Source of the DNA: a virus
Strand: one strand, 5' to 3'
DNA length: 64,000 nt
IMG/VR virus record: IMGVR_UViG_3300037312_000927
The position numbers were made by a program, and so were the translations under genes. Numbering within the stretch: position 1 is the first letter of the stretch; each line of letters opens with the position of its first letter. The notes beneath the pieces were generated by a model, which was given only the letters and a program-made list of their open reading frames with translations, was not told where the DNA came from and ran no database searches. Shown here piece by piece: positions 1 to 64,000 of the stretch.

Positions 1-61
1 CGACGATTTTACCCAGAGTTCCCCCGAATCCCGAGATTTTTTCGAGATATCGATTTTCCAT
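1..61 (-). CDS. 5' end of another NxYLEKI(A/S)-family protein (runs off the window)
   Basis: Minus strand from ATG at 61 reads MENRYLEKISGFGGTLGKIV; same leader as 7441-8118 and 17749-18192; directly follows the stop of 63-656. Not in the ORF track. Confidence 0.8.
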   Translation of the reverse strand, partial: MENRYLEKISGFGGTLGKIV

Positions 62-62
62 A

Positions 63-656
63 TTAACTAAACAGGAATTCTGTCAGAGGATCGGTTTTCG
101 GTCTAGCCATTCCAGAAGCACTACCCATGCTCCAAGGTTCATCCATTGCACTAGCAATCTTGCTCAGGAGGCCTTGGTCAACCTTTTGCAGTTCAGCTAA
201 ATCTTCATTGGTAAAGGCACCGACACTAGCAGCTTTAGCGATAGGCTCCGGTAGTTCGATTTCATTGATAGATCTAGCTTGCGCAGCTTTTTCCATCTGT
301 GCAGTCATTTCTTCTTTTAGGTGCTCGACTTCAGCTTCCAAAGCTTCGATATAATGGGCAGCCTTAGTCAGGAGATCAACACTGGGGTGAGCCTCTTCAA
401 CTTCAGGAGCGTAGGTTACTAGGTCTTTTAGGTTTACGCCGGCGGCCTTAACCATGGATACAGCTTGTTCAACATCGACGCCTGCTTGGACCATAGCTTC
501 CGTAGCAGCTTTTTCCATGAGGTGTTGGTCGACCATCGCACGTGCTTCGATTTCATTGTATCCAGCTTGTTTCAGATGCTCAACGGCGCCTTCAGTCGGA
601 GAGCTAAGACGAATATCTTCAGCTGCTTGTAATAGAACTTGTGATAGTTGTGACAT
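63..656 (-). CDS. Putative internal head/scaffold-like protein, K-x-A rich
   Basis: 197 aa, helical; LKQAG, MEKAAT, MVKAAG, LSKIAS; degenerate AGVDVEQAVSMVK module shared with neighbours. Confidence 0.6.
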   Translation of the reverse strand: MSQLSQVLLQAAEDIRLSSPTEGAVEHLKQAGYNEIEARAMVDQHLMEKAATEAMVQAGVDVEQAVSMVKAAGVNLKDLVTYAPEVEEAHPSVDLLTKAAHYIEALEAEVEHLKEEMTAQMEKAAQARSINEIELPEPIAKAASVGAFTNEDLAELQKVDQGLLSKIASAMDEPWSMGSASGMARPKTDPLTEFLFS

Positions 657-665
657 TATTATTCC

Positions 666-1661
666 TTATTTCTTTTTCTGAGTATTAATAACGTTAGCAA
701 GTCTGCCGTCGTTAATCTGATTTCTAATTGATTTTAGGCGACCATCATAGTTGCCTTTAACTGCACCTATAGCACCCCCTACTGCTACACCGCCAAGAGC
801 CCCGACCATAGCTCCTCCATCAGCACCTAGGTTAGGATTACTAAAGAACTTATGGACTCCCTTAGGATCGTGTTGAGCTATTACGTTTAGGAGCTGGCCA
901 GGCTTAACTCTCTGAGCGCCAGGCTTACTTGCGTTATATGCGAAAGCTGCGGCCTGGGCACCTTTATTAGCAATGAATCTACCTACACGTTCATTACCTA
1001 ATTTCTTACCAATCAGCTTACCTGCGTAAGCCCCTAAGGTTCCTGCGGCCAATCCGTATCCAGTCCCCTTAGCCAGGGCGGTAGAGGTAGCACGGGTTTC
1101 TTCGTTAAATGCACCTTTAAGGTCTCTGCCTGCAGCACCATGAGCAACGTATCTAGCTGCAGATGAAGTAGCTCCGGGCAAGAACGTAGAGGCGTAATCG
1201 GCAGCAGTATTTATCTTGGCAAGCCGAGTATCTTTAATACCCTTGATTTTATATTCCTGGACATTGCTGGCAATTTTTTCTAAGTATTTATTACCATCTT
1301 CAGCCTTCTTTTCAAGGGCCTTGTTTATTTTAATGGCAGCATAGTCCCCTAGAAGACTTACTCCTCCGCCGATAGCACCAACTTTAAGTCCCCGTTTGAA
1401 GCCGGAACTTCTAACAGTTTTTCCAATAGTGGATACTGGATTTTTAAGGAAGCCACCTAGTCTCTCTGCAATAGGCACTGCAGGTGCTTTTAGGGGACGT
1501 GCTCCGTTCAGACCAATCTTAGTTTGAATATGGTCTGATATAAGATTCGATCCTACCCCTACCGCACCGATAACTCCGGTATCACGCAGTTCTTTCTTGG
1601 TATCTTCTGCTTCCTTAACCATACTAATGTTGTGTTGTAGTTGTGTCAAATATTTATTCAT
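666..1661 (-). CDS. Putative virion internal/ejection protein with glycine-zipper helices
   Basis: 331 aa; MNKYL at the N-terminus and internal GNKYLEKIAS; several GxxxG hydrophobic segments. Confidence 0.6.
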   Translation of the reverse strand: MNKYLTQLQHNISMVKEAEDTKKELRDTGVIGAVGVGSNLISDHIQTKIGLNGARPLKAPAVPIAERLGGFLKNPVSTIGKTVRSSGFKRGLKVGAIGGGVSLLGDYAAIKINKALEKKAEDGNKYLEKIASNVQEYKIKGIKDTRLAKINTAADYASTFLPGATSSAARYVAHGAAGRDLKGAFNEETRATSTALAKGTGYGLAAGTLGAYAGKLIGKKLGNERVGRFIANKGAQAAAFAYNASKPGAQRVKPGQLLNVIAQHDPKGVHKFFSNPNLGADGGAMVGALGGVAVGGAIGAVKGNYDGRLKSIRNQINDGRLANVINTQKKK

Positions 1662-1681
1662 AAGTGTTCAGTGTGGTTAAG

Positions 1682-1704
1682 AAAACAGAGGGGCGAACCC
1701 CTCT
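1682..1704 (-). terminator. Rho-independent terminator
   Basis: AGAGGGG-cgaa-CCCCTCT stem; followed by GTTTT on the minus strand. Confidence 0.6.
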
Positions 1705-1717
1705 ATCTTTAATGATT

Positions 1718-2527
1718 TTAATCGCCGTACAGTTCCTGGGCTTTGGAATCTACAAGATCAACTGCAGTATCAAAGTCAATACCCTTATCGACCAGTGAAT
1801 TAACCGCTGCCTGCTTCTCTTGATGAATGGCATCATGAATTCTTTTAGCTTTGGCGATCTCTTCCGCTTCATCTTTTGCACGGGTTTTTTGACCGTATTT
1901 ATGAGCTCCGTAGATGCCTGCGACAGAAGCTAGTGCCGCTACGCCCGGATGTACTCTGTGCTGCAACATTTGACCGTTGATCACGTCACCAACCAGTCCG
2001 ATACCCGCCCCACCCCAACGGTGATCTTTACCCCCGGCAACTGCTCCACCGATAGTGCCCCAGAGTGCTACTTTCTCCATTACCAAATCAGCGGCGGTTT
2101 CAAAGTCCACACCTTGATCGATCAACATATTGACAGCGTGTGCTGCCTTTTCTTGATATTTCTTTTCCATTGCTTTTCCTTGCCTATGATATGAATGCAG
2201 TTTACCGGCCTCGTGCCCGATTAGGTAGGAACCTAGCCCTGTGCCAATGGCAAATTTGTGAGCCCTAGTTATGTTCGTGGCTCCATGATTCAACGCTCTC
2301 TGAGCTAGGGCCTTAGCGCCTTTAAAGCCCAACGCCCCCGCTGCAATTCCGGTGACAGCACCTTCTGCATGTGCCTTGAGAGAAGAGCCGATATCCCTCC
2401 CAACATCACCCCAGAATGTATCTTTAGGCCCACGTTGTCCATGTTTTTTAGCTATCTTACGCTCTACCTCGGAGGCACCTTCCGACCATATTTTGAAGGC
2501 ATGTGTAGCTTTCTTTTCTATTGTCAT
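1718..2527 (-). CDS. Putative virion internal protein with glycine zippers and two G(V/I)DF modules
   Basis: 269 aa; AVNMLIDQGVDFETAADLV and AVNSLVDKGIDFDTAVDLV; GxxxG segments; K-x-A motifs. Confidence 0.6.
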   Translation of the reverse strand: MTIEKKATHAFKIWSEGASEVERKIAKKHGQRGPKDTFWGDVGRDIGSSLKAHAEGAVTGIAAGALGFKGAKALAQRALNHGATNITRAHKFAIGTGLGSYLIGHEAGKLHSYHRQGKAMEKKYQEKAAHAVNMLIDQGVDFETAADLVMEKVALWGTIGGAVAGGKDHRWGGAGIGLVGDVINGQMLQHRVHPGVAALASVAGIYGAHKYGQKTRAKDEAEEIAKAKRIHDAIHQEKQAAVNSLVDKGIDFDTAVDLVDSKAQELYGD

Positions 2528-2544
2528 TATAATTCCTAACGTAC

Positions 2545-2574
2545 AAAAAAATAAAGCCTTTATTTCTAAAGGCT
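2545..2574 (-). terminator. Rho-independent terminator after 2618-3643
   Basis: AGCCTTTA/TAAAGGCT stem followed by a T-run on the minus strand. Confidence 0.65.
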
Positions 2575-2617
2575 CTATTTCATAGTCTATATCACCTTAA
2601 AAGGTTGACTAGTTAAA

Positions 2618-3643
2618 TTACATTTGTGAGACGTAGGCTACGGCTTCATCGAAGTCAATACCGTTTTCGATCAGGGCATCCAGAGCAGCTTTCTTCTCTT
2701 GACCTTTCTTATAGGCATAACCTGCGGCACCGGCAGTACCAGCAGCAGCGGCACCGATCGCTACTTTTTTACCCATGCTCATACCTTTTTTACCTGCAAC
2801 AGCAGCGGCACGTCCGCCAACTGAAGTCAGGGCACCTGCTTGCTTAACCATGGCAACAGCTAGGTCGAAATCAACGCCTTGGTCCAGCAGTTCGTTGAAA
2901 GCAGCTTGCTTGATCTGAGCTTCTTCTTCAGCTTCGATCTCTGCGCTAGCAGCTTTAACCATGTCGATAGCAGTGTCGAAATCGATACCGCTGTTAACCA
3001 GGGCAACTGCAGCAGCCATTTTCTCTTGGCTTTCGTCAACTTGGACTTGAGCCGGAGCTTGGTTATTGATAGCGCCTTCAGCCGAAGTCGAAGGGGTTTG
3101 GGCGATGGTAGCAGCATTAGTGCGAGCTTGTGCATCAGCGACGATTGCATCAAAGATCTCATTGATAGTACCGCCATTACCTTTACCGTCAGTACCCGGA
3201 GTAGGCTGGAACGAGTTGTTATGCTCGGCTACTTGTTGAGCCAAGTCAACTTGAGTCTTGTTAGGAACAACACCAGCCGGGATGCCGTTCTCAGTAATGA
3301 CGTCGCCAACACCAGCCAGCTTAGTCAGAAGTGCTTGTGCCAGAGCTTTACCGGCGTCAGATGCTTGTTTGTTCATTCCTGTATCCTTGTTAGTTTGTTC
3401 GATTTTAGTTGATGCTACTTTTTCCATGATTTCTTTGGCGAGGTCCGATCCAGTTTTGAAAGATGCCGACTTTTCTTGTTCGCCTTCTTTCTTTTCCTTC
3501 TCTTCTTTTTTATCTTCTTTCTTGTCCTCGTCCTTCTTACCTTCGTCGTCGTCTTTCTTCTTAGCCTTATCTTCATCAGATTCCGGCACGAAGCCCGCCT
3601 GCTTTTCCAGGTCGGCTACCAGACTTTCGAGTGTCAGTCCCAT
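2618..3643 (-). CDS. Putative major core/scaffold head protein
   Basis: 341 aa, immediately downstream of the protease; K/D/E tract, about ten K-x-A motifs, three G(I/V)DFD modules; own terminator. Confidence 0.55.
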   Translation of the reverse strand: MGLTLESLVADLEKQAGFVPESDEDKAKKKDDDEGKKDEDKKEDKKEEKEKKEGEQEKSASFKTGSDLAKEIMEKVASTKIEQTNKDTGMNKQASDAGKALAQALLTKLAGVGDVITENGIPAGVVPNKTQVDLAQQVAEHNNSFQPTPGTDGKGNGGTINEIFDAIVADAQARTNAATIAQTPSTSAEGAINNQAPAQVQVDESQEKMAAAVALVNSGIDFDTAIDMVKAASAEIEAEEEAQIKQAAFNELLDQGVDFDLAVAMVKQAGALTSVGGRAAAVAGKKGMSMGKKVAIGAAAAGTAGAAGYAYKKGQEKKAALDALIENGIDFDEAVAYVSQM

Positions 3644-3713
3644 TGCATATCCTTTATTTTATTAAATTTTAGGCAAAGTAAATTTTACCTAGGTCCAAAT
3701 TCGTTGTCAAATC

Positions 3714-5204
3714 CTATTTCTGAGTAATCACTCTAGCCATGTCAGCCTGTGCCAGTTTATAGGACACCTTTAGATCTGAGGCAGATTTAACTAAATGTAT
3801 TTTAGCATCATAAGTACGAGTTGGCTCTACCTGTTTCATTTTTTGTTCAAGTGCACGGGTAATATACCATTTAGCAGCCAGAGCTGAAGCACCTATAGCC
3901 ATAATGATTTGAAGAGTTTTATATAAACCTTGCTTACCTGTCTCTTCAGGAAGATTTTTTTCACGGAATAACTCATAAGCCGTAGGTTCAATCTTAGGGC
4001 CGTTCCCTACATACCCGACATTAGTTGCTTCCATGTATGCCCTCTTCTCTACGTACTCTGGAAGAAGACTACTAGTAGACACATAGGGCATTAAAAGATG
4101 AGCGATGGTATGAGAGGAATCCCCTTCTACAGCTTCATCACTAGGCAATTCTAAATGGCCAGCACCTACATGGGATACTGTATTTGCAGCGAGAACACCA
4201 ATTCCTCTAGCCATTTCACCTAAGGTTTTTCTACCTATGAGTTCTGCCAGGAAGGTAATACTGGGACTGATGCCTAGATCCGCAAGAGTATTGTAAATTT
4301 CCGTCAGCTTAAAGTTAACCAAAATATCAATCAACTTGTGATCAGGATCACTTACTTTGGCCAGTAAAGGTTCCAAGGAATTAGAAACATCGAGTACAAC
4401 GCCGCCTTCAATCTCCTTAATGAATTCAGATAGCTTTTGAATAGCCGCTTCTTTAACTACGCCTTCTTCCAGTAATCCTTCAGCAGCAGCACTATCAGCA
4501 GAACCTATGATAGGGTCTACGGAAAATCCTTGTTGAGATGCTACTTTTTGAAGTACAGAACTTGTAACGTCTGCGGGACGAACCACGATAGACATATCGA
4601 AGAACTTTAAGGGAGCAATGTTGAGAGCTGCTACTTTACGCCCATCAGGGTAAACCTTTCCCAGCTCATTGTTTAAGTGGCTACAATACTCTTGACGAGT
4701 ATGCGCTTCGTTACCACAAATAGAACAGACGTCATATGGGGTTTTACAAGCCATCGAAGTTGCAGGAAAATCTCCACGTTCGATACGTTCTACAACGTCT
4801 GGGGCTTTGTCTTTCTCGATATAAGCAACCACCTCTACACGATGCATACGGTGATTATAAATCGAGAAGATGACTTTGCCAATAGCAATGGCCGGATCCT
4901 TATTTACGTGGTTGCGGAAAATATGAGCCGGGCTAGTTTCAAAGGTTTTATGGCACTCGATAAGGTTAGATTCGGGGAAATAGTCTGCGTTCCTATTGGC
5001 ACCGTAGTATTCCCCGGCACCCATTGCCAGTATGTGTACGAAGATCTTGTCAGGCTCTGGAGTAATCTTTGAGATGAACTCTTGGACTCTGGAATCCGCC
5101 GCCTGCTTAACTAGACCCTTAGTATTTCCAATATCCAAAATTGAGATTGTAGCCTCGTCCGGGCTAAAAAAAGAACTAGAGTCCACTAATTTTATCAGTG
5201 ACAT
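3714..5204 (-). CDS. Putative prohead (capsid maturation) protease with Zn-finger insertion
   Basis: 496 aa; HIF-x-NH, SMACK, CSICGN...YCSHL, FFDMSIVVRPAD pattern typical of phage prohead proteases; located in the head module. Confidence 0.6.
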   Translation of the reverse strand: MSLIKLVDSSSFFSPDEATISILDIGNTKGLVKQAADSRVQEFISKITPEPDKIFVHILAMGAGEYYGANRNADYFPESNLIECHKTFETSPAHIFRNHVNKDPAIAIGKVIFSIYNHRMHRVEVVAYIEKDKAPDVVERIERGDFPATSMACKTPYDVCSICGNEAHTRQEYCSHLNNELGKVYPDGRKVAALNIAPLKFFDMSIVVRPADVTSSVLQKVASQQGFSVDPIIGSADSAAAEGLLEEGVVKEAAIQKLSEFIKEIEGGVVLDVSNSLEPLLAKVSDPDHKLIDILVNFKLTEIYNTLADLGISPSITFLAELIGRKTLGEMARGIGVLAANTVSHVGAGHLELPSDEAVEGDSSHTIAHLLMPYVSTSSLLPEYVEKRAYMEATNVGYVGNGPKIEPTAYELFREKNLPEETGKQGLYKTLQIIMAIGASALAAKWYITRALEQKMKQVEPTRTYDAKIHLVKSASDLKVSYKLAQADMARVITQK

Positions 5205-5207
5205 TAT

Positions 5208-5684
5208 TTATCCTAAATCATTTGCAGGGATAACTGCGGCATTTCTAAGGTTTCTATTGATGGATTGCAATGTTTTAAGGCTACGTTCTTCCAATGATGA
5301 ATGATGTTTCTTAAGTACTCTGTCATCATAAACGTTTTTAAGTTTACCAGCACCAATCAGCATACCTCCACCGATACCTAGCTGTGTAAGAGGCTCTGCT
5401 TCTTTAACATTTTTAAGTAGACGTGTGCCCCAGGATTTAACTGAGGACATACTTGCTATCTTTTCTAAATAAACATTACTCGCCAATTTGGATATCCCTC
5501 CCCCACTACCTACACCGGTGTTACCCTGGCCGTTATCTTTATCTTCAGTTTGGTTGTACTGATACTGACTATTAAGATTACCGGTTACGTATCTATTATC
5601 AGGGATTTCTGTAGCGTAGGCCCCCTGAGGAGACCTACTATCAGCGGCCCTGATCTTTGTAAATATATCTTCTTTTTTAATCAT
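5208..5684 (-). CDS. NxYLEKIA-family virion protein
   Basis: 158 aa; SNVYLEKIASM, Gly-rich hydrophobic segment. Confidence 0.6.
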   Translation of the reverse strand: MIKKEDIFTKIRAADSRSPQGAYATEIPDNRYVTGNLNSQYQYNQTEDKDNGQGNTGVGSGGGISKLASNVYLEKIASMSSVKSWGTRLLKNVKEAEPLTQLGIGGGMLIGAGKLKNVYDDRVLKKHHSSLEERSLKTLQSINRNLRNAAVIPANDLG

Positions 5685-5698
5685 GCCGCTATTCTACC

Positions 5699-6268
5699 TT
5701 AGGTGTACGACTTCGGGTTAAACGTAGTATTACCAGAGTAACGGGCTTCGATGTCCGTCAGCATCTTGATGGTGTCAGGATAGATACCCTCGCCGTGGAT
5801 AGCGTTAGCAAGAACCGAACTCAGGATGTTAGCATCGGTAGCGATGTTAGGAGCGAATTTGAAAATCGTTTCAGCGTAACGGAGAACTTTTTCCCTGTCT
5901 TCTTGAGCCAGGATACGATTGGTTTTGTATGCTTGTTCCAAGGCTTGCAGGAATTTGCTATGCAGAGCCATGTTCTTAGCGACGTTGAACATCGAACCGG
6001 CAGCGGTAGCACCCAGACCCACAGCCAGGCTACCCAGGCCTTGACCCATGGAGTTACCAACGCCACGGGCAATGGTATGGCCCATGGTTTCCGGTGGGCG
6101 TACATTACCTTGTGTAGTGCCCGCACTAGTATGGGCGTTCAAGAATGATTTCAGGACATCATTTGCAGAGGCTTCTTTCATGAACCCGTCAATGAAAGCT
6201 TCGCAAGCTTCTTGATCACCTGCAAACTTCTCCATGGCGTATTCTACGATTTTTTCGTTGTAATTCAT
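5699..6268 (-). CDS. Hypothetical virion protein with glycine zipper
   Basis: 189 aa; MEKFA, FMKEAS, GLGSLAVGLGATAAG. Confidence 0.6.
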   Translation of the reverse strand: MNYNEKIVEYAMEKFAGDQEACEAFIDGFMKEASANDVLKSFLNAHTSAGTTQGNVRPPETMGHTIARGVGNSMGQGLGSLAVGLGATAAGSMFNVAKNMALHSKFLQALEQAYKTNRILAQEDREKVLRYAETIFKFAPNIATDANILSSVLANAIHGEGIYPDTIKMLTDIEARYSGNTTFNPKSYT

Positions 6269-6283
6269 TGTTATTTTCCTAAA

Positions 6284-7366
6284 TTAAATATTGGGTTCAC
6301 GTTGAAGTGAAGTCCACACATCTTTACTCCTGCCGGTCGTCTTATCTACGCCAGGACTGTACATAACTGCATCTCCTGCTACGGCAGCTGCACCCATTGC
6401 GGCGGTGCCTAAAGTTAGGCTACGGGCCGGGAGCTTTGCTGGGATAGGTTTAGGGGCCTCTCCTGCCATGTTTCTGAAAACGTTACCCATCTGGGTAGTT
6501 TTTCTCTGTGCAAAGTTAGTAGCGTTATTCACAGTAGGAGCGCCGATTTTACCTACAGCTTTGGCAGCCATAGCAGCAGTGCTACCAATAACTCGTCCGA
6601 TGCCGGATCCAATTGCACCGATGAATGCTTCTTTCAGAAGTTCAGCCTTTTTATCAAGGGCTTCACGGGATTTAATTTCCGCTACCAGAGCCTCGGCTTG
6701 TTTCAGCATTCCTACCAGAGTTTTAGCCTCCTTAAGATCAGCTTCCTTGAAAATTCCGTCATCGGTATATTTCTGAGGAACACCATAAACTAATGCTGTC
6801 ACTTTGTCAAATTCAGTGCCGTTAGTTACAGTAGCCAGTTTCTCAAGACCTTGAGAATCCTTACGGAAATCACTAGCTGCTTTTAGCAGTTCAGGTCCGA
6901 GATGCATCTCTCTGTCCTTCAGTTCACCAAGCTCTCTCTTATTTTGAGCAGCCATTTTGATGAAGTAGACTTGTTTCTCTGCGTCGTTAAGTTCTGGTTC
7001 TGAAGAGGTTTCGGAAGCTGCCTTCTCAAGGGCTACTTCTTTACCACGTACGAAACCGAAAATATCAGTTCCAGGAGTTTCAACTGAGGCCGACTTAGTG
7101 ATAGTATCAGGGATCGACAGAGTTTCCATAACCTCTGCGTACTTGCAAAGAGGGAACTCCACCGTTCTGTCATCAGCCAGACTTAGAACTTTCAGGTACG
7201 CAATCGAGTTAGTGGCTTCGACAGCTCTGTGGATTTGTTCCGAGTTTAGATTTAGATCACTAGCGTACTTAGCCAAACCGTCACTTAATGGAACTTTGCC
7301 ATTAAGAAAGTTTTCTACAGTCTTAATGGAAATATCTCTAATTTGATCTGAGGTTATGAATGGCAT
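6284..7366 (-). CDS. Hypothetical head protein, K-x-A rich
   Basis: 360 aa; about nine K-x-A motifs; C-terminal Gly/Ala-rich hydrophobic helices. Confidence 0.6.
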   Translation of the reverse strand: MPFITSDQIRDISIKTVENFLNGKVPLSDGLAKYASDLNLNSEQIHRAVEATNSIAYLKVLSLADDRTVEFPLCKYAEVMETLSIPDTITKSASVETPGTDIFGFVRGKEVALEKAASETSSEPELNDAEKQVYFIKMAAQNKRELGELKDREMHLGPELLKAASDFRKDSQGLEKLATVTNGTEFDKVTALVYGVPQKYTDDGIFKEADLKEAKTLVGMLKQAEALVAEIKSREALDKKAELLKEAFIGAIGSGIGRVIGSTAAMAAKAVGKIGAPTVNNATNFAQRKTTQMGNVFRNMAGEAPKPIPAKLPARSLTLGTAAMGAAAVAGDAVMYSPGVDKTTGRSKDVWTSLQREPNI

Positions 7367-7386
7367 ATTGTCTATTCTTATGTTAT

Positions 7387-7419
7387 AAAAGCGAACTCTA
7401 GATATACTAGGTTCGCTTT
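7387..7419 (-). terminator. Terminator-like hairpin
   Basis: AAAGCGAAC...GTTCGCTTT inverted repeat between genes. Confidence 0.5.
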
Positions 7420-7440
7420 GTTTATTTTAACGTCGTGTTA

Positions 7441-8118
7441 TCAGAGGGGGTAATCGTCTTTTAGTTTTGAATGAGCTCGACTTAATGCATGTGCAAGTAA
7501 CGCTCCTCCACCTACTAACATTGCAGCACCTTTGCCAGCCCTGGTCCTGCCTGCGGAATTACCGTAGTAACTTTCTAAGTGGCGTTTCTTAAGAAATGCA
7601 AATGCCCCTTTGCTACCTTTACCCCCTGCTACGAATTGAGGTTTGATATCGTGGGTAGTAGTAGCGGCGGTATCCTTAGATCCGAACGCTCCTGCAACGT
7701 CGTCGTCCCTCTTGAAGCTCTTCCACATTTTATCGCTGACCCGTGCCTTGACCATACCTGGTTGGGTATTTCGTCTAGCAGCTTGGAATCCAGCGAATTG
7801 TCCAGCTACAAATGGGTTTTTAGTAACGTGAATCTTACCCTTACTTCTCTCTGTGAACACTTCCTTGGACGTCTTCGAGGGATGAGCACTACTTGCCCCG
7901 TGCGCCCCTCCACCGTGCTTAGTTTTAAAGCCCTCCTTACGGATAGCCTCGGCATTAGCCTTGCTGGTCCCATGATAGACCGTGTGATATCCCAGGAGTC
8001 TTTGAGGAGCCCCCTTTGCTAACCCGGCACCTACAGCTCCTTCAATGGCCATATTGCCGTATTTGTCGTCGCCTGTAGCGGCGGCGATCTTTTCTAAATA
8101 TTTATTCATCTTTGTCAT
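7441..8118 (-). CDS. NKYLEKIA-leader protein with an ADP-ribosyltransferase-like (His-type) domain
   Basis: MNKYLEKIAA (likely start 8109); YHGT-x5-AIRKEGF, GKIHVT-x5-A-x2-FA, GMVKARV, DIKPQFV match the ART/Tpt1-like fold pattern; flanked by Gly-rich hydrophobic helices. Confidence 0.6.
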   Translation of the reverse strand: MTKMNKYLEKIAAATGDDKYGNMAIEGAVGAGLAKGAPQRLLGYHTVYHGTSKANAEAIRKEGFKTKHGGGAHGASSAHPSKTSKEVFTERSKGKIHVTKNPFVAGQFAGFQAARRNTQPGMVKARVSDKMWKSFKRDDDVAGAFGSKDTAATTTHDIKPQFVAGGKGSKGAFAFLKKRHLESYYGNSAGRTRAGKGAAMLVGGGALLAHALSRAHSKLKDDYPL

Positions 8119-8842
8119 TCTCAGAAAACATGTCGTCCAAGCTCATGGTACTTAGCGACGGCAACTCATCGGACGCTTCTAAGTTTGTACCCTTGTTCAT
8201 TTTTTCGATATCTTCTTCCAAAGTATCAAGTCCGGTGAATGAAGGGTTAACACTACGAAGTGCGATCTCGATATCGTGTTTTGCTGCAGCAGAGTCCAGA
8301 ATCCACACTTTCAACAGGCGTGCGAGGTCCATAGCAAGTTTGATGTATTTTGTACTCTCTTTACTTGCTTCGGTAGCATTGCCATTGAACATGGCTTCTT
8401 TACTTTTATATATGCAGGTAGTAAACAGATCTTGGAGTCCTTCGACGGGACTGATATCGACCTGATTACCAATACGCCAAGAGATGAAATTAAGGCCCTG
8501 ACTCAAGGACCACATCTTCAAAGTTCTCTCAGCAGGGTCGGAAACATTCATCAGATCCATTTTAGACAAGCGGTCCAGATCTGTGACGTTATAATAGACG
8601 TCCCTATACATGGTAACCACCTCTACCGGAATTTCCAGTAGGGTGGCTATCTTGTCTAGTTCTTTTGATGCCAGAAGAGACGATTCTAGGTATTGTCTCT
8701 TCAGCGTATGGTTGAAGATTTTTTGAGCTTTGGCGAAAATTACTGCCTCTGCACTGTCATCACTGGCTAATATTTTATCGACCAGGTCATCAGCGCCGAG
8801 AGTTTTCTTTCGTATTAAGATGGCTCTGGCGTTTACAGTCAT
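8102..8842 (-). CDS. Hypothetical protein
   Basis: 246 aa ORF tightly packed in the operon. Confidence 0.7.
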   Translation of the reverse strand: MTVNARAILIRKKTLGADDLVDKILASDDSAEAVIFAKAQKIFNHTLKRQYLESSLLASKELDKIATLLEIPVEVVTMYRDVYYNVTDLDRLSKMDLMNVSDPAERTLKMWSLSQGLNFISWRIGNQVDISPVEGLQDLFTTCIYKSKEAMFNGNATEASKESTKYIKLAMDLARLLKVWILDSAAAKHDIEIALRSVNPSFTGLDTLEEDIEKMNKGTNLEASDELPSLSTMSLDDMFSENDKDE

Positions 8843-8845
8843 AGG

Positions 8846-10720
8846 TTAGTTCTTCTCGTTAGGTCTCAGTGCTAATAGTTCCTGCAGCTTAACTACGTTG
8901 TCGCCAAGCATGCGATAAACAGATTTCAGGTTTGCCAGGAATCCAAAGACCGAATCGGTGTCGTTGTTTTCACTCAGCTGATTGATATGTACACGGCTCA
9001 GGAATAGAATTCTACCAAGTTTATCAATGCACTCTTCGATATCCGGAATGTATTCCTGGATCAAATCAAACATGTTAGGCGCCTGTAGCAGTTCCGAAAT
9101 AATCGTCGCTTCAGTAACCTGTGCATCGCTAAGAGCTAGACTTTTCTGAACACTAGGAATAAACGATCCGTTAAGTCCTAGTTTTCCTTGAGGCTGAGGT
9201 TTTTCACCGAACTCGGCAATCTGACCAGCTTCAAAACGTTGACCCGCCTGTTTACTAAGGTAGATCGTCGTTACTTTTTTCTCTTTAGCCTGCTTGATAA
9301 AACTTTTAGCCAGAGTAGGATCAATGCTTTCTTCTACAACGAGACGTTGCATTGCCGCTTTTTCTTGACCTAAAATTTCGCCGTTAGCAGAGAATTCTAC
9401 ACCATCGAATGAAAGTTTTAAAGTGTCTCCAAGCAATTCTTTTTGACTGATGCAGTGCTTGATACTGGCAGCATTAGCGGTAACCTCAATATCTGAACTC
9501 AGATTTGCACCCAGTTTAATAACCAGAGATGAATACGGAATATAGATATCACGGCCTTCTTTTTGAGGAGCCATACCGTAGTTACGATATGCGTGAATTT
9601 TAACAACCCCGGCCATAGGGCCAGCAATTACGCTTACGTCCATCTCTACGCCAAGGTGATTCATCATCACTTTACGTGCAGTGAACACTCCTAGTAGTTC
9701 TGCGCTACCGTTGATGATAGCAAAGGTATCATCAATCGTCACATCCCGGGGCAACACTGGAGGGTTATATTCAAAGATAGTATTCAGAACTTCTTTTCTA
9801 GCCAGTTTATCGCCTTTGACGACAAACTTATTTGAAACTGCATAATCACCGCTGGTGAAAATAGCTACTGAACCTGCTGAAGATCCCAGGCTTTGACCGA
9901 TGTCCATCAGCCTAGGGACAAATGCTTCTTTAGTAGATGCATTTTGCATTACCACTTCGTAATCACTATCACCATCAACATCACTGATGGTCGTGAATTT
10001 ACCATCGTTTTGATCTTCTAGGGTAACTGCGACCCTATTAATATCAGGTGCACCTCTGACTGAGTATCCGTTTTCAAGGATGGCTTTGATCTCAACCGGG
10101 GTCAGACCCTCATCCTTAATAGTGATGATTTGTACCGGTGCAAGGTTACCGACGGTCGAGGCCGGGCTCTTTACTGCACGAGATTTCAGAGCTGCAAATA
10201 AGTCCTTGATAGAGAACATCTTATGAAGATTCTCATAGACCGTTTTCTCTTCCGAGATTTTTTCCAGGGTGAAGTCTTTGAGATAATCAGGCATAGATGC
10301 CATGAAATCACCAAGTCTGCTTGTGGAAGCGGAAACGAATTTACCGGTTCTAGGGGGATTAATTAGCTGACTTACATCAGGGTTCAGGTTAGCAGAGGTC
10401 GGGATTTTCTTACCTCTACCTTGGTCCATTTGACTGGAGCTTACGATCGTAGCAATAGTCTTCTTAGTGATGGGGAAGAACTTCTGTCTTGAAGCAAAGA
10501 AGATGCTATCGATTGGATATACGTTATCCATTTTCGATACGACTGGTACATAGAATACCTCCGCTCCCGATTTAAGAATGAATACGCCGACCTTCATATC
10601 GGATTCTTCCTGGAGATCATCAGTGATGTCTTTGAAACTCAGGATCAATCCACCCAGTTCAGGGCTAGTAGCCAGGAACTTTGAAAGTGCGATGTCATTA
10701 AAATCTTGATTTTGGTCCAC
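8846..10720 (-). CDS. Large hypothetical virion protein
   Basis: 624 aa in the head module; FIKQAK and LSKQAG motifs; SD-like AAGGA upstream of the GTG start. Confidence 0.6.
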   Translation of the reverse strand: MDQNQDFNDIALSKFLATSPELGGLILSFKDITDDLQEESDMKVGVFILKSGAEVFYVPVVSKMDNVYPIDSIFFASRQKFFPITKKTIATIVSSSQMDQGRGKKIPTSANLNPDVSQLINPPRTGKFVSASTSRLGDFMASMPDYLKDFTLEKISEEKTVYENLHKMFSIKDLFAALKSRAVKSPASTVGNLAPVQIITIKDEGLTPVEIKAILENGYSVRGAPDINRVAVTLEDQNDGKFTTISDVDGDSDYEVVMQNASTKEAFVPRLMDIGQSLGSSAGSVAIFTSGDYAVSNKFVVKGDKLARKEVLNTIFEYNPPVLPRDVTIDDTFAIINGSAELLGVFTARKVMMNHLGVEMDVSVIAGPMAGVVKIHAYRNYGMAPQKEGRDIYIPYSSLVIKLGANLSSDIEVTANAASIKHCISQKELLGDTLKLSFDGVEFSANGEILGQEKAAMQRLVVEESIDPTLAKSFIKQAKEKKVTTIYLSKQAGQRFEAGQIAEFGEKPQPQGKLGLNGSFIPSVQKSLALSDAQVTEATIISELLQAPNMFDLIQEYIPDIEECIDKLGRILFLSRVHINQLSENNDTDSVFGFLANLKSVYRMLGDNVVKLQELLALRPNEKN

Positions 10721-10791
10721 GTGTTAATTCCTTAAAAATATACTCTATTTTAATGCTTGCAATAATACTTACTATTTTACTGCATATTATA

Positions 10792-11589
10792 TCAGCATCC
10801 TACTGGACCTCTATTATCCCCACTAGCTTTAGTCGTAGTAGGTCCACTTACTAGGTTTCCACTGTTATTTCCGGGCATAGCAGCACCCGGTCCATTCGCT
10901 ACTCTATACGAATCTCCATACAGAATTGAAGTCGCATATGCTTGAGGTGTTGAGTTGAACTTATCCATACCTTTACCGAGGTATAGTCCGAATGTAGCCA
11001 TAGTTCGGTTCGAATAAGGCTTAGCTCCGGTAGGCGGATTGCTGACGTAACCCGGTGCTATTTTATATTTATCTTCAAGGATTATAAGTCCCGCTAATAT
11101 CTGGTTAGTTATATTATCAGGACCTAATACCGTATTAATATCAACACCAGGCTCAACTATCAGATCACCCGCCAAATCTGCCCTCATGCGTAAAAGCTCG
11201 CTAGTCCCGTTAGAGTTGGCCCCTTTTATAAGGTACCAGCCAGTGGCCTGCATGAGTCCAAAGCCTGCTACGGAGTTTCTAAGATTAACACGCTCTTGCT
11301 GAGTAGTAGCAGGATTTCTCATTTTCGCTGCTATACTTGGAAATCCTAGGAATTTCTTCAGTTGGGCCTCTCCGTGTATGCCTGAGTTAGCGTTAGGATT
11401 GAACGCACTTTCTTTATAAATACAAGCCATTACTAACTTTGTTATATCCTGTATTGTACCCAAAGTCGATGAAAAATGTTTTTTTATAAGTTCATCAACT
11501 TCAGATCTAATGGCCTGGGCAGAGGAATAAGACTTTGAAATAGCACTAGGTTTACTATTAGATTTTGCTAGCCCTACAGTGGTTGACAT
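10792..11589 (-). CDS. Lytic transglycosylase (SLT/lysozyme-like)
   Basis: ACIYKESAFNPNA (catalytic Glu-Ser) and GFGLMQ motifs. Confidence 0.8.
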   Translation of the reverse strand: MSTTVGLAKSNSKPSAISKSYSSAQAIRSEVDELIKKHFSSTLGTIQDITKLVMACIYKESAFNPNANSGIHGEAQLKKFLGFPSIAAKMRNPATTQQERVNLRNSVAGFGLMQATGWYLIKGANSNGTSELLRMRADLAGDLIVEPGVDINTVLGPDNITNQILAGLIILEDKYKIAPGYVSNPPTGAKPYSNRTMATFGLYLGKGMDKFNSTPQAYATSILYGDSYRVANGPGAAMPGNNSGNLVSGPTTTKASGDNRGPVGC

Positions 11590-13415
11590 TAGTATTTCCC
11601 GTCTGCGCCTTCACCAAACTCTGTGCCCATAATATATGGAGCAATAGGGTCCGTGGAATGAATAGGACTTTCTTCGTGAAAAGATGCGGCTTGAGTAATT
11701 GTATCTTTCAACTTTGCAAAACTTAACTTACTGATCCAATTTTTATCCAGTAACTTAGCAGTCTGTAAACCTGGGACAATAGGAGTAACTCTCAACCTTG
11801 TCGGGCTCACAAAGATCTTAGTGATACCATGATCGGTTAGCTCTTTTACGTGATTAGAGTCTAAGAGCGTGCCCGGGGTCAAATTAAGGATTGGCTTAGC
11901 AAGTATCTTACCTGCACCATCCTCAGTGGAAATTTCACCCTCGGTATGTTGTAGGTATTTTGCAATAGCATTGATCTCTACTTTATCGCCCGGAAGAAAT
12001 GGACTTTCACCCGGATCTGTTACCTGTACATACCGGATCAAATTCTTAGCAATGATCTCAAAGTGACGTGGATCTAAGCCACCGCCGTAAATATTACGAA
12101 GCTCATCTGCCAAATAACGTCTACCTGCACCCATCCCACGAAGAGCTACGAGTTTACGAGGATTAATAACGCCATCGCTCAGTCTATCCCCTTGTAAAAC
12201 ATTGTCGCCTTCTTTGATAACCAGAGGCTGAGAGATGGGTACGAAGTGTTTAATACCATTGACATAGACGTTACTATCACCGAGGCTGGTTGTTTCGATT
12301 TTGTTAACCTTACCGTTCAAGGTAGAAATTGTCGCCTCGTCCTGGAAGTTTTCAGTAGGATTATTCAGAAGATTACTAGCTTGTTGATAGGCGTTACCTC
12401 TACGTTCTCCGACCGTTGCCTTGTGCTTAGTACCAAGCATAGCCTGAGTAAGGACTTCTGACACAGATTGTGCAGCGATAACTCCAACGTTCTCTCCGGT
12501 CTCTGGCATCTTACCATTACCCATCAGTCCATGGCACTTTTTACAGATACCATCTGGCGCTTCACAAGTCATAGAACTACGAACTTTGACTTCTTTTTTG
12601 CCGCTCTGTACAAGTTCATTCAGATAGGCTTCGTCAATGAGTTTATTGGTACGAGCTTCAAATCTACCAAGAACGGCTTTTTTATCGTCTGTTCTCTGGA
12701 TGATACCGTTGCGGGTACCACAGTCATCGATGGTGATAACTTCATGAAAGACGGTAGGAGAAATACGCTTGAATAGGGCTCCAGGAAGGGCTGTGGAGAG
12801 CTGAGACAGCACGGTGCTACCCCTACCCATGTATGACAGCGCAAGAGCCTCAGCGGGGCTCATACCTTCTGCAAACGAGTGTTTGATAACGATAGGGACC
12901 AGATTACCCGACATGTTCGCCGACATCAGTGGAGTAGAGGTTGCAGTACCTAGCTGGGCCGGGTTACCACGGGCGCCAGTTTGAGCCATACGAGCTGCCA
13001 TAGATCCCTTTGGAACAAGGTATTCAAGGTTTTGTTTCTCGATGATTTTGTTGTACTTACCAGTAAGTTCTGCCAAAGCCGAGTTCAGTTGGGTCTTGTT
13101 TTTGATCTTAGACTTGAGATCAGTGACTTTGTAGTCGTATTCCTTAATAATGGCTTGTCTTTCATCACTATCATTGATGTAATCGCTTAGGGGTGTAGAT
13201 GCACCAATCTCATACGCTTTGGTAAAGAACGTCTTTCCAAGATCATTGATAGTTTCGTGGGCTTTATCCCCACCCTTACTCAGCAGCATGTTAACAAGTT
13301 TAGACATACCAGGTTTGTCTAGCACTTGATGAACGTCATATGCTTTTTTCGCTTCTTCAGTAGGCATGGAGTGCTTCAACAGCAGGCTTCCAGCGGTTGT
13401 ATAGTTAGTAGTCAT
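11589..13415 (-). CDS. rpoC: RNA polymerase beta' subunit, C-terminal part
   Basis: Bridge-helix-like FAEGMSPAEAL...STALPGALFKRI; Zn ligands DDCGT, RSSMTC, ICKKCHG; trigger-loop region GENVGVIAAQSVSEVLTQAMLGTKH. Confidence 0.92.
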   Translation of the reverse strand: MTTNYTTAGSLLLKHSMPTEEAKKAYDVHQVLDKPGMSKLVNMLLSKGGDKAHETINDLGKTFFTKAYEIGASTPLSDYINDSDERQAIIKEYDYKVTDLKSKIKNKTQLNSALAELTGKYNKIIEKQNLEYLVPKGSMAARMAQTGARGNPAQLGTATSTPLMSANMSGNLVPIVIKHSFAEGMSPAEALALSYMGRGSTVLSQLSTALPGALFKRISPTVFHEVITIDDCGTRNGIIQRTDDKKAVLGRFEARTNKLIDEAYLNELVQSGKKEVKVRSSMTCEAPDGICKKCHGLMGNGKMPETGENVGVIAAQSVSEVLTQAMLGTKHKATVGERRGNAYQQASNLLNNPTENFQDEATISTLNGKVNKIETTSLGDSNVYVNGIKHFVPISQPLVIKEGDNVLQGDRLSDGVINPRKLVALRGMGAGRRYLADELRNIYGGGLDPRHFEIIAKNLIRYVQVTDPGESPFLPGDKVEINAIAKYLQHTEGEISTEDGAGKILAKPILNLTPGTLLDSNHVKELTDHGITKIFVSPTRLRVTPIVPGLQTAKLLDKNWISKLSFAKLKDTITQAASFHEESPIHSTDPIAPYIMGTEFGEGADGKY

Positions 13416-13452
13416 GGTGTTATTTTAGTTTCACTATATTCGCAGATTTTAC

Positions 13453-13466
13453 ACTATGCACATAGT
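13453..13466. promoter_or_regulatory. Palindromic operator-like site between divergent genes
   Basis: ACTATG-CA-CATAGT; a further CACATAGTT half-site at about 13493. Confidence 0.4.
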
Positions 13467-13467
13467 T

Positions 13468-13478
13468 TTTGGTATAAG
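13468..13478 (+). promoter_or_regulatory. Class B promoter TTTGGTATAAG
   Basis: Recurrent intergenic motif upstream of 13575. Confidence 0.7.
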
Positions 13479-13574
13479 AATTATGCAGTCAACACATAGT
13501 TAACTGCTTAGAACGCAGTACGAAAGTACGAGCATGTTTATATAAGATTTTAATAACCACCCAGAAGGAAAATT

Positions 13575-14204
13575 ATGAATACCCAAACCAATAACGACGC
13601 CACTAACGACCAACTTCAAGGCCCGATGCAGGCAGGTATCCGTAAGGCCAACGATACTCATCACCCCAAGCGTGTTGTCGGCAGAGAGGTCTCGTTGCTG
13701 AATACATCACGGGCTATCTACGAGTTCCTGGAAAAAGAAACGACCGGCACATTGGTTGCGGAACTTCAAGACGCTTTGGAGCCGTTTGGGTACCATGCTG
13801 CTTCGGTTGCAGCTGCGGTAACAAACATGTATAAGGCCGGCATGTTGACCCGTACCCAGAAATCCCCGTATGCCTACATGTGGAATAAGCAGGCTACGCC
13901 GCCGGATACCTCGATGGTCAACATCGTCGTGGCTCCGACTCGGGCACAGCAGAAGGTCAAGGACCGTGCGATCAGGGCGGCACAGGAGGCTGGAGAGAAT
14001 TCTTTGCCGAAACGTCGTGAGGTTGACAAACAATCGACTGAACAGCTCCTCCAGGGTCTGGCTGAAAGTATGGAGAACGGTGATATCCGTAATCTGGAGC
14101 ATAGTGTCCAGTTGATCAAGAATCATCTTGACAGCATTGTTCGTGGGGTCAAGACGGTGCATGCGGTATCTGCAATGATCCGGGCCAACGGCAAGATCGG
14201 GTAA
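13575..14204 (+). CDS. Putative winged-helix DNA-binding protein
   Basis: RAIYEFLEK...TLVAELQDAL...SVAAAVTNMYKAGMLTRTQKSPYAYMWN has wHTH helix/wing spacing; C-terminal coiled coil. Confidence 0.5.
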   Translation: MNTQTNNDATNDQLQGPMQAGIRKANDTHHPKRVVGREVSLLNTSRAIYEFLEKETTGTLVAELQDALEPFGYHAASVAAAVTNMYKAGMLTRTQKSPYAYMWNKQATPPDTSMVNIVVAPTRAQQKVKDRAIRAAQEAGENSLPKRREVDKQSTEQLLQGLAESMENGDIRNLEHSVQLIKNHLDSIVRGVKTVHAVSAMIRANGKIG

Positions 14205-14242
14205 TACCCGGAAAACGAGGCATTGAACCTCGTTTTTTAGCC

Positions 14243-14880
14243 AAGTGTCCAAAAAACTGGACACCTGTCCAAAATTCCAGGACATGTCCAATTTCTATAA
14301 TCTCAGTGATTTATAACGTTTTGGAGCGAAGTGTCCAAGGTGTCCAAAAACGCTAAAAAAAACTGGACACCTATTTCATTTATAAATATTGGTGTTATAG
14401 GCCAAATGTCCAGTTTTTCGCCGTTTTTTGAAAAACATACACCCACCTTTATAAAAAATCTCTCAGAATTTTTGGAAAACTGGTATTTGAAACATTCCGT
14501 TACAAGTCAAGAAACTGCGTCATATTATATATATTTATATATATTTATTATTTATATATTATATATTATATATATAGAGAAGTAATAAACACTGGAGAGA
14601 TAGCTGATTCCATAAAAGTAGATTTGCTGAGGGTAGGGTAGGCTGTGAGAATTTCTCCTCGTTCCTCTCTATAAAGGTCGGTGTATGTTTTTCTAAAAAT
14701 CGCAAAAAACTGGACATTTGAGTTGTAAGCCCAATGTCTACAGTTGAAAGAGGTGTCCAGTTTTATTTTGACCATTTTGGACAATTGGACAGTAGTGTTT
14801 ATACAATCAATATTTGTTGGTATTTTAAGATAAGACACTTTTAAATAAAAATGGACACTTGTCCAAGAAACTGGACACCT
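14243..14880. repeat. Symmetric AT-cored element, copy 1 (origin-like)
   Basis: Non-coding; many TGTCC/GGACA pentamers; internal inverted repeat 14431-14453 vs 14670-14692 (1 mismatch) centred on the AT-only tract at about 14522-14576; inverted copy at 55870-56505. Confidence 0.9.
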
Positions 14881-14898
14881 TTCATTAATCCTCCCATT

Positions 14899-14909
14899 TT
14901 TGGTAAAAG
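14899..14909 (+). promoter_or_regulatory. Class B promoter variant TTTGGTAAAAG
   Basis: One mismatch to the consensus; upstream of 14960. Confidence 0.5.
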
Positions 14910-14959
14910 ATATATGTAGAGCATTATTTTTTTATCAACCTATTTAGAAAGGTAGAAAT

Positions 14960-16213
14960 ATGATCAATCAAAGCGCTGCTCTTGCACACTTCACCGCTAG
15001 TACCGGATTTGTAACTGCCAATATCGGGCGCCAACGGTACATCGAGTCTGCTGAAAACATCCGTGCAAACCTGTCCCGTCGGTCCGGAATCCATACTAAA
15101 TATACTCAAACCGTTATGCCAATTCCAGATGGCAACATGAAACCATCTATCGATATTCTGGTTAAACGTGAAGCTTGGCCTACCGAGTGGATGAACCAAA
15201 TAGGACGTAAAGGTCTAATGACTGAACAATATTCAAAACTCCCCGATGCTGATGTGTACTCTTTCAGATGGATGGACCATGTGGTGAATATGCATCTCGT
15301 TGACGAACTTGAAGCTGCAGGGTTTTACTATAGATATCATGGTATCAGCGAAATTATCAATGAGATTATCAAACCCTTGGATTTCTCTTTTGGTGAGGGA
15401 GGTCTTTCTTTGAATATCGAAGGCTTTGGCCCCAAGCTCTTGAGTTCCAATCCGTCGGTTATCGGGGCAATGATAGGGCTGGACCTCAGCTCGTATTATC
15501 ACGGAGTTAATAATAAGAGGGATATCTGGATTATCCTTGCCCGCATGTCCGTGTACAATAAGAGTACGTTTGCAGCGATTGCGGCAGCTTCTCCTATCTC
15601 TGCTACAGAAAGGCCTCTCCTAGCAGAGTTCGCAGCATATTCAGCGGCATCATCTGATATGATTATGTTCGACCCCAATAAGTACAATGGCCATAATTGG
15701 GCTAATAACTTCCGTAGCCAGTTCCCAGAAATTGTCGGGAAGATTGTTTCGATCAAGGAATCTACCGATTTCAAGAATCTTGTGAAAACGAAGTTTAACG
15801 AAACGATTGTATCCGAAATCACAGGCCTTTCAGGTGAGAACCTTAATCAACTCATGAAGACCTACGTAGATAGCTTCAAGAGTGAAAATGAGTTTAATAC
15901 CTATGTTTTGTCCAGTCTCCCGGACACGGTCAAGACTTCTCTCCTCGATCTTAAGACAAAGCTTTACCCGGACGGGATCCCCACCCCAGCATCAGAACAG
16001 GTAGAACAGGATCCTGTGAAGGAAGAGAAAGCTAAAAGAGTTCGTAAGACTAAGAAGGCCGCAGGAGAAAAGGTGAAGAAGGTTGTAGAAGAGCGGCCTA
16101 AGAAAACCCTTCCGAAGAAAAAGGCTGCTCAAGCCGTAGAAGAAGCGATGGATATTTTGACCCCCATCCCCGCTTCTGACTGGCCTTATCCAGGTCATGC
16201 ACGTCCAGCTTAA
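14960..16213 (+). CDS. Degenerate Pol-beta-type nucleotidyltransferase-like protein
   Basis: IDILV, YSFRW..VVNMHLV, F(S)FGEGGL, FNETIVSEITGLSGENL resemble a phage nucleotidyltransferase family, but the catalytic G-D-x-D and third Asp appear lost; Lys-rich C-terminal tail. Confidence 0.45.
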   Translation: MINQSAALAHFTASTGFVTANIGRQRYIESAENIRANLSRRSGIHTKYTQTVMPIPDGNMKPSIDILVKREAWPTEWMNQIGRKGLMTEQYSKLPDADVYSFRWMDHVVNMHLVDELEAAGFYYRYHGISEIINEIIKPLDFSFGEGGLSLNIEGFGPKLLSSNPSVIGAMIGLDLSSYYHGVNNKRDIWIILARMSVYNKSTFAAIAAASPISATERPLLAEFAAYSAASSDMIMFDPNKYNGHNWANNFRSQFPEIVGKIVSIKESTDFKNLVKTKFNETIVSEITGLSGENLNQLMKTYVDSFKSENEFNTYVLSSLPDTVKTSLLDLKTKLYPDGIPTPASEQVEQDPVKEEKAKRVRKTKKAAGEKVKKVVEERPKKTLPKKKAAQAVEEAMDILTPIPASDWPYPGHARPA

Positions 16214-16233
16214 TCTCCGTTCGTAAGAACGTT

Positions 16234-16261
16234 AAAAACAGGGCTTAACCCCTGTTTTTTA
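16234..16261 (+). terminator. Rho-independent terminator
   Basis: AAAAACAGGG-cttaac-CCCTGTTTTT. Confidence 0.75.
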
Positions 16262-16284
16262 GCTTAATGTGGTAAAATATATTC

Positions 16285-17544
16285 ATGCCAACACTATCAC
16301 ATAACCAAGAAGTACTACTAACTCGTCAAAGACACGAGGCCGAAAGAATGGGCCTACACTTCGATTATCGAATCGTTGTAGGTGACAAAGCTTTTTCATG
16401 GGCAACTAAAAAGGATATGCCGGGCGTTGGCTCGTCTATCATTCTATGGGAACAGCCTGTGCATGATAGTGCATACGCATTGAGTAAAAAAGTCATCATT
16501 CCTACTGGTCAATACGGCGCCGGAGTTACTACTTTGGATTGGGTTAGAAAAGGCACGGTTAACAATCCTGGAGAGGACCCGGAGAAATTCACATTAACCA
16601 CTAAACGTGGAGAACGATATCTCTTCAAGAAGCTTCCTACCAAGTACGGCGAAAAAGCGTGGTTGTTTAAAAATCTAGGATCCATTCAAAACGAATTTCT
16701 AGATAAAACCGCCAGCCTTATAGGAGGAGCTTTAGGTACTCACATAGCTCAAAACATTGCTACCAAAGCTGCTCTGGGGCATAAGGGGATTAGTAGATAT
16801 CTTGCTAACTCGTTCTCGGAAGGCGTCCATGGGGTAGTAAATACCAGTCTAGGTTCTAGGGCTAAAAAATTCCTATCAGGAGCAATTTTACCGGACATTG
16901 CAGTAGCCCACAGGAAAGCCCATGATTTTGGACGTGCTATGAACCCAGTTATATCGATGGCAGACAAGCGGCAAAAGGTTGGGTTACGTATGCTAAGTGA
17001 AGGTAGGATTGAGGACCTTAAAAAGCACAAACTACACCTAGATCCCATCATTCAAAAAGCCCACGGAATAGCTAAGGAACATATGGAAGACTTACCGGCC
17101 CTAGACTCGGTCTTGGATAAAGGTAAATCCATTCAAAAGATATTCAACGATAAAGCTCATCCTCTAGCATCCAATATTTTGAAGAATATTAGTAGGGGTA
17201 ATAAACCGGTAGGTCCTCAGTTTAGACTGGCAGCCCCACGATCTACTCTACCTGTAGTTGGATCATTATCAAGTACCCTAATAGATCCCTCGGGTGGTGT
17301 CATTAACTCTGCCAAGACTTTGATGTCTAGTAAGACTTTTAGTAGCACTAGACTTGGTAAAAAGATAAATGATTCCCTGGAAAAACATCTTGTAGTTAAG
17401 CCTATTAAATCAGGCTTATCAGGAGGAGCGCCTGTTACTAAAAAAGATAAGCTTAAACACACCGCAGCTGAAGTCTTGGTGAATCCGGTGTCTGCAAACC
17501 TAAAAAGAACATCGGCTGCTATCACCGATGCTCTTAAGACCTAA
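16285..17544 (+). CDS. LigD-type DNA 3'-phosphoesterase domain fused to a virion-protein-like domain
   Basis: RQRH-x6-LHFDYR...SWA...PVH-x3-Y...GQYGAG matches the LigD PE motif (H,H,D,R,H,Y); followed by NEFLDKTASL and glycine-rich helices. Confidence 0.8.
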   Translation: MPTLSHNQEVLLTRQRHEAERMGLHFDYRIVVGDKAFSWATKKDMPGVGSSIILWEQPVHDSAYALSKKVIIPTGQYGAGVTTLDWVRKGTVNNPGEDPEKFTLTTKRGERYLFKKLPTKYGEKAWLFKNLGSIQNEFLDKTASLIGGALGTHIAQNIATKAALGHKGISRYLANSFSEGVHGVVNTSLGSRAKKFLSGAILPDIAVAHRKAHDFGRAMNPVISMADKRQKVGLRMLSEGRIEDLKKHKLHLDPIIQKAHGIAKEHMEDLPALDSVLDKGKSIQKIFNDKAHPLASNILKNISRGNKPVGPQFRLAAPRSTLPVVGSLSSTLIDPSGGVINSAKTLMSSKTFSSTRLGKKINDSLEKHLVVKPIKSGLSGGAPVTKKDKLKHTAAEVLVNPVSANLKRTSAAITDALKT

Positions 17545-17684
17545 TTCTTTTTATCCCCGAATCTTACGGTAGTGACTTTAATTGCTAGCGCCGCCACTAA
17601 TGTACAGAACACTATCGGATGCTCTTCGAAGTACACGAATATAGGATTTGTGTAATAACTCAGATAGAATAGTGCAGTATCCAT
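17541..17684 (-). CDS. Small membrane protein (47 aa), not in the ORF track
   Basis: MDTALFYLSYYTNPIFVYFEEHPIVFCTLVAALAIKVTTVRFGDKKN; SD AAGGAG and a class B promoter upstream; stop overlaps the stop of 16285-17544. Confidence 0.75.
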   Translation of the reverse strand: MDTALFYLSYYTNPIFVYFEEHPIVFCTLVAALAIKVTTVRFGDKKN

Positions 17685-17712
17685 TATAAACTCCTTTATA
17701 TATGGTGTATAT

Positions 17713-17723
17713 CTTATACCAAA
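17713..17723 (-). promoter_or_regulatory. Class B promoter TTTGGTATAAG (minus strand)
   Basis: CTTATACCAAA on the plus strand; about 30 nt upstream of the 17684 ATG. Confidence 0.7.
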
Positions 17724-17748
17724 ATTGGGGTATCTAACTTAGAATAAT

Positions 17749-18192
17749 ATGAATAAATATTTAGAAAAAATTGCAAATTGGCATGAAGTAGAACCTGGGC
17801 TACACTATGACTACTCTAGTGGACGTTACCATATATCTCAAGATAAAGAAAACTCCATTAACTCTACTCTAGATAAACGACACGTTACTGCAGGGGCAAA
17901 AGTTTTTGGAGGACTGGGCGCTGTAGGGTTAGGTGGACTAGGGTTAGCAGTAGGGGAACGATCTATATTCGGTGCTCCTAGAAACCTATCTCATAGGTTA
18001 TCACGTGGACTACGAGGAGCAATTATAGGTGGTGGATTGGGAGCTGCGACTGGAGCCTTATTAGCCCAAGGCGGTAATAACCAGGTCCATGCAAGTGGTA
18101 GAACTTTAGAACGCAGGTTACATAGTGAAATTGCCTCAAGAGCAGGAGATTATAGAAGAACTACGGCATATCAAATGCTTAATGGTGATTAA
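17749..18192 (+). CDS. NKYLEKIA-leader protein with glycine-zipper hairpin
   Basis: MNKYLEKIAN; GLGAVGLGGLGLAVG and GAIIGGGLGAATGALLA. Confidence 0.7.
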   Translation: MNKYLEKIANWHEVEPGLHYDYSSGRYHISQDKENSINSTLDKRHVTAGAKVFGGLGAVGLGGLGLAVGERSIFGAPRNLSHRLSRGLRGAIIGGGLGAATGALLAQGGNNQVHASGRTLERRLHSEIASRAGDYRRTTAYQMLNGD

Positions 18193-19112
18193 TGTACGAA
18201 CGCGCCAAATATAAAGACACTGGTAAATTAGACTATCGTGATATACCCGACCCCGTTGCAACGTTAAAACGTGATGGCGCTCACTTCTTTCTCCAAATCG
18301 ATAACGAGGGTAACCAAAAGTACTACTCTCGTAGGCCTTCGGTAAAGGGAGGTCATCCGGAAAGGTCCGCACAAATCCCTCATTTATCCGAAAAGAAATT
18401 ACCTCAATTTGCAGGCCAGGTATTCAGCGTTGAGCTCATCCACACCGGTCATCTTAAAGAAACACCAGAGTCTCACACGGCTACTAGTGGTATATTGAAT
18501 TCATTACCTCTCAGGGCTATTCAAACCCAAAAAGACACTGGGCCAATTCGGGCTGCCCTTATCGATGTTATTGAACCTAAATTACCAACGTATAAAGATA
18601 AGCTAGTCCATATGAAAACGTTGGAAAAGCACTTTGGTAACCCTGATTTAATGTTTGTTGATGATCCTGCTATCGGAGTAAAGAACATCGAGAAGCTCAT
18701 CGATTTTACCAAGAGGCAGCAAAGGGAGGGCGTTATTGTAGCGAGCCTAACTCGACCAGAATATGATAATCCAAGATCGAAAATTAAACACTTTTATACT
18801 TTCAACCTGAGAGTTAACAGGGTCGTTCAAGAATTCGATAAGAATGGTAAACCAAAAGACTCGATGGGGGCCTTGGAACTTACGGATTCAACTGGCAGAG
18901 TTGTAGGTATGGTTGGTACAGGATTTTCAAGACCATTACGTCAGGAGATTTGGAAAAATCCAAGGGAATGGATAGGTCGTCTTATCCAGGTTAAAACGAT
19001 GGGATTAAGTATCGAAGGAGGTAGACTCCGAGCCCCTGTATTCAACGGTGACGCTGATGGGGACATTGACAAAGTCGAATACGGGGTATACGATAAACTC
19101 CATATTAAATAA
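18192..19112 (+). CDS. lig: ATP-dependent DNA ligase (minimal, adenylation plus OB domain)
   Basis: K-x-D-G (LKRDG), EGVIV, SKIK, VGMVGTGFS, GRLIQVK. Confidence 0.88.
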   Translation: MYERAKYKDTGKLDYRDIPDPVATLKRDGAHFFLQIDNEGNQKYYSRRPSVKGGHPERSAQIPHLSEKKLPQFAGQVFSVELIHTGHLKETPESHTATSGILNSLPLRAIQTQKDTGPIRAALIDVIEPKLPTYKDKLVHMKTLEKHFGNPDLMFVDDPAIGVKNIEKLIDFTKRQQREGVIVASLTRPEYDNPRSKIKHFYTFNLRVNRVVQEFDKNGKPKDSMGALELTDSTGRVVGMVGTGFSRPLRQEIWKNPREWIGRLIQVKTMGLSIEGGRLRAPVFNGDADGDIDKVEYGVYDKLHIK

Positions 19113-19114
19113 AG

Positions 19115-19143
19115 AAAAAGCCCGGAATTAACCGGGCTTTTTT
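19115..19143. terminator. Bidirectional terminator between convergent genes
   Basis: AAAAAGCCCGG-aattaa-CCGGGCTTTTT. Confidence 0.85.
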
Positions 19144-21049
19144 ATAGCTTCCTAAACATATTTCTAAAATAATGTTTTAGTTTTTCAGGACCTGAACCAT
19201 TAATATTTAACAATAAAGACTTGCCAGTTAAGTATAATCCCCCGGTACCTAGTTCTAGTTCCCTGAATAACATATTAGTTACCGTTTTCAAATCAACAAT
19301 GAAATTGGCTGATGTCACTCCTAACTGCCTCCCTAATTTACCCTGAGATTCACCAGAACCTATTACATACTCAGTAGAGCCTAGACTCATTTTTCTAGAA
19401 TTTGTAGTTGATATAGGATTCCCATTTAGGTAGTACTCACCGGGTACTACATTAAACTCTGTAGAAAACTTAGAGATAACCCCGCTATACGATAAATTGT
19501 ATTCTCCCGCATAGATATATAAATCCCTTACAACAGGCCCTCCGGAGCCAGGATTTTGATTGTATTCTAGTATACTTGAGTAAGGATTTACGGAGAACGA
19601 ACCCTTTGATATCTGCAGAAGTCTATTTAAAGACTGGGTTAAGCCGCTACCCGATAGTACTACAGAACCCGTGCCAGTTTTTAACGCTGAAGCTAGATTT
19701 AATTTAGTGTTATTAGAAACTAACGTAAATCCTGCATATTGGGCGTTGAAGGAATATCCTCTGAAAAACCCTACCGAGTTAGTACCGGTAGTAAAAGTAC
19801 CACTAGATAGATTCTTAAGTAGAGATCTTGTAAAACCCGTAGCACTACCTGTTATGGAGAAAGATCTAGAGCTAGTTACTAAAGTCTTCCCTGCAAAAAA
19901 ACCTACTGACGAGGGGTTTATACCAAATGCCGACGAACTGACAGTCAGATTTCTATTTAAATATAGATTAGAATTTAAGTACTGAGCAACAACTGTTCCA
20001 ACTATGCCTACAAGTTTTCTATTAAAGAAGACACTTGCATTTATACTACTTAAATTTAAACTCCCCGTATTACCATATATATTTCTACTTACATTCAGAT
20101 TAGGATTGATAGCTAGTAAATTATAACTTCCCGTATTTAAACTTAGAAGTTTATTCAAATTTAATGCTACGGGTTCTCCAATTAAAGACATGGAGTAACT
20201 AGTCAACCCTAGTCTAGGACCATATGATAATTTGGCCTGAATTTGGGATAAGCTAAATCCGTATTGAGTTGCGTTTAGAGTATATGAAGAACTAGATACT
20301 GGTAAAAATAGCCTTAGGTTTTTAGATAATGAGGTATCCCTGAATAATTGCCAGGGATTATCAGCTAGAGACTTCATCTCAGCGTCTGTGAGGGATCTAC
20401 TCCAGCCTATTACCAGGCTTAGATTTCCTGTAGTCCAAGCTTGAGCTTGAGTTGAAGTTCCATTAGTTTTTCTACAACCTATCCAGAAAGTTCCGCTAGG
20501 GCCACGGGGTGCCCCAGCAGTCGTGGATGCAGCAGTCTTAGAACCATTTTGGAAAATTGCTGTACTAGACGGAGAACATACCGCACCCATGGTAAAACCC
20601 CGTGCAACGTCCGTAGAGGACATAGCTGTTGGGGAAATAACCTGTCCAGTTGTCGTAGAATCATTAAAAAATGGGATAAACTCAACTTTTCCTGAGTTTA
20701 TACGAAACTGGAATCTTCTATTTCCGGTCGCACTATCATCATCATCAATAGAACTCTGTATACCAGAGGTAGTGCCGGTCCCATAGGCGAATAAACTATA
20801 AGTATTCGTAGTAATGGAGGTACTGCCGGTATCTATTATACGAGTCAGAGATGAACTGGCCTTTGTACCCAGTCCGATAGGAGTTGAATTTGACGTACCC
20901 GCTACGAAAGGGGTTTGCACAGGTTTTGTAGAAATAAAACCTGCTGCCCCACTACCACCTAAAACATAGATAAAAGCTATACCAGCCGTAATAGGATTTG
21001 TTAAGTCTAGCTGAAGTCTTCCCTGAGGCTGGTACCGCATCATTGCCAT
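19142..21049 (-). CDS. Tail fibre/receptor-binding-like protein (LamG-like N-domain plus Ser/Gly/Leu repeats)
   Basis: 635 aa; beta-sandwich-like N-terminus (FWIG...WSRSLTDAEM..L..NPWQLF); repeated GS-x2-L-x-G-x5-L-x3-R-x-L units. Confidence 0.55.
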   Translation of the reverse strand: MAMMRYQPQGRLQLDLTNPITAGIAFIYVLGGSGAAGFISTKPVQTPFVAGTSNSTPIGLGTKASSSLTRIIDTGSTSITTNTYSLFAYGTGTTSGIQSSIDDDDSATGNRRFQFRINSGKVEFIPFFNDSTTTGQVISPTAMSSTDVARGFTMGAVCSPSSTAIFQNGSKTAASTTAGAPRGPSGTFWIGCRKTNGTSTQAQAWTTGNLSLVIGWSRSLTDAEMKSLADNPWQLFRDTSLSKNLRLFLPVSSSSYTLNATQYGFSLSQIQAKLSYGPRLGLTSYSMSLIGEPVALNLNKLLSLNTGSYNLLAINPNLNVSRNIYGNTGSLNLSSINASVFFNRKLVGIVGTVVAQYLNSNLYLNRNLTVSSSAFGINPSSVGFFAGKTLVTSSRSFSITGSATGFTRSLLKNLSSGTFTTGTNSVGFFRGYSFNAQYAGFTLVSNNTKLNLASALKTGTGSVVLSGSGLTQSLNRLLQISKGSFSVNPYSSILEYNQNPGSGGPVVRDLYIYAGEYNLSYSGVISKFSTEFNVVPGEYYLNGNPISTTNSRKMSLGSTEYVIGSGESQGKLGRQLGVTSANFIVDLKTVTNMLFRELELGTGGLYLTGKSLLLNINGSGPEKLKHYFRNMFRKL

Positions 21050-21050
21050 A

Positions 21051-21422
21051 TTAAACTCCCGTTATAGCTTGTAGGTATGCCTCTACCGTAACTGGTTGAA
21101 CCGTATTTGCGTATGCTATGATTCTTACATACATAACTCCTACATCCAGCTGGATAGTAGAGCTATAGATACTGGAATTGACAGTATCTCCACTAGCGGT
21201 GTAGTAATCATACCAATTAGTACCATCCATAGATGTTTGAAAAGTAATGGAAATAGCTACCGTAGGGGCCGTTGCTCCATTAGTAATTTTATATACTAAA
21301 TCTCCACCGTAGTAGGATCTGCAATCTATAGAGGTCCCCGAGAGGGGAGCACTTTTAGTATAAGTACCGGCAGAGACTGAAGTGGAGGCTAGTAAAGTAA
21401 CTGAAGTTTTAGTTATTGCCAT
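21051..21422 (-). CDS. Tail-associated beta-sandwich protein
   Basis: 123 aa, Thr/Ser-rich, FQTSMDGTNWYD, YVRI. Confidence 0.5.
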   Translation of the reverse strand: MAITKTSVTLLASTSVSAGTYTKSAPLSGTSIDCRSYYGGDLVYKITNGATAPTVAISITFQTSMDGTNWYDYYTASGDTVNSSIYSSTIQLDVGVMYVRIIAYANTVQPVTVEAYLQAITGV

Positions 21423-21844
21423 TATTTTTCTGATCCATCATCGTTGAACATAATATTTGATATTTCCTGAGCAGAATATTCGTAGGATTCCATACCTAAA
21501 TCGCATATGGCATCTGCCTGTTCCTGGGTTAATACAGCGGGCACAAATGCTTGAACTGCGGCTTGTGCCTCAGGAGCCCCTATCAGGAATCTACCAGTTT
21601 CAAGTAAAGGGCGAACATATCTGTATACATCATTAGAATTTATAACATCAAGAAATGCACTCCCTACGGTTATCCCTAGTACTTGTAGAATTCTACCATT
21701 ACCAATTTCATAATCCGTAGGGCGTTTAAGCCCCACGGACATGATTTTAGCTATAGTGAACGGATCTTTTGCCGTAATATAAGGTGCGCAATCAGGGTTC
21801 GCCTTTATCGCATTCCTTAGATTAATCTCTTCTTCAGACGTCAT
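21422..21844 (-). CDS. Hypothetical protein of the tail-fibre cassette
   Basis: 140 aa, overlapping start/stop with its neighbour. Confidence 0.6.
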   Translation of the reverse strand: MTSEEEINLRNAIKANPDCAPYITAKDPFTIAKIMSVGLKRPTDYEIGNGRILQVLGITVGSAFLDVINSNDVYRYVRPLLETGRFLIGAPEAQAAVQAFVPAVLTQEQADAICDLGMESYEYSAQEISNIMFNDDGSEK

Positions 21845-21856
21845 AAGATTACCTTA

Positions 21857-22276
21857 TTAAGTTAGTGTCAACACGCCATTAGTTTGATCAAAGTTCACAT
21901 TCAAGGAATCGCCATCATTTAATGTCAATGCCGTTCCATAATCATAAAAACCTATGAGATTACCGGAGGCAGGGGTACTATTAGCAACTACTACATAGCG
22001 GAAAGGTCCCACAGCTCCACCCGTAGCAGTTAGAGTAGTGTTTGCAATTACCAGCTTGTAAACACCTCCTGTTTGCGCCGAAGAAGTTACGGTGAGATTA
22101 CGGGATGAACAGTTTGTATACGTAATCTGGGTAATATCAGAAGTAACCGAACTTCCAGATGCAGTAGGTGCAGTATTAGTCAGTAGTAAAACTAGTTGGT
22201 CATTTTGAAGATTGTGAACTTTTTCAGCAAGAGCTTCAGTAAATGCATTGAATTTTTGAAAAGTAGCGGTAGCCAT
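21857..22276 (-). CDS. Conserved phage tail-cassette protein
   Basis: 139 aa; MATATFQKFNAFTEALAEKVHNL...GPFRYVVVAN...LIGFYDYG pattern typical of virion proteins next to fibre genes. Confidence 0.55.
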   Translation of the reverse strand: MATATFQKFNAFTEALAEKVHNLQNDQLVLLLTNTAPTASGSSVTSDITQITYTNCSSRNLTVTSSAQTGGVYKLVIANTTLTATGGAVGPFRYVVVANSTPASGNLIGFYDYGTALTLNDGDSLNVNFDQTNGVLTLT

Positions 22277-22320
22277 TATTTAGTCTTTCTTTAAAAAGGT
22301 ATTTCTTATTTATATTACCG

Positions 22321-23007
22321 TTATATCCATCTAAATTTAGGATTACCGGTCATTGCTGTTACATAGAGTCTTTGGCCTCCTGCCAGGTTTTCATCCCAGT
22401 TTGGACCTGTAGTAATGCCAGATATAGTAAAAGTACTAGGAGGTGGTGATTGTGGCTGTGAACTTGAAATGGTGAAAGTCAAACTATCATTTTCACTCAG
22501 ATAAAGTCGCACGCCAGTAGCATTGTCAGGTGGAATTCCTAGAAGAGCCCCGTTAGGTGTAGAAGTAGGCACATCTAACAAATCTCCTATACCTACTACC
22601 GCAGCCACCTTTAATACTTCGTCCCCTAATGTGGGGAATCCGCTAGAATTTGGGCTCAACCCACTACGGATAATAGTAGATAACCCTTTATACATTAATT
22701 TTGTGGTACCAGATGGGAACGTGATATACAATCCGTAAGAGCCTGAACCCCAGTTCGTATTAAGGACGGATAACCACGGGATATGGACATCAACAGTTCC
22801 CAGAATACCTCCCACTACAACGTTACTACTAGTAGACGAATTAAATATAATGGGTGTAGTTAGATATTCAAATTTTATTGTAATGTAAGCCGTAGCATTA
22901 GTAAGGTCTAAAGGTAAGCCCGTAGAGCTATCAGTACATTCGAAAGTTTGATAAAAATCAAGACCTTCTTCAATTTCTAAATTAAGAGTTTGAGTTACAA
23001 AAGCCAT
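22321..23007 (-). CDS. Baseplate upper protein (BppU-like Ig domain) candidate
   Basis: LEIEEGLDFYQTF...PLDLTNATAYITIK...YGLYITFP. Confidence 0.5.
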   Translation of the reverse strand: MAFVTQTLNLEIEEGLDFYQTFECTDSSTGLPLDLTNATAYITIKFEYLTTPIIFNSSTSSNVVVGGILGTVDVHIPWLSVLNTNWGSGSYGLYITFPSGTTKLMYKGLSTIIRSGLSPNSSGFPTLGDEVLKVAAVVGIGDLLDVPTSTPNGALLGIPPDNATGVRLYLSENDSLTFTISSSQPQSPPPSTFTISGITTGPNWDENLAGGQRLYVTAMTGNPKFRWI

Positions 23008-23011
23008 CGTA

Positions 23012-24184
23012 TCATCCTATTGTGATTGGGGTATTTTCTTTAATAGTCCCATCCTTCAGGGCTTTCAAAGCTTCAAGTTCAGTTTTAAAATGCACTGGTT
23101 CCTGGGTCATATCCGGCTGAGTCATATGAACACTGCCGATAATAGCTTCGTGGCCAGGTGCAACCATACTGCTGTTCAACCCTTTACGATAATCGTGAAT
23201 GTGGTGTTCTGGCAGAAGTTTAGTCCTAGCTTCCAAAACCGCTTCAGGTGTCATCGGTACTTGCAGGGTAAGCGCGTCACCATCGTAGTCACCTGCGTAT
23301 AGTGGTAGGTGCAAAGGGTTAATACCGATAGTTTTACCCTTAATAGGCACTGGGTAGTGAGCGGTAATGTTAGTTCTCATCAGGGTAGGTGCACGGTTTA
23401 GCAGCACTGGAATCTGTTTGATGAGTTTGTTAAAACTCGCCCTAGCTGCAGGACTTCTTTCTGCAACTGCTCGCTTAGCACTTACGTAGTCGTAACCTTG
23501 TCTGACCAGGTCTCGGGTAATATGGAAAGCGTATGTTACCCAAATCATGTCTTCAGGGATAGCGGCTTCGTTAAACCCTAGATTAGGCTCAGCATAAATA
23601 GTGCCTCGTCCTGAGAAGTCCAGTTTCTTACTTAGCAGCTTGCTATGGAAGAAACCTTGCTTAGGACCGGAAGTACCTGAGATCTGGCGGATATAACCCT
23701 TCAAATTCTTACCACGGCTTGAACCTGAGATTGCGTCTCCGAGTCCAAAAATAGCTTTGGCACCGTCGTATAGGGCTTTTCTCTCAGCTACCATCATATC
23801 GTCCGTCATGTAGTCTTTAATTCCTTTAAAGGACTCATTAACGGTCATGTGGTCTTTATAAAGCTCGTTGGCATCAGCATATTCGATGTTATTATTACCC
23901 ATAATGGTAATAGGTCGAGCTAGCGGAGGGGCCACCGGCATATGCCTAATGATGAACGCTTCATCTGGCTGTAATTCATTCTTGATTAACCCATCTACAT
24001 ACTTCAATTTCTTGATAAGCGTATCCCTTTTACTAGGGCTTTTAGTAGACAGAATTTCATCTTTCAGGCTTTTTGCTTGAGCTTGAAGATTTACACGGGA
24101 TAACATTTCCTCCAAGGCAGGACCACCTACCTTTAGGATGCCTGGATCCACTGATGTATTTTTATTCGCAGTTGAAGTAGTCAT
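23012..24184 (-). CDS. rpoC: RNA polymerase beta' subunit, middle (catalytic) part
   Basis: MPVAPPLARP, LLSKKLDFSGRGTI, VLLNRAPTL, catalytic YAGDYDGD (three Asp of NADFDGD retained). Confidence 0.93.
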   Translation of the reverse strand: MTTSTANKNTSVDPGILKVGGPALEEMLSRVNLQAQAKSLKDEILSTKSPSKRDTLIKKLKYVDGLIKNELQPDEAFIIRHMPVAPPLARPITIMGNNNIEYADANELYKDHMTVNESFKGIKDYMTDDMMVAERKALYDGAKAIFGLGDAISGSSRGKNLKGYIRQISGTSGPKQGFFHSKLLSKKLDFSGRGTIYAEPNLGFNEAAIPEDMIWVTYAFHITRDLVRQGYDYVSAKRAVAERSPAARASFNKLIKQIPVLLNRAPTLMRTNITAHYPVPIKGKTIGINPLHLPLYAGDYDGDALTLQVPMTPEAVLEARTKLLPEHHIHDYRKGLNSSMVAPGHEAIIGSVHMTQPDMTQEPVHFKTELEALKALKDGTIKENTPITIG

Positions 24185-24219
24185 GATAATAGTTTAACTC
24201 TCGGCTATATTTGAATATT

Positions 24220-24244
24220 AAAAAACCCGGACTAGCCGGGTTTT
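24220..24244. terminator. Terminator hairpin between RNAP genes
   Basis: AAAAAACCCGG-acta-GCCGGGTTTT (imperfect stem). Confidence 0.65.
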
Positions 24245-24253
24245 ATTTTAAGC

Positions 24254-27200
24254 TTACGCTTCCTCGTGTTCCTCGGGCTCCGGATCATCCACGTGGTCAA
24301 CAAGGCTGCTTACCCTTGTATCTATCACCTTCAGCTTTTTGCCACTGCTGGTATCGTGGAGATGGAAAATGCCGTCCTTAACATGAGTGATACCGATAGA
24401 TCCTTGAACAATACCTGTATACTCTTTAGTATTCAGGCCTAGTAGGCTCTTGATAGGTCTTTCGAAAGCCGGGTTAGCAATCGGTTCAGCCAATCTGTAG
24501 TGAGTCCATTTGGTTCCTCGGATACCTCCGGTAAGAGCACTGTCAAACAACCCGCCCTTTTCAGGTTCCAGATTCTTGGCATTAAGTCTGGTAGGTTCTT
24601 TAATTTCACCATTACTCATCTCCATGATATCTCTATCAGTTAACGGGCTAGCAGTGATATTACCTTTATCAAACGAGGTCTTGATGCCACTCGCAGTTAG
24701 ATAGTTGAAGAACTTTTCAGTCGCAAAGGTCGTCTTAGGCTTCGGGAGAGGCTGACCAGTTAAGAACTTCTTCCAGTAGTCACTATTCTCTTCACTCTTC
24801 AGTGTTGTAATCTCTTTAAGATTCTTACGGGCATCTGAACCGAGCAAACCAAGCATCTCCATGTAACCGACACTCTTGGAACCTTCTTCGCCACCCTTAG
24901 TAGGTTGCATCGTATTATCATAGGCGCCGACGTTACGAGCACTCCAGTTTTGGTCAGAGGTCTTATAAAGCTTAATCATGTACTGAGGCCCAGTTAGGAT
25001 CTTGCCTAATTCCTTGCCAGTTTTCGGATCCACAAACACTTCACTATCTTCTATGCCGTGGCTCTTAAGCTCTTTGTTAATATCTACAATGTTAGAATTC
25101 TTCGAGAAATTGTGAATTCTATAAGGTTGCCCCGTCTTCTGAGCAATTTTACCAGCTGCGGTCTCCATCAGCTGACCCAGATTAATACGGCTGGTAACTG
25201 ATGCAGGGTTCAATAGAATATCCGCAGGTTTACCGGTTTCCTTGTTGAATGGCATTTCATGATCTTCCAGAATCAGCGAAACGATACCTTTGTTACCATG
25301 CATACCTGTTAGTTTATCGCCGACTTCTAGTTCCTTGACACTACGGATCAGGATGCGAATTGCTTTACCTTCGGTATGGGCGTCGACTACTACACCAGGC
25401 TCATCGTGGTGCCAGACCTCTGTAACGGCTCTATATGGGTTCACGAGGTTCTTATGGAGTCTACCTAGCATCTTGTCTTCAGGAGTTGGTTCACGCTTCT
25501 CTAGGACGATATAGACGGGATCTCCGTTAACAAGCTTAGTGCCGATCAGCGGGAATCCTTTATCATCCAGTTTTTCAAGTTGCTCTTTAGTGAACTTGCC
25601 CGGGAAATAACGAGGGATTAGGCTCTTCTTCAACAGAGTTGTAGGCTGTACATCATAGTCAACTTTATAAGCATGGTGGCTGCTCAGGCTTTGAGCACAA
25701 CTTCTGCTAATAACAAGTCCATCCTCGTGGTTATAACCCTTATATGGCATGTACGCTACTTGAAGGTTTTTACCTAGAGCCAGTACGCCGTCTTTGGTGT
25801 AATTGTTATCAACAAGTACTTGTCCAGCTTTTATCTTATCGCCGACTTTGACCAGAGGATGTTCATCATCATAGAAACCCTTCATATTAAACGGAAGATT
25901 TTTAACCAAGGTGATGGTGTGGTCTTTACCGCTTTCATCAGTTAGTACGATAGCTTTGTTCGTGATCGATTTCACAGTACCGTTGACTGGCGAAGTAGTT
26001 TGAGAAATGACTTTAGCCAGAGTTTCAACGAAGGCTCTACCGTGTTCATCTACAGTTCTGACCAGAGGTGCTTCACGGTCTACCAGAGACAGCGCTTGTG
26101 GAATAGCCTTACCTGCCATGGTTAGGCGACCCGGATGGTTGCTGTTAAGGAACGGTACAAGATTAGTTGTAACCGTGTACAAGTCCGTAGCACTATTCAG
26201 CCAGTAATCGACTTTTGAAGCAGGAACTTCTCCTAGTTCACCTTTGATTTGAGCCTGGACAATATTCTTACCTTCTTGGTTAGGAAAACCGATTATGGAG
26301 TTCATCACTTCACCAACACTCAAGTAGACTTCCTTACCGTTCTTATCTTTCATACGTGCGTACAGATTACCTGCTTTGTCACGATGAGCTGCAATGGTGA
26401 AGCGTTGGTCAATACCAGCGTGGCCCGATTCCGGAGTACGGGATGGGTCAAGGATACCTAAGTGGGATGGATCAATATCTCGGGCGCTCATAGGGACGCC
26501 GCGATCTGAACTGATACCACCTTCCAGGCCACCAAGCACAGTTACCTTACCAACGTTTTCCAGTGACTCGATCGGGTTAGTTTCACTAGGAGTGGTAACC
26601 AGGTTTGATTCGATGATGTAGCTGGAGAACAGTTTGTTGAAGGGTTTACTGGCCACCGATCCACGGATTTTAATAGGCTGACCACTTTTCTCCGCTTTAT
26701 CCAAAGCATAGGTAATACGGCTCTTAAGCGTGGATGTTAAAAGCTTCTCTTTCTTGAAACGGGTTTCCAGAAAGTCTGGCAGGTTCTGAACAGCTTTAAA
26801 CTGCAGAGAGTCTCGGTTATCTTCAGGCTTACGACCGGCGTGAACTTCAACAAGGTTATGCAGAGCCAGCAGCACCGCTTCATGCGTTACCGTGGCTAAG
26901 GGCTTACCGAGAGTGATCTTAGTCGTGTTGACGTTCAACTGAGAGTTTTCAAGAGCGAGACGCAGAGCTGCGATCTTTTCTTCTAGAGTGTTAGCTGGAG
27001 TCTTACGAGTAGTCAGGCGAGTGTATAGATCATTGATGATCTTCTCTTCTTTACCCGAGGTAGCCTTGAGGTTATCGTTCCAAACCGATTCAGGGATGTA
27101 CATCGATACTTCTTTAGGGCCAACGCCGAAAACCCTGGATAGCAAAGGCGCCAGAGGGATGCGGCTAGATGCCACTTCGACATAAAACATACCCGTCTGG

Positions 27201-27667
27201 GGTTCTAGAGTAATGGCAAAGCTTCTACCTGAGCCAGTATTCAAGTGTGCTTCAAGTTCTCCTGTTTCACGGGAGCGGGTATACACTCCTGGACGGAGCT
27301 GAAGCTGGTTAGCAGCAGCATAATTACTCCCTTTATACAGCAAAGTGCTTTTGCCAGTTAAATAAAAAGAGTCCATCAGGTTAAAATTCGCCTGCTTGTC
27401 TATGACATTACCGGTTACGTTATCAGTAAGCGTTAGGGTTCCCGTAATAGGGTAAGTCAAGGATCTCCCTTCAAGGATAGCTTTTTTCTCGTCCTCGTGA
27501 GTATATTCAATTCTTTTAGCATGAACGTCTGACAGGCTTAAAGTGTACTTTTTTGTGGATATAGGGAACTGGAGGGTAAGACCATTAATGAGAGCTTGAT
27601 CGACCCTATCATTAGTCTGCTTGGGTGAACTAAAAATAGGAGTTAATTCTTGTGCAGTTGCTGGCAT
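24254..27667 (-). CDS. rpoB: RNA polymerase beta subunit fused to the beta' N-terminal segment
   Basis: beta motifs TPESGHAG, LGKNLQVAYMPYKGYNHEDG, GDKLTGMHGNKG, NPASVTSRINLGQ; the tail SNGEIKEPTRLNAKNLEPEKGGLFD...THYRLAEP matches the start of bacterial beta'. Confidence 0.93.
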   Translation of the reverse strand: MPATAQELTPIFSSPKQTNDRVDQALINGLTLQFPISTKKYTLSLSDVHAKRIEYTHEDEKKAILEGRSLTYPITGTLTLTDNVTGNVIDKQANFNLMDSFYLTGKSTLLYKGSNYAAANQLQLRPGVYTRSRETGELEAHLNTGSGRSFAITLEPQTGMFYVEVASSRIPLAPLLSRVFGVGPKEVSMYIPESVWNDNLKATSGKEEKIINDLYTRLTTRKTPANTLEEKIAALRLALENSQLNVNTTKITLGKPLATVTHEAVLLALHNLVEVHAGRKPEDNRDSLQFKAVQNLPDFLETRFKKEKLLTSTLKSRITYALDKAEKSGQPIKIRGSVASKPFNKLFSSYIIESNLVTTPSETNPIESLENVGKVTVLGGLEGGISSDRGVPMSARDIDPSHLGILDPSRTPESGHAGIDQRFTIAAHRDKAGNLYARMKDKNGKEVYLSVGEVMNSIIGFPNQEGKNIVQAQIKGELGEVPASKVDYWLNSATDLYTVTTNLVPFLNSNHPGRLTMAGKAIPQALSLVDREAPLVRTVDEHGRAFVETLAKVISQTTSPVNGTVKSITNKAIVLTDESGKDHTITLVKNLPFNMKGFYDDEHPLVKVGDKIKAGQVLVDNNYTKDGVLALGKNLQVAYMPYKGYNHEDGLVISRSCAQSLSSHHAYKVDYDVQPTTLLKKSLIPRYFPGKFTKEQLEKLDDKGFPLIGTKLVNGDPVYIVLEKREPTPEDKMLGRLHKNLVNPYRAVTEVWHHDEPGVVVDAHTEGKAIRILIRSVKELEVGDKLTGMHGNKGIVSLILEDHEMPFNKETGKPADILLNPASVTSRINLGQLMETAAGKIAQKTGQPYRIHNFSKNSNIVDINKELKSHGIEDSEVFVDPKTGKELGKILTGPQYMIKLYKTSDQNWSARNVGAYDNTMQPTKGGEEGSKSVGYMEMLGLLGSDARKNLKEITTLKSEENSDYWKKFLTGQPLPKPKTTFATEKFFNYLTASGIKTSFDKGNITASPLTDRDIMEMSNGEIKEPTRLNAKNLEPEKGGLFDSALTGGIRGTKWTHYRLAEPIANPAFERPIKSLLGLNTKEYTGIVQGSIGITHVKDGIFHLHDTSSGKKLKVIDTRVSSLVDHVDDPEPEEHEEA

Positions 27668-28316
27668 TATATTCTTCTATGTCAAATTTATTGTATTTTG
27701 TTCTGTTCTCGAACCTAGATATGACGCGTAGGTTCTCGTGCACATGTAGGCCTGATACTAATTCACCCTTTAAGGGTATTATGTGATCAACCTCATGAGG
27801 TATCCCTGTCTCGGAACTCGTCTTTTCGCATAATTCATAGGTATCTTTAATTTTAGTTTCATCAGCCCATTTAGGGGTTCTTAGAAGTATCTCTGCACGT
27901 CTTTTGGTAGCCCTTATTTTATAAGGCACTGGATTTTTATAGTAATTAACTAAGGCCCACTTACGTACCTTATCTGAATTTTTCTTAGAATAATCCTTAG
28001 ATTTATCACACGAACACTTCATACAGGAATGGTCGGTCACTTGTCTTTCACTAAGATGACCCTTATGACAGGGGACTCCGGTGTAATATCGAGTCTTGCC
28101 TTGAGCTATAGCTGCGTCCCGGGTAATTATCCTAGGATCCGCATAGAGTTTTAGTCTAAGCTCGGTACCTTTTATACCTTCTTTTCTATAATGGCACCCT
28201 ACACAATTTTTGCTTACGGTGAACCTTTCGGATACATGCCCACGTTTGCACGGCTTACCTGTAAAGTATCTTTTAAGGCCTTTTTCCAAGGCCTCGTCCC
28301 TACTTAGGATTTCCAT
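27630..28316 (-). mobile_element. Free-standing HNH homing endonuclease gene
   Basis: Two EAL-x-KG-x-KRYFTG-x-PC-x2-GH repeats; HEVDHIIPL...VSGLHVHENL. Confidence 0.8.
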
Positions 28317-28612
28317 TAAACCTGCTGAATTTTCTCAAGATAGGTAACAACCATTATGTATTTGTCCATAAAGGTAAACTTATCTTTCGTCAACACTACG
28401 ATTTCTTCACCCTTTAGACCCTTCGTCTCCACTATTTCGAGCTCAGCTAAGGCCCCCATGTCATCCAAATCATACTTACCGTAACGCACACGGAAATCAA
28501 CCGGGTTAAAGGCCGAAGCCCCAGCCCCAGGGCCGAAGCCCGGGAGAGAGAGAACTTCAGCCTTTAAAGGAATCGAAGCAGCCATTGCTGCTGCACTATT
28601 ATTTTCTGCCAT
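28316..28612 (-). CDS. Hypothetical protein
   Basis: 98 aa, translationally coupled to portal and HNH. Confidence 0.65.
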   Translation of the reverse strand: MAENNSAAAMAASIPLKAEVLSLPGFGPGAGASAFNPVDFRVRYGKYDLDDMGALAELEIVETKGLKGEEIVVLTKDKFTFMDKYIMVVTYLEKIQQV

Positions 28613-30438
28613 TATTCTTTTTCGCTATTAGGTTTTTTGGGAGATGCCGAATCCTGTTTAGCTCCAGCACCGTCTTTTTTAGGTTTACCGCCGGAGGGGC
28701 CAGAGCCCCCACCTTGCTCACCCGCTGCTTCTTGCTGCATCGAAGCAGTCTGGGCATTCATCTGGCTCTGCTCTGCATACTCTGACAATAGTTGAGAGAC
28801 CATTAGGTACATAGAGTAGTCGGTAACTCTCAACTCACCCATGACTGCCATCTGCTGTTTCTCATCAGTCATAGCAAATAATTGCTGAGCAATCGCTTGA
28901 CCTTTAGCAAGTACCGTACGATAGTCCGAATTATTATCGAATCTATCAACCACTTCCTTACCTGCAACAAACACCGCCTGATCAACTGCAAACTTGGTAC
29001 GAACATCTGAAGTGGCCTTGAGAATAGCAGCTTTCTCTTGGGATTTCAACTCATCATCATACTTCATACCGAAAGCTTCGAACAGAGTTTCCGGGCTGCA
29101 TTCCTGGGTAGCATGTAACTGCAGGAGCATCTGTCTAAGAGCATCATCATCAGTAAGTTTGAACGGAGTTAGAGTGACTTTACAGGTTTCAATACCTAGA
29201 TACTTACTCACCCGGGTCATAACCCAATTCAATAGTTCTTCAATCTGACTTGTATAAGTATTCATGGTATTCTGCAGCAGCCTCAGGCCAACCGTAGAAC
29301 TACTCCAATTAGTAACACCAGATAGAAGTTCTTTACTTACACCCAAACTAAGCAAGATACTCTCCTCAGCTTGGGCGATTTCCTGACTTACCAGTAAGTT
29401 TCTTCCTTCTCCACTGATAGCTTGATACCCAATAGGCACTGGGGCTACTAGAACATGGTTTCTATCTCGTTTATGTTTGATAAAAGCTTCGGTCATGTTG
29501 GATACGAAGTTCCTCATAGAGATAGAAACTACAGGATCACTATTACCAGTCTGCGGAGTAGGATACACAACCCTCATAGGATTCATGAAATCCGTAGAAA
29601 TGCTTTCATTAGCCTTTCTCAGAGTGGCTTGGTAAAATACCAGCCCAAACAAACTAATCAGAGGGGGAACTGCTATACCATTGATCTGATGACCGGCACT
29701 GATATTTTTCAGATGGAAGATATTACCTCTATCAAATTTGAAGTCCTGGTTATTTTGAATTGCTTTAACCATGCTCCAAGGTATGCTATCTACAAATAAT
29801 CTATCTCCGATCTGTACTCGTTTTTTGATATCGTTAGGGATTTTATAGAAGTATTCACTCTCACCCGTGATTGGGTTATGGTTAACTGCTATATTCGTAG
29901 GATCCCATTTGATGAGATTCATGTTCTCAATGGATAGGTCCTTTTTATCGGCCACTTTCAGCGGCCCTTTATAGTTACAAGCCGGGCATTCACCTTGAAA
30001 TTCATAGTTTTTAAAGGTAACCCAATTACAGTTCTTAGCAAAGTACGAAGTATTGCAATGGGCGCACTCCAAGTTCCTGTGCACAGGAAAATAGATGCTT
30101 ACAAAAACGTTACCTACAGTGTAATACTCAAACCCCACATCGTGTAGGGCCGGTTTCAGTCTAAAACTTTCGAATACAGCTTCGTATTTCTCTTTTATTT
30201 GCTGGCTAGTAGTATTTACAACGAAGTCCGTAATGGGATAAGTACTCAGTTTTCTGATAACTTCTGTCACTACTGGACTTTGAGTCGTGATATACCGGGA
30301 CCACCTGATGACATCATGAAGGTTACGAGGTAGGAACTGATTCGCAACCGTGAAATATGGATTAGTTGTAGCTGCATAGGATCCTCCTGGAAGGGCAGAA
30401 GTGCCAGGAATTGGAGGAGGGTTAAAGCTATCGTACAT
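28612..30438 (-). CDS. Putative portal protein with Zn-ribbon insertion
   Basis: 608 aa; SPVV..VI.K.S.YP, GNVFVSI, CAHC/CPAC, IFHLK, PPL...LRKANE; first gene of the morphogenesis operon. Confidence 0.6.
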   Translation of the reverse strand: MYDSFNPPPIPGTSALPGGSYAATTNPYFTVANQFLPRNLHDVIRWSRYITTQSPVVTEVIRKLSTYPITDFVVNTTSQQIKEKYEAVFESFRLKPALHDVGFEYYTVGNVFVSIYFPVHRNLECAHCNTSYFAKNCNWVTFKNYEFQGECPACNYKGPLKVADKKDLSIENMNLIKWDPTNIAVNHNPITGESEYFYKIPNDIKKRVQIGDRLFVDSIPWSMVKAIQNNQDFKFDRGNIFHLKNISAGHQINGIAVPPLISLFGLVFYQATLRKANESISTDFMNPMRVVYPTPQTGNSDPVVSISMRNFVSNMTEAFIKHKRDRNHVLVAPVPIGYQAISGEGRNLLVSQEIAQAEESILLSLGVSKELLSGVTNWSSSTVGLRLLQNTMNTYTSQIEELLNWVMTRVSKYLGIETCKVTLTPFKLTDDDALRQMLLQLHATQECSPETLFEAFGMKYDDELKSQEKAAILKATSDVRTKFAVDQAVFVAGKEVVDRFDNNSDYRTVLAKGQAIAQQLFAMTDEKQQMAVMGELRVTDYSMYLMVSQLLSEYAEQSQMNAQTASMQQEAAGEQGGGSGPSGGKPKKDGAGAKQDSASPKKPNSEKE

Positions 30439-30472
30439 TTATATAGTCCTTACGTAGAATATCGTTCCCTTA

Positions 30473-30501
30473 TTTTAAGGGAAAGTGTGTAATTAGTCAA
30501 T
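30473..30501 (-). promoter_or_regulatory. Class A sigma70-like promoter of the portal/RNAP operon
   Basis: Minus strand TTGACT-N17-TAAAAT. Confidence 0.7.
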
Positions 30502-30515
30502 TTTTAACCTTTAAA

Positions 30516-30526
30516 TTTGGTATAAG
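30516..30526 (+). promoter_or_regulatory. Class B promoter TTTGGTATAAG
   Basis: Recurrent motif; upstream of 30577. Confidence 0.75.
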
Positions 30527-30576
30527 TATAGTATATAAAACTATATCTCTATAACATTTTCACGAAGGAAAATATT

Positions 30577-30783
30577 ATGAGCATGCAACAACCGAAGGAT
30601 CCCCAAATGGAATCTCAACGTCTAGACAATATCGAGCAAAGACTCGAAAAAGTTGAAAAACTGGTCGGCAAAACTCGGACTTTGGTCGGTATTGCCGTTG
30701 TAGCATACATTGCAGGTGCAGTCCTCGCCAAAAGGACACCTCCCAAGTACCTGATCATGGAGTCTCGCGGCTCTGAATCGTAA
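30577..30783 (+). CDS. Small coiled-coil plus TM protein
   Basis: 68 aa; RLDNIEQRLEKVEK then LVGIAVVAYIAGAVLA. Confidence 0.7.
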   Translation: MSMQQPKDPQMESQRLDNIEQRLEKVEKLVGKTRTLVGIAVVAYIAGAVLAKRTPPKYLIMESRGSES

Positions 30784-30825
30784 TATAGGGCTTTAGCCCA
30801 TAAGTCTTTTACAGGAATACGAATT

Positions 30826-31089
30826 ATGGAAACCTTTCAAGCTCAGAAGAAAACTGCTCAACTCGAAGCAGAGGACCTTCTGAACCGTCTGCGTTATGGT
30901 AATACTCGTAATGGCTTTAAAAGAGATTTCCAGGACGTGCCATATGACGGTAACGACCGGCGTGCGGAAATTGACCGTCGTCGACTTGCGGCTGCTTCGT
31001 CAAGACCCGGCGTTGGGGTAGTAGTTTTAGGAGTCTTAGGAGCTCTCGCTACCGGCGCAGGATGCGCTATAGTGAGGGATAAGCTGTAG
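30826..31089 (+). CDS. Small tail-anchored membrane protein
   Basis: 87 aa; C-terminal VGVVVLGVLGALATGAGCAIV. Confidence 0.7.
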   Translation: METFQAQKKTAQLEAEDLLNRLRYGNTRNGFKRDFQDVPYDGNDRRAEIDRRRLAAASSRPGVGVVVLGVLGALATGAGCAIVRDKL

Positions 31090-31111
31090 AAATTAAATAT
31101 TACCTAATCAA

Positions 31112-31121
31112 TTTGGTATAA
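31112..31121 (+). promoter_or_regulatory. Class B promoter
   Basis: TTTGGTATAA(A). Confidence 0.7.
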
Positions 31122-31190
31122 ATAAAGTGTAGAGAAATCTGTACCATACAGATCTCGACATTTCAACCCACCTCAACTAGGAGATTTACA

Positions 31191-31409
31191 ATGGATACCA
31201 ACAACAACGGCGTGGCACAAGATCCGGCACTGGCTGCAGCAGCTCGTGCAGAGAAGGCGGCAAAAATGAAAGGCATGGCCATCAGCAGCGGTAAAGCAAT
31301 CGGCTTCATGGCAATCGGTGCCGCCCTGACGGTCGGCGTCGGCAAACTGCGCGGCAGCCGCAAGACTACCACCCAGATCGTCGAGGCAGCGCCGGCCGAA
31401 ATGGCGTAA
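31191..31409 (+). CDS. Small Ala-rich TM protein
   Basis: 72 aa; AIGFMAIGAALTVGVG; GC-rich codons. Confidence 0.75.
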   Translation: MDTNNNGVAQDPALAAAARAEKAAKMKGMAISSGKAIGFMAIGAALTVGVGKLRGSRKTTTQIVEAAPAEMA

Positions 31410-31470
31410 GCATTAAACGGGTAGAGGATCCTGGGAGGGTCCCTGCCCGCATTAAATAAGTAGTCACCCG

Positions 31471-31481
31471 TTTGGTATAAG
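31471..31481 (+). promoter_or_regulatory. Class B promoter
   Basis: TTTGGTATAAG. Confidence 0.75.
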
Positions 31482-31562
31482 TATAGTATAGAGAAACACA
31501 CTTCCCTGTATGCTCTATACGTGCAGGTATTTCCCAATTAACCTAGGCTCAGGAGAACAAGA

Positions 31563-31928
31563 ATGTCGAATACCAATCCTAACAAATCTGCTGGTTCCGA
31601 ACCCGGCCTGTCGTCCTTGTCCCAATCGGATATCGACCGTATCGCAGGCGAAGCGGTCTCGGCTGCAAAGACGGCTGCAACCACAGCTGCAGCTGAAGAA
31701 GTCGCAAAGCGCATGGGCGACGTCGAGATCACGGCAGCAAAGGCAGCGGCAACCGCAGCAGCGGCGGCATCGGCCGAAGCGATCGCCCGTCAACAGAAGG
31801 CAAACAAGATGAAGGAATACGGCACCATCGCCGGCATCTCCCTCGGCACCTTCGCCCTCGGCACACTGGGTATGGCCGGGTACGACCGTTTCCGCAACCG
31901 CAACAATCCGGGTAATCATCACCAATAA
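31563..31928 (+). CDS. Ala-rich coiled-coil tail-anchored protein
   Basis: 121 aa; AAKTAATTAAAEE/AAKAAATAAAAA repeat; YGTIAGISLGTFALGTLGMAGY. Confidence 0.75.
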   Translation: MSNTNPNKSAGSEPGLSSLSQSDIDRIAGEAVSAAKTAATTAAAEEVAKRMGDVEITAAKAAATAAAAASAEAIARQQKANKMKEYGTIAGISLGTFALGTLGMAGYDRFRNRNNPGNHHQ

Positions 31929-32043
31929 CCCGGAAGTACTCTGGAGCACGTACAAGTTATAGGAGAACACGTGCTCCAGTAGTAAGAACTAAAGTTCTCC
32001 TAAATCTGTTTTATCACAGAAAACCTGCGCAAACGGAAATACG

Positions 32044-32376
32044 ATGGTAGAAGAAAAAGTAAGAAACTACAGGTCCCAAAAGGAGACCTTGGTTCAAAAC
32101 CGGGAACCTGAAAGTCTTGCGGAGCTGTTTAATGAGGAAGGAGATGGGGAGGTCGATGAGAAGGAAGAGATGGTACGTTCAGCGTTCCGTCGTCAACTCG
32201 ACCAACAACTTTCTCACGCTGCAGAATCCCACAAGATGAGCATGAAAGAGCGTCAGAGCGCAGTCATCGCAACGAAAGCAGCTACAATGTTCTTCGGGAC
32301 TTGGGCTACTATCGGTGTTGCGATGTTGGCGAGATCGTGCATTAACTTCGACAAAGGTCCGAAGTTCAAAGTATAG
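32044..32376 (+). CDS. Coiled-coil tail-anchored protein
   Basis: 110 aa; C-terminal ATMFFGTWATIGVAML. Confidence 0.65.
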   Translation: MVEEKVRNYRSQKETLVQNREPESLAELFNEEGDGEVDEKEEMVRSAFRRQLDQQLSHAAESHKMSMKERQSAVIATKAATMFFGTWATIGVAMLARSCINFDKGPKFKV

Positions 32377-32448
32377 TTAATATACTGAGTAGTCGGGGAA
32401 TTCGACAGTGTCGGTTCCCTGGCATTTTTTTAGTTAAATGAGGCCATT

Positions 32449-32772
32449 TTGATAGACTTTACCTTTAGTAACCCTTTGATTCAAAAGTACTTCGAAGGCG
32501 ACGACTCGTACATACCCAGTGCAGAGTTAGTGTACCTTCATGAGCATCCCCTTATCACTCAGTCTTTTTTAGTAGAGATGGAGACACTAATAAATAAGGC
32601 GTCTTTACATATACAAAAGAAAAATATAGTAGGAACTTTGGCTAATAAATTTATCAACTCTGCAATAAAACTAGGGGCAGAGTTGCCGACGGTAAGTCAA
32701 CAAAACGCCCCTATTATATTATCTGAATTGAGAACCGTTTATAGCTTATGTAAATCTTTATTGAACCAGTGA
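32449..32772 (+). CDS. Hypothetical protein
   Basis: 107 aa ORF after a hairpin; convergent overlap with 32758-33936. Confidence 0.5.
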   Translation: MIDFTFSNPLIQKYFEGDDSYIPSAELVYLHEHPLITQSFLVEMETLINKASLHIQKKNIVGTLANKFINSAIKLGAELPTVSQQNAPIILSELRTVYSLCKSLLNQ

Positions 32773-33936
32773 TACCGACACAATTTGGAAAAGTCCCGAG
32801 TTAGTGTCCGAAGCATCACTACCCATTCTTTCTATAATAATGTTTAGAAATTCACGGTTAACAGACCAAACACCATTTACGAAGGTGGCGAATTCTGTGA
32901 CCGGAACTGACATCTGCGTGGTATAAGTCTGAACCGTGTTAGCAGTACTGGCCATTGGGATTGACTCTTGACCGGCCACTACTTCTGCGGTGGTGATCAA
33001 ATCTGCCGCAGCGTATGATTTATAACGAAGTCTCATAACGGCTTGGTTACTGCCGACAGAGTTAGTGTACGAAATTCTGACTTTGATTGGGAGATACGGA
33101 TTTACCTGAATTTGAGATAACGACGTAGTTAGTGAAATCCCTGATATAGAATCTGGATCCATACTATACACAGGGACATCATTGACCGTAGTTAAAGTGG
33201 CACCTCCACTGGACAATACGTTAGGAGTAACTGATTTCAACATCCCACGGGCTTTGGGAGCATTAGCGTGGAGTTGAACCTTGAACGCAGTACTGCCCTG
33301 AGTAAGGGTGATATTATAGATAGGAAATCTACCAGAAGTAGTAGTAGCCGGGACTTCTGATCCACTAGTTGCCGCAACCCCTGCAATCAAGAAGAGCTTT
33401 AATTCACCGTTCAGTAGTAGTGATGGCAGATAGGTATTAGTGGCGTCTACGTAGGGCACTGTACTAGTTGCCATACTTGTATTATCTAATTCTGAAAATT
33501 GACCCTCTACTGTGTAGACGATAGAGGTCCCCACAGTTGTAGGTGAAGGGACATTAAAGTCCGACATCACAGTGATAAGGGCTTGCTTCAGGGTAACGTC
33601 GGTAAGACTGTCGTTGATAATACGGGATTCATAGTATGCTCCTGGTCCAATTCGAACCGTGTTAGATCCGGTTTTTGAAACGGAGAGTCCGCTCAAAGAA
33701 ATCGTGGATCCTTGACTGTTGACCATTACTTCTGAAATTAGACTGGATAGGTTTAGGCCTAACATAACCGCCGCACGACGAGACGAATCCCCTGCAACAC
33801 GAGATGCTTTGATATTAGTATCTAGATCCCCTAGAGGTCTATTGTCTACTGTGTAGAAGTACGGGTCCAGAGCCGTATAGTATCGTACCTCACTGTAGTT
33901 TGAGTCATCTTGTGGTAGGAAAGCTGGAGTTGACAT
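32758..33936 (-). CDS. Putative virion structural (tail/fibre anchor-like) protein
   Basis: 392 aa, Ser/Thr-rich beta-type composition; upstream TTGACT-N18-TAAACT. Confidence 0.5.
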   Translation of the reverse strand: MSTPAFLPQDDSNYSEVRYYTALDPYFYTVDNRPLGDLDTNIKASRVAGDSSRRAAVMLGLNLSSLISEVMVNSQGSTISLSGLSVSKTGSNTVRIGPGAYYESRIINDSLTDVTLKQALITVMSDFNVPSPTTVGTSIVYTVEGQFSELDNTSMATSTVPYVDATNTYLPSLLLNGELKLFLIAGVAATSGSEVPATTTSGRFPIYNITLTQGSTAFKVQLHANAPKARGMLKSVTPNVLSSGGATLTTVNDVPVYSMDPDSISGISLTTSLSQIQVNPYLPIKVRISYTNSVGSNQAVMRLRYKSYAAADLITTAEVVAGQESIPMASTANTVQTYTTQMSVPVTEFATFVNGVWSVNREFLNIIIERMGSDASDTNSGLFQIVSVSLVQ

Positions 33937-33966
33937 TATTTTTAGTTCCTGTATTTAAATGTTTGA

Positions 33967-33975
33967 TGGTATAAT
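33967..33975 (+). promoter_or_regulatory. Class B-like promoter TGGTATAAT
   Basis: Intergenic, upstream of 34029. Confidence 0.6.
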
Positions 33976-34028
33976 GAACTTACCATAGTTTAATATATTA
34001 ATCTTCTTTAAGTCAAGGAATAATCCTA

Positions 34029-34478
34029 ATGAAGTTCAAAACAGTTTTGTCAATAACCTTTGAAGGTTTGTCACTCAACTTAGATAAATTTGGGGTGTTT
34101 ATACCATGGATGTTTTTCATACCGTATTCCGGGGTCGGGATATTTTCGTACCCGGTATCACAGACGAAGCCCACGCCTTACAGGAAATCCGACAAACTTA
34201 CAGGGTTTGATATAGGAGACCTGATCCCCGAATGGGTCAAATTTAAATACCCCTCAGAACACTTGATAGTGTTAACTGAAGTTAACGTTCAAGCTAAGAA
34301 CATACAGTTCTGGGCAAAAATACCAAAAACAGATAGTCAATTTTTCTTGAAGGACCTGGTTGTGCTTTTTTGTAAAGATAAAAGTGAAGTTATACGTCTA
34401 GTTGAAAATATACCTAGAGATTTCGCAGATGCAAAAGGGTTCTCTGCAGGAGAACTATTAATAGATAATGAGGATTGA
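34029..34478 (+). CDS. Hypothetical protein
   Basis: 149 aa, SD AAGGA. Confidence 0.65.
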   Translation: MKFKTVLSITFEGLSLNLDKFGVFIPWMFFIPYSGVGIFSYPVSQTKPTPYRKSDKLTGFDIGDLIPEWVKFKYPSEHLIVLTEVNVQAKNIQFWAKIPKTDSQFFLKDLVVLFCKDKSEVIRLVENIPRDFADAKGFSAGELLIDNED

Positions 34479-34725
34479 AATGGTCGGATACTGTTACTTG
34501 GACTTTGACGGGAATATCACTTATAAAACTAATCACTACATTTCAACTATAGATCCCGGCTTCTTTAATAACAATAGACATCTAATAGTCAAATATTGGA
34601 AATTCGATACAGAAGACCGCTCCAGTATGATCAGGCTTATGAGGGATTTTACGGATCTCAAACTACAGGTAACTTCCGTTGAGAATTTCTTCAGAAGCAT
34701 TAACTTCGTTCCAAAGAAATCGTAA
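34468..34725 (+). CDS. Hypothetical protein
   Basis: 85 aa, coupled to its neighbours. Confidence 0.6.
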   Translation: MRIEMVGYCYLDFDGNITYKTNHYISTIDPGFFNNNRHLIVKYWKFDTEDRSSMIRLMRDFTDLKLQVTSVENFFRSINFVPKKS

Positions 34726-36467
34726 TGCAAATAAAATTTAACGTTCTAAAAGATCGGGTTCTCTTCATCAATGAGAACGCCACTGAATATAAGAATATGA
34801 TGAAGTTCCCGGCCTTTCTTCGTGAAGGGCCGTACTTTTATGTGCCTGCGAAAATCCACGTCGTATACAACGTAGTATCCAGGCTACAGACTGCGTTCAA
34901 GAAGATTGCCATAGCTAAGGATGTGTTAGATTTCATGAATCAGGACATGAAGCTCAAGGCTTTGCCTGAGGATTTCAAGTACATTACTGAACCTATGAAG
35001 TCCCAAGAGATCGCTCTACGTTATATGTACACGGTGGGTAGTGGGGGATTACTCATGGATCCGGGCATGGGCAAATCCAAAGTGGCTCTGGATTATATAG
35101 CTTTGATGAAGTTCAAGCGTAGCATTATCGCTTGTCCTAAACCTCTGTGTTTCGTGTGGGAGGACGAGGTTGCCAAGCACCGCCCTGACCTTACTATTCA
35201 CGTATTTGAAACAACAGACTGGGAGAAAGAGTGGGAGAAGGCTAAGGACAAAGATATCATTTGTATGAATTATTCGAAGATCAGTCTACTGAAAGATCAC
35301 CTTGCCAAAGAACAGTTTGACTTCATTCATCTGGACGAGTTTCTGATCAAGGATCCCAGTACGGAAAGAACAAAGGATATTACGGCCCTGTCTAAACGTA
35401 TCCCGTACCGTTGCGGGGGATCGGGTACTCTTATCAACAATTCAATCCTGGATGCGTTCGCTCCCATCAGGTTCTTGGAACCAGCTTTGGTTGGTTATAA
35501 CTTTACACACTTTAAAGATCGACATACCATTAAGAATCCTAAAGATCCAAGAATGGTTGTCAACTATTACAAACAAGACGAAGTCCGCAGCACACTTGAA
35601 AGTTGCTGCATCGTAATGACGAAATCGGAATGGTTAGATTTGCCGAAAAAGAACTTTAAAGACATATACGTAAACCTAGGAGATGACCAACGAGACTTCT
35701 ACTCAAGTCTGAGTCGTAACTATATCTCTAGTATCAACGGCAAAGACGTTGAGGTAGACAATGCGTTGGTTATGATGTCCAAGTTATATCAGGTTTCGAA
35801 CGGATTCATCTACGTAGGGGCTAAAACGGAAGAAGGCTCTGATGAGGTTTTAGACCTGATGGCTGAAGAGGGTAAGAAGAAAAAGAAGTCTCAGCGAACT
35901 ACTGAGTTTTTCCAGAATCAACCAAAACTCGATGCCCTTATGAAAATCCTAAAAGAAGATGCTAAGGGTAAGCGGGGGATTATTTGGTTTAACTTTGCTG
36001 CAGAGTTTGAACTGATTAAAGCGGCATTGGAGAAGGACGGGTTTAAGTATCTAAGTATTCAAGGAGGCGACAAGAACATTGGTCAAAAGGTCCGGGAGTT
36101 TAACAACAACCCTAACTATAGCTGGTTGGTGTGTCAGGCTAAGAGTGTAAATTACGGTATCACAGTCCTTGGTACGTCTATGGAGAAATTGGAGAATAGT
36201 GACTTTGAGATCTTCCCGGATATGACGCCCGAAGTTCATACCGAGATTTTCTACTCTTGTAACTTCTCCCTGGAAGTGTATTTGCAGCAGCAAGACCGTA
36301 TCCACCGGATCGGCCAGAAGCACAACTGTGATTACTACCGTATATTTGCCAACACGAATGTTGAGCAACAGATACGCAAGGCGTTGGACGAGAAGCTGAC
36401 AATTAGAAAAGAGATGCTTATCGATATTGCTGAGAAACTTAAAGAAACACCGGATTTTGCGGTATAA
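34725..36467 (+). CDS. SNF2-like SF2 helicase/ATPase
   Basis: MDPGMGKSK (Walker A), IHLDE (Walker B), GSGTLINN, QQQDRIHRIGQ. Confidence 0.88.
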   Translation: MQIKFNVLKDRVLFINENATEYKNMMKFPAFLREGPYFYVPAKIHVVYNVVSRLQTAFKKIAIAKDVLDFMNQDMKLKALPEDFKYITEPMKSQEIALRYMYTVGSGGLLMDPGMGKSKVALDYIALMKFKRSIIACPKPLCFVWEDEVAKHRPDLTIHVFETTDWEKEWEKAKDKDIICMNYSKISLLKDHLAKEQFDFIHLDEFLIKDPSTERTKDITALSKRIPYRCGGSGTLINNSILDAFAPIRFLEPALVGYNFTHFKDRHTIKNPKDPRMVVNYYKQDEVRSTLESCCIVMTKSEWLDLPKKNFKDIYVNLGDDQRDFYSSLSRNYISSINGKDVEVDNALVMMSKLYQVSNGFIYVGAKTEEGSDEVLDLMAEEGKKKKKSQRTTEFFQNQPKLDALMKILKEDAKGKRGIIWFNFAAEFELIKAALEKDGFKYLSIQGGDKNIGQKVREFNNNPNYSWLVCQAKSVNYGITVLGTSMEKLENSDFEIFPDMTPEVHTEIFYSCNFSLEVYLQQQDRIHRIGQKHNCDYYRIFANTNVEQQIRKALDEKLTIRKEMLIDIAEKLKETPDFAV

Positions 36468-36518
36468 GGTTTACGTATACAAAATGTATACGCTTTTTTC
36501 GTTAAATAAGGAAATGTA

Positions 36519-36710
36519 ATGTTTCATAATCTCACCCCTCTCAAGATTCTGATCTTGTTCGTACTCGCACTACTGGCCTCGCTGGGCGTCTTCGTCGTCC
36601 TGAAGATCTTCCTGGCCCTCGGCATTGCGTTCATCATCGGTCTGACCACAGGTGCGTTCTTCACCACCGTGTACTTCCTCCGTAAGAAGAAAAGTGGACG
36701 TTTCGGCTGA
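36519..36710 (+). CDS. Small two-TM membrane protein
   Basis: 63 aa, hydrophobic with basic C-terminus RKKK. Confidence 0.7.
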   Translation: MFHNLTPLKILILFVLALLASLGVFVVLKIFLALGIAFIIGLTTGAFFTTVYFLRKKKSGRFG

Positions 36711-36840
36711 TGACCTACTTGGGCTGCTATTCTGGATAGCGGCCTTTTTCATTGTTCTGTACGTTCTAGCAATCCGGGTAACTTCTCAGAGGAAACGGAT
36801 TGATAAGGAGACAGGATGTACAGAAGTTGAGGTTAAATAA
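36652..36840 (+). CDS. Small membrane protein (likely GTG start at 36694)
   Basis: LLGLLFWIAAFFIVLYVLAI hydrophobic helix. Confidence 0.5.
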   Translation: MRSSPPCTSSVRRKVDVSADDLLGLLFWIAAFFIVLYVLAIRVTSQRKRIDKETGCTEVEVK

Positions 36841-36851
36841 CTCTTCCGTAA

Positions 36852-36862
36852 TTTGGTATAAG
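36852..36862 (+). promoter_or_regulatory. Class B promoter
   Basis: TTTGGTATAAG. Confidence 0.75.
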
Positions 36863-36931
36863 AAAAGTGCCTAGATAATATAGGCGTTATTTTCTATAAC
36901 TAAATACCCGCCCAGGGACTGAAGGATTATT

Positions 36932-37138
36932 ATGGCCATCGACTGCACCGGTTGCAAAAACAAAATGAATTCCATGAGCCAAGGGTATTGCACCCATTTT
37001 GCCATGGCACCTCAACTCGACTCGTGTGAACTGCACAGCGAGAAACAAGCAGCTGCAAACGCTGCTGAACCGTCGGGTTCGTACATCTGGCTCGGAGAAG
37101 TACGTTCCGTCGACGGCATTACCCACATGTCCATTTAA
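36932..37138 (+). CDS. Small Cys-rich protein
   Basis: 68 aa; CTGC...C.H...C, SD GAAGGA. Confidence 0.65.
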   Translation: MAIDCTGCKNKMNSMSQGYCTHFAMAPQLDSCELHSEKQAAANAAEPSGSYIWLGEVRSVDGITHMSI

Positions 37139-37156
37139 AAACAAGGATACTCACCC

Positions 37157-37897
37157 ATGTCTCATTCCTCCATGACCTCCGCCCAAGCTGAACTGGCTTC
37201 GAAACGCATCGAAACTGCCGTTAACGGTTTCCAGGAGAAATTTGAAAAGAAGAACGGCCGCAAAGCTACCGGTGAAGAAATCGCCGCTTTCGCTGGCGTG
37301 GTAACTGGTGCCATTACCAATTCGATCACGTCTACCACGAAGTCGGCCGATGACAAGGCCGAACGCGCCGTACGTACCCAGAACGTCCTGGCAGCCGCCA
37401 AGGCCGCTGGCGGCGTCAAGTTCTTCCACCGGCGGGAGCATGACGCGATCGACCACGTCGTCTCCATCGAGAAGATCACCGACCGCATCTACGAAGAAAT
37501 CGTTAATGTCGAAATCGTCAATGCGACGCTCGGCGGCCAGACCTTCGCCTACAAGTACGTTCTGGACGAGAACAACGACCTGTTCATGGTCTACACGACG
37601 GCCTTCTGCCGCAACGATGAACCGTTCGATCCGCTGATCGGTATGGAGATCGCTCTGGATAAATTCCAGAACGGCCTGACTTTCCAAACCCCGATTCAGC
37701 ACGAACGCTTCGGCCAGGTCAAGCTGACCCAACTGGCTAAGAAGTACAAGTCCGTCGAGAATTTCCGGAGTGCACCAGAAGCCTGGCGTTCGGCTAACCG
37801 TCAAGCCCTGGATTCCGTTTTCGGTGCAGGCGAATCAGCCGAAGCCCCGGCAGCGGCTATCGTCGTCTTCGACGAAGCAGATAAAACCACCGCGTAA
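37157..37897 (+). CDS. Highly expressed-type hypothetical protein
   Basis: 246 aa, strong GC3 bias; motif TAFCRNDEPFDPLIGMEIAL. Confidence 0.75.
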   Translation: MSHSSMTSAQAELASKRIETAVNGFQEKFEKKNGRKATGEEIAAFAGVVTGAITNSITSTTKSADDKAERAVRTQNVLAAAKAAGGVKFFHRREHDAIDHVVSIEKITDRIYEEIVNVEIVNATLGGQTFAYKYVLDENNDLFMVYTTAFCRNDEPFDPLIGMEIALDKFQNGLTFQTPIQHERFGQVKLTQLAKKYKSVENFRSAPEAWRSANRQALDSVFGAGESAEAPAAAIVVFDEADKTTA

Positions 37898-37928
37898 ATC
37901 CAACCCATTATAAGAAGGGAATATTAGT

Positions 37929-38279
37929 ATGAAAACCATCGAACAAATCTTCCTGTTTTTCCTCAACAGCATCAAGGCCTTCTGTGGCGTCAAGAGTGAC
38001 TACGACCCCACCGTCTCGGTACCTCCTGCTCGTGTCGTCGACAAGCAGGAGGCGGTTCCGATGGATCGTACGAAGATTCCTTTCACGATCACGGGTCACG
38101 ACGAAGAGCTAATTAAGCGTGCTGAAAAGCTTTTCTCTGACGATGTGGTCCGTCTCAAATGGATCCTGGCTGTAAAGGAGGTACGCAAGACGCCGACGGG
38201 TTGGATCCTCGATTCCGCTCGTGCTAAGAATCCCCGTGCAAAATGGGGAGTCCCAGGCGCCTATGGTGTTCCAGCATAA
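37929..38279 (+). CDS. Hypothetical phage protein
   Basis: 116 aa; RLKWILAVKEVRKTPTGWIL. Confidence 0.7.
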   Translation: MKTIEQIFLFFLNSIKAFCGVKSDYDPTVSVPPARVVDKQEAVPMDRTKIPFTITGHDEELIKRAEKLFSDDVVRLKWILAVKEVRKTPTGWILDSARAKNPRAKWGVPGAYGVPA

Positions 38280-38282
38280 AAC

Positions 38283-38311
38283 TTGCTTTAATTAGTAGGT
38301 TGAGCTAAAAT
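38283..38311 (+). promoter_or_regulatory. Class A sigma70-like promoter
   Basis: TTGCTT-N17-TAAAAT. Confidence 0.55.
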
Positions 38312-38321
38312 TAAAAGATGA

Positions 38322-38356
38322 AGGGCCAGGTAGTAATATCTGGCCTTTTATTTTTT
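38322..38356 (+). terminator. Terminator-like hairpin
   Basis: GGCCAG...CTGGCC followed by TTTTATTTTTT. Confidence 0.6.
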
Positions 38357-38376
38357 AACCATATAAGGAGAATGAT

Positions 38377-39042
38377 ATGATCAGTTCATCGATCAAAAAG
38401 CTATTCCGACGATGTTTGTTAACAGTAGTGTGCAGCCTGGCAACTCTCACTGCGAATGCTCAACAAATGCCCTCGTTCCAAACTTCCCCGGAACGAAGCG
38501 TCCAAAATCAGTACGAGGTTCATCACGAACCTTTACCTCAAGTAGAACTTCCTCTGCTTCAAAGCCTTAACTTAGAAGTGAAAGATAAGGACTCCGTTTC
38601 GGAAACCACCGAAGAGGAATTTCGTCTAGCTGTGTATATCGCAGAAAAGTTCGAGATTACCTTAAGGGCTGCTCTGGAAATCATCAAACTGGCTACAGAG
38701 CATGCCGACGAAGATTTTCCAAAACGTAACGATATCCTGGCACTCATCGCAGTAGAGTCTCGGTACAATGTCAGGGCCAAGTTTAAGGGATGTTTCGGGT
38801 TGATGCAGATTAACCTCAAAGCTCATTCGAAACTTCTTAAACGCCGAAACCCGTTAAACCCTTCAGTCAACATTGAAGTGGGTTCTATCACCCTTCGTGA
38901 GTATTACGAATCTTTGGGAAAGAGTTCTAAGGCTGCAGTCCTTAGTTTTAACGCTGGTATCGGTAGTTACTTGAAGCGGAAATACAACAAGGAGTACTAC
39001 GTCAAATACCGAGAGGAACTCAAAAACCTCTCTCGCCTGTAA
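38377..39042 (+). CDS. Secreted lytic transglycosylase (SLT), possible endolysin
   Basis: Signal-like N-terminus; LALIAVESRYN, FGLMQIN, SFNAG. Confidence 0.82.
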   Translation: MISSSIKKLFRRCLLTVVCSLATLTANAQQMPSFQTSPERSVQNQYEVHHEPLPQVELPLLQSLNLEVKDKDSVSETTEEEFRLAVYIAEKFEITLRAALEIIKLATEHADEDFPKRNDILALIAVESRYNVRAKFKGCFGLMQINLKAHSKLLKRRNPLNPSVNIEVGSITLREYYESLGKSSKAAVLSFNAGIGSYLKRKYNKEYYVKYREELKNLSRL

Positions 39043-39047
39043 GGGCT

Positions 39048-39073
39048 AAGCCGGGTTCATACCGGCTTTTTTT
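39048..39073 (+). terminator. Rho-independent terminator
   Basis: AAGCCGG...CCGGCTT plus T-run. Confidence 0.75.
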
Positions 39074-39094
39074 AGGTAAATTAAAGGGGTATCT

Positions 39095-39105
39095 TTTGGT
39101 ATAAG
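39095..39105 (+). promoter_or_regulatory. Class B promoter
   Basis: TTTGGTATAAG. Confidence 0.75.
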
Positions 39106-39166
39106 AAAAGTATGGAACACAGTTATGATGTTCCTTTACTTATAATCGAAACTAAGGAAACTGAAA

Positions 39167-39367
39167 ATGCAAACCTACACCCAGGGTAACAACTCCAGCG
39201 TTCGTATCAATAAAGGCGATTTAATCATTGCGATTATTGCTGTAGTCCTGTTCGCCGTAGTGGCAACGATGGTAATCAATCAATTAACGCTGCCGAATTC
39301 ATGTTTGGAGTTCGGCGGTATGTTCCATAAAGACTTGGGTAGCTTGGCCTGTTCGACTCCCCACTAA
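39167..39367 (+). CDS. Small membrane protein
   Basis: 66 aa, one TM helix, SD AAGGA. Confidence 0.7.
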   Translation: MQTYTQGNNSSVRINKGDLIIAIIAVVLFAVVATMVINQLTLPNSCLEFGGMFHKDLGSLACSTPH

Positions 39368-39384
39368 CTTCGAAAGGGCAATCC

Positions 39385-39516
39385 ATGGCCGGAGTAATAC
39401 TTACTGTACTGGGCATCGGGATAGGGATTCTGCTTGGCGGAACCGTTGCTATTTGTGTAGTTGTAGGAGTCGTTAAAGGAATCATTGAAATAGTCATCGA
39501 TCTCTTTACAGATTAA
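39385..39516 (+). CDS. Small hydrophobic protein (43 aa), not in the ORF track
   Basis: MAGVILTVLGIGIGILLGGTVAICVVVGVVKGIIEIVIDLFTD; followed by a terminator hairpin. Confidence 0.6.
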   Translation: MAGVILTVLGIGIGILLGGTVAICVVVGVVKGIIEIVIDLFTD

Positions 39517-39562
39517 CCGAAGGGCCTTGATTTCCAAGGCCTTTTTTATTTAGATAACAGAC

Positions 39563-40336
39563 ATGGAATCTGATACAGAAGAACTAGATCCAGTGACGGC
39601 AGAGCTCGTCAGAAGATGTTCGGTAGACTGGGGTGAAGCTCCCCACTATAATGAGGAGTATCGAAAGATACGTTGGCCGGGAGTTAAGTTTAAAAACGAG
39701 GATGGGTCCAAACGAGAAGTATACGACAAGCGGCCTCTATGGTTGATAGAAGTTATTGCCGACAAGAGAGCTAAGAACCGAGGTGCATGGAATCCAGACA
39801 GAACTTGGAGATCGCTTATTGGAGATCTCAAGTTCTGCATGCGAGAGAACATACCTATAAAAACTAACAGCTTTGAATATCAACCCAGTACCCAGTGGCT
39901 ACTACTTAAGGGTAAGCGGTTTTTGAAGTACGATATTTATTCAGGCTTCCTTACCCACTTCTCTTTAGGAGGGAGGTATGATAAGCTCACGTCATACATG
40001 CTTAGGAAGTTCGGTATTAGGGTAAAGCTTCATGGTAAGGAGATCAGGTGGGATCTGGCATACCGACCGGGACGTATTATACCTGAACAGTGGATTCCAA
40101 TAAACATATACGCAGAATATGAACTCTTCGTATTGCACGCAGGCCGGCCTTATGAATTTCTTATAAGAAGAGATAGGCAGCCTATACGTAGCCGGCCCGG
40201 TGCTGCACCTGGGGCAAGACATGTACAAGCAACAAACGCCGGGCCCGAGACACAAGCCGTGACAGACCCTGGACCTGCTCCGATCACCCGTGCTGACATA
40301 CAAAGATTTATCAATGGACGCTTAAATCATGATTAA
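39563..40336 (+). CDS. Hypothetical protein
   Basis: 257 aa, Trp/Arg-rich. Confidence 0.65.
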   Translation: MESDTEELDPVTAELVRRCSVDWGEAPHYNEEYRKIRWPGVKFKNEDGSKREVYDKRPLWLIEVIADKRAKNRGAWNPDRTWRSLIGDLKFCMRENIPIKTNSFEYQPSTQWLLLKGKRFLKYDIYSGFLTHFSLGGRYDKLTSYMLRKFGIRVKLHGKEIRWDLAYRPGRIIPEQWIPINIYAEYELFVLHAGRPYEFLIRRDRQPIRSRPGAAPGARHVQATNAGPETQAVTDPGPAPITRADIQRFINGRLNHD

Positions 40337-40853
40337 AAATATCGACTTAGAATTTCTCACTCAGTATCAACATACCAATAAGCTTCTTATTAAGGGTATC
40401 GAAAGCCACTTTGATACCATCACGGCTCATACCGGAGTGATCAACTCTTACCTCACAGCTTTGATGGGTCCATTCATCATTCAGAGTGTTAACCCTAACT
40501 TGAAGGTGGACCGTGAAGTAGTCATGTCGAAGTTGCGAGTGGTACTTGACCACATCCTGGCTTTGTGCGAAGCTTGCTCTTACGACCTGCCCAACGAGGA
40601 GGCCTTTGCAGAGTTTGATGCGGTGATGCCTCAAAACGTAAAGAAGGACTTGATCCTCACCACGTCTGATATGATCGGTTGTAATATGGATCTCCTTCAG
40701 ATCGTCCATGTGGATATGGAAGGTTCGGCCATCTGGTCGGAACAAGAACCTCCTGAAGACTTTGTATCTGACATTATTTCGTTAATTAATGGTATAAAGA
40801 ACATAGGGCTCAAGTATTCCTTCACTGTAGGGGACTTGTTGACCGAAGTCTAA
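40329..40853 (+). CDS. Hypothetical helical protein
   Basis: 174 aa, coupled to the upstream ORF. Confidence 0.65.
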   Translation: MIKNIDLEFLTQYQHTNKLLIKGIESHFDTITAHTGVINSYLTALMGPFIIQSVNPNLKVDREVVMSKLRVVLDHILALCEACSYDLPNEEAFAEFDAVMPQNVKKDLILTTSDMIGCNMDLLQIVHVDMEGSAIWSEQEPPEDFVSDIISLINGIKNIGLKYSFTVGDLLTEV

Positions 40854-40856
40854 CGT

Positions 40857-40876
40857 AAGGGCGAAAGCCCTTTTTT
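40857..40876 (+). terminator. Rho-independent terminator
   Basis: AAGGGC-GAAA-GCCCTT plus T-run. Confidence 0.8.
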
Positions 40877-40907
40877 AATTTGGTGAAACAGCCAGGAAAG
40901 GTAGTAA

Positions 40908-42539
40908 ATGTATAATGGTAATTTGATCGATTTCTTCCCAGTGACCGAATATATCACTGGCCCCCGTTCTAACCAGACGGCGGTCATGAATGAGGTCGAT
41001 AAGGTAATTAAAGAGGGTAAGAAGAAGATCATCCTCATCGAAGGCCCCGTTGGTTGCGGCAAAAGTGCAATGGCTATTACCTTGGCACGAGCCTTCGAAC
41101 AAGCCCATGTCATTACTCCTCGTAAGAGTCTCCAAGACCAGTATTACGAGGACTTCAAAGACCATATCGTCCTTATGAAAGGTCGAGGTGCGTATCCTTG
41201 TACTATCTCGGATTCAAGAGCCAGGTACGTCAAGGTTGTCCGGGATATCAAAGCTGGGCGTGTGAACGCTCCTAGGATCGACGAGATGAACTGCGGCAGT
41301 GCTCCATGTCGCAACTCCCCAGATACTTATAATGCTTGTGTGAACGATAAAGGCCCGTGCCCATATACGATAGCAATGGAGACGGCTCAGGACAACGGAA
41401 TCGTCATCCACAACCTTCACTCGTTCATCTTCCAGACCAACTTTGCTAACAAGTTCGAGCAGCGAAAGCTGTTAATCGTTGATGAGGCTCACGAAATCGA
41501 AGGCATCGTCCGAGAATTCATCAGTAAGAAAATCACAGTTAACCGTACGGTTGCCAAAGAAAAACAGCCCGAAGACAACGACGTTGAAAAATGGTGCGAC
41601 TTCCTGTTGACCCCGGAATTTGTACCGATGGAAACGATGGCGGATCAGATTAATAAACAAAAGGATAAAAACTACCAAAGCTCCAGGGATCAGTACATCG
41701 CCAAGATCCAGCTTCTCCGTGCACAGCAAGAATTCTATAAGGATAAGTACATTATCCGTCGCACTTATAATCGTGTCGGCGAACGTATCATCAGCACGAG
41801 CTTTGAGTTTATCCCGGAAAAGCTCGGTAATGCTGCGACGGATTTGATTCTCAACAAAGGTGAATACGTTGTCCTCATGAGCGGTACGATCTATGGTAAG
41901 GATGTGTTCTGCAAGAACCTGGGTATTAATCCGGAAGAGGCACACTACATCCGTATCCCGTCGACGTTCCCGGCGAAGAACCGTCCAATTATCGCCAAGC
42001 CGGAATATCAGGTTGATACTTCGTTTGCGAATTGGAACGAGAACTTCGAAGAGATGTTAGGTAAGATCGGCAAAGTCATGGACATTTTCCACGACGCTAA
42101 AGGCCTGATACACGCCCCTTCTTATGAAGCTGCAGAGCAGATAGTCAGCAGAATGGGTGGTCGCCTCATGACTCATGGTAAGGGCGATATGCAGGAAAAG
42201 CTGCAGATGTTCTATGACAGCGACGAGCCTCTGGTCTTCGTTAGTCCGGTATGTCAGCAGGGCGTGGACTTTAAAGGTGACCGGGCTCGGTTCCAGATTA
42301 TCCTCCGAGTCCCTTACGCCAACACCTCCGACGCCTTCGTAAACCATAAAGTTCAGACGGACTTTCAATGGTATAACTACCAGGCGTTGGTGGTGTGGGG
42401 TCAACAAATCGGCCGGGTTAATCGATCTGAAGACGACTACGGTGCGACGTTCTTGATGGATAGTCGCTTTAACAAGTTCATCCATCGTAACTCTGGTAAA
42501 ATCCCTAAGTGGGTTCAATCAGCTATTATTTGGAAATAG
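40908..42539 (+). CDS. DinG/XPD-like SF2 helicase
   Basis: GPVGCGKS, MKGRGAYPC plus Fe-S-like cysteines, DEAH, MSGT, QGVDF, QQIGRVNRS. Confidence 0.88.
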   Translation: MYNGNLIDFFPVTEYITGPRSNQTAVMNEVDKVIKEGKKKIILIEGPVGCGKSAMAITLARAFEQAHVITPRKSLQDQYYEDFKDHIVLMKGRGAYPCTISDSRARYVKVVRDIKAGRVNAPRIDEMNCGSAPCRNSPDTYNACVNDKGPCPYTIAMETAQDNGIVIHNLHSFIFQTNFANKFEQRKLLIVDEAHEIEGIVREFISKKITVNRTVAKEKQPEDNDVEKWCDFLLTPEFVPMETMADQINKQKDKNYQSSRDQYIAKIQLLRAQQEFYKDKYIIRRTYNRVGERIISTSFEFIPEKLGNAATDLILNKGEYVVLMSGTIYGKDVFCKNLGINPEEAHYIRIPSTFPAKNRPIIAKPEYQVDTSFANWNENFEEMLGKIGKVMDIFHDAKGLIHAPSYEAAEQIVSRMGGRLMTHGKGDMQEKLQMFYDSDEPLVFVSPVCQQGVDFKGDRARFQIILRVPYANTSDAFVNHKVQTDFQWYNYQALVVWGQQIGRVNRSEDDYGATFLMDSRFNKFIHRNSGKIPKWVQSAIIWK

Positions 42540-42540
42540 T

Positions 42541-42819
42541 ATGACTATACTAAACATGTATTTTTTACTGGTAATTGCATCATTTATCTCTATCCAACTT
42601 TGGTTCTACGTAGATCCTAGCCTGGGTAGAAAGATAACTGTAACCACTATAATTCTCGGATTTATAGGGGCAATTATACCCGTTATTAATATAGCATTAC
42701 TAATAGGTGGGATATGCGAATTTGTGGAAAATATTCAAGTTTTTAACATCTGGAAATTTATAGAGAATCTACTAGATAAATACGATAAAATTGTACTTTT
42801 TGAAAACAAAAGGAATTAA
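42541..42819 (+). CDS. Small membrane protein, IPxxN family
   Basis: 92 aa; IIPVINIALL. Confidence 0.65.
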   Translation: MTILNMYFLLVIASFISIQLWFYVDPSLGRKITVTTIILGFIGAIIPVINIALLIGGICEFVENIQVFNIWKFIENLLDKYDKIVLFENKRN

Positions 42820-43040
42820 TGAGCTTCTTCTACTACCAAACAGGGCCGCAAGGCCCTGAGAAACCTAAAGGGTCTTCTATGAAATTTGAACGAGATGGAT
42901 TTACTATTAACGGCAGCGATCTTATCAAAGTTGTAGCAGATAATCCTGAGATTAAAGAGGGAAGAGTTGATAAGGGGTTCGGACCTACGGGACATTGGAT
43001 CCCTTGTAACTACAATCCGGAGACGGGAGAGGTTGTATGA
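42819..43040 (+). CDS. Hypothetical protein
   Basis: 73 aa, coupled. Confidence 0.6.
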   Translation: MSFFYYQTGPQGPEKPKGSSMKFERDGFTINGSDLIKVVADNPEIKEGRVDKGFGPTGHWIPCNYNPETGEVV

Positions 43041-43252
43041 ACTATGATTTGGTGTTTTGTTACATTGTATCCTTCGCCTTATCTGCAATAATATGGCCAC
43101 CCGTTTATTTAAAACTGGAAGGATTTTCGCCAGATAATGCTAACCGCACCTGGATTGGCTTAGTATCGGTACTACCTATCCTTAACTCCATGAGTGCAGC
43201 TTTGGCTGTGGCTATTCTTTTAGGGTATTCAATTAAAAAGGATTCTAAATGA
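43037..43252 (+). CDS. Small membrane protein, IPxxN family
   Basis: 71 aa; VLPILN. Confidence 0.65.
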   Translation: MNYDLVFCYIVSFALSAIIWPPVYLKLEGFSPDNANRTWIGLVSVLPILNSMSAALAVAILLGYSIKKDSK

Positions 43253-43521
43253 TTAATTGGCTTACTTTTTGGTACCTATATGTATTAGGGTTCACTTTGT
43301 GTCTCCTGGTTATGCCGAAGGCTTATGCATACGAAAGTGGCAAGTACTGCCCGGTAACCTGGAGAATCCTATTAGTATTTACAGGCATAGGACTTATTCC
43401 TTACATAAATCTTGTAGTATCAGTACTAGGAATAGCCTGCCTTTCATGGGATATACTTTGGGATTGGCTGGGGTCCGATTGGCTGGATAAACCTATCTTT
43501 GGAAAACAAAAGAACAGCTAG
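43249..43521 (+). CDS. Small membrane protein, IPxxN family
   Basis: 90 aa; LIPYIN. Confidence 0.65.
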   Translation: MINWLTFWYLYVLGFTLCLLVMPKAYAYESGKYCPVTWRILLVFTGIGLIPYINLVVSVLGIACLSWDILWDWLGSDWLDKPIFGKQKNS

Positions 43522-43554
43522 AAAAAGATCTAAAGTTTAAACATTGGAGATAAT

Positions 43555-44016
43555 TTGAACCAAGATCAACTACGTAAAGCTATGAACCATGCTAAGTTCA
43601 TAGCTAATACTTATAGTAAAGATCAGAGTACTAAAGTAGGTGCTCTGATCCTAGGTCCTGATGGGGAACCGCTTTCCTGGGGATACAATGGTTTCCCTAG
43701 AGGGGCGGACGATAATAACCAAGAGAGGCATGGACGTCCTCTTAAATACTTATGGTCTGAACATGCGGAACGTAACGCCATCTTTAACGCTGCGAGATGT
43801 GGTCACAAGCTTAGTGGCTCTTCCATTTTTATTTACGGGCTGTGTCCTTGTCCTGATTGTTCACGGGGCATTATACAATCTGGTATCATTCGGACATACC
43901 TTGATATCGATTCCTTCAACCCTGAAAACCCTCGTGTCAAAGCTTGGGAAGAATCCTGGAAAGTAAGTAAGGAGATGTTAAATGAATGTGGCGTTGAAAC
44001 AATTATCGTCGAGTAA
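43555..44016 (+). CDS. dCMP deaminase
   Basis: VGA, GYNG, HAE-x-NA, PCPDC zinc motifs. Confidence 0.9.
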   Translation: MNQDQLRKAMNHAKFIANTYSKDQSTKVGALILGPDGEPLSWGYNGFPRGADDNNQERHGRPLKYLWSEHAERNAIFNAARCGHKLSGSSIFIYGLCPCPDCSRGIIQSGIIRTYLDIDSFNPENPRVKAWEESWKVSKEMLNECGVETIIVE

Positions 44017-44170
44017 GCCTGTTATAAAACTCATTACTAGATCTCCTCGTGGAGACCTTGAAATGTGGGTATGTCGAGATAAAGATGCGACGGGTTTTGG
44101 TCTGAGTCCAGAGAAAGCCTTTACGGAATATAATATCTGGAAGCGTCTAAATTCCCTTATTCAAAAATAA
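43982..44170 (+). CDS. Hypothetical protein
   Basis: 62 aa. Confidence 0.4.
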   Translation: MNVALKQLSSSKPVIKLITRSPRGDLEMWVCRDKDATGFGLSPEKAFTEYNIWKRLNSLIQK

Positions 44171-44178
44171 CCTCTGAT

Positions 44179-44189
44179 TTTGGTATAAG
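44179..44189 (+). promoter_or_regulatory. Class B promoter
   Basis: TTTGGTATAAG. Confidence 0.75.
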
Positions 44190-44228
44190 AGAAATAGATC
44201 GATAAGATCTACCTTTTCATCGCTAATC

Positions 44229-44251
44229 AAGCCCGACTTCGGTCGGGTTTT
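44229..44251 (+). terminator. UUCG-capped hairpin/terminator
   Basis: AAGCCCGAC-TTCG-GTCGGGTTT. Confidence 0.6.
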
Positions 44252-44265
44252 GTATTTCTACTGCC

Positions 44266-44300
44266 GGGCTTTTAGCTCAGCGGGAGAGAAGGTTCAACCA
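44266..44300 (+). pseudogene. tRNA 5'-half-like remnant
   Basis: GGGCTTTTAGCTCAGCGGGAGAG resembles an acceptor strand plus D-arm; no anticodon arm or 3' acceptor strand. Confidence 0.3.
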
Positions 44301-44326
44301 TAACTTTATTAAGAATAGGAGTAGTA

Positions 44327-44800
44327 ATGACCCACCCGCATAAAGAACGGATCCCCGCTGTGGCGACCCAAGTTCAGCAGGCGTCGGCAGTAGAAAAGAC
44401 CGAGGCAAAACATCGCACCCTGCGTGAACGCCGCAAGGCTAAACGTGAAGGTATCAAAGTCTCTAAGTCGACTGCGTTCCTCCGTCGCCGTAAAGTGGCG
44501 GAGCAGGAGCAACAAAGGGCAGAGGGCGTTTACGTACAGCGTGAACAGAACCCCGAGCTGAAGGTGTTTGAAGATCCGCCTGTCATGAGTCTCAGCCAAT
44601 TGATGGAGGAGATCTCGGATGAAGAAGCGGCAGCAGGACTTACCGCACTCGAAATGCATAACTTCGAGCGTTCACAGAGTCCTGAGGGGGATGAAAATCT
44701 CACTCTGGAATTCTGGGCCAATCAGGGTCTTTCCCAGAACTCGTTCAGCAACAGTCTGGGTTATTCTCGTCGTTCGACCGTCGACTCGGTCTCCCTGTAA
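44327..44800 (+). CDS. Hypothetical protein (basic N-half, acidic C-half)
   Basis: 157 aa, SD AGGAG. Confidence 0.7.
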   Translation: MTHPHKERIPAVATQVQQASAVEKTEAKHRTLRERRKAKREGIKVSKSTAFLRRRKVAEQEQQRAEGVYVQREQNPELKVFEDPPVMSLSQLMEEISDEEAAAGLTALEMHNFERSQSPEGDENLTLEFWANQGLSQNSFSNSLGYSRRSTVDSVSL

Positions 44801-44954
44801 TAAAGTATCACTAGGTATTTACAAAATGTTTAATAGTTCACTGGATATGTGGAATTGGGATCACTGGCCTGGTACTAGCCGTCCGACCACCCCACCCACG
44901 TCCAAGTAAAGTAAACACTACTCTACAGTGAACAATTCGTTGCAGTAAAAGGTC

Positions 44955-45377
44955 TCACAGAGATCCACCCAGTTGTTGCCTGAGAATACTAAGAGCCTCT
45001 TTCTTGTACTCACGAAATTGCTCTTTAGAAAGATTCAATTGCTTTGCTACATTAGTATTGGTCATTTCTTCACCATCGTTAATGCCATAGGTAAGCTCAA
45101 TTATCTCTCGGTGTGGCGATGGTAACTTTGAGATGATGTTGTGGATTTTATCTCGGTCCATCCTGACTTCGACTTCCGTACCAATAGGGTCGATCTCGAA
45201 GCTAGGATCGTCGGTAAGGTCATCCAAATAGTATGTAAGGTATTTAGTACTGTACAGTTCTCTGAGATCCTTTTCACGGATTTCAGGGAACTCTTTTTTT
45301 AGTTCATCGAATGTAACATCTTCTTCTTTAGATTCGGTAAACTTCTGAATCCTTGCTATTAATTGTTGCTTCCAGAT
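44955..45377 (-). CDS. Phage sigma70-family factor, exon 2 (regions 3-4)
   Basis: IHNIISKLPSPHREIIELTYGI...MTNTNVAKQLNLSKEQFREYKKEAL = region 4 HTH. Confidence 0.88.
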   Translation of the reverse strand: MWKQQLIARIQKFTESKEEDVTFDELKKEFPEIREKDLRELYSTKYLTYYLDDLTDDPSFEIDPIGTEVEVRMDRDKIHNIISKLPSPHREIIELTYGINDGEEMTNTNVAKQLNLSKEQFREYKKEALSILRQQLGGSL

Positions 45378-45604
45378 CACGCTGTTACTTGTTGACCTAC
45401 CTAAGTAGGCGGTAGCTCATTTCTGGCTACTCTCGACTTTCTTTTGTTATGGTCGAGTTCAGACTATCGCATCACCTATCTCTAGGGCCATCTCACTTAG
45501 TCGTTCACGGTGCTTCCGCTTCCGCCCTGTCACCCTCTTCAGGGTTTCCAAGTCAATCAGAGTTGGTTTTCTTACGCTGTCACCAGAGTAAGCCCCATAA
45601 GTTT
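45378..45604 (-). ncRNA. Group I intron (227 nt, no ORF) in the sigma factor gene
   Basis: 5' exon ends in U (CCU) pairing with IGS GGGG; P7 GACUA/UAGUC; P3 CCAACUC/GAGAUGG; GNRA-capped P2, P6 and P8; P5, P9, P9.1 and P9.2 stems; terminal G; removal restores RIVSLP|IWKQQ in frame. Confidence 0.9.
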
Positions 45605-45961
45605 AGGGAGGGAAACAATTCTCATTTTACTCATCTCTTTGAGTATGCGTTGCTGAACCCACCATCCAGCGTAGCTCAGAAAACGTACGTTCATACTGGG
45701 CTTGAACTTCTCAAGACCTACTAGTAGTCCATCATTACCAGCACAGATGAGTTCTTCGAAAATGTCGGGATCGTTCTTGGAATATTTCTTAGCAGTTTTG
45801 AAACAGAAACGCAGATTAGCCTTAATTATTTTGTCTTTAATCTTAGCTTTCTCTTTCTCAGATATGGCAGGATCGTTGAGTTCCATAAAGAGATCGAATT
45901 CTTCCTCCTTGGTTAGGAGGGGTGTTTTACAAATTTCACTGTAGTAGCGGCTTAAGTCCAT
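45605..45961 (-). CDS. Phage sigma70-family factor, exon 1 (regions 1.2-2)
   Basis: DLSRYYSEICKTPLLTKEEE, IIKANLRF...AKKY, GNDGLL..LEKF, RFLSYAGWWVQQRI; 119 codons, spliced product 259 aa. Confidence 0.9.
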
Positions 45962-46013
45962 TTAATAATTCTTTTAAAGTTAGGTCCCCTCCTATTGATA
46001 GGGTGACAATCGT

Positions 46014-46042
46014 AGTGTAAACTCTAAGTTTACAAAAGTCAA
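46014..46042 (-). promoter_or_regulatory. Class A sigma70-like promoter of the sigma gene with embedded palindrome
   Basis: Minus strand TTGACT-N17-TACACT; GTAAAC-tctaa-GTTTAC inverted repeat at 46017-46033. Confidence 0.7.
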
Positions 46043-46554
46043 TGCATAGTATGGAACTGATAAGTAAAAAAGAAGCCTTAAGCAAAGGGCTCAAGAGATA
46101 TTTCACTGGTAAGCCGTGTAGGCACGGGCATGTTTGTGAGAGATTTGTTAGCGACGGTAATTGTAAACAGTGTAGGGTAAATCTCAATTCTAAGAATAAA
46201 TATAGAGAGGACTACGAGTCGTATCACAAGGAATATTATAAAAATAATAAACACATAGTATTATCTAAGAGAAAAGCCTACGCCCAGAAAAACTCGGATA
46301 GGATAAACGCGCTCATAGCTAAGCGCAGACACTCAAAGGATATGAGAACTCCTGCCTGGGCGAATCTGGAACTCATACGAAAGGTTTATGAAAAATGTAA
46401 AGTAACGACTAATAGAACTGGTGTAAAACACCATGTAGATCATATAGTTCCTTTACATTCTGATTTAGTATGTGGCCTCCATGTGCACTACAATTTACAA
46501 ATTTTACCTGCTTCAGAGAACTGTAGTAAAAGTAACAAGTTTGAAATAGTTTGA
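46042..46554 (+). mobile_element. Free-standing HNH homing endonuclease gene (likely start 46051)
   Basis: KEALSKGLKRYFTGKPCRHGH; HHVDHIVPL...VCGLHVHYNL...ENCSKSNK; paralogue of 27630-28316. Confidence 0.82.
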
Positions 46555-46586
46555 TCTTATAAACCCTTAATGATATAATAGAACTT

Positions 46587-47225
46587 ATGAAAATTTTAGC
46601 TTTGACTGGTCCGAGCTGCTCGGGCAAAACGACGCTCTTGAACGAGCTTGTTGATAAACACGGTTATCAGAATATCGTTAGCCACACCACGAGACCACCG
46701 CGTCCTGGAGAGGTATACGGCAAAGATTACTACTTCATTCCTCAACATATTTTCGATATGATGAAGGGTAACGATAAATTCTTGGAGAGTGTATCTTTTA
46801 ACGGATTCAGTTACGGGGTCAGTATCGAAGAGATTTACAAAGCTAATAAGTCTGGTAAAATCGCTGCATTGATTGTTGAACCTCGTGGTCTAGTACAGAT
46901 CATGAAATACGCCGAGAAACGTGGAGACGTCGAGCTGAAGAAAGTATTCATAGGCGGAGATACCCACGAACTCATGACTCGATATATTCAGCGTATGCAC
47001 GGTGAGAGTCTCAATGAACGTGGGGTTGCTGAACGCCATGCTAAACGGATGGAGTCCTTGATTATTGAGTGTCAAGAATGGACTCCGTTTAATGACCACT
47101 CGTTGGGAAAATATCAAGGGGACGTTATGACGACTATTCCTAGCATCATTCCTTATGATCTAGTAATATCGCAGTCAAACGACGAGAACTTCGAAGAAAT
47201 ACTACAACAAATAAAAGGACTATGA
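46587..47225 (+). CDS. gmk: Guanylate kinase-like nucleotide kinase
   Basis: GPSCSGKT, VSHTTRPPRPGEVYGKDYYF, YGVS. Confidence 0.85.
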   Translation: MKILALTGPSCSGKTTLLNELVDKHGYQNIVSHTTRPPRPGEVYGKDYYFIPQHIFDMMKGNDKFLESVSFNGFSYGVSIEEIYKANKSGKIAALIVEPRGLVQIMKYAEKRGDVELKKVFIGGDTHELMTRYIQRMHGESLNERGVAERHAKRMESLIIECQEWTPFNDHSLGKYQGDVMTTIPSIIPYDLVISQSNDENFEEILQQIKGL

Positions 47226-47423
47226 ATGATTAAAGTAACACCCGAACTTAACAAGGAAACCGGTATTTCCAGATTCACTTTTGAATGCAGTACTGAAGCG
47301 GATCTGGAGGCAATGGATCACGTCCGAGTCGCTTTCCTGGGCCAGTTCCCTAAACGAGGCTCTTACGAGAACAGTAAAACCCTCGTGATTGAAGCAAAAG
47401 TACCGGTCGTGGAATTGTCATGA
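47226..47423 (+). CDS. Hypothetical protein
   Basis: 65 aa, SD AAGGA. Confidence 0.6.
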   Translation: MIKVTPELNKETGISRFTFECSTEADLEAMDHVRVAFLGQFPKRGSYENSKTLVIEAKVPVVELS

Positions 47424-47434
47424 AATCGAAAATA

Positions 47435-47444
47435 TTTGGTATAA
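47435..47444 (+). promoter_or_regulatory. Class B promoter
   Basis: TTTGGTATAA(C). Confidence 0.7.
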
Positions 47445-47464
47445 CACTAATGTAAGGATAGTAT

Positions 47465-47629
47465 ATGCTTGAGAAATCTGGTACAATTGTCCTTACAGAT
47501 GGAGACCTACACGAGTTTTCTTTAGGTAGAGTCTCCGATAGAGTTAAGTCCAATTGGGGACTTAGCTTACAAGAACTTAAAGATGTTCTGGATAGTAAAA
47601 ACTACGTTCACTCTCCAAATCAGCAATAA
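47465..47629 (+). CDS. Small hypothetical protein (54 aa), not in the ORF track
   Basis: MLEKSGTIVLTDGDLHEF...; SD AAGGA. Confidence 0.5.
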   Translation: MLEKSGTIVLTDGDLHEFSLGRVSDRVKSNWGLSLQELKDVLDSKNYVHSPNQQ

Positions 47630-47665
47630 GTATTATTACTTCACAACATTATAACTTAGAATAAT

Positions 47666-48538
47666 ATGAATCTCGAAAAACTGAATACCCTCGCTCAGAA
47701 CCTGCCGGAAGATGTACGTCAAAATGCTGTCGATCTCGTAACCCGTATGGGTGAAGTTATCGAAGGTATTGGCGACCGTCCGGTGACCTGGCGTCCACAG
47801 ACCCTGAAGCTGATTCAGGCTATGAGTGACCGTTCGAAACTGCCGAAAGGTACCAACGTTGGTGATTTGCTGCTGGGTGAAACCAAGATCGATCAACCGC
47901 TGGATGTCATCGTTCTGCGCTCGTGGGATGGCCGTCAGTACTGGAGCCCGGACAAAGACGAAGCCAAGATGCTGTGCTCTTCGCCAGATGCAGTCCTCGG
48001 TTACATCGGTCAGGAATGCAAAACCTGCCCGCACAGCAAGTTCACTGACGACGGCAAGCCGCAGTGCAACAAGGTCAAGTTCTTCATGGTCGTCAAGCGT
48101 GACCTGAGCGACGTGTTCCTGGTGCAATTCGCAAAGACTGGTTTCAAAGCTGGTAACGAATGGCAACAACTGATGAAGAAAGCTGGCGTTGCTCCGTACC
48201 GTCGTGTTTACGGCGTCAAGAGCGTTGACAGCAAAGAGTACAAGAACGTCGTGAACATCGGCGTCGAAACGTACGAAGGTGAGAAGCGTGACACTCCGAA
48301 GGAATACCTGGAATTCGTTACCGAGCTGTTCACCCAAGTCGGCGCAGACCGTAAGGAATCGGTGGACGAGTTCCACAAGATCATCCTGGCCCGCAAGCAG
48401 GATCCAGCGATGCTGGCAAATGATTCCGGCGCGGATAGTGAAGTTCAACTGCTGGAGGCTCCTGCAGAGGCTGCTGCCGGTGGTGAAGAAGCTAAGGAGG
48501 CTAAGGTCAGCTCCAAAGCTAAGAACTACGTCATCTAA
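47666..48538 (+). CDS. Putative ssDNA-binding/annealing protein
   Basis: 290 aa, GC3-rich; Cys cluster CSS...CKTCPH...C; acidic/Ala-rich C-terminus; replication-gene context. Confidence 0.45.
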   Translation: MNLEKLNTLAQNLPEDVRQNAVDLVTRMGEVIEGIGDRPVTWRPQTLKLIQAMSDRSKLPKGTNVGDLLLGETKIDQPLDVIVLRSWDGRQYWSPDKDEAKMLCSSPDAVLGYIGQECKTCPHSKFTDDGKPQCNKVKFFMVVKRDLSDVFLVQFAKTGFKAGNEWQQLMKKAGVAPYRRVYGVKSVDSKEYKNVVNIGVETYEGEKRDTPKEYLEFVTELFTQVGADRKESVDEFHKIILARKQDPAMLANDSGADSEVQLLEAPAEAAAGGEEAKEAKVSSKAKNYVI

Positions 48539-48604
48539 GCTTTTAGCTTCTGAGTAACTCGGTAGGGTGGGAGACTGCCCTACCTCATAAGGCGGTTAGG
48601 TCGT

Positions 48605-49177
48605 ATGAGTAAACAACTAGAGCAAGCAAGTGCAAAAAGCACTGAAGAAACGTTGCCTGTAAAACCTAGGTATCAGGAACTCTGTGAGATCTTGAAACAA
48701 GGTGAGTTGGTAAAAGAAGATCCCTCCTCAATTCCCGTAAGAGGTTTTTATGGGCATGATGGATCGGTGTTCTTCGGGGTAATCCTCCAAGAACTCAAGG
48801 ACTCTTTTTTAGTTGGATCTCCTGCAAAACTGATGATGACCAAGGATCGTCAGGTAGTAATTGATGCTGTGAGTGCTGAGCCTGTAATCAGGGTTTTTAA
48901 AGCGGCAACTCGTTACGTAGTAACACCCATCGAGTTCACACAGTTTCATTACTATACACATTTGGAGAATTTCGGGTATAAGTTCATGAGTGAATACTTT
49001 AGTGAGGAAATGCGAGAGCATATCACTGAAGTCCTCTCCAACCCAAAATTTGCTAATACTACTGTACCTAAAGTAGATAAGGTCGAAGAGACCTCTGAAG
49101 AAGAAGATGTACTGCATTCAGCCGGGGCGAGCTACGGAGCATTTTTAGTGCCCAATAATAGCGATTGCATTCACTAA
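48605..49177 (+). CDS. Hypothetical protein
   Basis: 190 aa. Confidence 0.65.
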   Translation: MSKQLEQASAKSTEETLPVKPRYQELCEILKQGELVKEDPSSIPVRGFYGHDGSVFFGVILQELKDSFLVGSPAKLMMTKDRQVVIDAVSAEPVIRVFKAATRYVVTPIEFTQFHYYTHLENFGYKFMSEYFSEEMREHITEVLSNPKFANTTVPKVDKVEETSEEEDVLHSAGASYGAFLVPNNSDCIH

Positions 49178-50151
49178 TAACAATAATGACATCCACAGCT
49201 ATACTAACAAGAATAAACGATGCTGAAGAGAGGCTAGAAGAATCTGGAGGTCTTGACTATAACAAGTACACTCTAGGTCCCTGGAGTCCGAGTAAGGTCA
49301 AGATGCTGGAGAAGTGTCCCTATCAGTTTTACCTGAAGTATTTACTGAAGGTTAAACCTGATGATGACTACGTTCAAGACACTGCGATGGCAGATGTCGG
49401 TACTATCGCCCACCGTATTTTGGAACATGTCGTTCTAGGTAAAAGCGTGGGTGATGCCTACAGACTTGCCAAAGTAGAGCATTGTGAAGTACCGCCAGAA
49501 CTTCAAAAGAAGGGCGTGGCGAATATCACATCTGCCAAGTGGGCCGAGAGCATCGAACCACTTGAGGCTAATATCATCACCTTTTCGGAGAAGATGGAGG
49601 CATTCAAACGTAATAACAAGGTTATTGCGTACCACACCGAGCTAAGGTTAGGAGTAACGAAGGACTGGAAGAAGACTACTTTCTTTGGAAAGGATGTTTA
49701 CTTCCGAGGCATCGTTGACTTGGCCATTGAACTTGATACAGGTCCAGGTAAAAAGCCTGATTTTTTAGTACTTGATCATAAGCACGGTGGAGGGGATTTC
49801 GGTACCCCTAGCACAAGAAACTACCAGCAGCAACTTGACTCATATAGGCCTATGATCCATTATGGATTTAAGTCATCGTCAGGTATTCAGGCAGGTATTC
49901 ACTTTATCAAGGCAGGTACTTCGGCCTACGATAAATATACTCCTGCTGAAGAAATTGAAACATCTATTCGCAAAAACGTGGAGTGGGTAATCGACGGTGC
50001 AGTTGACCGAGTCCAAGAGCTCGGATACTTCAAGCACATCCGTGGTTCTCACTGCCAGTATTGTGAGTACAACGACCAATGTAAACCTGGGCTCTTAAAA
50101 GATAACGAGCTCTCCACTAAGAAATACTTCGAGATTAAGGAAATAAAATGA
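49165..50151 (+). CDS. PD-(D/E)XK exonuclease, Cas4/AddB-like with Fe-S cysteines
   Basis: CPYQF...GTIAH; RGIVDL...LDHK; CQYCEY..QC. Confidence 0.8.
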   Translation: MHSLITIMTSTAILTRINDAEERLEESGGLDYNKYTLGPWSPSKVKMLEKCPYQFYLKYLLKVKPDDDYVQDTAMADVGTIAHRILEHVVLGKSVGDAYRLAKVEHCEVPPELQKKGVANITSAKWAESIEPLEANIITFSEKMEAFKRNNKVIAYHTELRLGVTKDWKKTTFFGKDVYFRGIVDLAIELDTGPGKKPDFLVLDHKHGGGDFGTPSTRNYQQQLDSYRPMIHYGFKSSSGIQAGIHFIKAGTSAYDKYTPAEEIETSIRKNVEWVIDGAVDRVQELGYFKHIRGSHCQYCEYNDQCKPGLLKDNELSTKKYFEIKEIK

Positions 50152-50450
50152 CTACGATCGCTCAAAACCAAAACGATACCCTGTTCCAGTCTGGCAAAAT
50201 CGATGTAGCTGAAGCAGCAAGTATGAGGGCCGCCAAGTATGGTATGGAGGAGCTTGAGGCGCAAGTTGCAGCTAAGGTTCTGGATAAGATGGCCGTATAC
50301 TCAGAAGGTATTGCTGATATTTTGTCGAATCTGAATTTGGATGCTGGTGCAGATGCTATTTATGAGGTCCTGTTCACGAGGATGTTCGACCACGCAGTCT
50401 TGGTGCATGGAGAAGAACTCCTCCTGGCCCGTTCTGCGCCTGCCCAATAA
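50148..50450 (+). CDS. Hypothetical protein
   Basis: 100 aa. Confidence 0.65.
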   Translation: MTTIAQNQNDTLFQSGKIDVAEAASMRAAKYGMEELEAQVAAKVLDKMAVYSEGIADILSNLNLDAGADAIYEVLFTRMFDHAVLVHGEELLLARSAPAQ

Positions 50451-50535
50451 ACATTGAAGTAGTTCCCCTGAGCCTTGCCTTCGAGCAGGGCTTAGTTTAT
50501 TATGGAGGGCACTTCTGATAAGAATAAGGATATAA

Positions 50536-53379
50536 ATGTTTCAAATATGTAAAGAAAGTATCGACCTAGTAGCCCACATCGCCAAAGAAACGGAGATGGA
50601 GATCGGTGAATGCGGTACTGATACGTATGAAATCAAGGGTGATGACGCTAACGGTTATTGCCCATTCTGCGAACACAAAGGTTGTTTTAAGATCAAGCAG
50701 AATCCTGAAGAACTCGTCAATGCCTTCTATCACTGCTTCAGCTGCGAACAACATGGGTCAATCATTGATTGGGTAGCAGAACGAGAAAAGCTTTCGCCAG
50801 TAGATGCTGCTAGAAAACTAGCCAAAGAGTACAATATCGAACTGCCTAAGGATTTCAATCCTATCCAGGAGATCTTCGATGTAACTGCAAAGTACTACCA
50901 TAACTGTTTTATAGATGCAAAGCCGAGTTCTAAGCTGGCACGTATGACTCCGGTTGAGTATCAACTGAAGGTACGTCGTCACGAAGAGTCTACTTTGGCA
51001 AAAGCCCAGATCGGTTGGGGTGATGGAGGTCTTGTAGAGTTCCTGGAAAGCTTGGGATTTGAGCCCGACCTTTTAGTTGAGAGCGGTCTTAAGAACAAGA
51101 AGACTGGTAAAGACTTCTTACCTAGCGATTGTTTTCTTTATCCTCACTATGTAAATGGCAGAGTTTCGCACTTCACGATCAAAGATCCAATCAAGAAGAT
51201 TGCGTATCAACTTCCTAACAAATATTCTCTTAATGGCCATCAGTTCTACGGACAAGATAGCGTAAAAGGGAAAGACGCCGTTATCATCGTGGAAGGTGAA
51301 AATGATCGTCTCAGTATCATTGAGAGGTCTGACAAATACGGAGTGCTGGCCACCATTGGTCAAATCTCTGGAGCACAGCTTGACTGGATGAGAGAAAACC
51401 TCAACGGCAAGCACGTAATAACGATGTTTGATCCGGATGAAGCCGGCGACAAATACCGTGTGAAGGTGGAGAAGATTCGGTCAGCGTTTAAAAGCCTGAC
51501 TCAAGTCAAACCCCCTGAAGAGAAAGACATTGACGATCATCTGTCCCGGGGTGCCGACCTTGATGGTATCATCTCTGCTAATGTCGTCAAAGTCGAATTG
51601 GAGGATCGGTTCGTCCCTCCGGCTGGACTCACTGTTAATACTACTGTAGTAAAAGAGGACGGCACCACTGAGGAAACTCAGGAGACCGTAGAAAACAATA
51701 GTGTCATTGAGAAACATGGCGCTTACTGGAGGGTTAAGTTTAAAGATGGAGAACCTCAATATACGAAGATCTCCAACTTTACTATTAAGTTAAAGAACGT
51801 ATATGTTACGGAAGAGGGCGATAGACTTCGAGAAATTGTGGTGGTTAGAGAAGACGGTTTTGTATCTGATCCTGTTACAACGAATAGTGAGACCAAAGTA
51901 TCTCTTAAGAGCTTTAGGGTCCTGCTGGCAAGATCTGCTGACGCGGATTTTCGGGGTAACGAACAGGATCTGATCGGAATGTGGGATCTGATTTATTCGA
52001 CGAATACGGAAACGCTTGTCAAGGTTACCCGGGTTGTTGGACGCCATGAACAGTCTCGTGGTTGGTTGACCCGTACCAAATTCATCTCTGATACAGGTGT
52101 AGTTATAGAACCTGATGAAAGCGGTATTTTCTGGTCCAACGGAAGAAGCGTAGGGATTCGACCGGAGTCGTTAGACAAAAGTGGCAGTGGAGATAACACT
52201 GATATTCCACATTTTGTAACTGACACGACTCCCGATGAACGTGAGGAGTTACTTAGAGGGTTGGTTACCAACCTGGCGAAGAACTTGGGTGACCCCGGCA
52301 CCGCTTTACTGATGTTGGCCTGGTTCCAATCGTGTGCATATTCTAATAGTATCTTTAGGCTTAATAAAAGCTTCCCTATGCTATTTGTATGGGGTAGCAA
52401 CGGTGAGGGTAAGGGCACTATCTGTGAATGGCTGATGTCTTTGTACGACTTGCATGATAAAGGACGTACAGCTGTTTCGCAGTTGAAGAGTGGCGTTGGT
52501 TTTGGTAGAAAGGCCGAGTATTATGCTAGCTTACCTTTGTGGATTGATGAGATTCGAGCGGACGCAGAATGTTCCACTTATAATTCTACTTTTAGAAGTT
52601 ATTACGATCGAACTCCTAGGACTATGGGTGCTAAAGACGGGTTCGGTGTTAAAGTGCAGCATGTGCGTAGTTGCTTTCTGTTTGCTGGTGAAGATCTGTT
52701 CGAAGATCCGGCAACGAAAGAACGATGTATCGTAGCCCGAATTCCTCGTATCGGCAGGGAAAAGGTGGAGAGTTACCAATGGATCGATGCACGTAAGAGT
52801 GACCTGAGCAGCATCGGTTACATGTGGATTCTCCAGAGCGTGAACCGAGATCATGGAAAACTCCTGGATCAGATCCGTAAGTTGGACAAAGAACTGATCC
52901 TTGAGGCGAAGTGTTCTTCTAGGAAAAGTAAGAACTGGGCAGTGGTCGGTACGTTCGCCATTGAGCTGGCTGAGAAGTATATGCCGGAGTTCGATATGCG
53001 TAAGTTTCTGTATGAAGTCAGTACGAAGGATAGCATTCAACAGAAGAGCGAGACGACGGTCTCACAGTTCTTTGAAACTGTTGAATCTATCATGAGTCAA
53101 GAAGGCATCCAGAAACTGACAGTGAATCACATTATGCGAGAGGGACATCTTCTCCACGTATGGTTCCCCCACGTATATCGAGTAGTGAACGAGGCTTATC
53201 ATAACCGGTTTGCATTTACGAAAAACGCTGTCCTGGCAGCACTTAGGGAGGAGTCGTATTTCGTATCGGATGATAAGAAGATAACGATGGGACTAAATGG
53301 AGTTAGACGAGTTGTTGTAACTCTGGATCTGAACAAAGCTCCGGATTCTATTAAGAATATAGCGAATATAAATGTCTAA
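50536..53379 (+). CDS. DnaG-type primase fused to a P-loop helicase-like domain
   Basis: Zn-finger CPFC...HCFSC; TOPRIM VEGEND and FDPDEAG; Walker A GSNGEGKG; WIDE. Confidence 0.85.
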   Translation: MFQICKESIDLVAHIAKETEMEIGECGTDTYEIKGDDANGYCPFCEHKGCFKIKQNPEELVNAFYHCFSCEQHGSIIDWVAEREKLSPVDAARKLAKEYNIELPKDFNPIQEIFDVTAKYYHNCFIDAKPSSKLARMTPVEYQLKVRRHEESTLAKAQIGWGDGGLVEFLESLGFEPDLLVESGLKNKKTGKDFLPSDCFLYPHYVNGRVSHFTIKDPIKKIAYQLPNKYSLNGHQFYGQDSVKGKDAVIIVEGENDRLSIIERSDKYGVLATIGQISGAQLDWMRENLNGKHVITMFDPDEAGDKYRVKVEKIRSAFKSLTQVKPPEEKDIDDHLSRGADLDGIISANVVKVELEDRFVPPAGLTVNTTVVKEDGTTEETQETVENNSVIEKHGAYWRVKFKDGEPQYTKISNFTIKLKNVYVTEEGDRLREIVVVREDGFVSDPVTTNSETKVSLKSFRVLLARSADADFRGNEQDLIGMWDLIYSTNTETLVKVTRVVGRHEQSRGWLTRTKFISDTGVVIEPDESGIFWSNGRSVGIRPESLDKSGSGDNTDIPHFVTDTTPDEREELLRGLVTNLAKNLGDPGTALLMLAWFQSCAYSNSIFRLNKSFPMLFVWGSNGEGKGTICEWLMSLYDLHDKGRTAVSQLKSGVGFGRKAEYYASLPLWIDEIRADAECSTYNSTFRSYYDRTPRTMGAKDGFGVKVQHVRSCFLFAGEDLFEDPATKERCIVARIPRIGREKVESYQWIDARKSDLSSIGYMWILQSVNRDHGKLLDQIRKLDKELILEAKCSSRKSKNWAVVGTFAIELAEKYMPEFDMRKFLYEVSTKDSIQQKSETTVSQFFETVESIMSQEGIQKLTVNHIMREGHLLHVWFPHVYRVVNEAYHNRFAFTKNAVLAALREESYFVSDDKKITMGLNGVRRVVVTLDLNKAPDSIKNIANINV

Positions 53380-53713
53380 AGAACTTGAAGTTAAACCATT
53401 TCCGGGAAAGGGGTTTGAACCTGCCCCGGAAGATCGGGGATGGATTCCCCTTACAGTTCCTACTCAGTTGAACGTTAACACCGTAAAATTGGTACGGGAT
53501 TTTTCTGAAGCCTTGATGCAGAAATTGCTTAAGGCTCAAACGAAATACGGACACCAGGATGGTTGGATGGATGGTGGCTGGATGGATAAATGCAGAGCAG
53601 ATATGATGGATCACATCGAAAAGGGTGACCCACTCGACGTCGCTGCATACACTGCGTTTTTGTGGTTCCACGGTGAATCGACTGTGAAAAGAAATGAGGA
53701 ATACAAAGAATGA
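53372..53713 (+). CDS. Conserved phage protein, possible all-alpha NTP pyrophosphatase-like fold
   Basis: KL..AQ.KYG...GW...C...HIEKGDPLDVAAY..FLW. Confidence 0.45.
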   Translation: MSKELEVKPFPGKGFEPAPEDRGWIPLTVPTQLNVNTVKLVRDFSEALMQKLLKAQTKYGHQDGWMDGGWMDKCRADMMDHIEKGDPLDVAAYTAFLWFHGESTVKRNEEYKE

Positions 53714-53946
53714 TTGATATTACAAAGAAAATTTGGGCCAAGTACAAAGCTATCGGTAATGCTAAATACACAGCCTTCGGCATTACGGGATTTCTGATTC
53801 TGGATATGTTTTTCCTGTTGGGCGCAATTCTTAAAGCATGCGTAGGTGAAGTGGAACCGTTCTATCTGCTGCTGGGCTTCGTAATGGTGGTGTATGCCTA
53901 CCTGAAAGAAAAAGCTAGTGATAATCATCACTTTTACCCAGATTAA
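53710..53946 (+). CDS. Small two-TM protein
   Basis: 78 aa, two hydrophobic helices. Confidence 0.65.
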   Translation: MIDITKKIWAKYKAIGNAKYTAFGITGFLILDMFFLLGAILKACVGEVEPFYLLLGFVMVVYAYLKEKASDNHHFYPD

Positions 53947-53949
53947 GTG

Positions 53950-53979
53950 TTGACACAAGTGTAGTAGTCAGGGTAAGAT
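53950..53979 (+). promoter_or_regulatory. Class A sigma70-like promoter
   Basis: TTGACA-N18-TAAGAT upstream of 54015 and hup. Confidence 0.5.
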
Positions 53980-54014
53980 TACTACATCTCAACAACTTCT
54001 ATAATAAAAACAAA

Positions 54015-54314
54015 ATGAGTAATATCTTTGTAGCACGTAACCAAGGTAAATCCGGTGAAACCCCGAAACCCTATCTGGGATATCGAAACTTCTACGGTCC
54101 AGGTAAATTCAAATACTTCGTATACCCGGACGGTGGATGGGATCCGAAATGGGGCCGTAAACCCCTGCTTGGTACGGTGTACGCAGATGAGCCCTTCTAC
54201 GCAGTACGAGAAGCTTACACCAAGGGCCTTGCCCCAGTGAATGGCACCTTCGGACTGATTGCTTTGAAAGAGAAACTTGATGAAGGTCAATACGTTTCTC
54301 GTCGTTTTAACTAA
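54015..54314 (+). CDS. Hypothetical protein
   Basis: 99 aa. Confidence 0.7.
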   Translation: MSNIFVARNQGKSGETPKPYLGYRNFYGPGKFKYFVYPDGGWDPKWGRKPLLGTVYADEPFYAVREAYTKGLAPVNGTFGLIALKEKLDEGQYVSRRFN

Positions 54315-54348
54315 TCATTACAAAAATTAATAATAAAGGAAAATAGAA

Positions 54349-54627
54349 ATGAATAAAGGTGAACTGATCAACTCGTACGCAGCTGAAGCTGGTGTCAAAA
54401 CTGCCGATGCGAAAGCTGCGGTCGAAACTTTGGCCCGTATTTATGAGCGCACCCTGCTGACCGGGGAAGAAGTTACAGTCCCAGGCGTCGGTAAGCTTAA
54501 AGTCGTGACCAAAGCTGCACGCAACGGCCGCAACCCGAAGACTGGCGAAGCAATCCAGATCCCGGCAAAGCGTGTCGTTGAATTTACCCCGTCGGCGGAA
54601 TTCAAAGCAAGCGTCAGTCCGGTGTAA
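54349..54627 (+). CDS. hup: HU-family DNA-binding protein
   Basis: MNKGELI...GVGKL...ARNGRNPKTGEAIQIPAKRVVEF. Confidence 0.93.
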   Translation: MNKGELINSYAAEAGVKTADAKAAVETLARIYERTLLTGEEVTVPGVGKLKVVTKAARNGRNPKTGEAIQIPAKRVVEFTPSAEFKASVSPV

Positions 54628-54645
54628 TTAACACCTAGCTTAATT

Positions 54646-54674
54646 AAGGCTCAACTTCGGTTGGGCCTTTTTTT
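54646..54674 (+). terminator. Rho-independent terminator
   Basis: AAGGCTCAAC-TTCG-GTTGGGCCTT plus T-run. Confidence 0.85.
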
Positions 54675-54704
54675 AGTTTTAATAAATCAAAGTTATTCAC
54701 TAGT

Positions 54705-54715
54705 TTTGGTATAAG
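54705..54715 (+). promoter_or_regulatory. Class B promoter
   Basis: TTTGGTATAAG. Confidence 0.75.
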
Positions 54716-54764
54716 TATTATATGTAGCCTTATATTTAAGGCGTGTCCTTAACTAGGAGTATTT

Positions 54765-55061
54765 ATGGATAACCTTGAGAAACACGACACTCTCATCGAA
54801 GGTATAACTCCGGTAGGATTGTTGTCGGCAGTTGGCGCAGTAATTCTCGTAGTATCCTTGTACAAAGTGGTGACAGTATCCGTTGTGGAGGTTAAAACCT
54901 ATGCTACATATGGATTTATAGGATTGACGTGTCAATGGGCCGTTGCTATTTTTAAACCCCATCTGATATGGAGACTTGTTGGTGTTTGTGTGTTTTCTCT
55001 GATATCAGCCATGCTGCTTGCTTTAATAATCTCAAGCATGGGGATGTTCTTCAAAATATAA
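54765..55061 (+). CDS. Three-TM membrane protein
   Basis: 98 aa, SD AGGAG. Confidence 0.7.
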   Translation: MDNLEKHDTLIEGITPVGLLSAVGAVILVVSLYKVVTVSVVEVKTYATYGFIGLTCQWAVAIFKPHLIWRLVGVCVFSLISAMLLALIISSMGMFFKI

Positions 55062-55118
55062 CCCTCTAGTTAAGAGGTTTTCTATCCCGGTTATGCCGGG
55101 TTTTTTGTTAGGTGAAAT

Positions 55119-55835
55119 ATGACTCCCTGGAATCAAGCTAGCGCCCCTCCTCTTACCTCCACTAAAACTACGGCAGGTTCCGGTCCACTGCCCCGTATCA
55201 CTACCGGGGATAATTCCCTGTTTACCCCCAAAGGGGAGGCACCTCCACTCACCCCGGTCCTCAAGCCCGCAGCCAAACAACCGGTCGAAGGAATCATGGA
55301 AGCCACTAAAACGACCGTAGAGGCGTCGAAGACTCAGGTTGGTAGTACGACGCCTCCTCCTCTTCAAAAAGTCCCCAGAAGCCCTTCTAAGGCTTCTACG
55401 GGCCCGTCTCAGTACCGACCAACGTGGAACGGTGCAGAAACCCCTGCTTTGCAGAGCGTTCCAATTCAGGCTAAGGATGAAGCCAGTATGTACGTCATTA
55501 CCTGCCGATCCAATATCTGTGAGGTGCCGAAGATCGAGGGCAGCACCTTCTTTGGCGTATATACTTATGATGAGGCTATGCGTCTCAAAGGTAAGGATTT
55601 ACGTGATAAACTGATTAAGCTCATCACGGATAATATCTCAGAGTTGGTGCCTACCCTGGTTAATGTTGCAATCAACATGGGTACGATTAAGGTTGATGTT
55701 CTGTACTCACCGGCTGATGTCGGGAACACGATAGCAACCATCAATCTTCGTAACGTGAACGATGATGACAAAGTCACACGGTCGTATATCATCAGCCGGG
55801 TTAACCCTAACCGACTCGAAGGTTTGCGATTCTAA
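55119..55835 (+). CDS. Hypothetical protein with Pro/Thr-rich N-half
   Basis: 238 aa. Confidence 0.7.
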   Translation: MTPWNQASAPPLTSTKTTAGSGPLPRITTGDNSLFTPKGEAPPLTPVLKPAAKQPVEGIMEATKTTVEASKTQVGSTTPPPLQKVPRSPSKASTGPSQYRPTWNGAETPALQSVPIQAKDEASMYVITCRSNICEVPKIEGSTFFGVYTYDEAMRLKGKDLRDKLIKLITDNISELVPTLVNVAINMGTIKVDVLYSPADVGNTIATINLRNVNDDDKVTRSYIISRVNPNRLEGLRF

Positions 55836-55840
55836 GAACT

Positions 55841-55868
55841 GAGGGGCCGTTTCTGGCCTCTCTTTTTT
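55841..55868 (+). terminator. Rho-independent terminator
   Basis: GAGGGGCC...GGCCTCTC plus T-run, abutting repeat copy 2. Confidence 0.65.
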
Positions 55869-55869
55869 A

Positions 55870-56505
55870 GGTGTCCAGAATTTTTGGACACTGTCCAATT
55901 ATGTCCTAAAACCTTGAGTTGAAATAATCGTTTAAAAACAACGACTTACAGATGAACTGTCCAAGTGTCCGAAATACGTATACAAATATAGGACACTCTA
56001 AGTGTTTGATTTAAAAGATAAAAATGGCAAAGTGTCCAGTTTTTCTCGATTTTCCGAAAAACATACACCCACCTTTACAAAAGAACTGCGCTGAAAATCG
56101 TCGAGCCTGACCCTGACTTAAAGAATCTACTTTTCTGGAATTCTCTCAAACCCCTGTAGATACTACCCCTCTATATATATAATATATAATATATAAATAA
56201 TAAATATATATAAATATATATAATATGACGCAGTTTTCTGACATGTAACGGCATGTTACGAATTCCAGTTTCTCTACTTTTCTCCCTCAGTTTTTATAAA
56301 GGTGGGTGTATGTTTTTCAAAAAACGGCGAAAAACTGGACACTTTGCCATTTTCCCCTTTTAAATCAAATACTTAGGGTGTCCAGTTTTATTTTTCGATT
56401 TTTGGACACTTGGACACTTGACTCTGTTTCTCCAGTAAACACTGATGATTTAGAAATTGGACATGTCCTGGATTTTTGGACAGGTGTCCAGTTTTTTGGA
56501 CACTT
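55870..56505. repeat. Symmetric AT-cored element, copy 2 (inverted relative to copy 1)
   Basis: 56169-56236 is the exact reverse complement of 14512-14579 (68 bp); 56291-56341 of 14407-14457 (51 bp); internal inverted repeat 56057 vs 56295-56317. Confidence 0.9.
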
Positions 56506-56521
56506 CAAGATTCAGGGCTAT

Positions 56522-56532
56522 TTTGGTATAAT
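56522..56532 (+). promoter_or_regulatory. Class B promoter of the DNA polymerase operon
   Basis: TTTGGTATAAT. Confidence 0.75.
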
Positions 56533-56593
56533 CTCTATGTAAGGATTTATGCCTTACTTTTTATCCACCTATAACAAGAAAGAGACTAACTAA

Positions 56594-57856
56594 ATGGCAT
56601 CACCCATTAGTAAGCTCCCGCTGAACGAGTTGTATTTAAAGAAAATTACACTTTCCGTAGAAGCGGCTATCCACAAGCTAGAAGATTTCTCCCGGATCAG
56701 CCCTGACTACTGTAAGAATGTGTGCAGGCTTAAATGCAAGAATCCTAGGGGAGCATCATTACTTCAGAGCCAAGAGCTCGACATCCTCATCATTCAAGAT
56801 CATGCAGCGCCGAAGGGTAAGTTCGATCGTACTGATAACGCTCAGGAACTGATACAGAAAGGTATCATTGAGTTCATCTGCCAAAAGGCGGGGTTCCAAG
56901 GGCTTCGGTATCGAATCACCAATTTGCTGAAGTGTGCTCCGAATGATATAGACTTCCCTAAAGGTAAGAGCCCGACGGTCACTGTACTGTCGAAGTGTAA
57001 GCCCTATCTTTTAGCCGAGATCGAGAGGACCAAACCTAAGGTCATCATCAGCCTTAGCACTGCAGTAACCAAGGCACTAGGCTTCAAGAAACACTCGAAT
57101 ACTGGTAACCGTGGTGAATTCGTAGGTAACGTACTGATCACCTTGCACCCTAGAGTGCTGACGATGATTCGTCAAAATGCTAGTGGTAAGCTGTGGGGTA
57201 ACGACTATTTCAACGTCATCAAACGTGACTTTGAAAAGGCTGCAAACATGGCTAGAGGTAAGTTGGTAATTCCTCCGGTGGCAGAAGGCATTGAACGTCA
57301 GCGTAAGAACATCCGTATTACTCGTACTATCGATGACGTCCGCCGTGTTGTAGAGACTATCGCTAATCTCCCTGAGCGTTCGGTTATCAGTATGGATACT
57401 GAGACTAATAGTCTTGATGGGTTGAGTGAAGGTGCGAAGCTACTGACAATACAATTCGGTTGGCGAGACCCCGAAACTAAACAATTTGTAGCAGCAGTGA
57501 TACCGTTGTGGCACAGAGCCAATGATATGTATAGTGCAGATTTGGCGTGGAAGCTGGTCGTGCCGATCCTGCTTAATCCGCGCATACCCAAGGTTTTACA
57601 CAACGCAAAATTCGACATTTTGTTTATCTATCACACTACGGGTGTGAGAGTGGAAGGATTCGAGTTCGACAGTATGTTGCTCGCACATGCCCTTGACTCC
57701 GGAATACAAGGATGTCTATCACTTAAAACAATGGTTTGGGACTGGTTTCCTGAGCTTGGTTTAGGGGGATATGAAGATTTATTGCCGAAACTTACAAAAA
57801 TAAAGAAAACTGACGAAGGATTCGATGAGAGCGATGATGAGGAATTAGATGGCTAG
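56594..57856 (+). CDS. polA: Family A DNA polymerase, N-terminal piece (UDG-like domain plus exonuclease ExoI/II)
   Basis: Family-4 UDG-like ITNLLKCAP...CKPYLLAEI...PKVII...TLHP; SMDTET (ExoI), HNAKFD (ExoII); acidic tail. Confidence 0.85.
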   Translation: MASPISKLPLNELYLKKITLSVEAAIHKLEDFSRISPDYCKNVCRLKCKNPRGASLLQSQELDILIIQDHAAPKGKFDRTDNAQELIQKGIIEFICQKAGFQGLRYRITNLLKCAPNDIDFPKGKSPTVTVLSKCKPYLLAEIERTKPKVIISLSTAVTKALGFKKHSNTGNRGEFVGNVLITLHPRVLTMIRQNASGKLWGNDYFNVIKRDFEKAANMARGKLVIPPVAEGIERQRKNIRITRTIDDVRRVVETIANLPERSVISMDTETNSLDGLSEGAKLLTIQFGWRDPETKQFVAAVIPLWHRANDMYSADLAWKLVVPILLNPRIPKVLHNAKFDILFIYHTTGVRVEGFEFDSMLLAHALDSGIQGCLSLKTMVWDWFPELGLGGYEDLLPKLTKIKKTDEGFDESDDEELDG

Positions 57857-58460
57857 ACCTGTAGAAGACCTTACTGGTCAACGGTTCGGCCGGTTATTAA
57901 TTCTGAGACGTTGCACCGCAGAGAATTACGTCAGACCATACTGGGTATGTAAGTGTGATTGCGGAGCCGAGGTTAGTCGACGAGGTAGTCGAATGATAGC
58001 AGGTCATACTCGTTCGTGTGGATGTCTTCAAAAAGAAGAAGCTGCTACTAAACATAAGACCCATGGGCATGCCTTAGGCAGGCGTTCCCCGACGTACCGG
58101 ACCTGGCAAAGTATGATCACTAGATGCACGAACAAAAATCACCAGGCCTACCATAACTACGGAGGTCGAGGGATTATAGTCTGCGATCGTTGGTTGGATT
58201 TTGAAAATTTCTTAGCAGACATGGGCGAACGTCCGGGTGATAAAACCTTAGATAGAATCAACAATGACGAAGGTTATGGGCCCGGGAATTGTAAATGGTC
58301 TACTAAAGAGGAACAATCCAATAATCAAAGGACTAACGTAATCTTAGTTCATAAAGGAGTTTCTAAAACGCTCACGGAATGGGCGAAGTCCTTGGACATG
58401 AGCGTAGATGTTCTTTGGAAAAGATTCAACATCAGCAAATGGTCTGTAGAAAAACCTTAG
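57849..58460 (+). mobile_element. HNH-type endonuclease gene
   Basis: DLTGQRFGRL, CKCDCG, SCGC, YGGRGI.VC.RW..FENF..DMG, TLDRINND..Y.P.NC.W. Confidence 0.8.
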
Positions 58461-58502
58461 AGACGCCTTGGCAAATAATAGTAAGAAAAGACGATTAAGC
58501 GA

Positions 58503-58703
58503 ATGACCACAATGACTCAAGAACTTGTAGATAAAGTGGTAGAACTTAGACGACGAACAGGACAACCTGCGATACATTGTCGTAAGGCATTAGCTAGATG
58601 CGAATGGGACCTATCTCAGGCAGAGGCCTTCCTAAAGAATTTCGGCTGGGATAGTCACGGGTTTGAACGAGATAGAAGGTGGTTAGATAATGGCGGATAT
58701 TAA
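58503..58703 (+). CDS. EF-Ts N-terminal (UBA-like) domain protein
   Basis: VVELRRRTGQPAIHCRKALARCEWDLSQAEAFL parallels EF-Ts VKELRERTGAGMMDCKKAL..A.GD...A. Confidence 0.7.
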   Translation: MTTMTQELVDKVVELRRRTGQPAIHCRKALARCEWDLSQAEAFLKNFGWDSHGFERDRRWLDNGGY

Positions 58704-58917
58704 ACGATATCAATTAGTTTTGGTCAATGGAAGTATTCCAGAGATGAGAGAACACTTTAAAGGTAGCTACGTTGACTACTTGGAATACGAAAAGTTGGAA
58801 GACGTCAGCAACGCCAAGAGTGCAATGATCGAAATCCTTCGTAGGGAACTTGATCAAATGCGTCGTATGGCAAAAGTTAGGGGATGGGGGTACTTCACGG
58901 AGGCACCGAATGACTAA
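58690..58917 (+). CDS. Hypothetical protein
   Basis: 75 aa, coupled. Confidence 0.6.
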   Translation: MADIKRYQLVLVNGSIPEMREHFKGSYVDYLEYEKLEDVSNAKSAMIEILRRELDQMRRMAKVRGWGYFTEAPND

Positions 58918-59170
58918 GAGTCTCTTAAAGCGGATTCATGTTAACCAACATAACATCCGTGCTAATAAGAAGAATAATAATACCGAGTTGCCGGTGTTTA
59001 CCATCAAGACTTATAAAGAAAATCTGATTGCCAATTCTGTGACAATAGACGGGCCGAGTGTCATGGTTTATAGACCGGATGACCCTCTTAGTTGTGGGGC
59101 ACACTGTTGGCTCGAAACAAGAGCTCCGGTCCAGGTCCATGGCAATGATGGATCTATAAAGGAAGTGTAA
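58850..59170 (+). CDS. Conserved hypothetical phage protein (likely start 58910)
   Basis: RIHVNQHNIRAN...GPS..VY..D.PLSCGAHCWLET. Confidence 0.7.
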   Translation: MIKCVVWQKLGDGGTSRRHRMTKSLLKRIHVNQHNIRANKKNNNTELPVFTIKTYKENLIANSVTIDGPSVMVYRPDDPLSCGAHCWLETRAPVQVHGNDGSIKEV

Positions 59171-60783
59171 TGGCTATTAGAACAACTAAAACAGCACCAA
59201 CTGAACCAGTCAAAGCAGTTTATAAGACGTACGAGGATTTCGAGGCAGAAGAGTTGTATTTATACGCAGGACTTGACTGTATTGTAACCTCGACCCTGCT
59301 GGAACGTATCTTCCCATTCCTAGCTGAAGAGCCCGTGTACTTTGTGCCGGGTAAGGACGGCAGACCGATACCAACTCACTCCAAGAGTATCCTGGAGACG
59401 AATGAAGAGATTACGAAACTGGCCTTTGAGTACATCCTTGACATGGAGATCAACGGCCTGAAGTACGACATAGCTAAAAACCGTGAGATTAAAGCACGGA
59501 TGGAAGCAGAGATCGCTGATCTCGAACGCAAGATTTTTGACAGCGGTAAAGTTCCTCCGAATATAAACTTTGACTCCGGTAAGGAGATGGTTGAACTGCT
59601 GTACGGCCAGTTAAAGTTTGAACCCCCGTCATTCACGGCTTCCGGAGAACCGAGTACTGATGGTGAAGCTTTGCTGACTCTTGCAGGACTGAATCCTCTG
59701 AATCCCCCGAAGGACTATAAAACACCGGATCCAGAGCTTCAGTTCTTGGCGTATCTTGCAAAACGTAAAGATATTAACTCAACCTGTAACACTTTTATCA
59801 GAACGTATGTTGAAGACTTTGTTAAACGTGATGGTAGAATTCATCCGTCATATAATCTCCACGGCACTAGTGGGTTTAGGATCTCTGGTGATAGTCCTAA
59901 TCTTACTCAGCTCCCTCGTCCTAAGCATGGATATAACATACGGGAGTGCTACGGGGTTGATAATGGCAATGTTTTCATAGCATTTGACTTCAGTTCAGCA
60001 GAAGTAAAGATCGTTGCAGCACTGTGCAAAGACCCGGCAATGTTGAAGGCTGTGGAGGAAGGTCGAGACTTCCACTCATCCTCTGCATCGCTTATGATCG
60101 GCGTAGATTATGAAGAAGTAGTGCGGGTCGTCGGTGATAAGAACGATCCGAAGCATAAAGAGTATAAACACTGGAGACAAGTTGCAAAAATATTAACGTT
60201 CTCGCTAATTTATGGCTCATCAGCCGGTGGCATTGCAATGCAGTTGAACGTAAGCAAAGATGAAGCTCAGCGTCTGATGGACCTGTTCTTCAAGGCTTAC
60301 CCGAAAATGCTTGAGTTCATCGATAACGCACACAAGATGGCTACCTGGAATCAACGAGTTGTTACCGAGTTCGGTCAACGTCGTCAAGAGTATGGTACTT
60401 ATAAGTGCTTCGACCGTACGGCTGCCAAGAATGCAGCTCTGCGTAACTCGGCAAACGTCCTTGTTCAATCTGCGACCTCGACCCTTGGTCTTATTGTGTT
60501 TGCTCATCTGAACCGGGCTATCAAGAAGATCGGCGGCAAGGCTATCTGTACCGTGTACGATTCTTGTGAATTTGAAGTGCCACAAGAGAAAGCAGCAGAA
60601 GCGATTGAGCTGTGCTTCTATTACCTCAATGACTTCCCACAGACTATCTTCCCGTGGCTGACACTGCCGATCGGCTGTGATGGTGAACTGGGTCTGAACT
60701 GGGGTGAATGTGAACACGTTAAACGTGGTATCACTCAGGAAGCATGTAACGATATTATCTATGGATTAAGGAACGCAGCATGA
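59170..60783 (+). CDS. polA: Family A DNA polymerase, C-terminal piece (ExoIII plus polymerase domain)
   Basis: YAGLD (ExoIII); motif A FDFSSAEVKI; motif B RQVAKILTFSLIYG; motif C VYDS. Confidence 0.92.
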   Translation: MAIRTTKTAPTEPVKAVYKTYEDFEAEELYLYAGLDCIVTSTLLERIFPFLAEEPVYFVPGKDGRPIPTHSKSILETNEEITKLAFEYILDMEINGLKYDIAKNREIKARMEAEIADLERKIFDSGKVPPNINFDSGKEMVELLYGQLKFEPPSFTASGEPSTDGEALLTLAGLNPLNPPKDYKTPDPELQFLAYLAKRKDINSTCNTFIRTYVEDFVKRDGRIHPSYNLHGTSGFRISGDSPNLTQLPRPKHGYNIRECYGVDNGNVFIAFDFSSAEVKIVAALCKDPAMLKAVEEGRDFHSSSASLMIGVDYEEVVRVVGDKNDPKHKEYKHWRQVAKILTFSLIYGSSAGGIAMQLNVSKDEAQRLMDLFFKAYPKMLEFIDNAHKMATWNQRVVTEFGQRRQEYGTYKCFDRTAAKNAALRNSANVLVQSATSTLGLIVFAHLNRAIKKIGGKAICTVYDSCEFEVPQEKAAEAIELCFYYLNDFPQTIFPWLTLPIGCDGELGLNWGECEHVKRGITQEACNDIIYGLRNAA

Positions 60784-60938
60784 ACAACGAAGATTGGGCG
60801 GAAGCCCTTAAAAATGCGTTTTTTGAAGGGTACAGTAGTTACGCCACCCCAGCTAGTTCCTACAACACCGTAGAGGAAGCTTGGGAAGAAAGCACGACCA
60901 AACACTTCTACGATTCGCTGTTACAAGAAGACGAATGA
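60780..60938 (+). CDS. Small acidic protein (52 aa), not in the ORF track
   Basis: MNNEDWAEALKNAFFEGY...LLQEDE; ATGA overlap with the pol stop. Confidence 0.6.
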   Translation: MNNEDWAEALKNAFFEGYSSYATPASSYNTVEEAWEESTTKHFYDSLLQEDE

Positions 60939-60944
60939 AGTACC

Positions 60945-60967
60945 GAGCCCCTTAACCGGGGCTTTTT
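60945..60967 (+). terminator. Rho-independent terminator
   Basis: GAGCCCC-ttaacc-GGGGCT plus T-run. Confidence 0.75.
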
Positions 60968-61002
60968 GTTTTATAAAACTATAACTAATACAAGAGAATA
61001 AT

Positions 61003-61539
61003 ATGAATCAACAACAACGTAAGTATGTAACCCAACGCGTCAACCAAATCTTTCAAGCCCGTACGGCACGGATCAACCAAGAGTACATGGATAGTGAGTC
61101 CCGGCGCGCCGCTACCCAAGTTCACCCTCAATACCCAAATTATAAAGATATCGTACTTAAGTTGGCGGGATTCGAGTCGCCCGTAGTACTTAAAGCTGAG
61201 GGTACTGAACTTGAAACTCTTATCCGAAATATGGATAATGGAATGCCAACCACCCCTAGACGTCGGGTTCAGCCTAATTTTCAAGGCTTTGTACAGAATG
61301 TGCACTATTATCCAAATCCCACCGGACTACAAACCTTGGTTTACCCCTTGAATCGGGCTGAAGTAGACGCATATGAGGCTGAAATTGAAGCATCCGAACA
61401 ACGTCACAGGACTCATGTCACCGACCGCATCGCTGCGTTAACTCTGGCGTATAACCGGTGCATGGACGCTATCATGCTTGGCGAATACTCGGAGCAAATT
61501 CAAGCCGCAATTCACTCGTTTGAAAATATGGAAGTATGA
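61003..61539 (+). CDS. Hypothetical protein
   Basis: 178 aa. Confidence 0.7.
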   Translation: MNQQQRKYVTQRVNQIFQARTARINQEYMDSESRRAATQVHPQYPNYKDIVLKLAGFESPVVLKAEGTELETLIRNMDNGMPTTPRRRVQPNFQGFVQNVHYYPNPTGLQTLVYPLNRAEVDAYEAEIEASEQRHRTHVTDRIAALTLAYNRCMDAIMLGEYSEQIQAAIHSFENMEV

Positions 61540-61823
61540 TGGAACTTAAGCTATTTAACGAAATTCCCAGAGCATCCATTGAAGGTGTTATATGGGATCC
61601 TGAAGCTTACGAAAAAGATCCTAACTGGGAAACTACGGGGCCGTTCAAACCTGTTATCGAAATCCGAAGTGGACGGTATGTACTCGTTGAAGATCTGGGA
61701 ACTAAGAATGAGTTTATTACTCCTCTGGAACCTGGGTATTTCATAATCCACAGCACGATATTCGGCTATGAAGCCCTTACTCCTAGAGAGTTTGAAAATC
61801 TGTATGTAGAGGCACAGGATTAA
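61536..61823 (+). CDS. Hypothetical protein with a PG(D/Y)xII-like motif
   Basis: 95 aa; LEPGYFII...LTPREFENLY. Confidence 0.65.
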   Translation: MMELKLFNEIPRASIEGVIWDPEAYEKDPNWETTGPFKPVIEIRSGRYVLVEDLGTKNEFITPLEPGYFIIHSTIFGYEALTPREFENLYVEAQD

Positions 61824-61841
61824 TTCAACAAAGTCGTAATC

Positions 61842-61852
61842 TTTGGTATAAT
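61842..61852 (+). promoter_or_regulatory. Class B promoter
   Basis: TTTGGTATAAT. Confidence 0.75.
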
Positions 61853-61857
61853 TAATA

Positions 61858-62200
61858 TAGACACAGAAATATGCTTCCGCTTAGTCCAGTAGGTATATTC
61901 AGCAGAATATGACCGAACACTAGTATCGCAATTTCCTCGTCTTCAGTTTTGGCACGAGAGGTTGTTTACCCTATCAAGTAGTACGTCGGCTCCTAGTGGT
62001 GGAGTGCAGAGAGCTATGAGGTAGAATCGCAATCTTTCACGCCGGTGTTTTAATGTATATAGTAGTAAAAACTACGGGGAGGATGTTACATCCTCCTATC
62101 GTATTTCGGTCGTCTAATACCCTTCGCTGCGCTCAGGTACTGCGAGACCGAGACCCCTGAGGTCCAACGGGATTAAAACACTACCCACCTTTTTTTAACC
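61858..62200 (+). ncRNA. Candidate structured non-coding RNA
   Basis: About 340 nt without an ORF after a promoter; 10-bp long-range stem 62045-62054/62172-62181 enclosing several hairpins; ends in a T-run. Confidence 0.4.
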
Positions 62201-62217
62201 AACGACAGAGAATAAGA

Positions 62218-62508
62218 ATGTCAGAAATCCTTACTTCAGGTCAAAAACTCGTCGCAGACAATACTCCGACCGCAGGAGAGTCCACGAACAGTGACCAGTG
62301 GATCAAAAGCCGTCTGTGCTTCTGCAATGACGATGCCCCTACGGACTGCCGTTTTCATAGCCCTAAAGAAGCGGGCTGGGAACAGTGCCCCAACACCGAA
62401 GCCGGCCGAGCCGGTAAAGCCAAAGGCCGGTGGCTCTGGATGAGAAATCCTAACTTCGGTAAGATCAGCGAAGCAGCTGAAGAATCCCTCCTCGTCGATC
62501 CTGATTAA
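62218..62508 (+). CDS. Small Cys-containing protein
   Basis: 96 aa. Confidence 0.6.
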   Translation: MSEILTSGQKLVADNTPTAGESTNSDQWIKSRLCFCNDDAPTDCRFHSPKEAGWEQCPNTEAGRAGKAKGRWLWMRNPNFGKISEAAEESLLVDPD

Positions 62509-62510
62509 CG

Positions 62511-62678
62511 ATGTCTGGAGATTTTGTTAGCCTGGAAGAATTCATCTCTGAACAGGGTCCGGAATTCCAGGAAGAGTTGAAACGGGTAAAGTTAGAAATG
62601 ATGCAAATGCCTACAGAGAAATATATGGAAATGTTGGAGATATTCTTACCCGTAGGCTTTCGTCCATCTGATCAATAA
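62511..62678 (+). CDS. Small hypothetical protein (55 aa), not in the ORF track
   Basis: MSGDFVSLEEFISEQGPEFQEELKRVKLEMM... Confidence 0.55.
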   Translation: MSGDFVSLEEFISEQGPEFQEELKRVKLEMMQMPTEKYMEMLEIFLPVGFRPSDQ

Positions 62679-62689
62679 CTAGAGTGATT

Positions 62690-62699
62690 TTTGGTATAA
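62690..62699 (+). promoter_or_regulatory. Class B promoter
   Basis: TTTGGTATAA(A). Confidence 0.75.
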
Positions 62700-62752
62700 A
62701 TATAGTAAGCCGAAATATTGGCCTATTTTATAACTTAACTTGAAAGAGAATT

Positions 62753-63247
62753 ATGAAAAACGTCCGCATCAAACTCCTCTTCGCAACCGCTTTCGCTGCA
62801 CTGGCAATGGTCGGCTGCTCCAAGCAGGAAGAAGTGAAAGAGAAGAACCCGGTCGTGCCTGAAGGCCAGCGTATCAGCTTCCAGGTCCTGGAAGATGCAC
62901 GCTCGACCTCCTATGCCAACGGTGTTGTTGTCGCCAAGACCTACGTCCGTGACAATCCGCGCCTGGACGGCATGAACATCGTCGGTCACCCGGACCAGGT
63001 GCAATCGGATACCTGCCCCCAGGGCTCCGGCTGGACCAACGTCTCGGCCATGAAGACGGACACCGACAACCCGGACGCCAAGGGCAAGCCGACCATCATC
63101 AAGGAAAAGCTGATCTGCAGCACTGTGTCGGCCAGCATCGGCTGCTTCCGTGAAGAAGACTTCAAGAAATCGAAGTACTCGGGCCAGGAAGACGCCTGCA
63201 ACGTCCACCTGCCGTTCCCGCTGCCGAAACTGGTCGGCCGTGGTTAA
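62753..63247 (+). CDS. Lipoprotein
   Basis: Lipobox-like AMVG|C after a signal peptide; GC3-rich; several further Cys. Confidence 0.8.
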   Translation: MKNVRIKLLFATAFAALAMVGCSKQEEVKEKNPVVPEGQRISFQVLEDARSTSYANGVVVAKTYVRDNPRLDGMNIVGHPDQVQSDTCPQGSGWTNVSAMKTDTDNPDAKGKPTIIKEKLICSTVSASIGCFREEDFKKSKYSGQEDACNVHLPFPLPKLVGRG

Positions 63248-63270
63248 AAGAGCTTAGGCTCTCAAAGAGG

Positions 63271-63295
63271 AGGTGCCCTAGAGGCACCTTTTTTT
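63271..63295 (+). terminator. Rho-independent terminator
   Basis: AGGTGCC-ctaga-GGCACCT plus T-run. Confidence 0.8.
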
Positions 63296-63398
63296 ACCCT
63301 CAAATTAAGCTATAATAATTACCCGCGTCTATAAAATCGACCGATAGAATTCTAGCAACACCATAATAAATACTATAAAAATAAGAGAATAAGAACTG

Positions 63399-64000
63399 AT
63401 GGAACCGAAACTGAATCAGACGGCTGCAGCCGTTGAAGATGCACTGATCCCGAACATTCTTAAACCTACTGAAAGTCTTAAGGTAGTGTACCCTGAGGCA
63501 ATCGACTTTACCGAAAAACAGCTTAAGGTGTTCTGGCTGCCGGGTGAAGTTAAGGTGGAGAAAGACATTCAGGATATCCGTGTCAACATGACACCTGCCG
63601 AGAGGCATGGCACCCTGACTACCCTAAAGCTGTTTACCTTGTACGAGCTGAAAGCTGGCGCAGAGTATTGGGGAGGTAGATTTAAACAGAGATTCCCGAC
63701 GCATGAACTTCAGCGTATGGCTGCTACGTTCGCAATGTTCGAACTGGCAGTGCACAAGCCGTTCTATGCAAAGATCAATGAACTTCTGTTTTTAGATAAC
63801 GATGATTTCTACGCAGCTTACAAACAGGATCCGGTTCTGAAGGCTCGTATGGACTTTATCGATCAGATCATCGATCATCACGACGATCTGGTTTCGCTGG
63901 GTGGATTCTCTCTTATCGAGGGAGGTATCCTGTATAGTGCATTCGGATTCCTCAAGCATTTCCAGTCGAGGGGCAAAAACAAAGCCCTGAACGTTGTGCG
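63399..64000 (+). CDS. nrdB: Ribonucleotide reductase class I beta subunit (partial; runs off the window)
   Basis: Manual translation: FWLPGEVKVEKD, LFTLYE, ELAVHKPFY, SLIEGGILYSAF. Confidence 0.88.
   Translation, partial: MEPKLNQTAAAVEDALIPNILKPTESLKVVYPEAIDFTEKQLKVFWLPGEVKVEKDIQDIRVNMTPAERHGTLTTLKLFTLYELKAGAEYWGGRFKQRFPTHELQRMAATFAMFELAVHKPFYAKINELLFLDNDDFYAAYKQDPVLKARMDFIDQIIDHHDDLVSLGGFSLIEGGILYSAFGFLKHFQSRGKNKALNVV

Follow-up and report, generated by a model that had tools for sequence, protein, structure and literature searches.

A short peptide, N-x-Y-L-E-K-I-A, recurs on unrelated proteins encoded in the head module of Arash-like large phages, and we favour, with moderate confidence, the explanation that it is a capsid loading and cleavage tag resembling the CTS of T4, with a cut of the Ala type rather than the Glu type. 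What we observed is a portable tag that is conserved at the peptide level and restricted to the virion module, a K-x-A core within it that is enriched and conserved in position, and orthologues of tagged cargo in Arash virions.

The copies in the 64,000-nt stretch of viral DNA analysed here (IMGVR_UViG_3300037312_000927; the window) are listed in Table 1. An initial annotation had named six, all of which were found where it placed them; the true spread is much larger than it recognized. With a position matrix built from the tag family, six matches of at least 16 bits occur in the window, every one inside 1–18 kb, while the reversed sequence has none. With a threshold of 10 bits the window has seven matches, against a mean of 0.8 and a maximum of two in codon-shuffled windows. 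Because the matches far exceed both controls, a chance origin of the copies is excluded. The degenerate copy NEFLDKTAS is real, since three relatives have the same LigD-phosphoesterase domain with conserved AWLFKN and then a full NKYLEKI(A/S) behind it, and since in Arash the C-terminal domain of this protein is a separate gene whose product begins, with MEKQAS, exactly at that point. Glycine zippers, which the annotation had attributed to most of the tagged ORFs, were indeed found in most as G-x3-G-x3-[GAS] runs, and relatives match Pfam Gly-zipper families.

Table 1. Tag copies and genes of the head module and adjoining operon in the window
Feature	Position	Strand	Remarks
MENRYLEKIS	32–55	–	N-terminus of ORF starting at 61 and running off the left end
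GNKYLEKIAS	1269–1292	–	About residue 125 of ORF 666–1661
SNVYLEKIAS	5454–5477	–	About residue 72 of ORF 5208–5684
MNKYLEKIAA	8083–8106	–	N-terminus of ART-fold gene 7441–8109
NEFLDKTAS	16690–16713	+	Weak, degenerate copy within ORF 16285–17544
MNKYLEKIAN	17752–17775	+	N-terminus of ORF 17749–18192
Tagged ORF, first 20 codons	1–61	–	Runs off left end; MENRYLEKIS
Head-module protein	63–656	–	Arash gp225 orthologue; three core hydrophobic-x-K-x-A-(S/A/G) sites; two G(I/V)D-type helical repeats
Glycine-zipper protein	666–1661	–	Degenerate N-terminal MNKYL; full internal tag, preceded by half-copy NKALEKKA
Glycine-zipper protein with helical repeats	1718–2527	–	Contains KKYQEKAA, a weak tag-like site
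Scaffold-like acidic/Lys-rich protein	2618–3643	–	Arash gp223 orthologue
Putative prohead (head maturation) protease with C-terminal extension	3714–5204	–	phrog_18299, relatives, synteny
Small protein	5208–5684	–	Internal double site ISKLAS-NVYLEKIAS, then glycine-zipper helix
Head-module protein	5699–6268	–	Arash gp221 orthologue; two core sites
Head-module protein	6284–7366	–	Arash gp220 orthologue; five core sites, several positionally conserved
Tagged cargo	7441–8109	–	N-terminal MNKYLEKIA, Gly-rich helix, predicted ART-fold domain (YHGTS), C-terminal Gly-rich helix
Conserved head-module protein	8102–8842	–	Arash gp219 orthologue
Conserved virion protein, 624 aa	8846–10720	–	Arash gp218 orthologue
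LigD-type 3'-phosphoesterase domain (aa 15–84), degenerate tag and gp100-like domain	16285–17544	+	
Tagged glycine-zipper protein, 147 aa	17749–18192	+	Translationally coupled to ligase gene
ATP-dependent DNA ligase	18192–19112	+	No tag here

Individual genes differ in how they carry the tag. The ORF cut off at the left end has a 310-aa orthologue (in L002) with a second, internal copy, and the ligase, untagged here, has a 453-aa orthologue in the complete relative G001 that begins MNKYLEKVA. The tagged ART-fold gene probably starts at the ATG at 8109, where it overlaps the stop of the upstream gene; 15 of 15 homologues begin MNKYLEKIA. The 624-aa protein is not the portal, whose orthologue is the gene at 28612–30438. 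As for 8102–8842, its orthologue gp219 was undetected in Arash virions, and it is possibly an assembly factor.

Beyond the window, the exact codon pattern of the tag occurs in 93 IMG/VR stretches, 75 of which share the Arash-like lineage of the window. The peptide has 165 distinct occurrences in this lineage: 127 copies immediately follow Met or Met-x, and the other 38 are internal, at domain joints, or C-terminal. At least 61 unrelated protein clusters carry the tag, and the Pfam and PHROG domains on tagged proteins are SNF2 helicase, LigD_N, Gly-zipper, GNAT, PARP/Tpt1-like and ligase. Leu within the tag uses all six codons and the other residues use both or all of theirs; such free synonymous variation indicates that selection acts on the peptide. 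This peptide-level selection, and cargo spanning an SNF2 helicase, a LigD phosphoesterase, an ATP-dependent ligase, GNAT and a predicted ART fold, bear out the earlier proposal of a portable tag with varied cargo.

The motif had also been expected to be enriched in head-module genes genome-wide, and in three complete genomes it is confined to the head/virion module. These relatives of 170–193 kb (G001, G002 and G003) contain 10, 7 and 9 matrix matches, respectively, with all strong matches inside 17–23 kb that comprise the head module and the adjoining phosphoesterase/ligase/helicase operon; the Arash genome and reversed controls gave none. Across relatives, the same slots between conserved head genes are filled by differing cargo. 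A TAAAATA element lies upstream of 20 of 50 virion-module genes versus 11 of 269 others (p 5e-11), and also upstream of the phosphoesterase operon.

Internal copies mark the places where modules are fused. Through the tag, the phosphoesterase domain is connected to a gp100-like domain in the window, to an SNF2 helicase in G001 and to an ART domain in P0014; the module behind the internal tag of 666–1661 is, in other phages, encoded by a gene of its own with an N-terminal tag; and fusion and fission of modules fall exactly at the tag. C-terminal tags also exist, as in a phosphoesterase ending NKYLEKLSHYA, where a cut would free only 3–11 residues, which argues for a binding role beyond cleavage.

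Within the tag is a core, [LIMVFT]-x-K-x-A-[SAG], that we read from its sequence distribution as the probable cutting site of the prohead protease. Its density is 0.66–0.68 per 100 aa in head-module proteins versus 0.04 elsewhere, a 16-fold enrichment, with 25 sites observed against 3.3 ± 1.8 in shuffles. In the scaffold-like protein (2618–3643), six core K-x-A sites delimit repeated G-I-D-F-D helical units. Comparison of six phages shows the core in conserved positions on either side of the protease domain, in the capsid protein's N-terminus (KEAG|AAMS), and in proteins like gp220 and gp221. All eight Arash proteins with at least two core sites were detected by mass spectrometry (MS). Conserved K-x-A-(S/A) sites lie in the protease itself around aa 33, around aa 222 (immediately after the catalytic domain) and close to the C-terminus, and the flanking sites are retained even in Bacillus phage G gp19. 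Half of the internal tags (19 of 38) have another K-x-A no more than nine residues upstream. General head-protein sites favour S, A or G after the core, whereas the residue after K-I-A at N-terminal tags varies (S, A, E, G, K, L), so that cutting at N-terminal tags may be inefficient or may not occur. Internal core sites in tagged cargo show no clear avoidance (18 observed versus 13 expected), and only the looser K-x-A-[SAG] shows a mild shortfall (33 versus 49 expected).

The protease assignment draws on a match to phrog_18299, 'head maturation protease' (1.4e-10), on tblastn relatives annotated as prohead or capsid maturation proteases (Rhodococcus phage E3 gp77 and Gordonia phage Stormageddon gp13), and on synteny, the gene lying between portal-side genes and the scaffold and capsid genes. 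The alignment has invariant His and Ser residues. Searches of Pfam and PDB gave no sequence match for this protein, and its AF2 model (pLDDT 41) was too poor for inspection of the substrate groove.

Two of the tagged ORFs had been said to carry enzymatic domains, and evidence for both was obtained. LigD_N (PF13298) matches 16285–17544 with an E-value of 1.9e-6 and 28.4 bits, slightly below the 31.1 cut-off; the G001 orthologue reaches 31.7 bits and four relatives match. For 7441–8109, an AF2 model (pLDDT 80.6) predicts an ART fold, and its top Foldseek matches in PDB are all of this fold (TreX/TreTu, Tpt1/KptA and the cholera and pertussis A subunits), with probabilities of 0.97–1.0 but E-values of only 4e-3 to 1e-1. 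Relatives have weak Pfam matches to PTS_2-RNA and PARP, and H-G-(T/S), the first ART motif, is invariant. The protein is predicted to be an ADP-ribosyltransferase-like enzyme. In the model, the tag is a detached low-confidence helix preceding the confidently predicted domain.

Three cargo families have orthologues among the proteins identified by MS in virions of Salmonella phage Arash: gp96, which is ART-like and orthologous to 7441–8109; gp100, orthologous to the C-terminal domain of 16285–17544; and gp217, the SNF2 helicase, with 38 unique peptides and 1148 spectra. However, Arash has no comparable recurrent leader, and its orthologues of the helicase and the ART-like protein are packaged although they lack this tag. 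There must therefore be another way into the head, and the tag may not be the decisive one. Virion proteins that are untagged here include the RNA polymerase subunits and the 624-aa protein.

By analogy with known systems, we propose that tagged proteins are packaged, cleaved and ejected as follows. The short amphipathic helix of the tag would dock the protein onto the assembling prohead core, where its partner would be the protease, the scaffold-like protein or the capsid protein on its inner face; the conserved N-terminal peptide of the capsid protein contains a tag look-alike, S-F-L-D-K-I-D. Formation of the shell would then enclose the tagged protein, and the prohead protease would cut at hydrophobic-x-K-x-A before a small residue, our guess being a cut on the C-terminal side of Ala, like that of herpesvirus assemblin in Y-L-Q-A|S/T. 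Cutting would remove N-terminal tags and separate modules fused at internal ones, and the matured cargo would remain in the head and probably exit with the DNA. Such cargo is exchangeable and includes small basic or glycine-zipper proteins, a putative ART-fold enzyme, and three enzymes that make up a kit for DNA ends (3'-phosphoesterase, ligase and SNF2 helicase).

[quoted passage not shown] This peptide and MNKYLEKIA(S) agree at M1, Y4, E6, I8 and A9. Both are N-terminal peptides of about ten residues on unrelated, variable proteins encoded near head genes (non-essential in T4), and both have small basic proteins among their cargo; the T4 peptide includes the protease's site, as the tag may do, and the T4 head likewise contains an ADP-ribosyltransferase. 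The lineage here is nevertheless Arash-like: its virions have a multisubunit RNA polymerase, and its capsid protein is 297 aa long; gp21 cuts after Glu in (L/I)-x-E, whereas the presumed site here is K-x-A-(S/A/G), with no conserved Glu at the presumed P1; and the tag here is also an internal joint and a C-terminal element. The repertoire is far larger than in T4 and contains large enzymes (SNF2 helicase, ligase and LigD phosphoesterase), in a role deduced from sequence.

The proteases of phiKZ, 201phi2-1 and SPN3US (gp175, gp245) likewise cut after Glu, at (S/A/G)-x-E or A-x-E (PMC10052503, PMC5694885). These are also large phages with many internal head proteins and a packaged multisubunit RNA polymerase, several protease sites in their propeptides and protease autoprocessing; their propeptides, however, are mostly long (111–254 aa) and share no short tag. 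We know of no report of a portable leader in these phages. The initial annotation had invoked a protease-removed leader of the T4/phiKZ type; the shared-tag logic, the head-module placement and the K-x-A core flanking the protease domain agree with this, but the site is not of the Glu type.

Judged by its residues, K-x-A followed by a small residue is closer to the Ala-Ser sites of herpesvirus assemblin, whose release and maturation sites are Y-L-Q-A|S/T and V-x-A|S (PMC4498786), than to the Glu sites of T4 and phiKZ. In both systems a protease domain is followed directly by an aromatic/hydrophobic-L-Q-(K-V)-A-S site (VLQKVAS here and ILEKVAS in phage G gp19) and then a scaffold-like C-terminal part, with Ala the likely P1 and Ser, Ala or Gly the likely P1'. 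The differences are a Lys two residues before the Ala here, a protease likened through its primary structure rather than its fold, and herpesvirus sites that do not serve as a tag on accessory cargo.

Could the tag be only an optimal, extended protease substrate, a cuttable joint or removable cap, with other parts of each protein deciding entry into the head? The tag does hold the K-x-A core, with which head proteins are saturated and which lies on both sides of the protease domain, its internal copies sit at fusion joints, and the Arash orthologues reach virions without it. We nonetheless consider this unlikely: conservation extends to four further positions (N, Y, E, I) that general sites do not need, the C-terminal copies would free just 3–11 residues, and for the 127 of 165 copies that are extreme N-terminal, the loss of 9–11 residues would have no evident purpose unless the peptide acted first. 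Moreover, each of more than 60 unrelated small proteins is unlikely to have its own head-binding determinant. Less probable again is a sorting signal for somewhere other than the capsid, with the amphipathic helix directing proteins to the inner membrane or an assembly site, a phage compartment, or a chaperone or secretion route. Many tagged proteins have glycine-zipper, membrane-type helices, ligase, helicase and phosphoesterase would also be sensible at replicating DNA, and these phages have phiKZ-like split multisubunit RNA polymerases. However, tagged genes occur only in the virion module, where they alternate with head genes; the capsid protein, scaffold-like protein and protease all have sites with the tag core; virion orthologues are known for three cargo families; and eight residues are short for a membrane anchor.

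We give slightly less credence still to the idea that the tag is a remnant of a structural repeat, the first helix of a scaffold unit (K-x-A-A ... L-I-x-x-G-I-D-F-D), which would mark co-polymerizing paralogous scaffold or inner-body proteins with no general tagging. Tag-like sequences do stand at the start of repeats (KKYQEKAAHAVNMLIDQG in 1718–2527 and TKQASFNYLIEDGYDFD in L004), and many tagged proteins are small, Gly-rich and encoded beside the scaffold gene. But the tag is followed by unrelated sequences (61 clusters), among them globular enzymes; it is found without the rest of the repeat and is far better conserved than the repeat. A nucleotide-level feature, such as a translation-initiation region or a recombination box, or plain coincidence might be suggested by the fact that most copies abut a start codon; this has a negligible chance of being correct, as codon analysis refutes it: synonymous codons are fully mixed, with all six for Leu, internal and C-terminal copies exist, and reversed and shuffled controls yield 0–2 matches.

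If the tag is indeed one for capsid loading and cleavage, a single removable label would load changeable cargo, including DNA-repair enzymes, an ART-like enzyme and membrane-active helices, into the capsid. Relative to the logic known from T4, what would be new is a non-Glu motif in a lineage unrelated to T4-like phages.

The N-x-Y-L-E-K-I-A peptide (the tag) recurs in the window as the initial annotation had claimed: all six copies that it listed are present where it placed them. A position matrix built from the tag family gives six matches at 16 bits or more, all within 1-18 kb; reversing the sequence leaves no match. With the threshold lowered to 10 bits there are 7 matches, against 0.8 in codon-shuffled windows. 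The weak copy, NEFLDKTAS, is genuine. In related phages the phosphoesterase domain of the same gene is followed at this place by a full NKYLEKI(A/S), and in Salmonella phage Arash, a cultured relative with virion mass spectrometry (MS), the domain downstream of this point is a separate protein that starts MEKQAS exactly there. Another word, YLEKIQQV, is not conserved in the orthologue of the complete relative G001, and we attribute it to chance. A search of the literature turned up nothing relevant on YLEKIA.

Scanning IMG/VR with the codons of N-K-Y-L-E-K-I-A returned 93 stretches, 75 of which we assign to the same lineage because each encodes at least two further proteins homologous to ones of the window or G001. 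Seventeen lack kinship to the lineage, among them a family of 149 aa whose contigs are 4-5 kb long and a tape-measure-like protein; most are taken as chance matches, and two of the 17 are short pieces of a contig that has several tag copies. The fetched loci hold 165 distinct instances, 127 right behind Met or Met-x and 38 internal or C-terminal. As synonymous codons are mixed freely at every tag position, it is the peptide itself that is conserved, and a nucleotide-level explanation of this conservation is ruled out.

The source of the window is a large uncultured phage whose prohead protease matches phrog_18299, 'head maturation protease'. Among cultured phages, this protein is nearest to those of Arash (44% identity) and Vibrio phages D69, D181 and D148 (47%). 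Tag-bearing phages probably infect Gammaproteobacteria, as do Arash and the D69 group. Gene order agrees with Arash gp216-gp226 (gp numbers are those of Arash unless phage G is named), the left flank of the window being read through L002, a relative that is 86% identical. Three complete relatives from IMG/VR, all with terminal repeats, were used for comparison: G001 (181 kb), G002 (193 kb) and G003 (170 kb). The window and G001 are collinear, and their proteins are about 55% identical. The virion module also houses the genes of a split multisubunit RNA polymerase. Judged by MS, their Arash orthologues gp206 and gp216 rank with the most abundant proteins of the virion; packaging of its own RNA polymerase, as in phiKZ-like phages, is therefore very likely for this lineage.

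Matrix matches number 10 in G001, 7 in G002 and 9 in G003; Arash and the reversed genomes have none. In the three complete relatives all strong matches fall within 17-23 kb of the 170-193 kb, a region made up of the head module, from the 624-aa protein through the capsid protein, and a phosphoesterase/ligase/helicase operon that sits between two RNA polymerase genes. Since the strong matches are confined to this region, the enrichment in head-module genes on which the initial annotation had made its interpretation depend is borne out, with the neighbouring operon included. The tagged genes occupy variable slots between conserved head genes; the slot between the gp219- and gp220-like genes holds the ART-like gene in the window, a 54-aa basic protein in G001 and a 46-aa protein in the related locus L004.

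Across the window and the three complete relatives, 20 of 50 virion-module genes (40%) have TAAAATA in front of them, versus 11 of 269 others (4%; p 5e-11), and the element is a candidate late promoter. It resembles the late promoter of T4, TATAAATA. In G001 and G003 TAAAATA is also found ahead of the phosphoesterase operon, and in the window a copy stands 12 nt before the phosphoesterase gene, which hints that this operon might be co-expressed with the head genes from it. Another element, TTTGGTATAA(G), has 14 exact copies in the window between 13468 and 62699, and 21 with one mismatch against 6.7 expected. Copies of TTTGGTATAA are nearly all on the + strand, ahead of non-structural + strand genes, a placement that makes the element a likely early or middle promoter; it is ruled out as the promoter of head or tagged genes, as it precedes neither.

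Positions of the features discussed (gp19 is a phage G protein; P0014 is a metagenomic protein; L105 is a relative's locus)
Feature	Source	Position	Detail
RNA polymerase beta' C-terminal part	window	11589-13415	first in Arash-like order
Transglycosylase-like gene	window		after RNA polymerase beta' part
624-aa virion protein, then gp219-, gp220- and gp221-like genes	window		in Arash-like order
Prohead protease, scaffold-like protein, gp225-like gene	window	protease 3714-5204 (-)	after gp221-like gene
Capsid protein	window flank	just left of window	ends Arash-like order
Capsid protein, 297 aa	L002; L105; Arash; D69	16935-17828; 9614-10507; gp226;	
Split RNA polymerase genes	window	11589-13415, 23012-24184, 24254-27667 (-)	
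Genes with upstream TAAAATA (examples)	window	2618-3643, 6284-7366, 8846-10720, 11589-13415, 23012-24184, 28612-30438	candidate late promoter
TTTGGTATAA(G) copies (examples)	window	13468, 30516, 31112, 36852, 39095, 44179, 47435, 54705, 56522, 61842, 62690 (+)	
Proteins with repeated helical unit	window	2618-3643, 1718-2527, 63-656 (-)	
YLEKIQQV	window	28331-28342, C-terminus of 28316-28612 (-)	adjoins portal gene
Phosphoesterase partner	window	16285-17544	gp100-like domain, after NEFLDKTAS
Phosphoesterase partner	G001	LigD_N 13-81, tag near 160, helicase from 174	SNF2 helicase
Phosphoesterase partner	P0014, 379 aa		ART domain, linker NPYLQKVEEMKKEAS
Conserved core site	protease	about residue 33	
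Conserved core site	protease	directly behind catalytic domain	SSVLQKVAS
Conserved core site	protease	near C-terminus	LVKSAS
Conserved core site	capsid protein	N-terminus	KEAG then AAMSAFVRQ
Conserved core sites	gp220-, gp221-, gp223-, gp225-like proteins		repeated
gp19 sites	phage G, L132 5920-6822	aa 43; aa 248; aa 274	GLVKTAA; ILEKVAS; LLKIAS
Candidate K-x-A substrate peptides			GNKYLEKIASNV, SVLQKVASQQ, MTKEAGAAMS (putative)

Clustering of the proteins that follow the tag gives at least 61 unrelated clusters, the majority without a known family. Recognised cargo enzymes include SNF2 helicases, LigD 3'-phosphoesterase, ATP-dependent DNA ligase and GNAT acetyltransferase, accompanied by glycine-zipper membrane-type domains and an ART-like family. 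The window's ART-like protein has 15 homologues in the databases, and every one of them begins with the tag. In the AF2 model of this protein (pLDDT 80.6) the tag is a detached low-confidence helix, and the top Foldseek matches are all ART-fold proteins, with weak E-values. Internal tags are fusion joints: the phosphoesterase domain is joined through the tag to three different partners, and in other phages the module after the internal tag of 666-1661 exists as a gene of its own, with an N-terminal tag. P0014 ends with a further degenerate tag, SNKYLDKVKDNEHWE, similar to the start of window gene 17749-18192. Some proteins carry the tag at the extreme C-terminus, where cutting would be nearly pointless, which argues that the peptide also binds something.

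The Arash virion proteome lists 116 proteins (PMC10585845), among them gp96, orthologue of the ART-like cargo (15 unique peptides), gp100, orthologue of the domain after the window's weak tag (9 unique peptides), and gp217, orthologue of the tagged SNF2 helicases (38 unique peptides, 1148 spectra). Along its whole length gp217 is 42% identical to the G001 helicase, beginning right after the tag. These orthologues are packaged without the long tag; k-mer, gapped-word and matrix scans found no equivalent recurrent leader in Arash, and the portion of the tag common to Arash is the short K-x-A core only. The supplement to that study is an annotation table whose coverage column is uninterpretable (100% is given for proteins with 2 unique peptides), and its values therefore say nothing for or against cleavage.

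The window and G001 each have 25 copies of the core, hydrophobic-x-K-x-A-(S/A/G), in their head-module proteins, a density of 0.66-0.68 per 100 aa versus 0.04 elsewhere; shuffles give 3.3 +/- 1.8 against the 25 observed. Its sites are positionally conserved across six phages, Arash and D69 included, and all eight Arash proteins with at least two of them were detected by MS. Such a distribution would be typical of the motif at which the prohead protease itself cuts, with the exact scissile bond a putative one. Just upstream of 19 of the 38 internal tags there is a further K-x-A, as in ISKLAS-NVYLEKIAS, and internal core sites in tagged cargo show no clear avoidance. A helical unit of about 25 aa, with the consensus (Q-E-K-x-A-A)-x3-L-(I/V)-x2-G-(I/V)-D-F-(D/E)-x-A-(I/V)-x2-V and a UBA-like look, is repeated two to three times per protein in three window proteins, each unit flanked by K-x-A sites in a beads-to-cut arrangement.

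Sequence searches with the protease against PDB and Pfam gave no match, and its AF2 model, built on an alignment of five sequences, had a pLDDT of 41 and could not be used. In gp19 of Bacillus phage G, a 31%-identical protease, each end of the catalytic domain keeps a K-x-A-(S/A) site, so that the presumed Ala-type autoprocessing may have an old origin and a wide spread within this protease family. At residues of about 153-176 the protease domain, which spans about aa 36-222, has an invariant C-x6-C-x2-C ... C-x-H cluster (C153, C160, C163, C174, H176), also found in phage G gp19. The cluster is a possible zinc site, which is unusual for prohead proteases.

By analogy with the T4 CTS, the tag as an amphipathic helix would dock cargo to the assembling core, the protease would trim cargo at K-I-A and separate fused modules, and the cargo would remain with the DNA; packaging, cleavage and injection of tagged cargo are proposed for tag-bearing phages on this model. 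The T4 CTS is MKTYQEFIAE (PMC8442874), and the tag shares with it M1, Y4, E6, I8 and A9. The interpretation given in the initial annotation is partly supported, in that the tag system would work like the CTS. The motifs of T4, phiKZ and SPN3US are Glu-type (PMC10052503), and the core of this lineage differs from them. Given its different lineage, its presumed non-Glu specificity and the use of the tag also as internal joint and C-terminal label, we regard the system as functionally analogous to the T4 CTS system and not a member of it. The core recalls the release (Y-L-Q-A↓S/T) and maturation (V-x-A↓S) sites of herpesvirus assemblin (PMC4498786).

In the capsid protein the first ~30 residues are near-invariant across the group and include a tag-like S-F-(L/I)-D-K-I-D, then K-E-A-G↓A-A-M-S, a segment resembling a short propeptide that could be removed. 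Aromatic-L-(D/E)-K-I words are rare, with about 3 background matches per 58,000 aa in these proteomes, and for this reason we hypothesise that the tag may imitate the inward-facing propeptide of the capsid protein. The variable residue following Ala at N-terminal tags counts against the loading and processing reading, as do the tag-free packaging of the Arash orthologues and the lack of clear core-site avoidance in cargo. Joined into one account, which we consider possible though rather unlikely as a whole, the tag would mimic the capsid propeptide and load an injected counter-defence kit freed by an Ala-cutting protease. The tag would then be a position-independent mimic of S-F-L-D-K-I-D, conserved from the window phage to Arash and Vibrio phage D69, through which any protein could ride the scaffold-capsid interaction. 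The 3'-phosphoesterase, ATP-dependent ligase and SNF2 helicase would be a DNA-end healing and sealing kit injected with the genome, and the ART-fold enzyme and ever-changing small proteins would be co-injected for first-minute counter-defence. The protease freeing this cargo would cut after Ala, like herpesvirus assemblin, a specificity that to our knowledge has yet to be described for any tailed-phage prohead protease.

If the tag does serve for head loading and processing, an eight-residue peptide lists, from sequence alone, the head-carried and probably DNA-delivered proteins of a whole lineage of large uncultured phages, and from these one could draw up a catalogue of candidate factors for host takeover and anti-defence, most of them of unknown family. 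A packaged phosphoesterase/ligase/helicase set would be a new kind of virion cargo, and the tag would offer a second, orthogonal means of loading foreign proteins into phage capsids. The principle of the T4 packaging tag would also hold in an unrelated lineage whose protease has another specificity (K-x-A plus a small residue), and its recurrence there would suggest that cargo loading by tag and protease is a general, repeatedly evolved solution.

Follow-up and report, generated by a model that had tools for sequence, protein, structure and literature searches.

How a bacterial-type RNA polymerase (RNAP) can be distributed over three separate genes is the question raised by IMGVR_UViG_3300037312_000927, an uncultured phage of ~185 kb. 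Three open reading frames with RNAP sequence lie on the minus strand of the window (the whole stretch of this genome that was analyzed, 64,000 nt), at 24254-27667, 23012-24184 and 11589-13415. A first-pass annotation, made from the DNA letters, had taken them for one bacterial-type RNAP in three genes, and the ORFs together with Pfam and PDB matches agree with that reading. The three proteins (1137 + 390 + 608 aa) very probably form the catalytic core of a single bacterial-type phage RNAP, a grade given to this explanation jointly with the proposals on assembly, sigma usage and packaging set out below. Reading the translations showed that the catalytic motifs are intact across the set (GDKLTGMHGNKG, AGDYDGD, bridge helix and trigger loop). 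We found no paper in the literature that describes this odd gene layout. As the comparisons below indicate, the three-gene enzyme is a further-split form of a widespread phage RNAP.

The first gene (24254-27667, minus strand) encodes the 1137-aa protein, beta::beta'N1. Residues 1 to ~1003 are a complete beta, with Pfam matches to Rpb2_6 (E 1e-63), Rpb2_2 and Rpb2_3. PDB bacterial beta chains matched residues 77-1035 (E 1e-66), and the Lys-rich loop of the beta barrel (GDK..G.HGNKG) was found as GDKLTGMHGNKG. Beta then passes into beta' without a linker: residues ~1006-1122 correspond to beta' ~16-170 (E. coli numbering), that is, to the first ~115 residues of beta' with the zinc finger missing, and residues 1123-1137 are an acidic tail (DDPEPEEHEEA). 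When the last 159 aa were searched against PDB sequences with phmmer, only beta' chains were matched, always at residues ~16-55 (best E 3.6e-4). Consistent with this, blastp aligned the protein's C-terminal portion with Salmonella RpoC 4-66 (E 1e-4), and positions 10-50 of the Pfam profile Rpb1_1 matched its end (E 8e-4). In a MAFFT alignment residues 996-1051 and 1052-1082 corresponded to RpoC 12-67 and 100-130, respectively, while RpoC 68-99 was missing. This 32-residue deletion, seen in 9/9 phage sequences aligned, includes all of the zinc-finger cysteines (C70, C72, C85 and C88 in E. coli). The MAFFT map and the model place the beta'N1 segment, the clamp's N-terminal portion with the 32-residue zinc-binding domain gone, at 24302-24652 (minus strand). 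The AlphaFold model of the beta'N1 part (pLDDT 86-93), in whose numbering residues 1-243 are the C-terminal end of beta and 249-368 the beta' N-terminus, was compared with largest-subunit N-termini by VIA-align. The Z-scores were low and the placement consistent, with matches to M. tuberculosis beta' 14-294 (Z 4.1), plastid beta' 14-177 (Z 3.7) and an archaeal clamp (Z 4.9).

The second gene (23012-24184, minus strand) encodes the 390-aa protein beta'N2, which corresponds to E. coli beta' 178 to ~550 and carries the clamp helices and the catalytic loop. It begins with a 14-residue polar extension, after which residues 17-357 were aligned by phmmer with E. coli beta' 178-516 (E 1e-44). Pfam matched Rpb1_2 (E 1e-16) and profile positions 157-267 of Rpb1_1, and the Mg-binding loop of the beta' barrel, of the (N)ADFDGD type, is present as AGDYDGD. 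The rest of beta', from ~565 to the end, is encoded at 11589-13415 (minus strand, 608 aa), 9.6 kb from the beta'N2 gene in the window. In the translation of this beta'C gene we read the F-loop, bridge helix, trigger loop and second zinc site (C...C-x6-C-x2-C), with the SI3 insertion absent. The protein matched Rpb1_5 (E 1e-15), and blastp placed its residues 28-331 and 389-535 on RpoC 592-936 and 1187-1332, respectively. The first-pass assignments of domains to genes were thus sound. Phmmer, blastp, Pfam, MAFFT and the model all agree that 24254-27667 holds beta plus a first segment of beta', its C-terminus does align with the beta' N-terminus, and the alignment confirms that the N-terminal zinc-finger cysteines are missing. 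Motifs in the translations, together with Rpb1_2 and Rpb1_5, likewise confirm that the second gene holds the catalytic DYDGD part and the third the bridge helix and trigger loop.

A portal gene (28612-30438, minus strand; PHROG portal families, E 1e-11) stands at the head of the block with the RNAP genes. The latter had been described as lying directly behind portal, which is wrong: a conserved small ORF of 98 aa (28316-28612) and a free-standing HNH homing endonuclease gene (27630-28316, minus strand; PHROG endonuclease VII and HNH families, E 2e-21) intervene. The HNH gene is inserted between the small ORF and the beta gene, whose start it overlaps by 38 nt; L010, L011 and L013 lack it at the same place, and the window has a paralogue at 46042-46554. 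The phages Arash and D69 share the gene order portal, small ORF, beta, and linkage of portal to beta is kept from Vibrio to Salmonella phages and the uncultured clade. Behind beta'C lies a conserved gene of 624 aa (8846-10720, minus strand), the product of which had no Pfam or PHROG match. Its counterparts, identified by tblastn, are gp218 of Arash, listed as a 'structural protein' (29% identity, E 2e-76), and D69_0266 (28%, E 5e-59). A second promoter class, TTTGGTATAAK, occurs at 15 sites compared to 1.9 expected and drives plus-strand genes.

In two cultured phages, Salmonella phage Arash and Vibrio phage D69, beta and the whole front half of beta' form one protein of ~1525 aa, so the window form represents a later gene fission of that fusion. 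Comparison of the gene arrangements shows that an ancestral beta::beta'N gene, still present as such in Arash and D69, underwent fission to give the three-gene layout; on these comparative grounds the cut after beta' ~170 is a derived fission and the three-gene layout is secondary. Fused forms are basal in a tree of beta, in which the split clade, made up of uncultured phages alone, comprises 117 rows. Among the best 120 protein clusters (90%-identity clusters, 63-84% identical, from JGI, ENA, NCBI and Logan assemblies), about 115 (110+) have the ~1137-aa form, with lengths of 1113-1178 aa. An acidic tail, which is disordered in the 1137-aa protein (pLDDT ~42), was gained in 95/117 split forms.

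The two halves of the former beta::beta'N gene are separated by a spacer of 69 nt (24185-24253, minus strand; sequence read), and the spacer and the stop at 24254-24256 together hold four in-frame TAA codons. The spacer also contains a terminator-like hairpin (24244-24222, AAAACCCGG-CTAGT-CCGGGTTTT, then a T run). Because the hairpin and T run stand between the first two genes, the beta'N2 gene would need a promoter of its own, for which the motif TTAAAATA at 24251-24244 in the spacer is the proposed candidate. The same spacer is present in a second strain (99% identical), where the Rpb1_1 profile runs across the gene boundary (44.6 bits, above the cut-off; positions 10-267) with 4 TAA inside the match. 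The split of Rpb1_1 across this boundary indicates that one domain is divided between two genes. In relatives the gap between the beta and beta'N2 genes is 73 nt, 233 nt, 2.1, 3.5, 8.1 or ~12 kb, and the genes found in it are virion genes (tail-fibre-like, head-decoration and peptidase). The break immediately precedes the conserved GGxA helix. Mycobacterial beta' has ~78 residues more than E. coli beta' between the segments on either side of the break, suggesting that this site tolerates variable sequence, and distant clusters with stand-alone N2 or N2::C chains begin at the same place. The model of a fused relative (pLDDT 92.5) superposes as a single body on E. coli beta' 16-551 (Z 22-24, ~450 residues).

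Two explanations would deny that the break yields separate, working chains. The ORFs at 24254-27667 and 23012-24184 might be rejoined as one beta::beta'N by read-through, a suppressor tRNA, a ribosomal hop, splicing or a split intein; they share a reading frame (27667-24184 is divisible by 3), and a group I intron interrupts the same gene in Vibrio phage D181 (RF00028, 100.7 bits). We consider rejoining very unlikely, as the in-frame stops within the 69 nt are all TAA, with no TAG, no Rfam intron was found in 11000-31000, and 69 nt is too short for one. Moreover, 2-12 kb of protein-coding virion genes part the two genes in relatives, and the ends lack intein motifs, the upstream one being the disordered acidic tail and the downstream one the polar extension of 14 residues. 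The proposal that the split is an artefact of assembly or sequencing, or a recent inactivating mutation in polymerase genes that are decaying, is harder still to credit. A single metagenomic assembly may hold errors and the nearest cultured relatives have the unbroken gene, but the same end point recurs in over 110 independent protein clusters (JGI, ENA, NCBI and Logan assemblies) and the 99%-identical strain repeats the spacer. The catalytic motifs are all intact, the full-length identity of 63-84% across the clade points to purifying selection, and 95/117 split forms have gained an acidic tail.

The split enzyme resembles that of Arash (gp206 and gp216, with sigma gp10 and gp196; OQ632216; PMC10585845) and of Vibrio phages D69, D148 and D181, with 51-54% identity in all three parts. 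Shared with the Arash/D69 type are the seamless passage from beta into beta' at residue ~16, the same zinc-finger deletion, a separate beta'C gene, the location after the portal and small ORF, a ~620-aa gene after beta'C, and a sigma factor of its own with alpha and omega not found. In the Arash/D69 type one ORF runs from the start of beta through the DYDGD barrel (~1450-1530 aa), whereas the ORF in the window ends at 1137 aa; the fused gene is cut after beta' ~170 into pieces of 1137 and 390 aa, and the acidic tail is added to the first. The distance to beta'C is 9.6 kb in the window compared to 0.6 kb in D69 and 4.7 kb in Arash. In the publication on Arash gp206 is labelled 'beta' and gp216 'beta-prime', and the fusion is unmentioned (PMC10585845).

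The polymerases of the phiKZ/AR9 type (PMC7598289, PMC7824862; PDB 7OGP, 7S00) are likewise two-barrel phage enzymes without alpha or omega in which a cut in beta' separates the catalytic barrel from the bridge helix, and the beta barrel of our model matched 7S00_C (Z 8.3) and 7OGP_C (Z 7.1). In these jumbo phages beta is made as two or three chains unfused to beta', gp68 or gp226 is present instead of sigma, and there are usually two paralogous sets, virion and non-virion, one of which is packaged in the virion (PMC7598289, PMC7824862). In contrast, the phage studied here has a whole beta fused to the beta' N-terminus, a sigma-70 and, going by its relatives, one set. The earlier suggestion that its cut points differ from those of the phiKZ type was correct, since beta is one piece covalently joined to the N-terminus of beta'. 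The sequence is far more similar to bacterial beta (E 1e-66) than to PHROG families from jumbo phages (E 1e-10 to 1e-32).

Natural rpoB-rpoC fusions are found in Helicobacter and Wolbachia and link the C-terminus of beta covalently to the N-terminus of beta', evidence that these ends lie next to each other in the enzyme and that fusion is tolerated. In those bacteria beta and beta' are joined at full length through a linker, the zinc finger is intact, and alpha and omega are present. The junction in the window, by contrast, lacks roughly 15 residues from the start of beta' as well as the zinc finger, and two cuts then divide beta'. The split beta' of cyanobacteria and plastids (gamma/RpoC1 + RpoC2) is similar in that an N-terminal chain carries DYDGD and a C-terminal chain the bridge helix and trigger loop. 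However, the 390-aa protein ends opposite gamma ~549-560 of 624-626, ~65-75 residues earlier, and cyanobacteria keep beta separate, with alpha and omega.

Bacterial RNAP is thought to require the alpha dimer for assembly of beta with beta', and omega for folding of beta'. Profiles for the alpha N-terminal domain (PF01000, PF01193) and omega (PF01192) had no match at E<=1 in Arash, D69, a 92%-complete relative of the split type or five partial relatives, and the same search matched 14/14 control genomes. The absence of alpha, omega and a second polymerase is read from relatives that are 50-70% identical, and a very divergent alpha or an omega substitute could be missed by Pfam. Arash, D69 and the 92%-complete relative have one beta and one beta' set each (a single Rpb2_6 and a single Rpb1_2 match). 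A separate gene for the beta' N-terminus was sought in the latter, which has the same split, and in the two complete cultured relatives, and was not found. The phage does encode a sigma-70-family factor (44955-45961, minus strand; Pfam) in putative exons at 45572-45961, which matched Sigma70_r2 (E 6e-8) and r1.2, and 44955-45380, which matched Sigma70_r4 (E 4e-7). The Sigma70 r2 match was also obtained in Arash, D69 and G006. This factor is presumed to be the promoter-specificity subunit.

We propose that the three chains would assemble in the absence of alpha and omega, with the covalent link between beta and beta' serving as the tether that the alpha dimer and omega supply in bacteria. The beta'N1 stub on beta would be the docking surface for beta'N2, the clamp would be completed from three polypeptides, and the enzyme would work with the sigma-70-type factor that the phage encodes. 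Expressed late, together with the virion genes, the polymerase would be packed in the capsid and injected, and would then transcribe early phage genes without host polymerase. The rifampicin pocket carries the substitutions Q513T, F514T, D516S, H526N, R529K and S531T, and the phage polymerase is probably insensitive to this drug, judging from its primary structure. Packaging had been suggested in the first-pass annotation as a possibility, and is now likely given outside support from Arash, whose gp206 and gp216 are among the virion proteins with most spectra. In mass spectrometry of Arash virions gp206 had 3516 spectra, the highest count and above that of the major capsid protein, gp216 had 1210 and sigma gp10 had 467 (PMC10585845). 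By analogy, the polymerase studied here is probably carried in the virus particle.

A real three-chain polymerase might also stay unpackaged, being made late or throughout as a middle/late enzyme in the cell, with host polymerase, redirected by the phage sigma, starting the infection. Location among virion genes would then reflect co-expression and not packaging, and TTTGGTATAAK, which resembles an extended -10 element, could be read by a host-type holoenzyme. The single polymerase set also fits, compared to the second, non-virion set of the phiKZ-type phages that package one. The Arash study termed 116 proteins 'structural', ribonucleotide reductase included (PMC10585845), and carry-over of abundant proteins from infected cells is therefore possible; a proteome with metabolic enzymes in it is not stringent. 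Even so, gp206 had the most spectra of all, with gp216 and sigma gp10 high too, and the portal-beta link is conserved from Vibrio to Salmonella phages and the uncultured clade, and we regard an unpackaged enzyme as rather unlikely. The packaged reading can be extended, tentatively and only as a whole, to a self-sufficient, sigma-dependent virion RNAP without alpha and omega, in which the beta-beta' junction would be a scaffold replacing the alpha dimer and the clamp would be modular, with separately expressed beta'N2 (sigma-binding clamp helices plus catalytic loop) docked on the beta'N1 stub. Here the acidic tail would be functional, for example as a DNA mimic that prevents the packaged polymerase from binding the genome before it is injected, or as a signal for packaging, and the GGxA break would be a recurrent natural split site of beta'.

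For database annotation these results are a correction, as phage proteins labelled 'beta' include part or half of beta'. With ~2135 residues in three chains, the enzyme is a compact, presumably sigma-dependent polymerase for structural and synthetic work. With the cultured relatives Arash and Vibrio D69, the idea that phages smaller than jumbo phages transcribe early genes independently of the host can be put to the test. This family of phage RNAPs appears to manage without alpha and omega, by way of the beta-beta' fusion. The split clade cuts the fused chain at a new place while the enzyme is still under selection in more than 100 lineages, and so offers a natural guide to the positions at which the clamp tolerates a cut.

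Three minus-strand ORFs encode the polymerase. The largest, 24254-27667 (P0001, 1137 aa), matches Pfam Rpb2 domains 2, 3 and 6 (Rpb2_6, E 1e-63) and retains the catalytic signature of beta, GDKLTGMHGNKG. The second, 23012-24184 (P0002, 390 aa), encodes the part of beta' designated N2; it matches Rpb1 domain 2 (E 1e-16) and, within Rpb1 domain 1, the second half of the profile (positions 157-267). The AGDYDGD signature is intact, as the first-pass annotation had read when it assigned the catalytic DYDGD to this gene. The bridge helix and trigger loop had been assigned to the third ORF, 11589-13415 (P0003, 608 aa, beta'C), and were found there intact together with the F-loop and the second zinc site; this chain matches Rpb1 domain 5 (E 1e-15). 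As had also been proposed, the genes belong to the morphogenesis region: portal (28612-30438) and prohead protease (3714-5204) lie on either side, placing the polymerase genes inside the virion block. When 12 kb of the window was compared with phage records by megablast, no match was obtained.

The 9.6 kb that separates the N2 and beta'C genes contains a plus-strand block (13575-19112) surrounded by minus-strand virion genes. It includes an ATP-dependent DNA ligase (18192-19112, plus strand; PHROG 114, E 1e-20) and, at 16285-17544 on the plus strand, a protein that carries a LigD-type 3'-phosphoesterase domain (E 2e-6, below the Pfam cut-off).

The fusion of beta to the start of beta' in P0001 is real. 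Bacterial beta chains aligned to P0001 as far as residue ~1035 at most, and the last 159 residues, searched alone, found beta' chains only, each time at residues ~16-55 of the chain (best E 3.6e-4). The same end matched residues 4-66 of Salmonella RpoC (blastp, E 1e-4) and positions 10-50 of Pfam Rpb1_1 (E 8e-4). In a 99%-identical IMG/VR strain, Rpb1_1 positions 10-267 were matched above the Pfam cut-off across the gene boundary, with four TAA codons inside the match, so that a single Pfam domain spans two genes. When the relatives and RpoC were aligned with MAFFT, P0001 996-1051 paired with RpoC 12-67 and P0001 1052-1082 with RpoC 100-130. RpoC 68-99, the site of all four zinc-finger cysteines, was missing from every phage sequence in this alignment, bearing out the reported absence of the N-terminal zinc finger of beta'.

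Structural models agreed with this assignment. An AlphaFold model of P0001 760-1137 (mean pLDDT 80.6; 86-93 in N1, the first beta' segment; ~42 in the last 17 residues) was compared with 48,161 PDB chains in a wide search with VIA-align. Model residues 1-243 matched the C-terminal end of beta (6j9e_C 1097-1382, Z 10.0), and residues ~249-368 matched the N-termini of largest subunits: an archaeal clamp (Z 4.9, rmsd 2.0, 83 aligned), M. tuberculosis beta' 14-294 (Z 4.1, 116 aligned), plastid beta' 14-177 (Z 3.7) and residues 19-90 of Pol I and Pol II (Z 3.7-4.3). The Z scores for N1 are modest, yet all five matches converged on one part of one subunit, and unrelated matches scored below Z 3. Foldseek returned beta chains only for the beta-plus-N1 model, so the N1 matches came solely from the VIA-align search. 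In L014, a distant relative in which beta, N1 and N2 are fused, residues 963-1477 (model pLDDT 92.5) could be superposed as a single unit on E. coli beta' 16-551, with ~450 residues aligned at Z 22-24. A three-stranded hairpin module of ~40 residues (GIFHLHDTSSGKKLKVID in the window) precedes the split site; it is present in the Salmonella phage Arash, the Vibrio phage D69 and the split clade, and is lacking in the distant fused group (L014 9560-11104 and its relatives P0134 and P0135).

In E. coli numbering, the end of beta is joined to beta' residue ~16. P0002 17-357 corresponds to beta' 178-516, which puts the first cut at beta' ~165-177, and P0003 28-331 corresponds to beta' 592-936, which puts the second at ~552-590. 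A single P0002 residue aligned with both E. coli beta' 178 and mycobacterial beta' 256; mycobacteria therefore carry ~78 extra residues before the first cut, which falls in a variable region. In Thermus, a large insertion in beta' falls in the same region. The second cut precedes the cyanobacterial gamma/beta' boundary by ~65-75 residues.

Among GenBank phages, tblastn identified relatives at 51-54% identity in Arash and the Vibrio phages D69, D148 and D181. In Arash gp206 (1525 aa) and D69 VPHD69_0261 (1527 aa), beta, N1 and N2 form one ORF, whereas the window has two genes; beta'C is separate in both, at a downstream distance of 4.7 kb (Arash) or 0.6 kb (D69). The beta/beta' fusion of the window is thus the remnant of a larger fusion to which an extra cut has been added. 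The best 120 clusters at 90% identity (JGI, ENA, NCBI and Logan assemblies, contigs up to 188 kb; 63-84% identical) had proteins of 1113-1178 aa, apart from a few truncated ones and P0107 (1501 aa), the sole fused protein among them. The distance from the relatives' N2 gene (383-394 aa) to the beta::N1 gene was 73 nt, 233 nt, 2.1, 3.5, 8.1 or ~12 kb, with tail-fibre-like, head-decoration and peptidase genes in between. An acidic tail, disordered in the AlphaFold model, ends 95 of the 117 split proteins (median of 7 Asp/Glu in the last 15 residues) and is absent from the fused forms. In a 126-row FastTree tree built on the beta part, the fused forms were basal (the L014 group, Arash with D69, and P0126) and the split forms made up one clade of 117, within which P0107 was nested beside P0105 and P0114. 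On this tree two changes would be needed: a fission and a re-fusion, or the same site split twice.

Other readings of the boundary were considered. The 69-nt spacer before the N2 ATG runs TAA GCT TAA ... TAA ... TAA and holds a GC-rich hairpin of 9 bp with a T run behind it. Read-through or suppression, by which the two ORFs would be translated as one, is ruled out because all four stops are TAA. An intron is ruled out by the length of the spacer and by the lack of any Rfam family in 11000-31000, and a split intein joining the ends of P0001 and P0002 by the lack of intein motifs and the disorder of the tail. Insertion of a homing endonuclease as the cause of the fission found no support, as the intervening genes in the relatives are virion genes and none is an endonuclease. 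The extra cut represents a genuine gene fission, and an old one. What the first-pass annotation observed is confirmed, and its interpretation is supported with one refinement, namely that the layout is derived by fission of a larger beta::beta'N fusion.

In D181 (L026), the beta::beta'N gene is interrupted after ~515 codons by a group I intron (4033-4313; RF00028, 100.7 bits, E 1e-26), followed by a homing-endonuclease ORF (4327-4944); the intron is lacking in the sister phage D69, and the D181 record annotates the exons as separate hypothetical proteins. The window has two paralogous HNH homing-endonuclease genes with segments 36-66% identical. One (27630-28316) is inserted just upstream of the beta gene, a site where relatives lack it, and the other (46042-46554) adjoins the sigma gene with its intron, so that a mobile endonuclease neighbours each of the two transcription genes.

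Searched with phmmer against 1.84 billion representative proteins, P0002 had matches in 1178 clusters at E <= 1e-30. The best 150 of these comprised 97 beta::N1N2 forms, 19 complete single chains, 8 N1N2 chains, 3 N2::C, 1 N1N2C and 22 N2-only proteins, many of them fragments. Distant, complete-looking N2 or N2::C proteins (P0138, P0192, P0151 and P0215) start no more than 25 residues before a GGxA motif shared with the split site, which hints that the site before this motif is a recurrent break point.

The search for other subunits used the complete genomes of Arash and D69 and G006, a 168 kb, 92%-complete IMG/VR relative with the same split. Rpb2_6 was matched once in each, alongside a single set of beta' pieces and one or two matches to sigma-70 region 2. 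None of the three matched alpha (PF01000, PF01193) or omega (PF01192), which were matched in 14 of 14 control genomes. The sigma-70-family gene of the window (44955-45961) has two exons, one with regions 1.2 and 2 and the other with region 4.

Two motifs resemble promoters. YTAAAATA occurs in the short gaps that precede minus-strand virion and polymerase genes, and eight of its nine copies are on the minus strand (among them 24244-24251, 13421-13428, 10746-10753, 7423-7430 and 30471-30478); in L008, L009, L010, L011, L012 and L013 the start codons of the N2 and beta'C genes follow it at a distance of only 4-8 nt. Counts in the window were at chance level (TTAAAATA, 6 versus 4.5 expected; YTAAAATA, 9 versus 9.2), and it is strand bias and position, not number, that favour a late promoter. 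A T4-like late promoter is one possible role for YTAAAATA, in which case the mRNAs might be leaderless or nearly so. TTTGGTATAAK was present in 15 copies versus 1.9 expected, nearly all on the plus strand ahead of non-virion genes (including 13468, 30516, 31112, 31471, 36852, 39095, 44179, 47435, 54705, 56522, 61842 and 62690), and constitutes a second class of promoter, similar to an extended -10 element.

In Arash, gp206 had the most spectra of all virion proteins (3516), and next in rank were two structural proteins together with the major capsid protein (1333) and gp216 (1210); the sigma factor gp10 had 467 (PMC10585845). The authors, who list 116 proteins, considered both injected enzymes and abundant contaminants possible (PMC10585845). 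These data, which concern the fused form, suggest that the polymerase is likely to be packaged in the virion. The first ~15 residues of beta, MP....EL.PIFSSP (window 27623-27667), are conserved in Arash, D69 and most of the clade against an overall identity of only ~50%, and could be a packaging or assembly signal. A 624-aa gene (8846-10720), syntenic downstream of beta'C in Arash (gp218), D69 and L009, matched neither Pfam nor PHROG; gp218 was detected in Arash virions, and the gene is a candidate polymerase-linked virion protein. Six positions of the rifampicin pocket differ from E. coli (Q513T, F514T, D516S, H526N, R529K and S531T). Three of the six are classical resistance positions, so the phage enzyme would be expected to be insensitive to rifampicin.

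The literature search brought up split enzymes of the phiKZ/AR9 type, the crAss-like and YonO-like enzymes made of one chain, and a metagenomic clade in which beta and beta' are separate. No phage beta::beta'N fusion of the window's type was found in the literature searched (PMC10585845, PMC7824862, PMC13282480, PMC7481178), and the Arash paper names gp206 'beta' (PMC10585845). The gene structure and evolution of the three-gene polymerase are well supported, and we infer its assembly, its use of sigma and its packaging. With its cut at beta' ~170, the three-gene form adds another variant to the family of the Arash-type enzyme and extends a known kind, the phage multisubunit polymerases with a non-canonical partition of subunits.

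Follow-up and report, generated by a model that had tools for sequence, protein, structure and literature searches.

The window analysed here is a stretch of 64,000 nucleotides of DNA from a large, uncultured phage (IMG/VR record IMGVR_UViG_3300037312_000927). Two adjacent ORFs on its minus strand carry the parts of a sigma-70 factor. In the first one, of 129 aa (45572-45961), the Pfam domains Sigma70_r1_2 and Sigma70_r2 were detected, and in the second one, of 141 aa (44955-45380), the domain Sigma70_r4; both half-ORFs were assigned to the sigma factor family phrog_351 of PHROGs. The 129-aa ORF continues for 10 codons beyond its ...RIVSLP and ends with a UAA, and the 141-aa ORF starts in frame with a GTG just ahead of IWKQQ. 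Divergently from these ORFs, a free-standing gene for an HNH/EndoVII-type endonuclease of 170 aa is located on the plus strand (46042..46554; phrog_1035 'endonuclease VII', E 5e-21). A tRNA scan of the window returned none, and the conserved stretch at 44815-44957, downstream of the sigma gene, folds no better than shuffles (z = -1.4 and -0.9).

When positions 45961-45605 are joined to 45377-44955, a single reading frame of 259 aa with one terminal stop is obtained. Exon 1 (45605..45961, minus strand) would consist of 119 codons covering regions 1.2 and 2 and ending in ...RIVSLP, with its last bases ...CCCT at 45605; it aligns to positions 6000-6358 of L122, an intronless relative described below, and is colinear with intronless homologues up to residue 119. 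Exon 2 (44955..45377, minus strand) would contribute 140 codons and the stop, from IWKQQ through region 4, and is colinear with the homologues from residue 120 onwards. The 227 nt in between, at 45604..45378 on the minus strand, very probably represent a group I intron that contains no ORF and interrupts, in phase 0, a phage gene of the sigma-70 family after codon 119 and before codon 120. The insertion point lies at the C-terminal edge of region 2, within the motif RIVSLP-IWKQQ (here and below, a hyphen marks the exon junction). Only one choice of boundaries, 45604..45378, leaves a U before the 5′ splice site and a G before the 3′ splice site and also restores the frame. The predicted spliced junction therefore skips 45604-45378 and reads ...TCCCTCCCT joined to ATCTGGAAG... 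(...CCCU-AUCUGG...).

The search for longer relatives of the first half yielded 174 proteins. Among the best 120 of these, nearly all are 254-266 aa long and contain region 2, many of them also region 4, and the top relative of exon 1 is 91% identical. In the intronless homologues, PF04542 and PF04545 are found in a single polypeptide. More than 100 homologues are uninterrupted, most of them with a length of 259 aa, and the closest one (P0001) is identical at 243 of 259 positions. The conceptual 259-aa product could be aligned to the best 30 homologues without a gap over the junction, and in this alignment the junction motif MRIV(S/A)LP-(I/V)W(K/R)QQ is almost invariant. An earlier note on this DNA had taken the two ORFs for the halves of one sigma70-family factor; Pfam, PHROGs and the gap-free homologue alignment agree on this point. 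The in-frame excision product of 259 aa over RIVSLP-IWKQQ, which it had also predicted, is likewise continuous with the intronless homologues.

Intronless alleles in relatives, which the earlier note had named as a check, were found in three cases. The DNA of the syntenic relatives L122 and L124 aligns on both sides of 45604..45378 and the 227 nt are absent; a third relative, L210, shows the same clean 227-nt difference. Furthermore, a second, diverged phage contig of 114 kb from IMG/VR (L209/L216) carries the same intron at the same site. Compared with this contig, the window shows 7 differences over the 227 positions of the intron, 65 over the 357 of exon 1 (codon differences: 35 synonymous, 13 non-synonymous) and 44 over the 423 of exon 2 (codon differences: 39 synonymous, three non-synonymous), which amounts to a divergence of 3% in the intron and 10-18% in the flanks. 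Since the drift in both exons is mostly synonymous, selection for the encoded protein persists on both halves in these two diverged phages, each of which bears the intron; judging from these codon differences, purifying selection acts on both exons.

The exact exon-1 product was found on 14 metagenome contigs of up to 185 kb. On all three contigs listed of these 14, the pair of a 129-aa and a 141-aa ORF was called, and the samples differ. As the same split pair occurs in different samples as well as in the diverged L209, an assembly artefact is excluded. In IMG/VR, a 17-mer from the 5′ end of the intron detected one true copy, on the contig of L209, and three chance matches. The intron-bearing sigma gene is thus rare, with one other IMG/VR contig versus more than 100 intronless homologues, and within the window no second copy of the intron family described below was found.

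Anatomy of the putative intron

The element (45378..45604, minus strand) is numbered from i1 at 45604 to i227 at 45378, and all helices described here lie on the minus strand. Its delimitation is based on the clean insertion relative to L122, L124 and L210, on its membership in a family of related elements and on helix covariation. P1 (45593..45608), seen in the sequence and in the MFE fold, pairs the exon bases CCCU (45608-45605) with the guide GGGG at i9-12 (45596-45593), which places a U(-1)-G9 wobble at the 5′ splice site. It is identical in L209, a comparison that is confined to two near-identical copies of the sigma gene. P2 (i13-34, 45571..45592) is a hairpin with a GUGA loop in the MFE fold, and the in-frame UAA of the 129-aa read-through ORF lies within it (i31-33, 45574-45572). 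This hairpin is apparently absent from most of the family members examined.

The core helices follow each other in the order P3, P4, P5, P6, P7, P3′, P8 and P7′, with a P3/P7 pseudoknot. The 5′ strand of P3 (i39-45, 45560..45566) pairs with the 3′ strand at i111-117 (45488..45494), which closes the pseudoknot; both strands are supported by covariation. J3/4 consists of the 7 nt UGAUUGA. In the P4 and P5 domain (45526..45552), CUUG at i53-56 is paired with CAGG at i76-79 around J4/5 (GAA), the P5 hairpin (i60-73, GAAG loop) and J5/4 (GA). P6 (45507..45525), for which covariation and the MFE fold agree, is formed by G80CGG83 and C95CGU98 and is extended by an inner stem of 2 bp with a GGAA loop. 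P7 has the form GACUA/UAGUC with C102 bulged: its 5′ strand (45498..45504) comprises A101, the bulged C102 and G103-A107 and is part of the 'R' element GUGAACGACUAAG, and its 3′ strand (U139-U144, 45461..45466), the 'S' element GCGAUAGUCUGAAC, is assigned by covariation. Within P7, G103-C143 is presumed to be the guanosine-binding pair. P8 (i118-132, 45473..45487), a hairpin with a GAGA loop that is found by covariation as well as in the MFE fold, begins directly after P3′ (i117/i118) and is the single hairpin between P3′ and P7′.

Three further stems, P9, P9.1 and P9.2 (i148-173, i175-193 and i195-210; 45395..45457), are predicted by the MFE fold. They are followed by the 3′ tail (45378..45394), GUAACAG-CGU-G (hyphens here separate its segments), with the terminal omega-G at 45378. 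The last three intron bases form the GTG of the exon 2 ORF; in L209, where the intron ends in AAUG, an ATG is found instead. A putative P10 would be limited to two pairs in the window (A(+1)-U8 and U(+2)-A7) and to 3 bp in L209.

The unconstrained MFE fold contains all nested helices (P1, P2, P4-P6, P7, P8, P9, P9.1 and P9.2), and the pseudoknot is not drawable in it. The z-score of the fold is modest (-1.86), in part because the pseudoknot cannot be modelled. The group I core that the earlier note had described for the 227 nt, with the U-G pair in P1, P3, the bulged P7, the GNRA-capped P2, P6 and P8, three stems in the P9 region and a terminal G, could be retraced completely in the sequence, and its nested helices were recovered by the MFE fold.

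The intron family, its covariation and the Rfam model

In a blastn search against GenBank phages, matches to the centre of the element (intron nt 43-148) were obtained. One splits the P22 coat protein CDS in the genome of Podoviridae sp. ctn9Y15 (MW202674), the other a ribonucleotide reductase gene in Roseobacter phage CRP-118 (OR420741). Both elements lie in sense orientation between two CDS pieces of the same annotated product, and their core is 75-81% identical to that of the window intron over P3 to P7. They differ from it in their periphery, since they seem to lack a P2 of the window type and have other stems on the 3′ side, and in their host genes, which are structural or DNA-metabolism genes. 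Neither record lists an intron feature, and each annotates its split gene as a pair of separate CDSs.

An exact-motif scan of IMG/VR revealed at least 119 stretches with the family core, and with a second motif about 90 further variant elements were found. For 20 of these loci the upstream exon was sampled: nine encode ribonucleotide reductases, four P22-type coat proteins, one a portal protein and one a tail protein (PhageMin_Tail), and five have no Pfam match. The nine ribonucleotide reductase exons belong to class I, II or III, and two of them also carry an intein. The members share the layout P9, GAG, P9.1, and their 3′ ends read GUAACAG-NNN-G directly before unrelated exons. In two members, L011 and L041, an identical downstream exon follows AAAG and AAUG, respectively. 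A 3′ splice site straight after the conserved ACAG was also considered and rejected, because it breaks the frame of the sigma gene and because L011 and L041 place the terminal G four bases further on. Scored against the family model R1, of which it is itself a seed member, the window intron reaches 111.7 bits. A conserved, RNA-sized element that occurs in sense orientation in many unrelated conserved genes bears the signature of a mobile self-splicing intron. The family is very abundant and spreads laterally in phages, and its usual targets are ribonucleotide reductase and virion genes.

Covariation was assessed in a MAFFT alignment of 55 distinct family members over six core helices with 30 pairs, corresponding to 1636 cells. 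Pairing is preserved in 97.1% of these cells, compared to 37-49% when the partner columns are slid by 1-3 positions. Changes on both sides of a pair were counted in 288 cells versus 88 +/- 7 in shuffles (0 of 500 shuffles as high), and 18 of the 30 pairs have such changes. Among the 55 members, compensatory changes affect six of seven pairs in P3 and all pairs in P5 (5/5) and P8 (4/4). At the innermost pair of P6 (83-95), 28 members have C-G and 27 have G-C. In P7, the pair that spans the bulge (101-144) occurs as A-U in 35 members, as G-C in 16 and as U-A in four, and at pair 107-139 there are 42 members with A-U and 13 with G-C; the G103-C143 pair is invariant throughout the set.

P4 is invariant in the 55-member set because it was fixed by the search pattern. 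In the variant members, its pair 56-76 changes from G-C to C-G (L174) or A-U (L195), and pair 54-78 often changes from U-G to U-A. An alternative P4, CUCUG/CAGGG, was ruled out by the covariation of P3 (e.g., in L031), and the variant members support CUUG/CAGG.

A search with group I models, suggested in the earlier note as a check, did not turn out in favour of its reading: RF00028 (Intron_gpI), a detection model with a gathering threshold of 50 bits and not a definition of the class, gave no match to the element at E <= 1 (1.3 kb), at E <= 10 (266 nt) or at the gathering threshold (whole window). It gave no match to the family elements of the 18 loci scanned either. The Rfam scans otherwise returned only chance fragments of snoJ33 and RNase MRP and a different, canonical intron in L107. 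Points that speak against a group I assignment of the window element include the unusually long J3/4, a P4 of only 4 bp and the lack of an Rfam match.

The three orf142 introns of Staphylococcus phage Twort, by comparison, score 64-101 bits with RF00028. These introns belong to subgroup IA2; experiments reportedly showed that they self-splice, and one of them has reportedly been crystallised (Landthaler & Shub 1999; Golden et al. 2005). Like the window intron, they interrupt a protein-coding gene of a phage, are small (~230-290 nt) and contain no ORF. Their R and S core strings, AACGACUA and AUAGUCUGAAC, are identical to those of the window intron, and the succession of P7, UGAAC, P9 hairpin, GA(A)G, P9.1 and a GUAACA...G 3′ end is common to both. 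The string AUAGUCUGAAC also occurs in the gap between two pieces of the Twort gene for the ribonucleotide reductase large subunit. The Twort introns differ in having P7.1/P7.2 between P3′ and P8, a canonical P4 of 6 bp and a short J3/4, whereas the window intron has no P7.1/P7.2, a P4 of 4 bp (CUUG/CAGG) and a J3/4 of 7 nt. These three differences are probably the reason why RF00028 misses the family and why R1 misses Twort. As 100 kb of phage Twort gave no match to the family model R1, the tie of the window intron to validated ribozymes is one of motifs and architecture. By its sequence, the intron is IA2-like in P7-P9 but lacks P7.1/P7.2, the hallmark of IA introns, and it is therefore classed as a group I intron with no subgroup assigned.

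Predicted splicing, probable origin of the insertion and the adjacent endonuclease gene

The mechanism would be the textbook one for this class, and from the sequence we infer both catalysis and splicing in vivo. The pre-mRNA would fold into P1 to P9.2, and a free guanosine, bound at G103-C143 of the bulged P7, would attack immediately 3′ of the U in the U-G pair of P1. Next, the guanosine site would be taken by the terminal G, and the 5′ exon would attack after this G. Ligation of the exons would yield the mRNA for the 259-aa sigma factor, and ribosomes translating unspliced RNA would halt at the UAA in P2.

Most likely, the intron is a selfish insertion that is tolerated by the phage because it splices. 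The earlier note had gone further in assuming that GTP-dependent splicing gates the production of the sigma factor and that the 129-aa product acts as an inhibitor, a proposal that is unsupported by any of the computations. In such a regulatory gate, the splicing efficiency, depending on the guanosine nucleotide level or on the translation state, would time sigma production, and the 129-aa region-2 product would inhibit or modulate RNA polymerase. It is consistent with a gate that the 129-aa read-through ORF is conserved in L209 and that its product keeps regions 1.2 and 2, region 2 holding the main core-binding surface of sigma-70 factors; moreover, the target is a regulator, unlike the usual targets of the family. 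The conservation of the 10 intron-encoded residues, however, is explained by the conservation of P1 and P2, and an early in-frame stop within the intron is ordinary among the group I introns of phages. More than 100 close homologues, syntenic relatives included, are intronless, so that the phage programme does not need the intron, and this favours a selfish insertion over a built-in regulator. Against a gate also stands the distribution of the interrupted gene, for which IMG/VR holds one other intron-bearing contig and the exact split allele of the window is found on 14 metagenome contigs. A regulatory gate is therefore considered improbable.

Even less credence is given to a dead insertion, i.e., a non-splicing remnant or miniature mobile element that would leave the sigma gene as a pseudogene or as two separate polypeptides with region 2 and region 4. 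The missing Rfam match would fit this reading, and so would the position of the break near a domain boundary and the in-frame GTG (ATG in L209) that is available for the exon 2 ORF. This GTG, however, is not preceded by a convincing ribosome-binding site, and the motif broken by the insertion is invariant and runs uninterrupted through every homologue aligned. In addition, none of the core helices is disrupted and all of them covary, the splice sites have canonical features, and the intron is 97% conserved while the exons have drifted by 10-18%, mostly synonymously and on both sides. A dead insertion is accordingly very improbable, and the selfish but splicing intron remains the preferred reading.

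The HNH gene sits in the divergent intergenic region, which measures only 145 nt in L122. It is a common gene that stands free in many phages, and tblastn detects it in 272 phage records. Three natural states of the locus were observed: neither HNH gene nor intron (L122, L124), the HNH gene only (L210), and both (window, L209). In addition to the selfish insertion, collaborative homing or interference is possible but doubtful. The HNH endonuclease would cut the intronless sigma alleles of co-infecting relatives close to the insertion site, and the intron, which would disrupt that site in the genome of its carrier, would be copied in by repair. The joint absence of both elements in L122 and L124 and their joint presence in the window and L209 point in this direction, as does the low divergence of the intron compared to its flanks (3% versus 10-18%), which is expected after a recent lateral spread. 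On the other hand, L210 carries an HNH gene at the same place next to an intronless sigma gene, and the HNH proteins at the sigma locus are only 42-48% identical to each other, compared to a DNA identity of ~85% in the flanks, which suggests independent cassettes. The HNH family and the intron family showed no general association: outside the sigma-gene loci, a relative of the HNH gene was within reach at only one of ~200 loci of the intron family.

More speculatively, and rather unlikely in our view, the HNH gene and the intron might form a module aimed at the sigma gene of co-infecting relatives, in a phage-phage competition over the transcription switch; also or instead, the splicing efficiency might serve as a timer for sigma production. 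The three natural HNH/intron states offer a ready system for the question of cooperation versus phage-phage competition.

Comparison with known systems

The type of the element is well known, and the sigma-factor gene appears to be new as a target. A limited literature search by title and abstract, on phage, group I intron and sigma factor, returned no paper describing an intron within the sigma gene of a phage; this agrees with the earlier note, which knew of no group I intron in a sigma factor. The target range of phage group I introns would thereby be extended from DNA-metabolism and virion genes, with one previous case of an RNA polymerase subunit, to a transcription specificity factor. 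For the annotation of phage genomes, the intron has the consequence that gene callers give the sigma factor as two unrelated short ORFs, and the coat protein and ribonucleotide reductase genes of deposited phages are treated likewise. This misannotation of split genes is due to the blindness of the standard Rfam model to a very abundant intron family, and a family-specific model would mend many split-gene annotations in viral metagenomes.

With regard to the neighbouring endonuclease gene, the locus resembles psbA of Synechococcus phage S-PM2. There, an ORF-less intron of ~210 nt is accompanied by an adjacent free-standing endonuclease, F-CphI, that reportedly cuts the intronless allele at the insertion site. 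T3/T7-like phages provide a further precedent for the pairing of an intron with a free-standing nuclease. The window shares with S-PM2 the ORF-less intron and the free-standing endonuclease gene beside the interrupted gene. In contrast to the S-PM2 system, the HNH gene and the intron of the window are tied by proximity, and in L210 the HNH gene is present but the intron is absent.

Most phage introns are located in genes of DNA metabolism (PMC12908238). In phage PhiPA3, a group I intron is located in the gene of a virion RNA polymerase subunit, and its homing endonuclease has been tied to competition between related phages (PMC12908238). PhiPA3 and the window thus have in common a phage group I intron that interrupts the phage's own transcription machinery, with splicing presumed in the case of the window. 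They differ in that the intron of PhiPA3, a nucleus-forming jumbo phage, itself encodes the endonuclease and interrupts the gene of a polymerase subunit, whereas in the window the intron is ORF-less, the HNH gene is free-standing and the target is a sigma-70-type factor.

HNH genes and the surroundings of the sigma gene

At the same intergenic site beside the sigma-70-family gene, an HNH gene is located in the window (46042-46554), in L209, a relative that also carries the intron (1393-1836), and in L210, a relative with the HNH gene only (1550-2071). The three HNH proteins are only 42-48% identical, with the conservation apparently concentrated at their N- and C-terminal ends, and the genes flanking the site share about 85% DNA identity. 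Judged from these sequence comparisons, the site looks like a hot spot at which cassettes are replaced.

In the window, a long series of genes for replication and nucleotide metabolism lies on the plus strand, and the sigma gene is apparently the sole plausible minus-strand gene in its midst. Upstream of the sigma gene lies a site that resembles a host-type promoter (TTGACT-17-TACACT, 46014-46042, minus strand), which is a consensus match only. Between the sigma gene and the convergent ORF at 44327-44800 lies a non-coding stretch (44815-44957), which is 88-98% identical to L209 and can also be aligned to L122, a relative with neither intron nor HNH gene. The predicted folds of this stretch were no better than those of shuffled sequences, and nothing was detected in it with Rfam or ARAGORN.

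Serial and altered introns

Downstream of an ORF with a PhageMin_Tail match, L107 carries three consecutive introns on its minus strand, all within about 1.1 kb (about 1110-2250). Two of the three belong to the family of the window intron, one of them being a P4/J4/5 variant, and the third (1112-1380, minus strand) is a canonical group I intron matching the Rfam model RF00028 at 72.9 bits. Three copies of the family are located on the plus strand of L083 within 1.8 kb (about 5690-7460), the first with its R motif (P7 5′ side) at 5761 and the others with cores at 6902-7011 and 7343-7452; for the ORF upstream of these copies, no Pfam match was obtained.

In L048, L142, L151, L170, L177, L184, and L198, a long AT-rich sequence takes the place of the P3-P6 half upstream of the R motif, and in some of them an ORF start led by ATG was found in reverse complement. 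An endonuclease gene may have been inserted into P6 of these members in the opposite orientation, or they may be different introns that have only the R and S elements, the conserved core strings around P7, in common with the family.

Host genes and their annotation

In two deposited phage genomes, intron-split genes are annotated as two separate CDS each, namely a P22-type coat gene in MW202674.1 (L001, 1412-2927) and a ribonucleotide reductase gene in OR420741.1 (L002, 1527-3600). In one of the two genomes, a spurious "hypothetical protein" was called within the intron.

LAGLIDADG homing-endonuclease domains were found inside the ribonucleotide reductase exons of L051 (10784-13426) and L021 (3-1361), and that of L051 contains an intein splicing domain in addition. 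Since both exons lie upstream of family introns, one and the same ribonucleotide reductase gene seems to host a protein-level as well as an RNA-level parasite.
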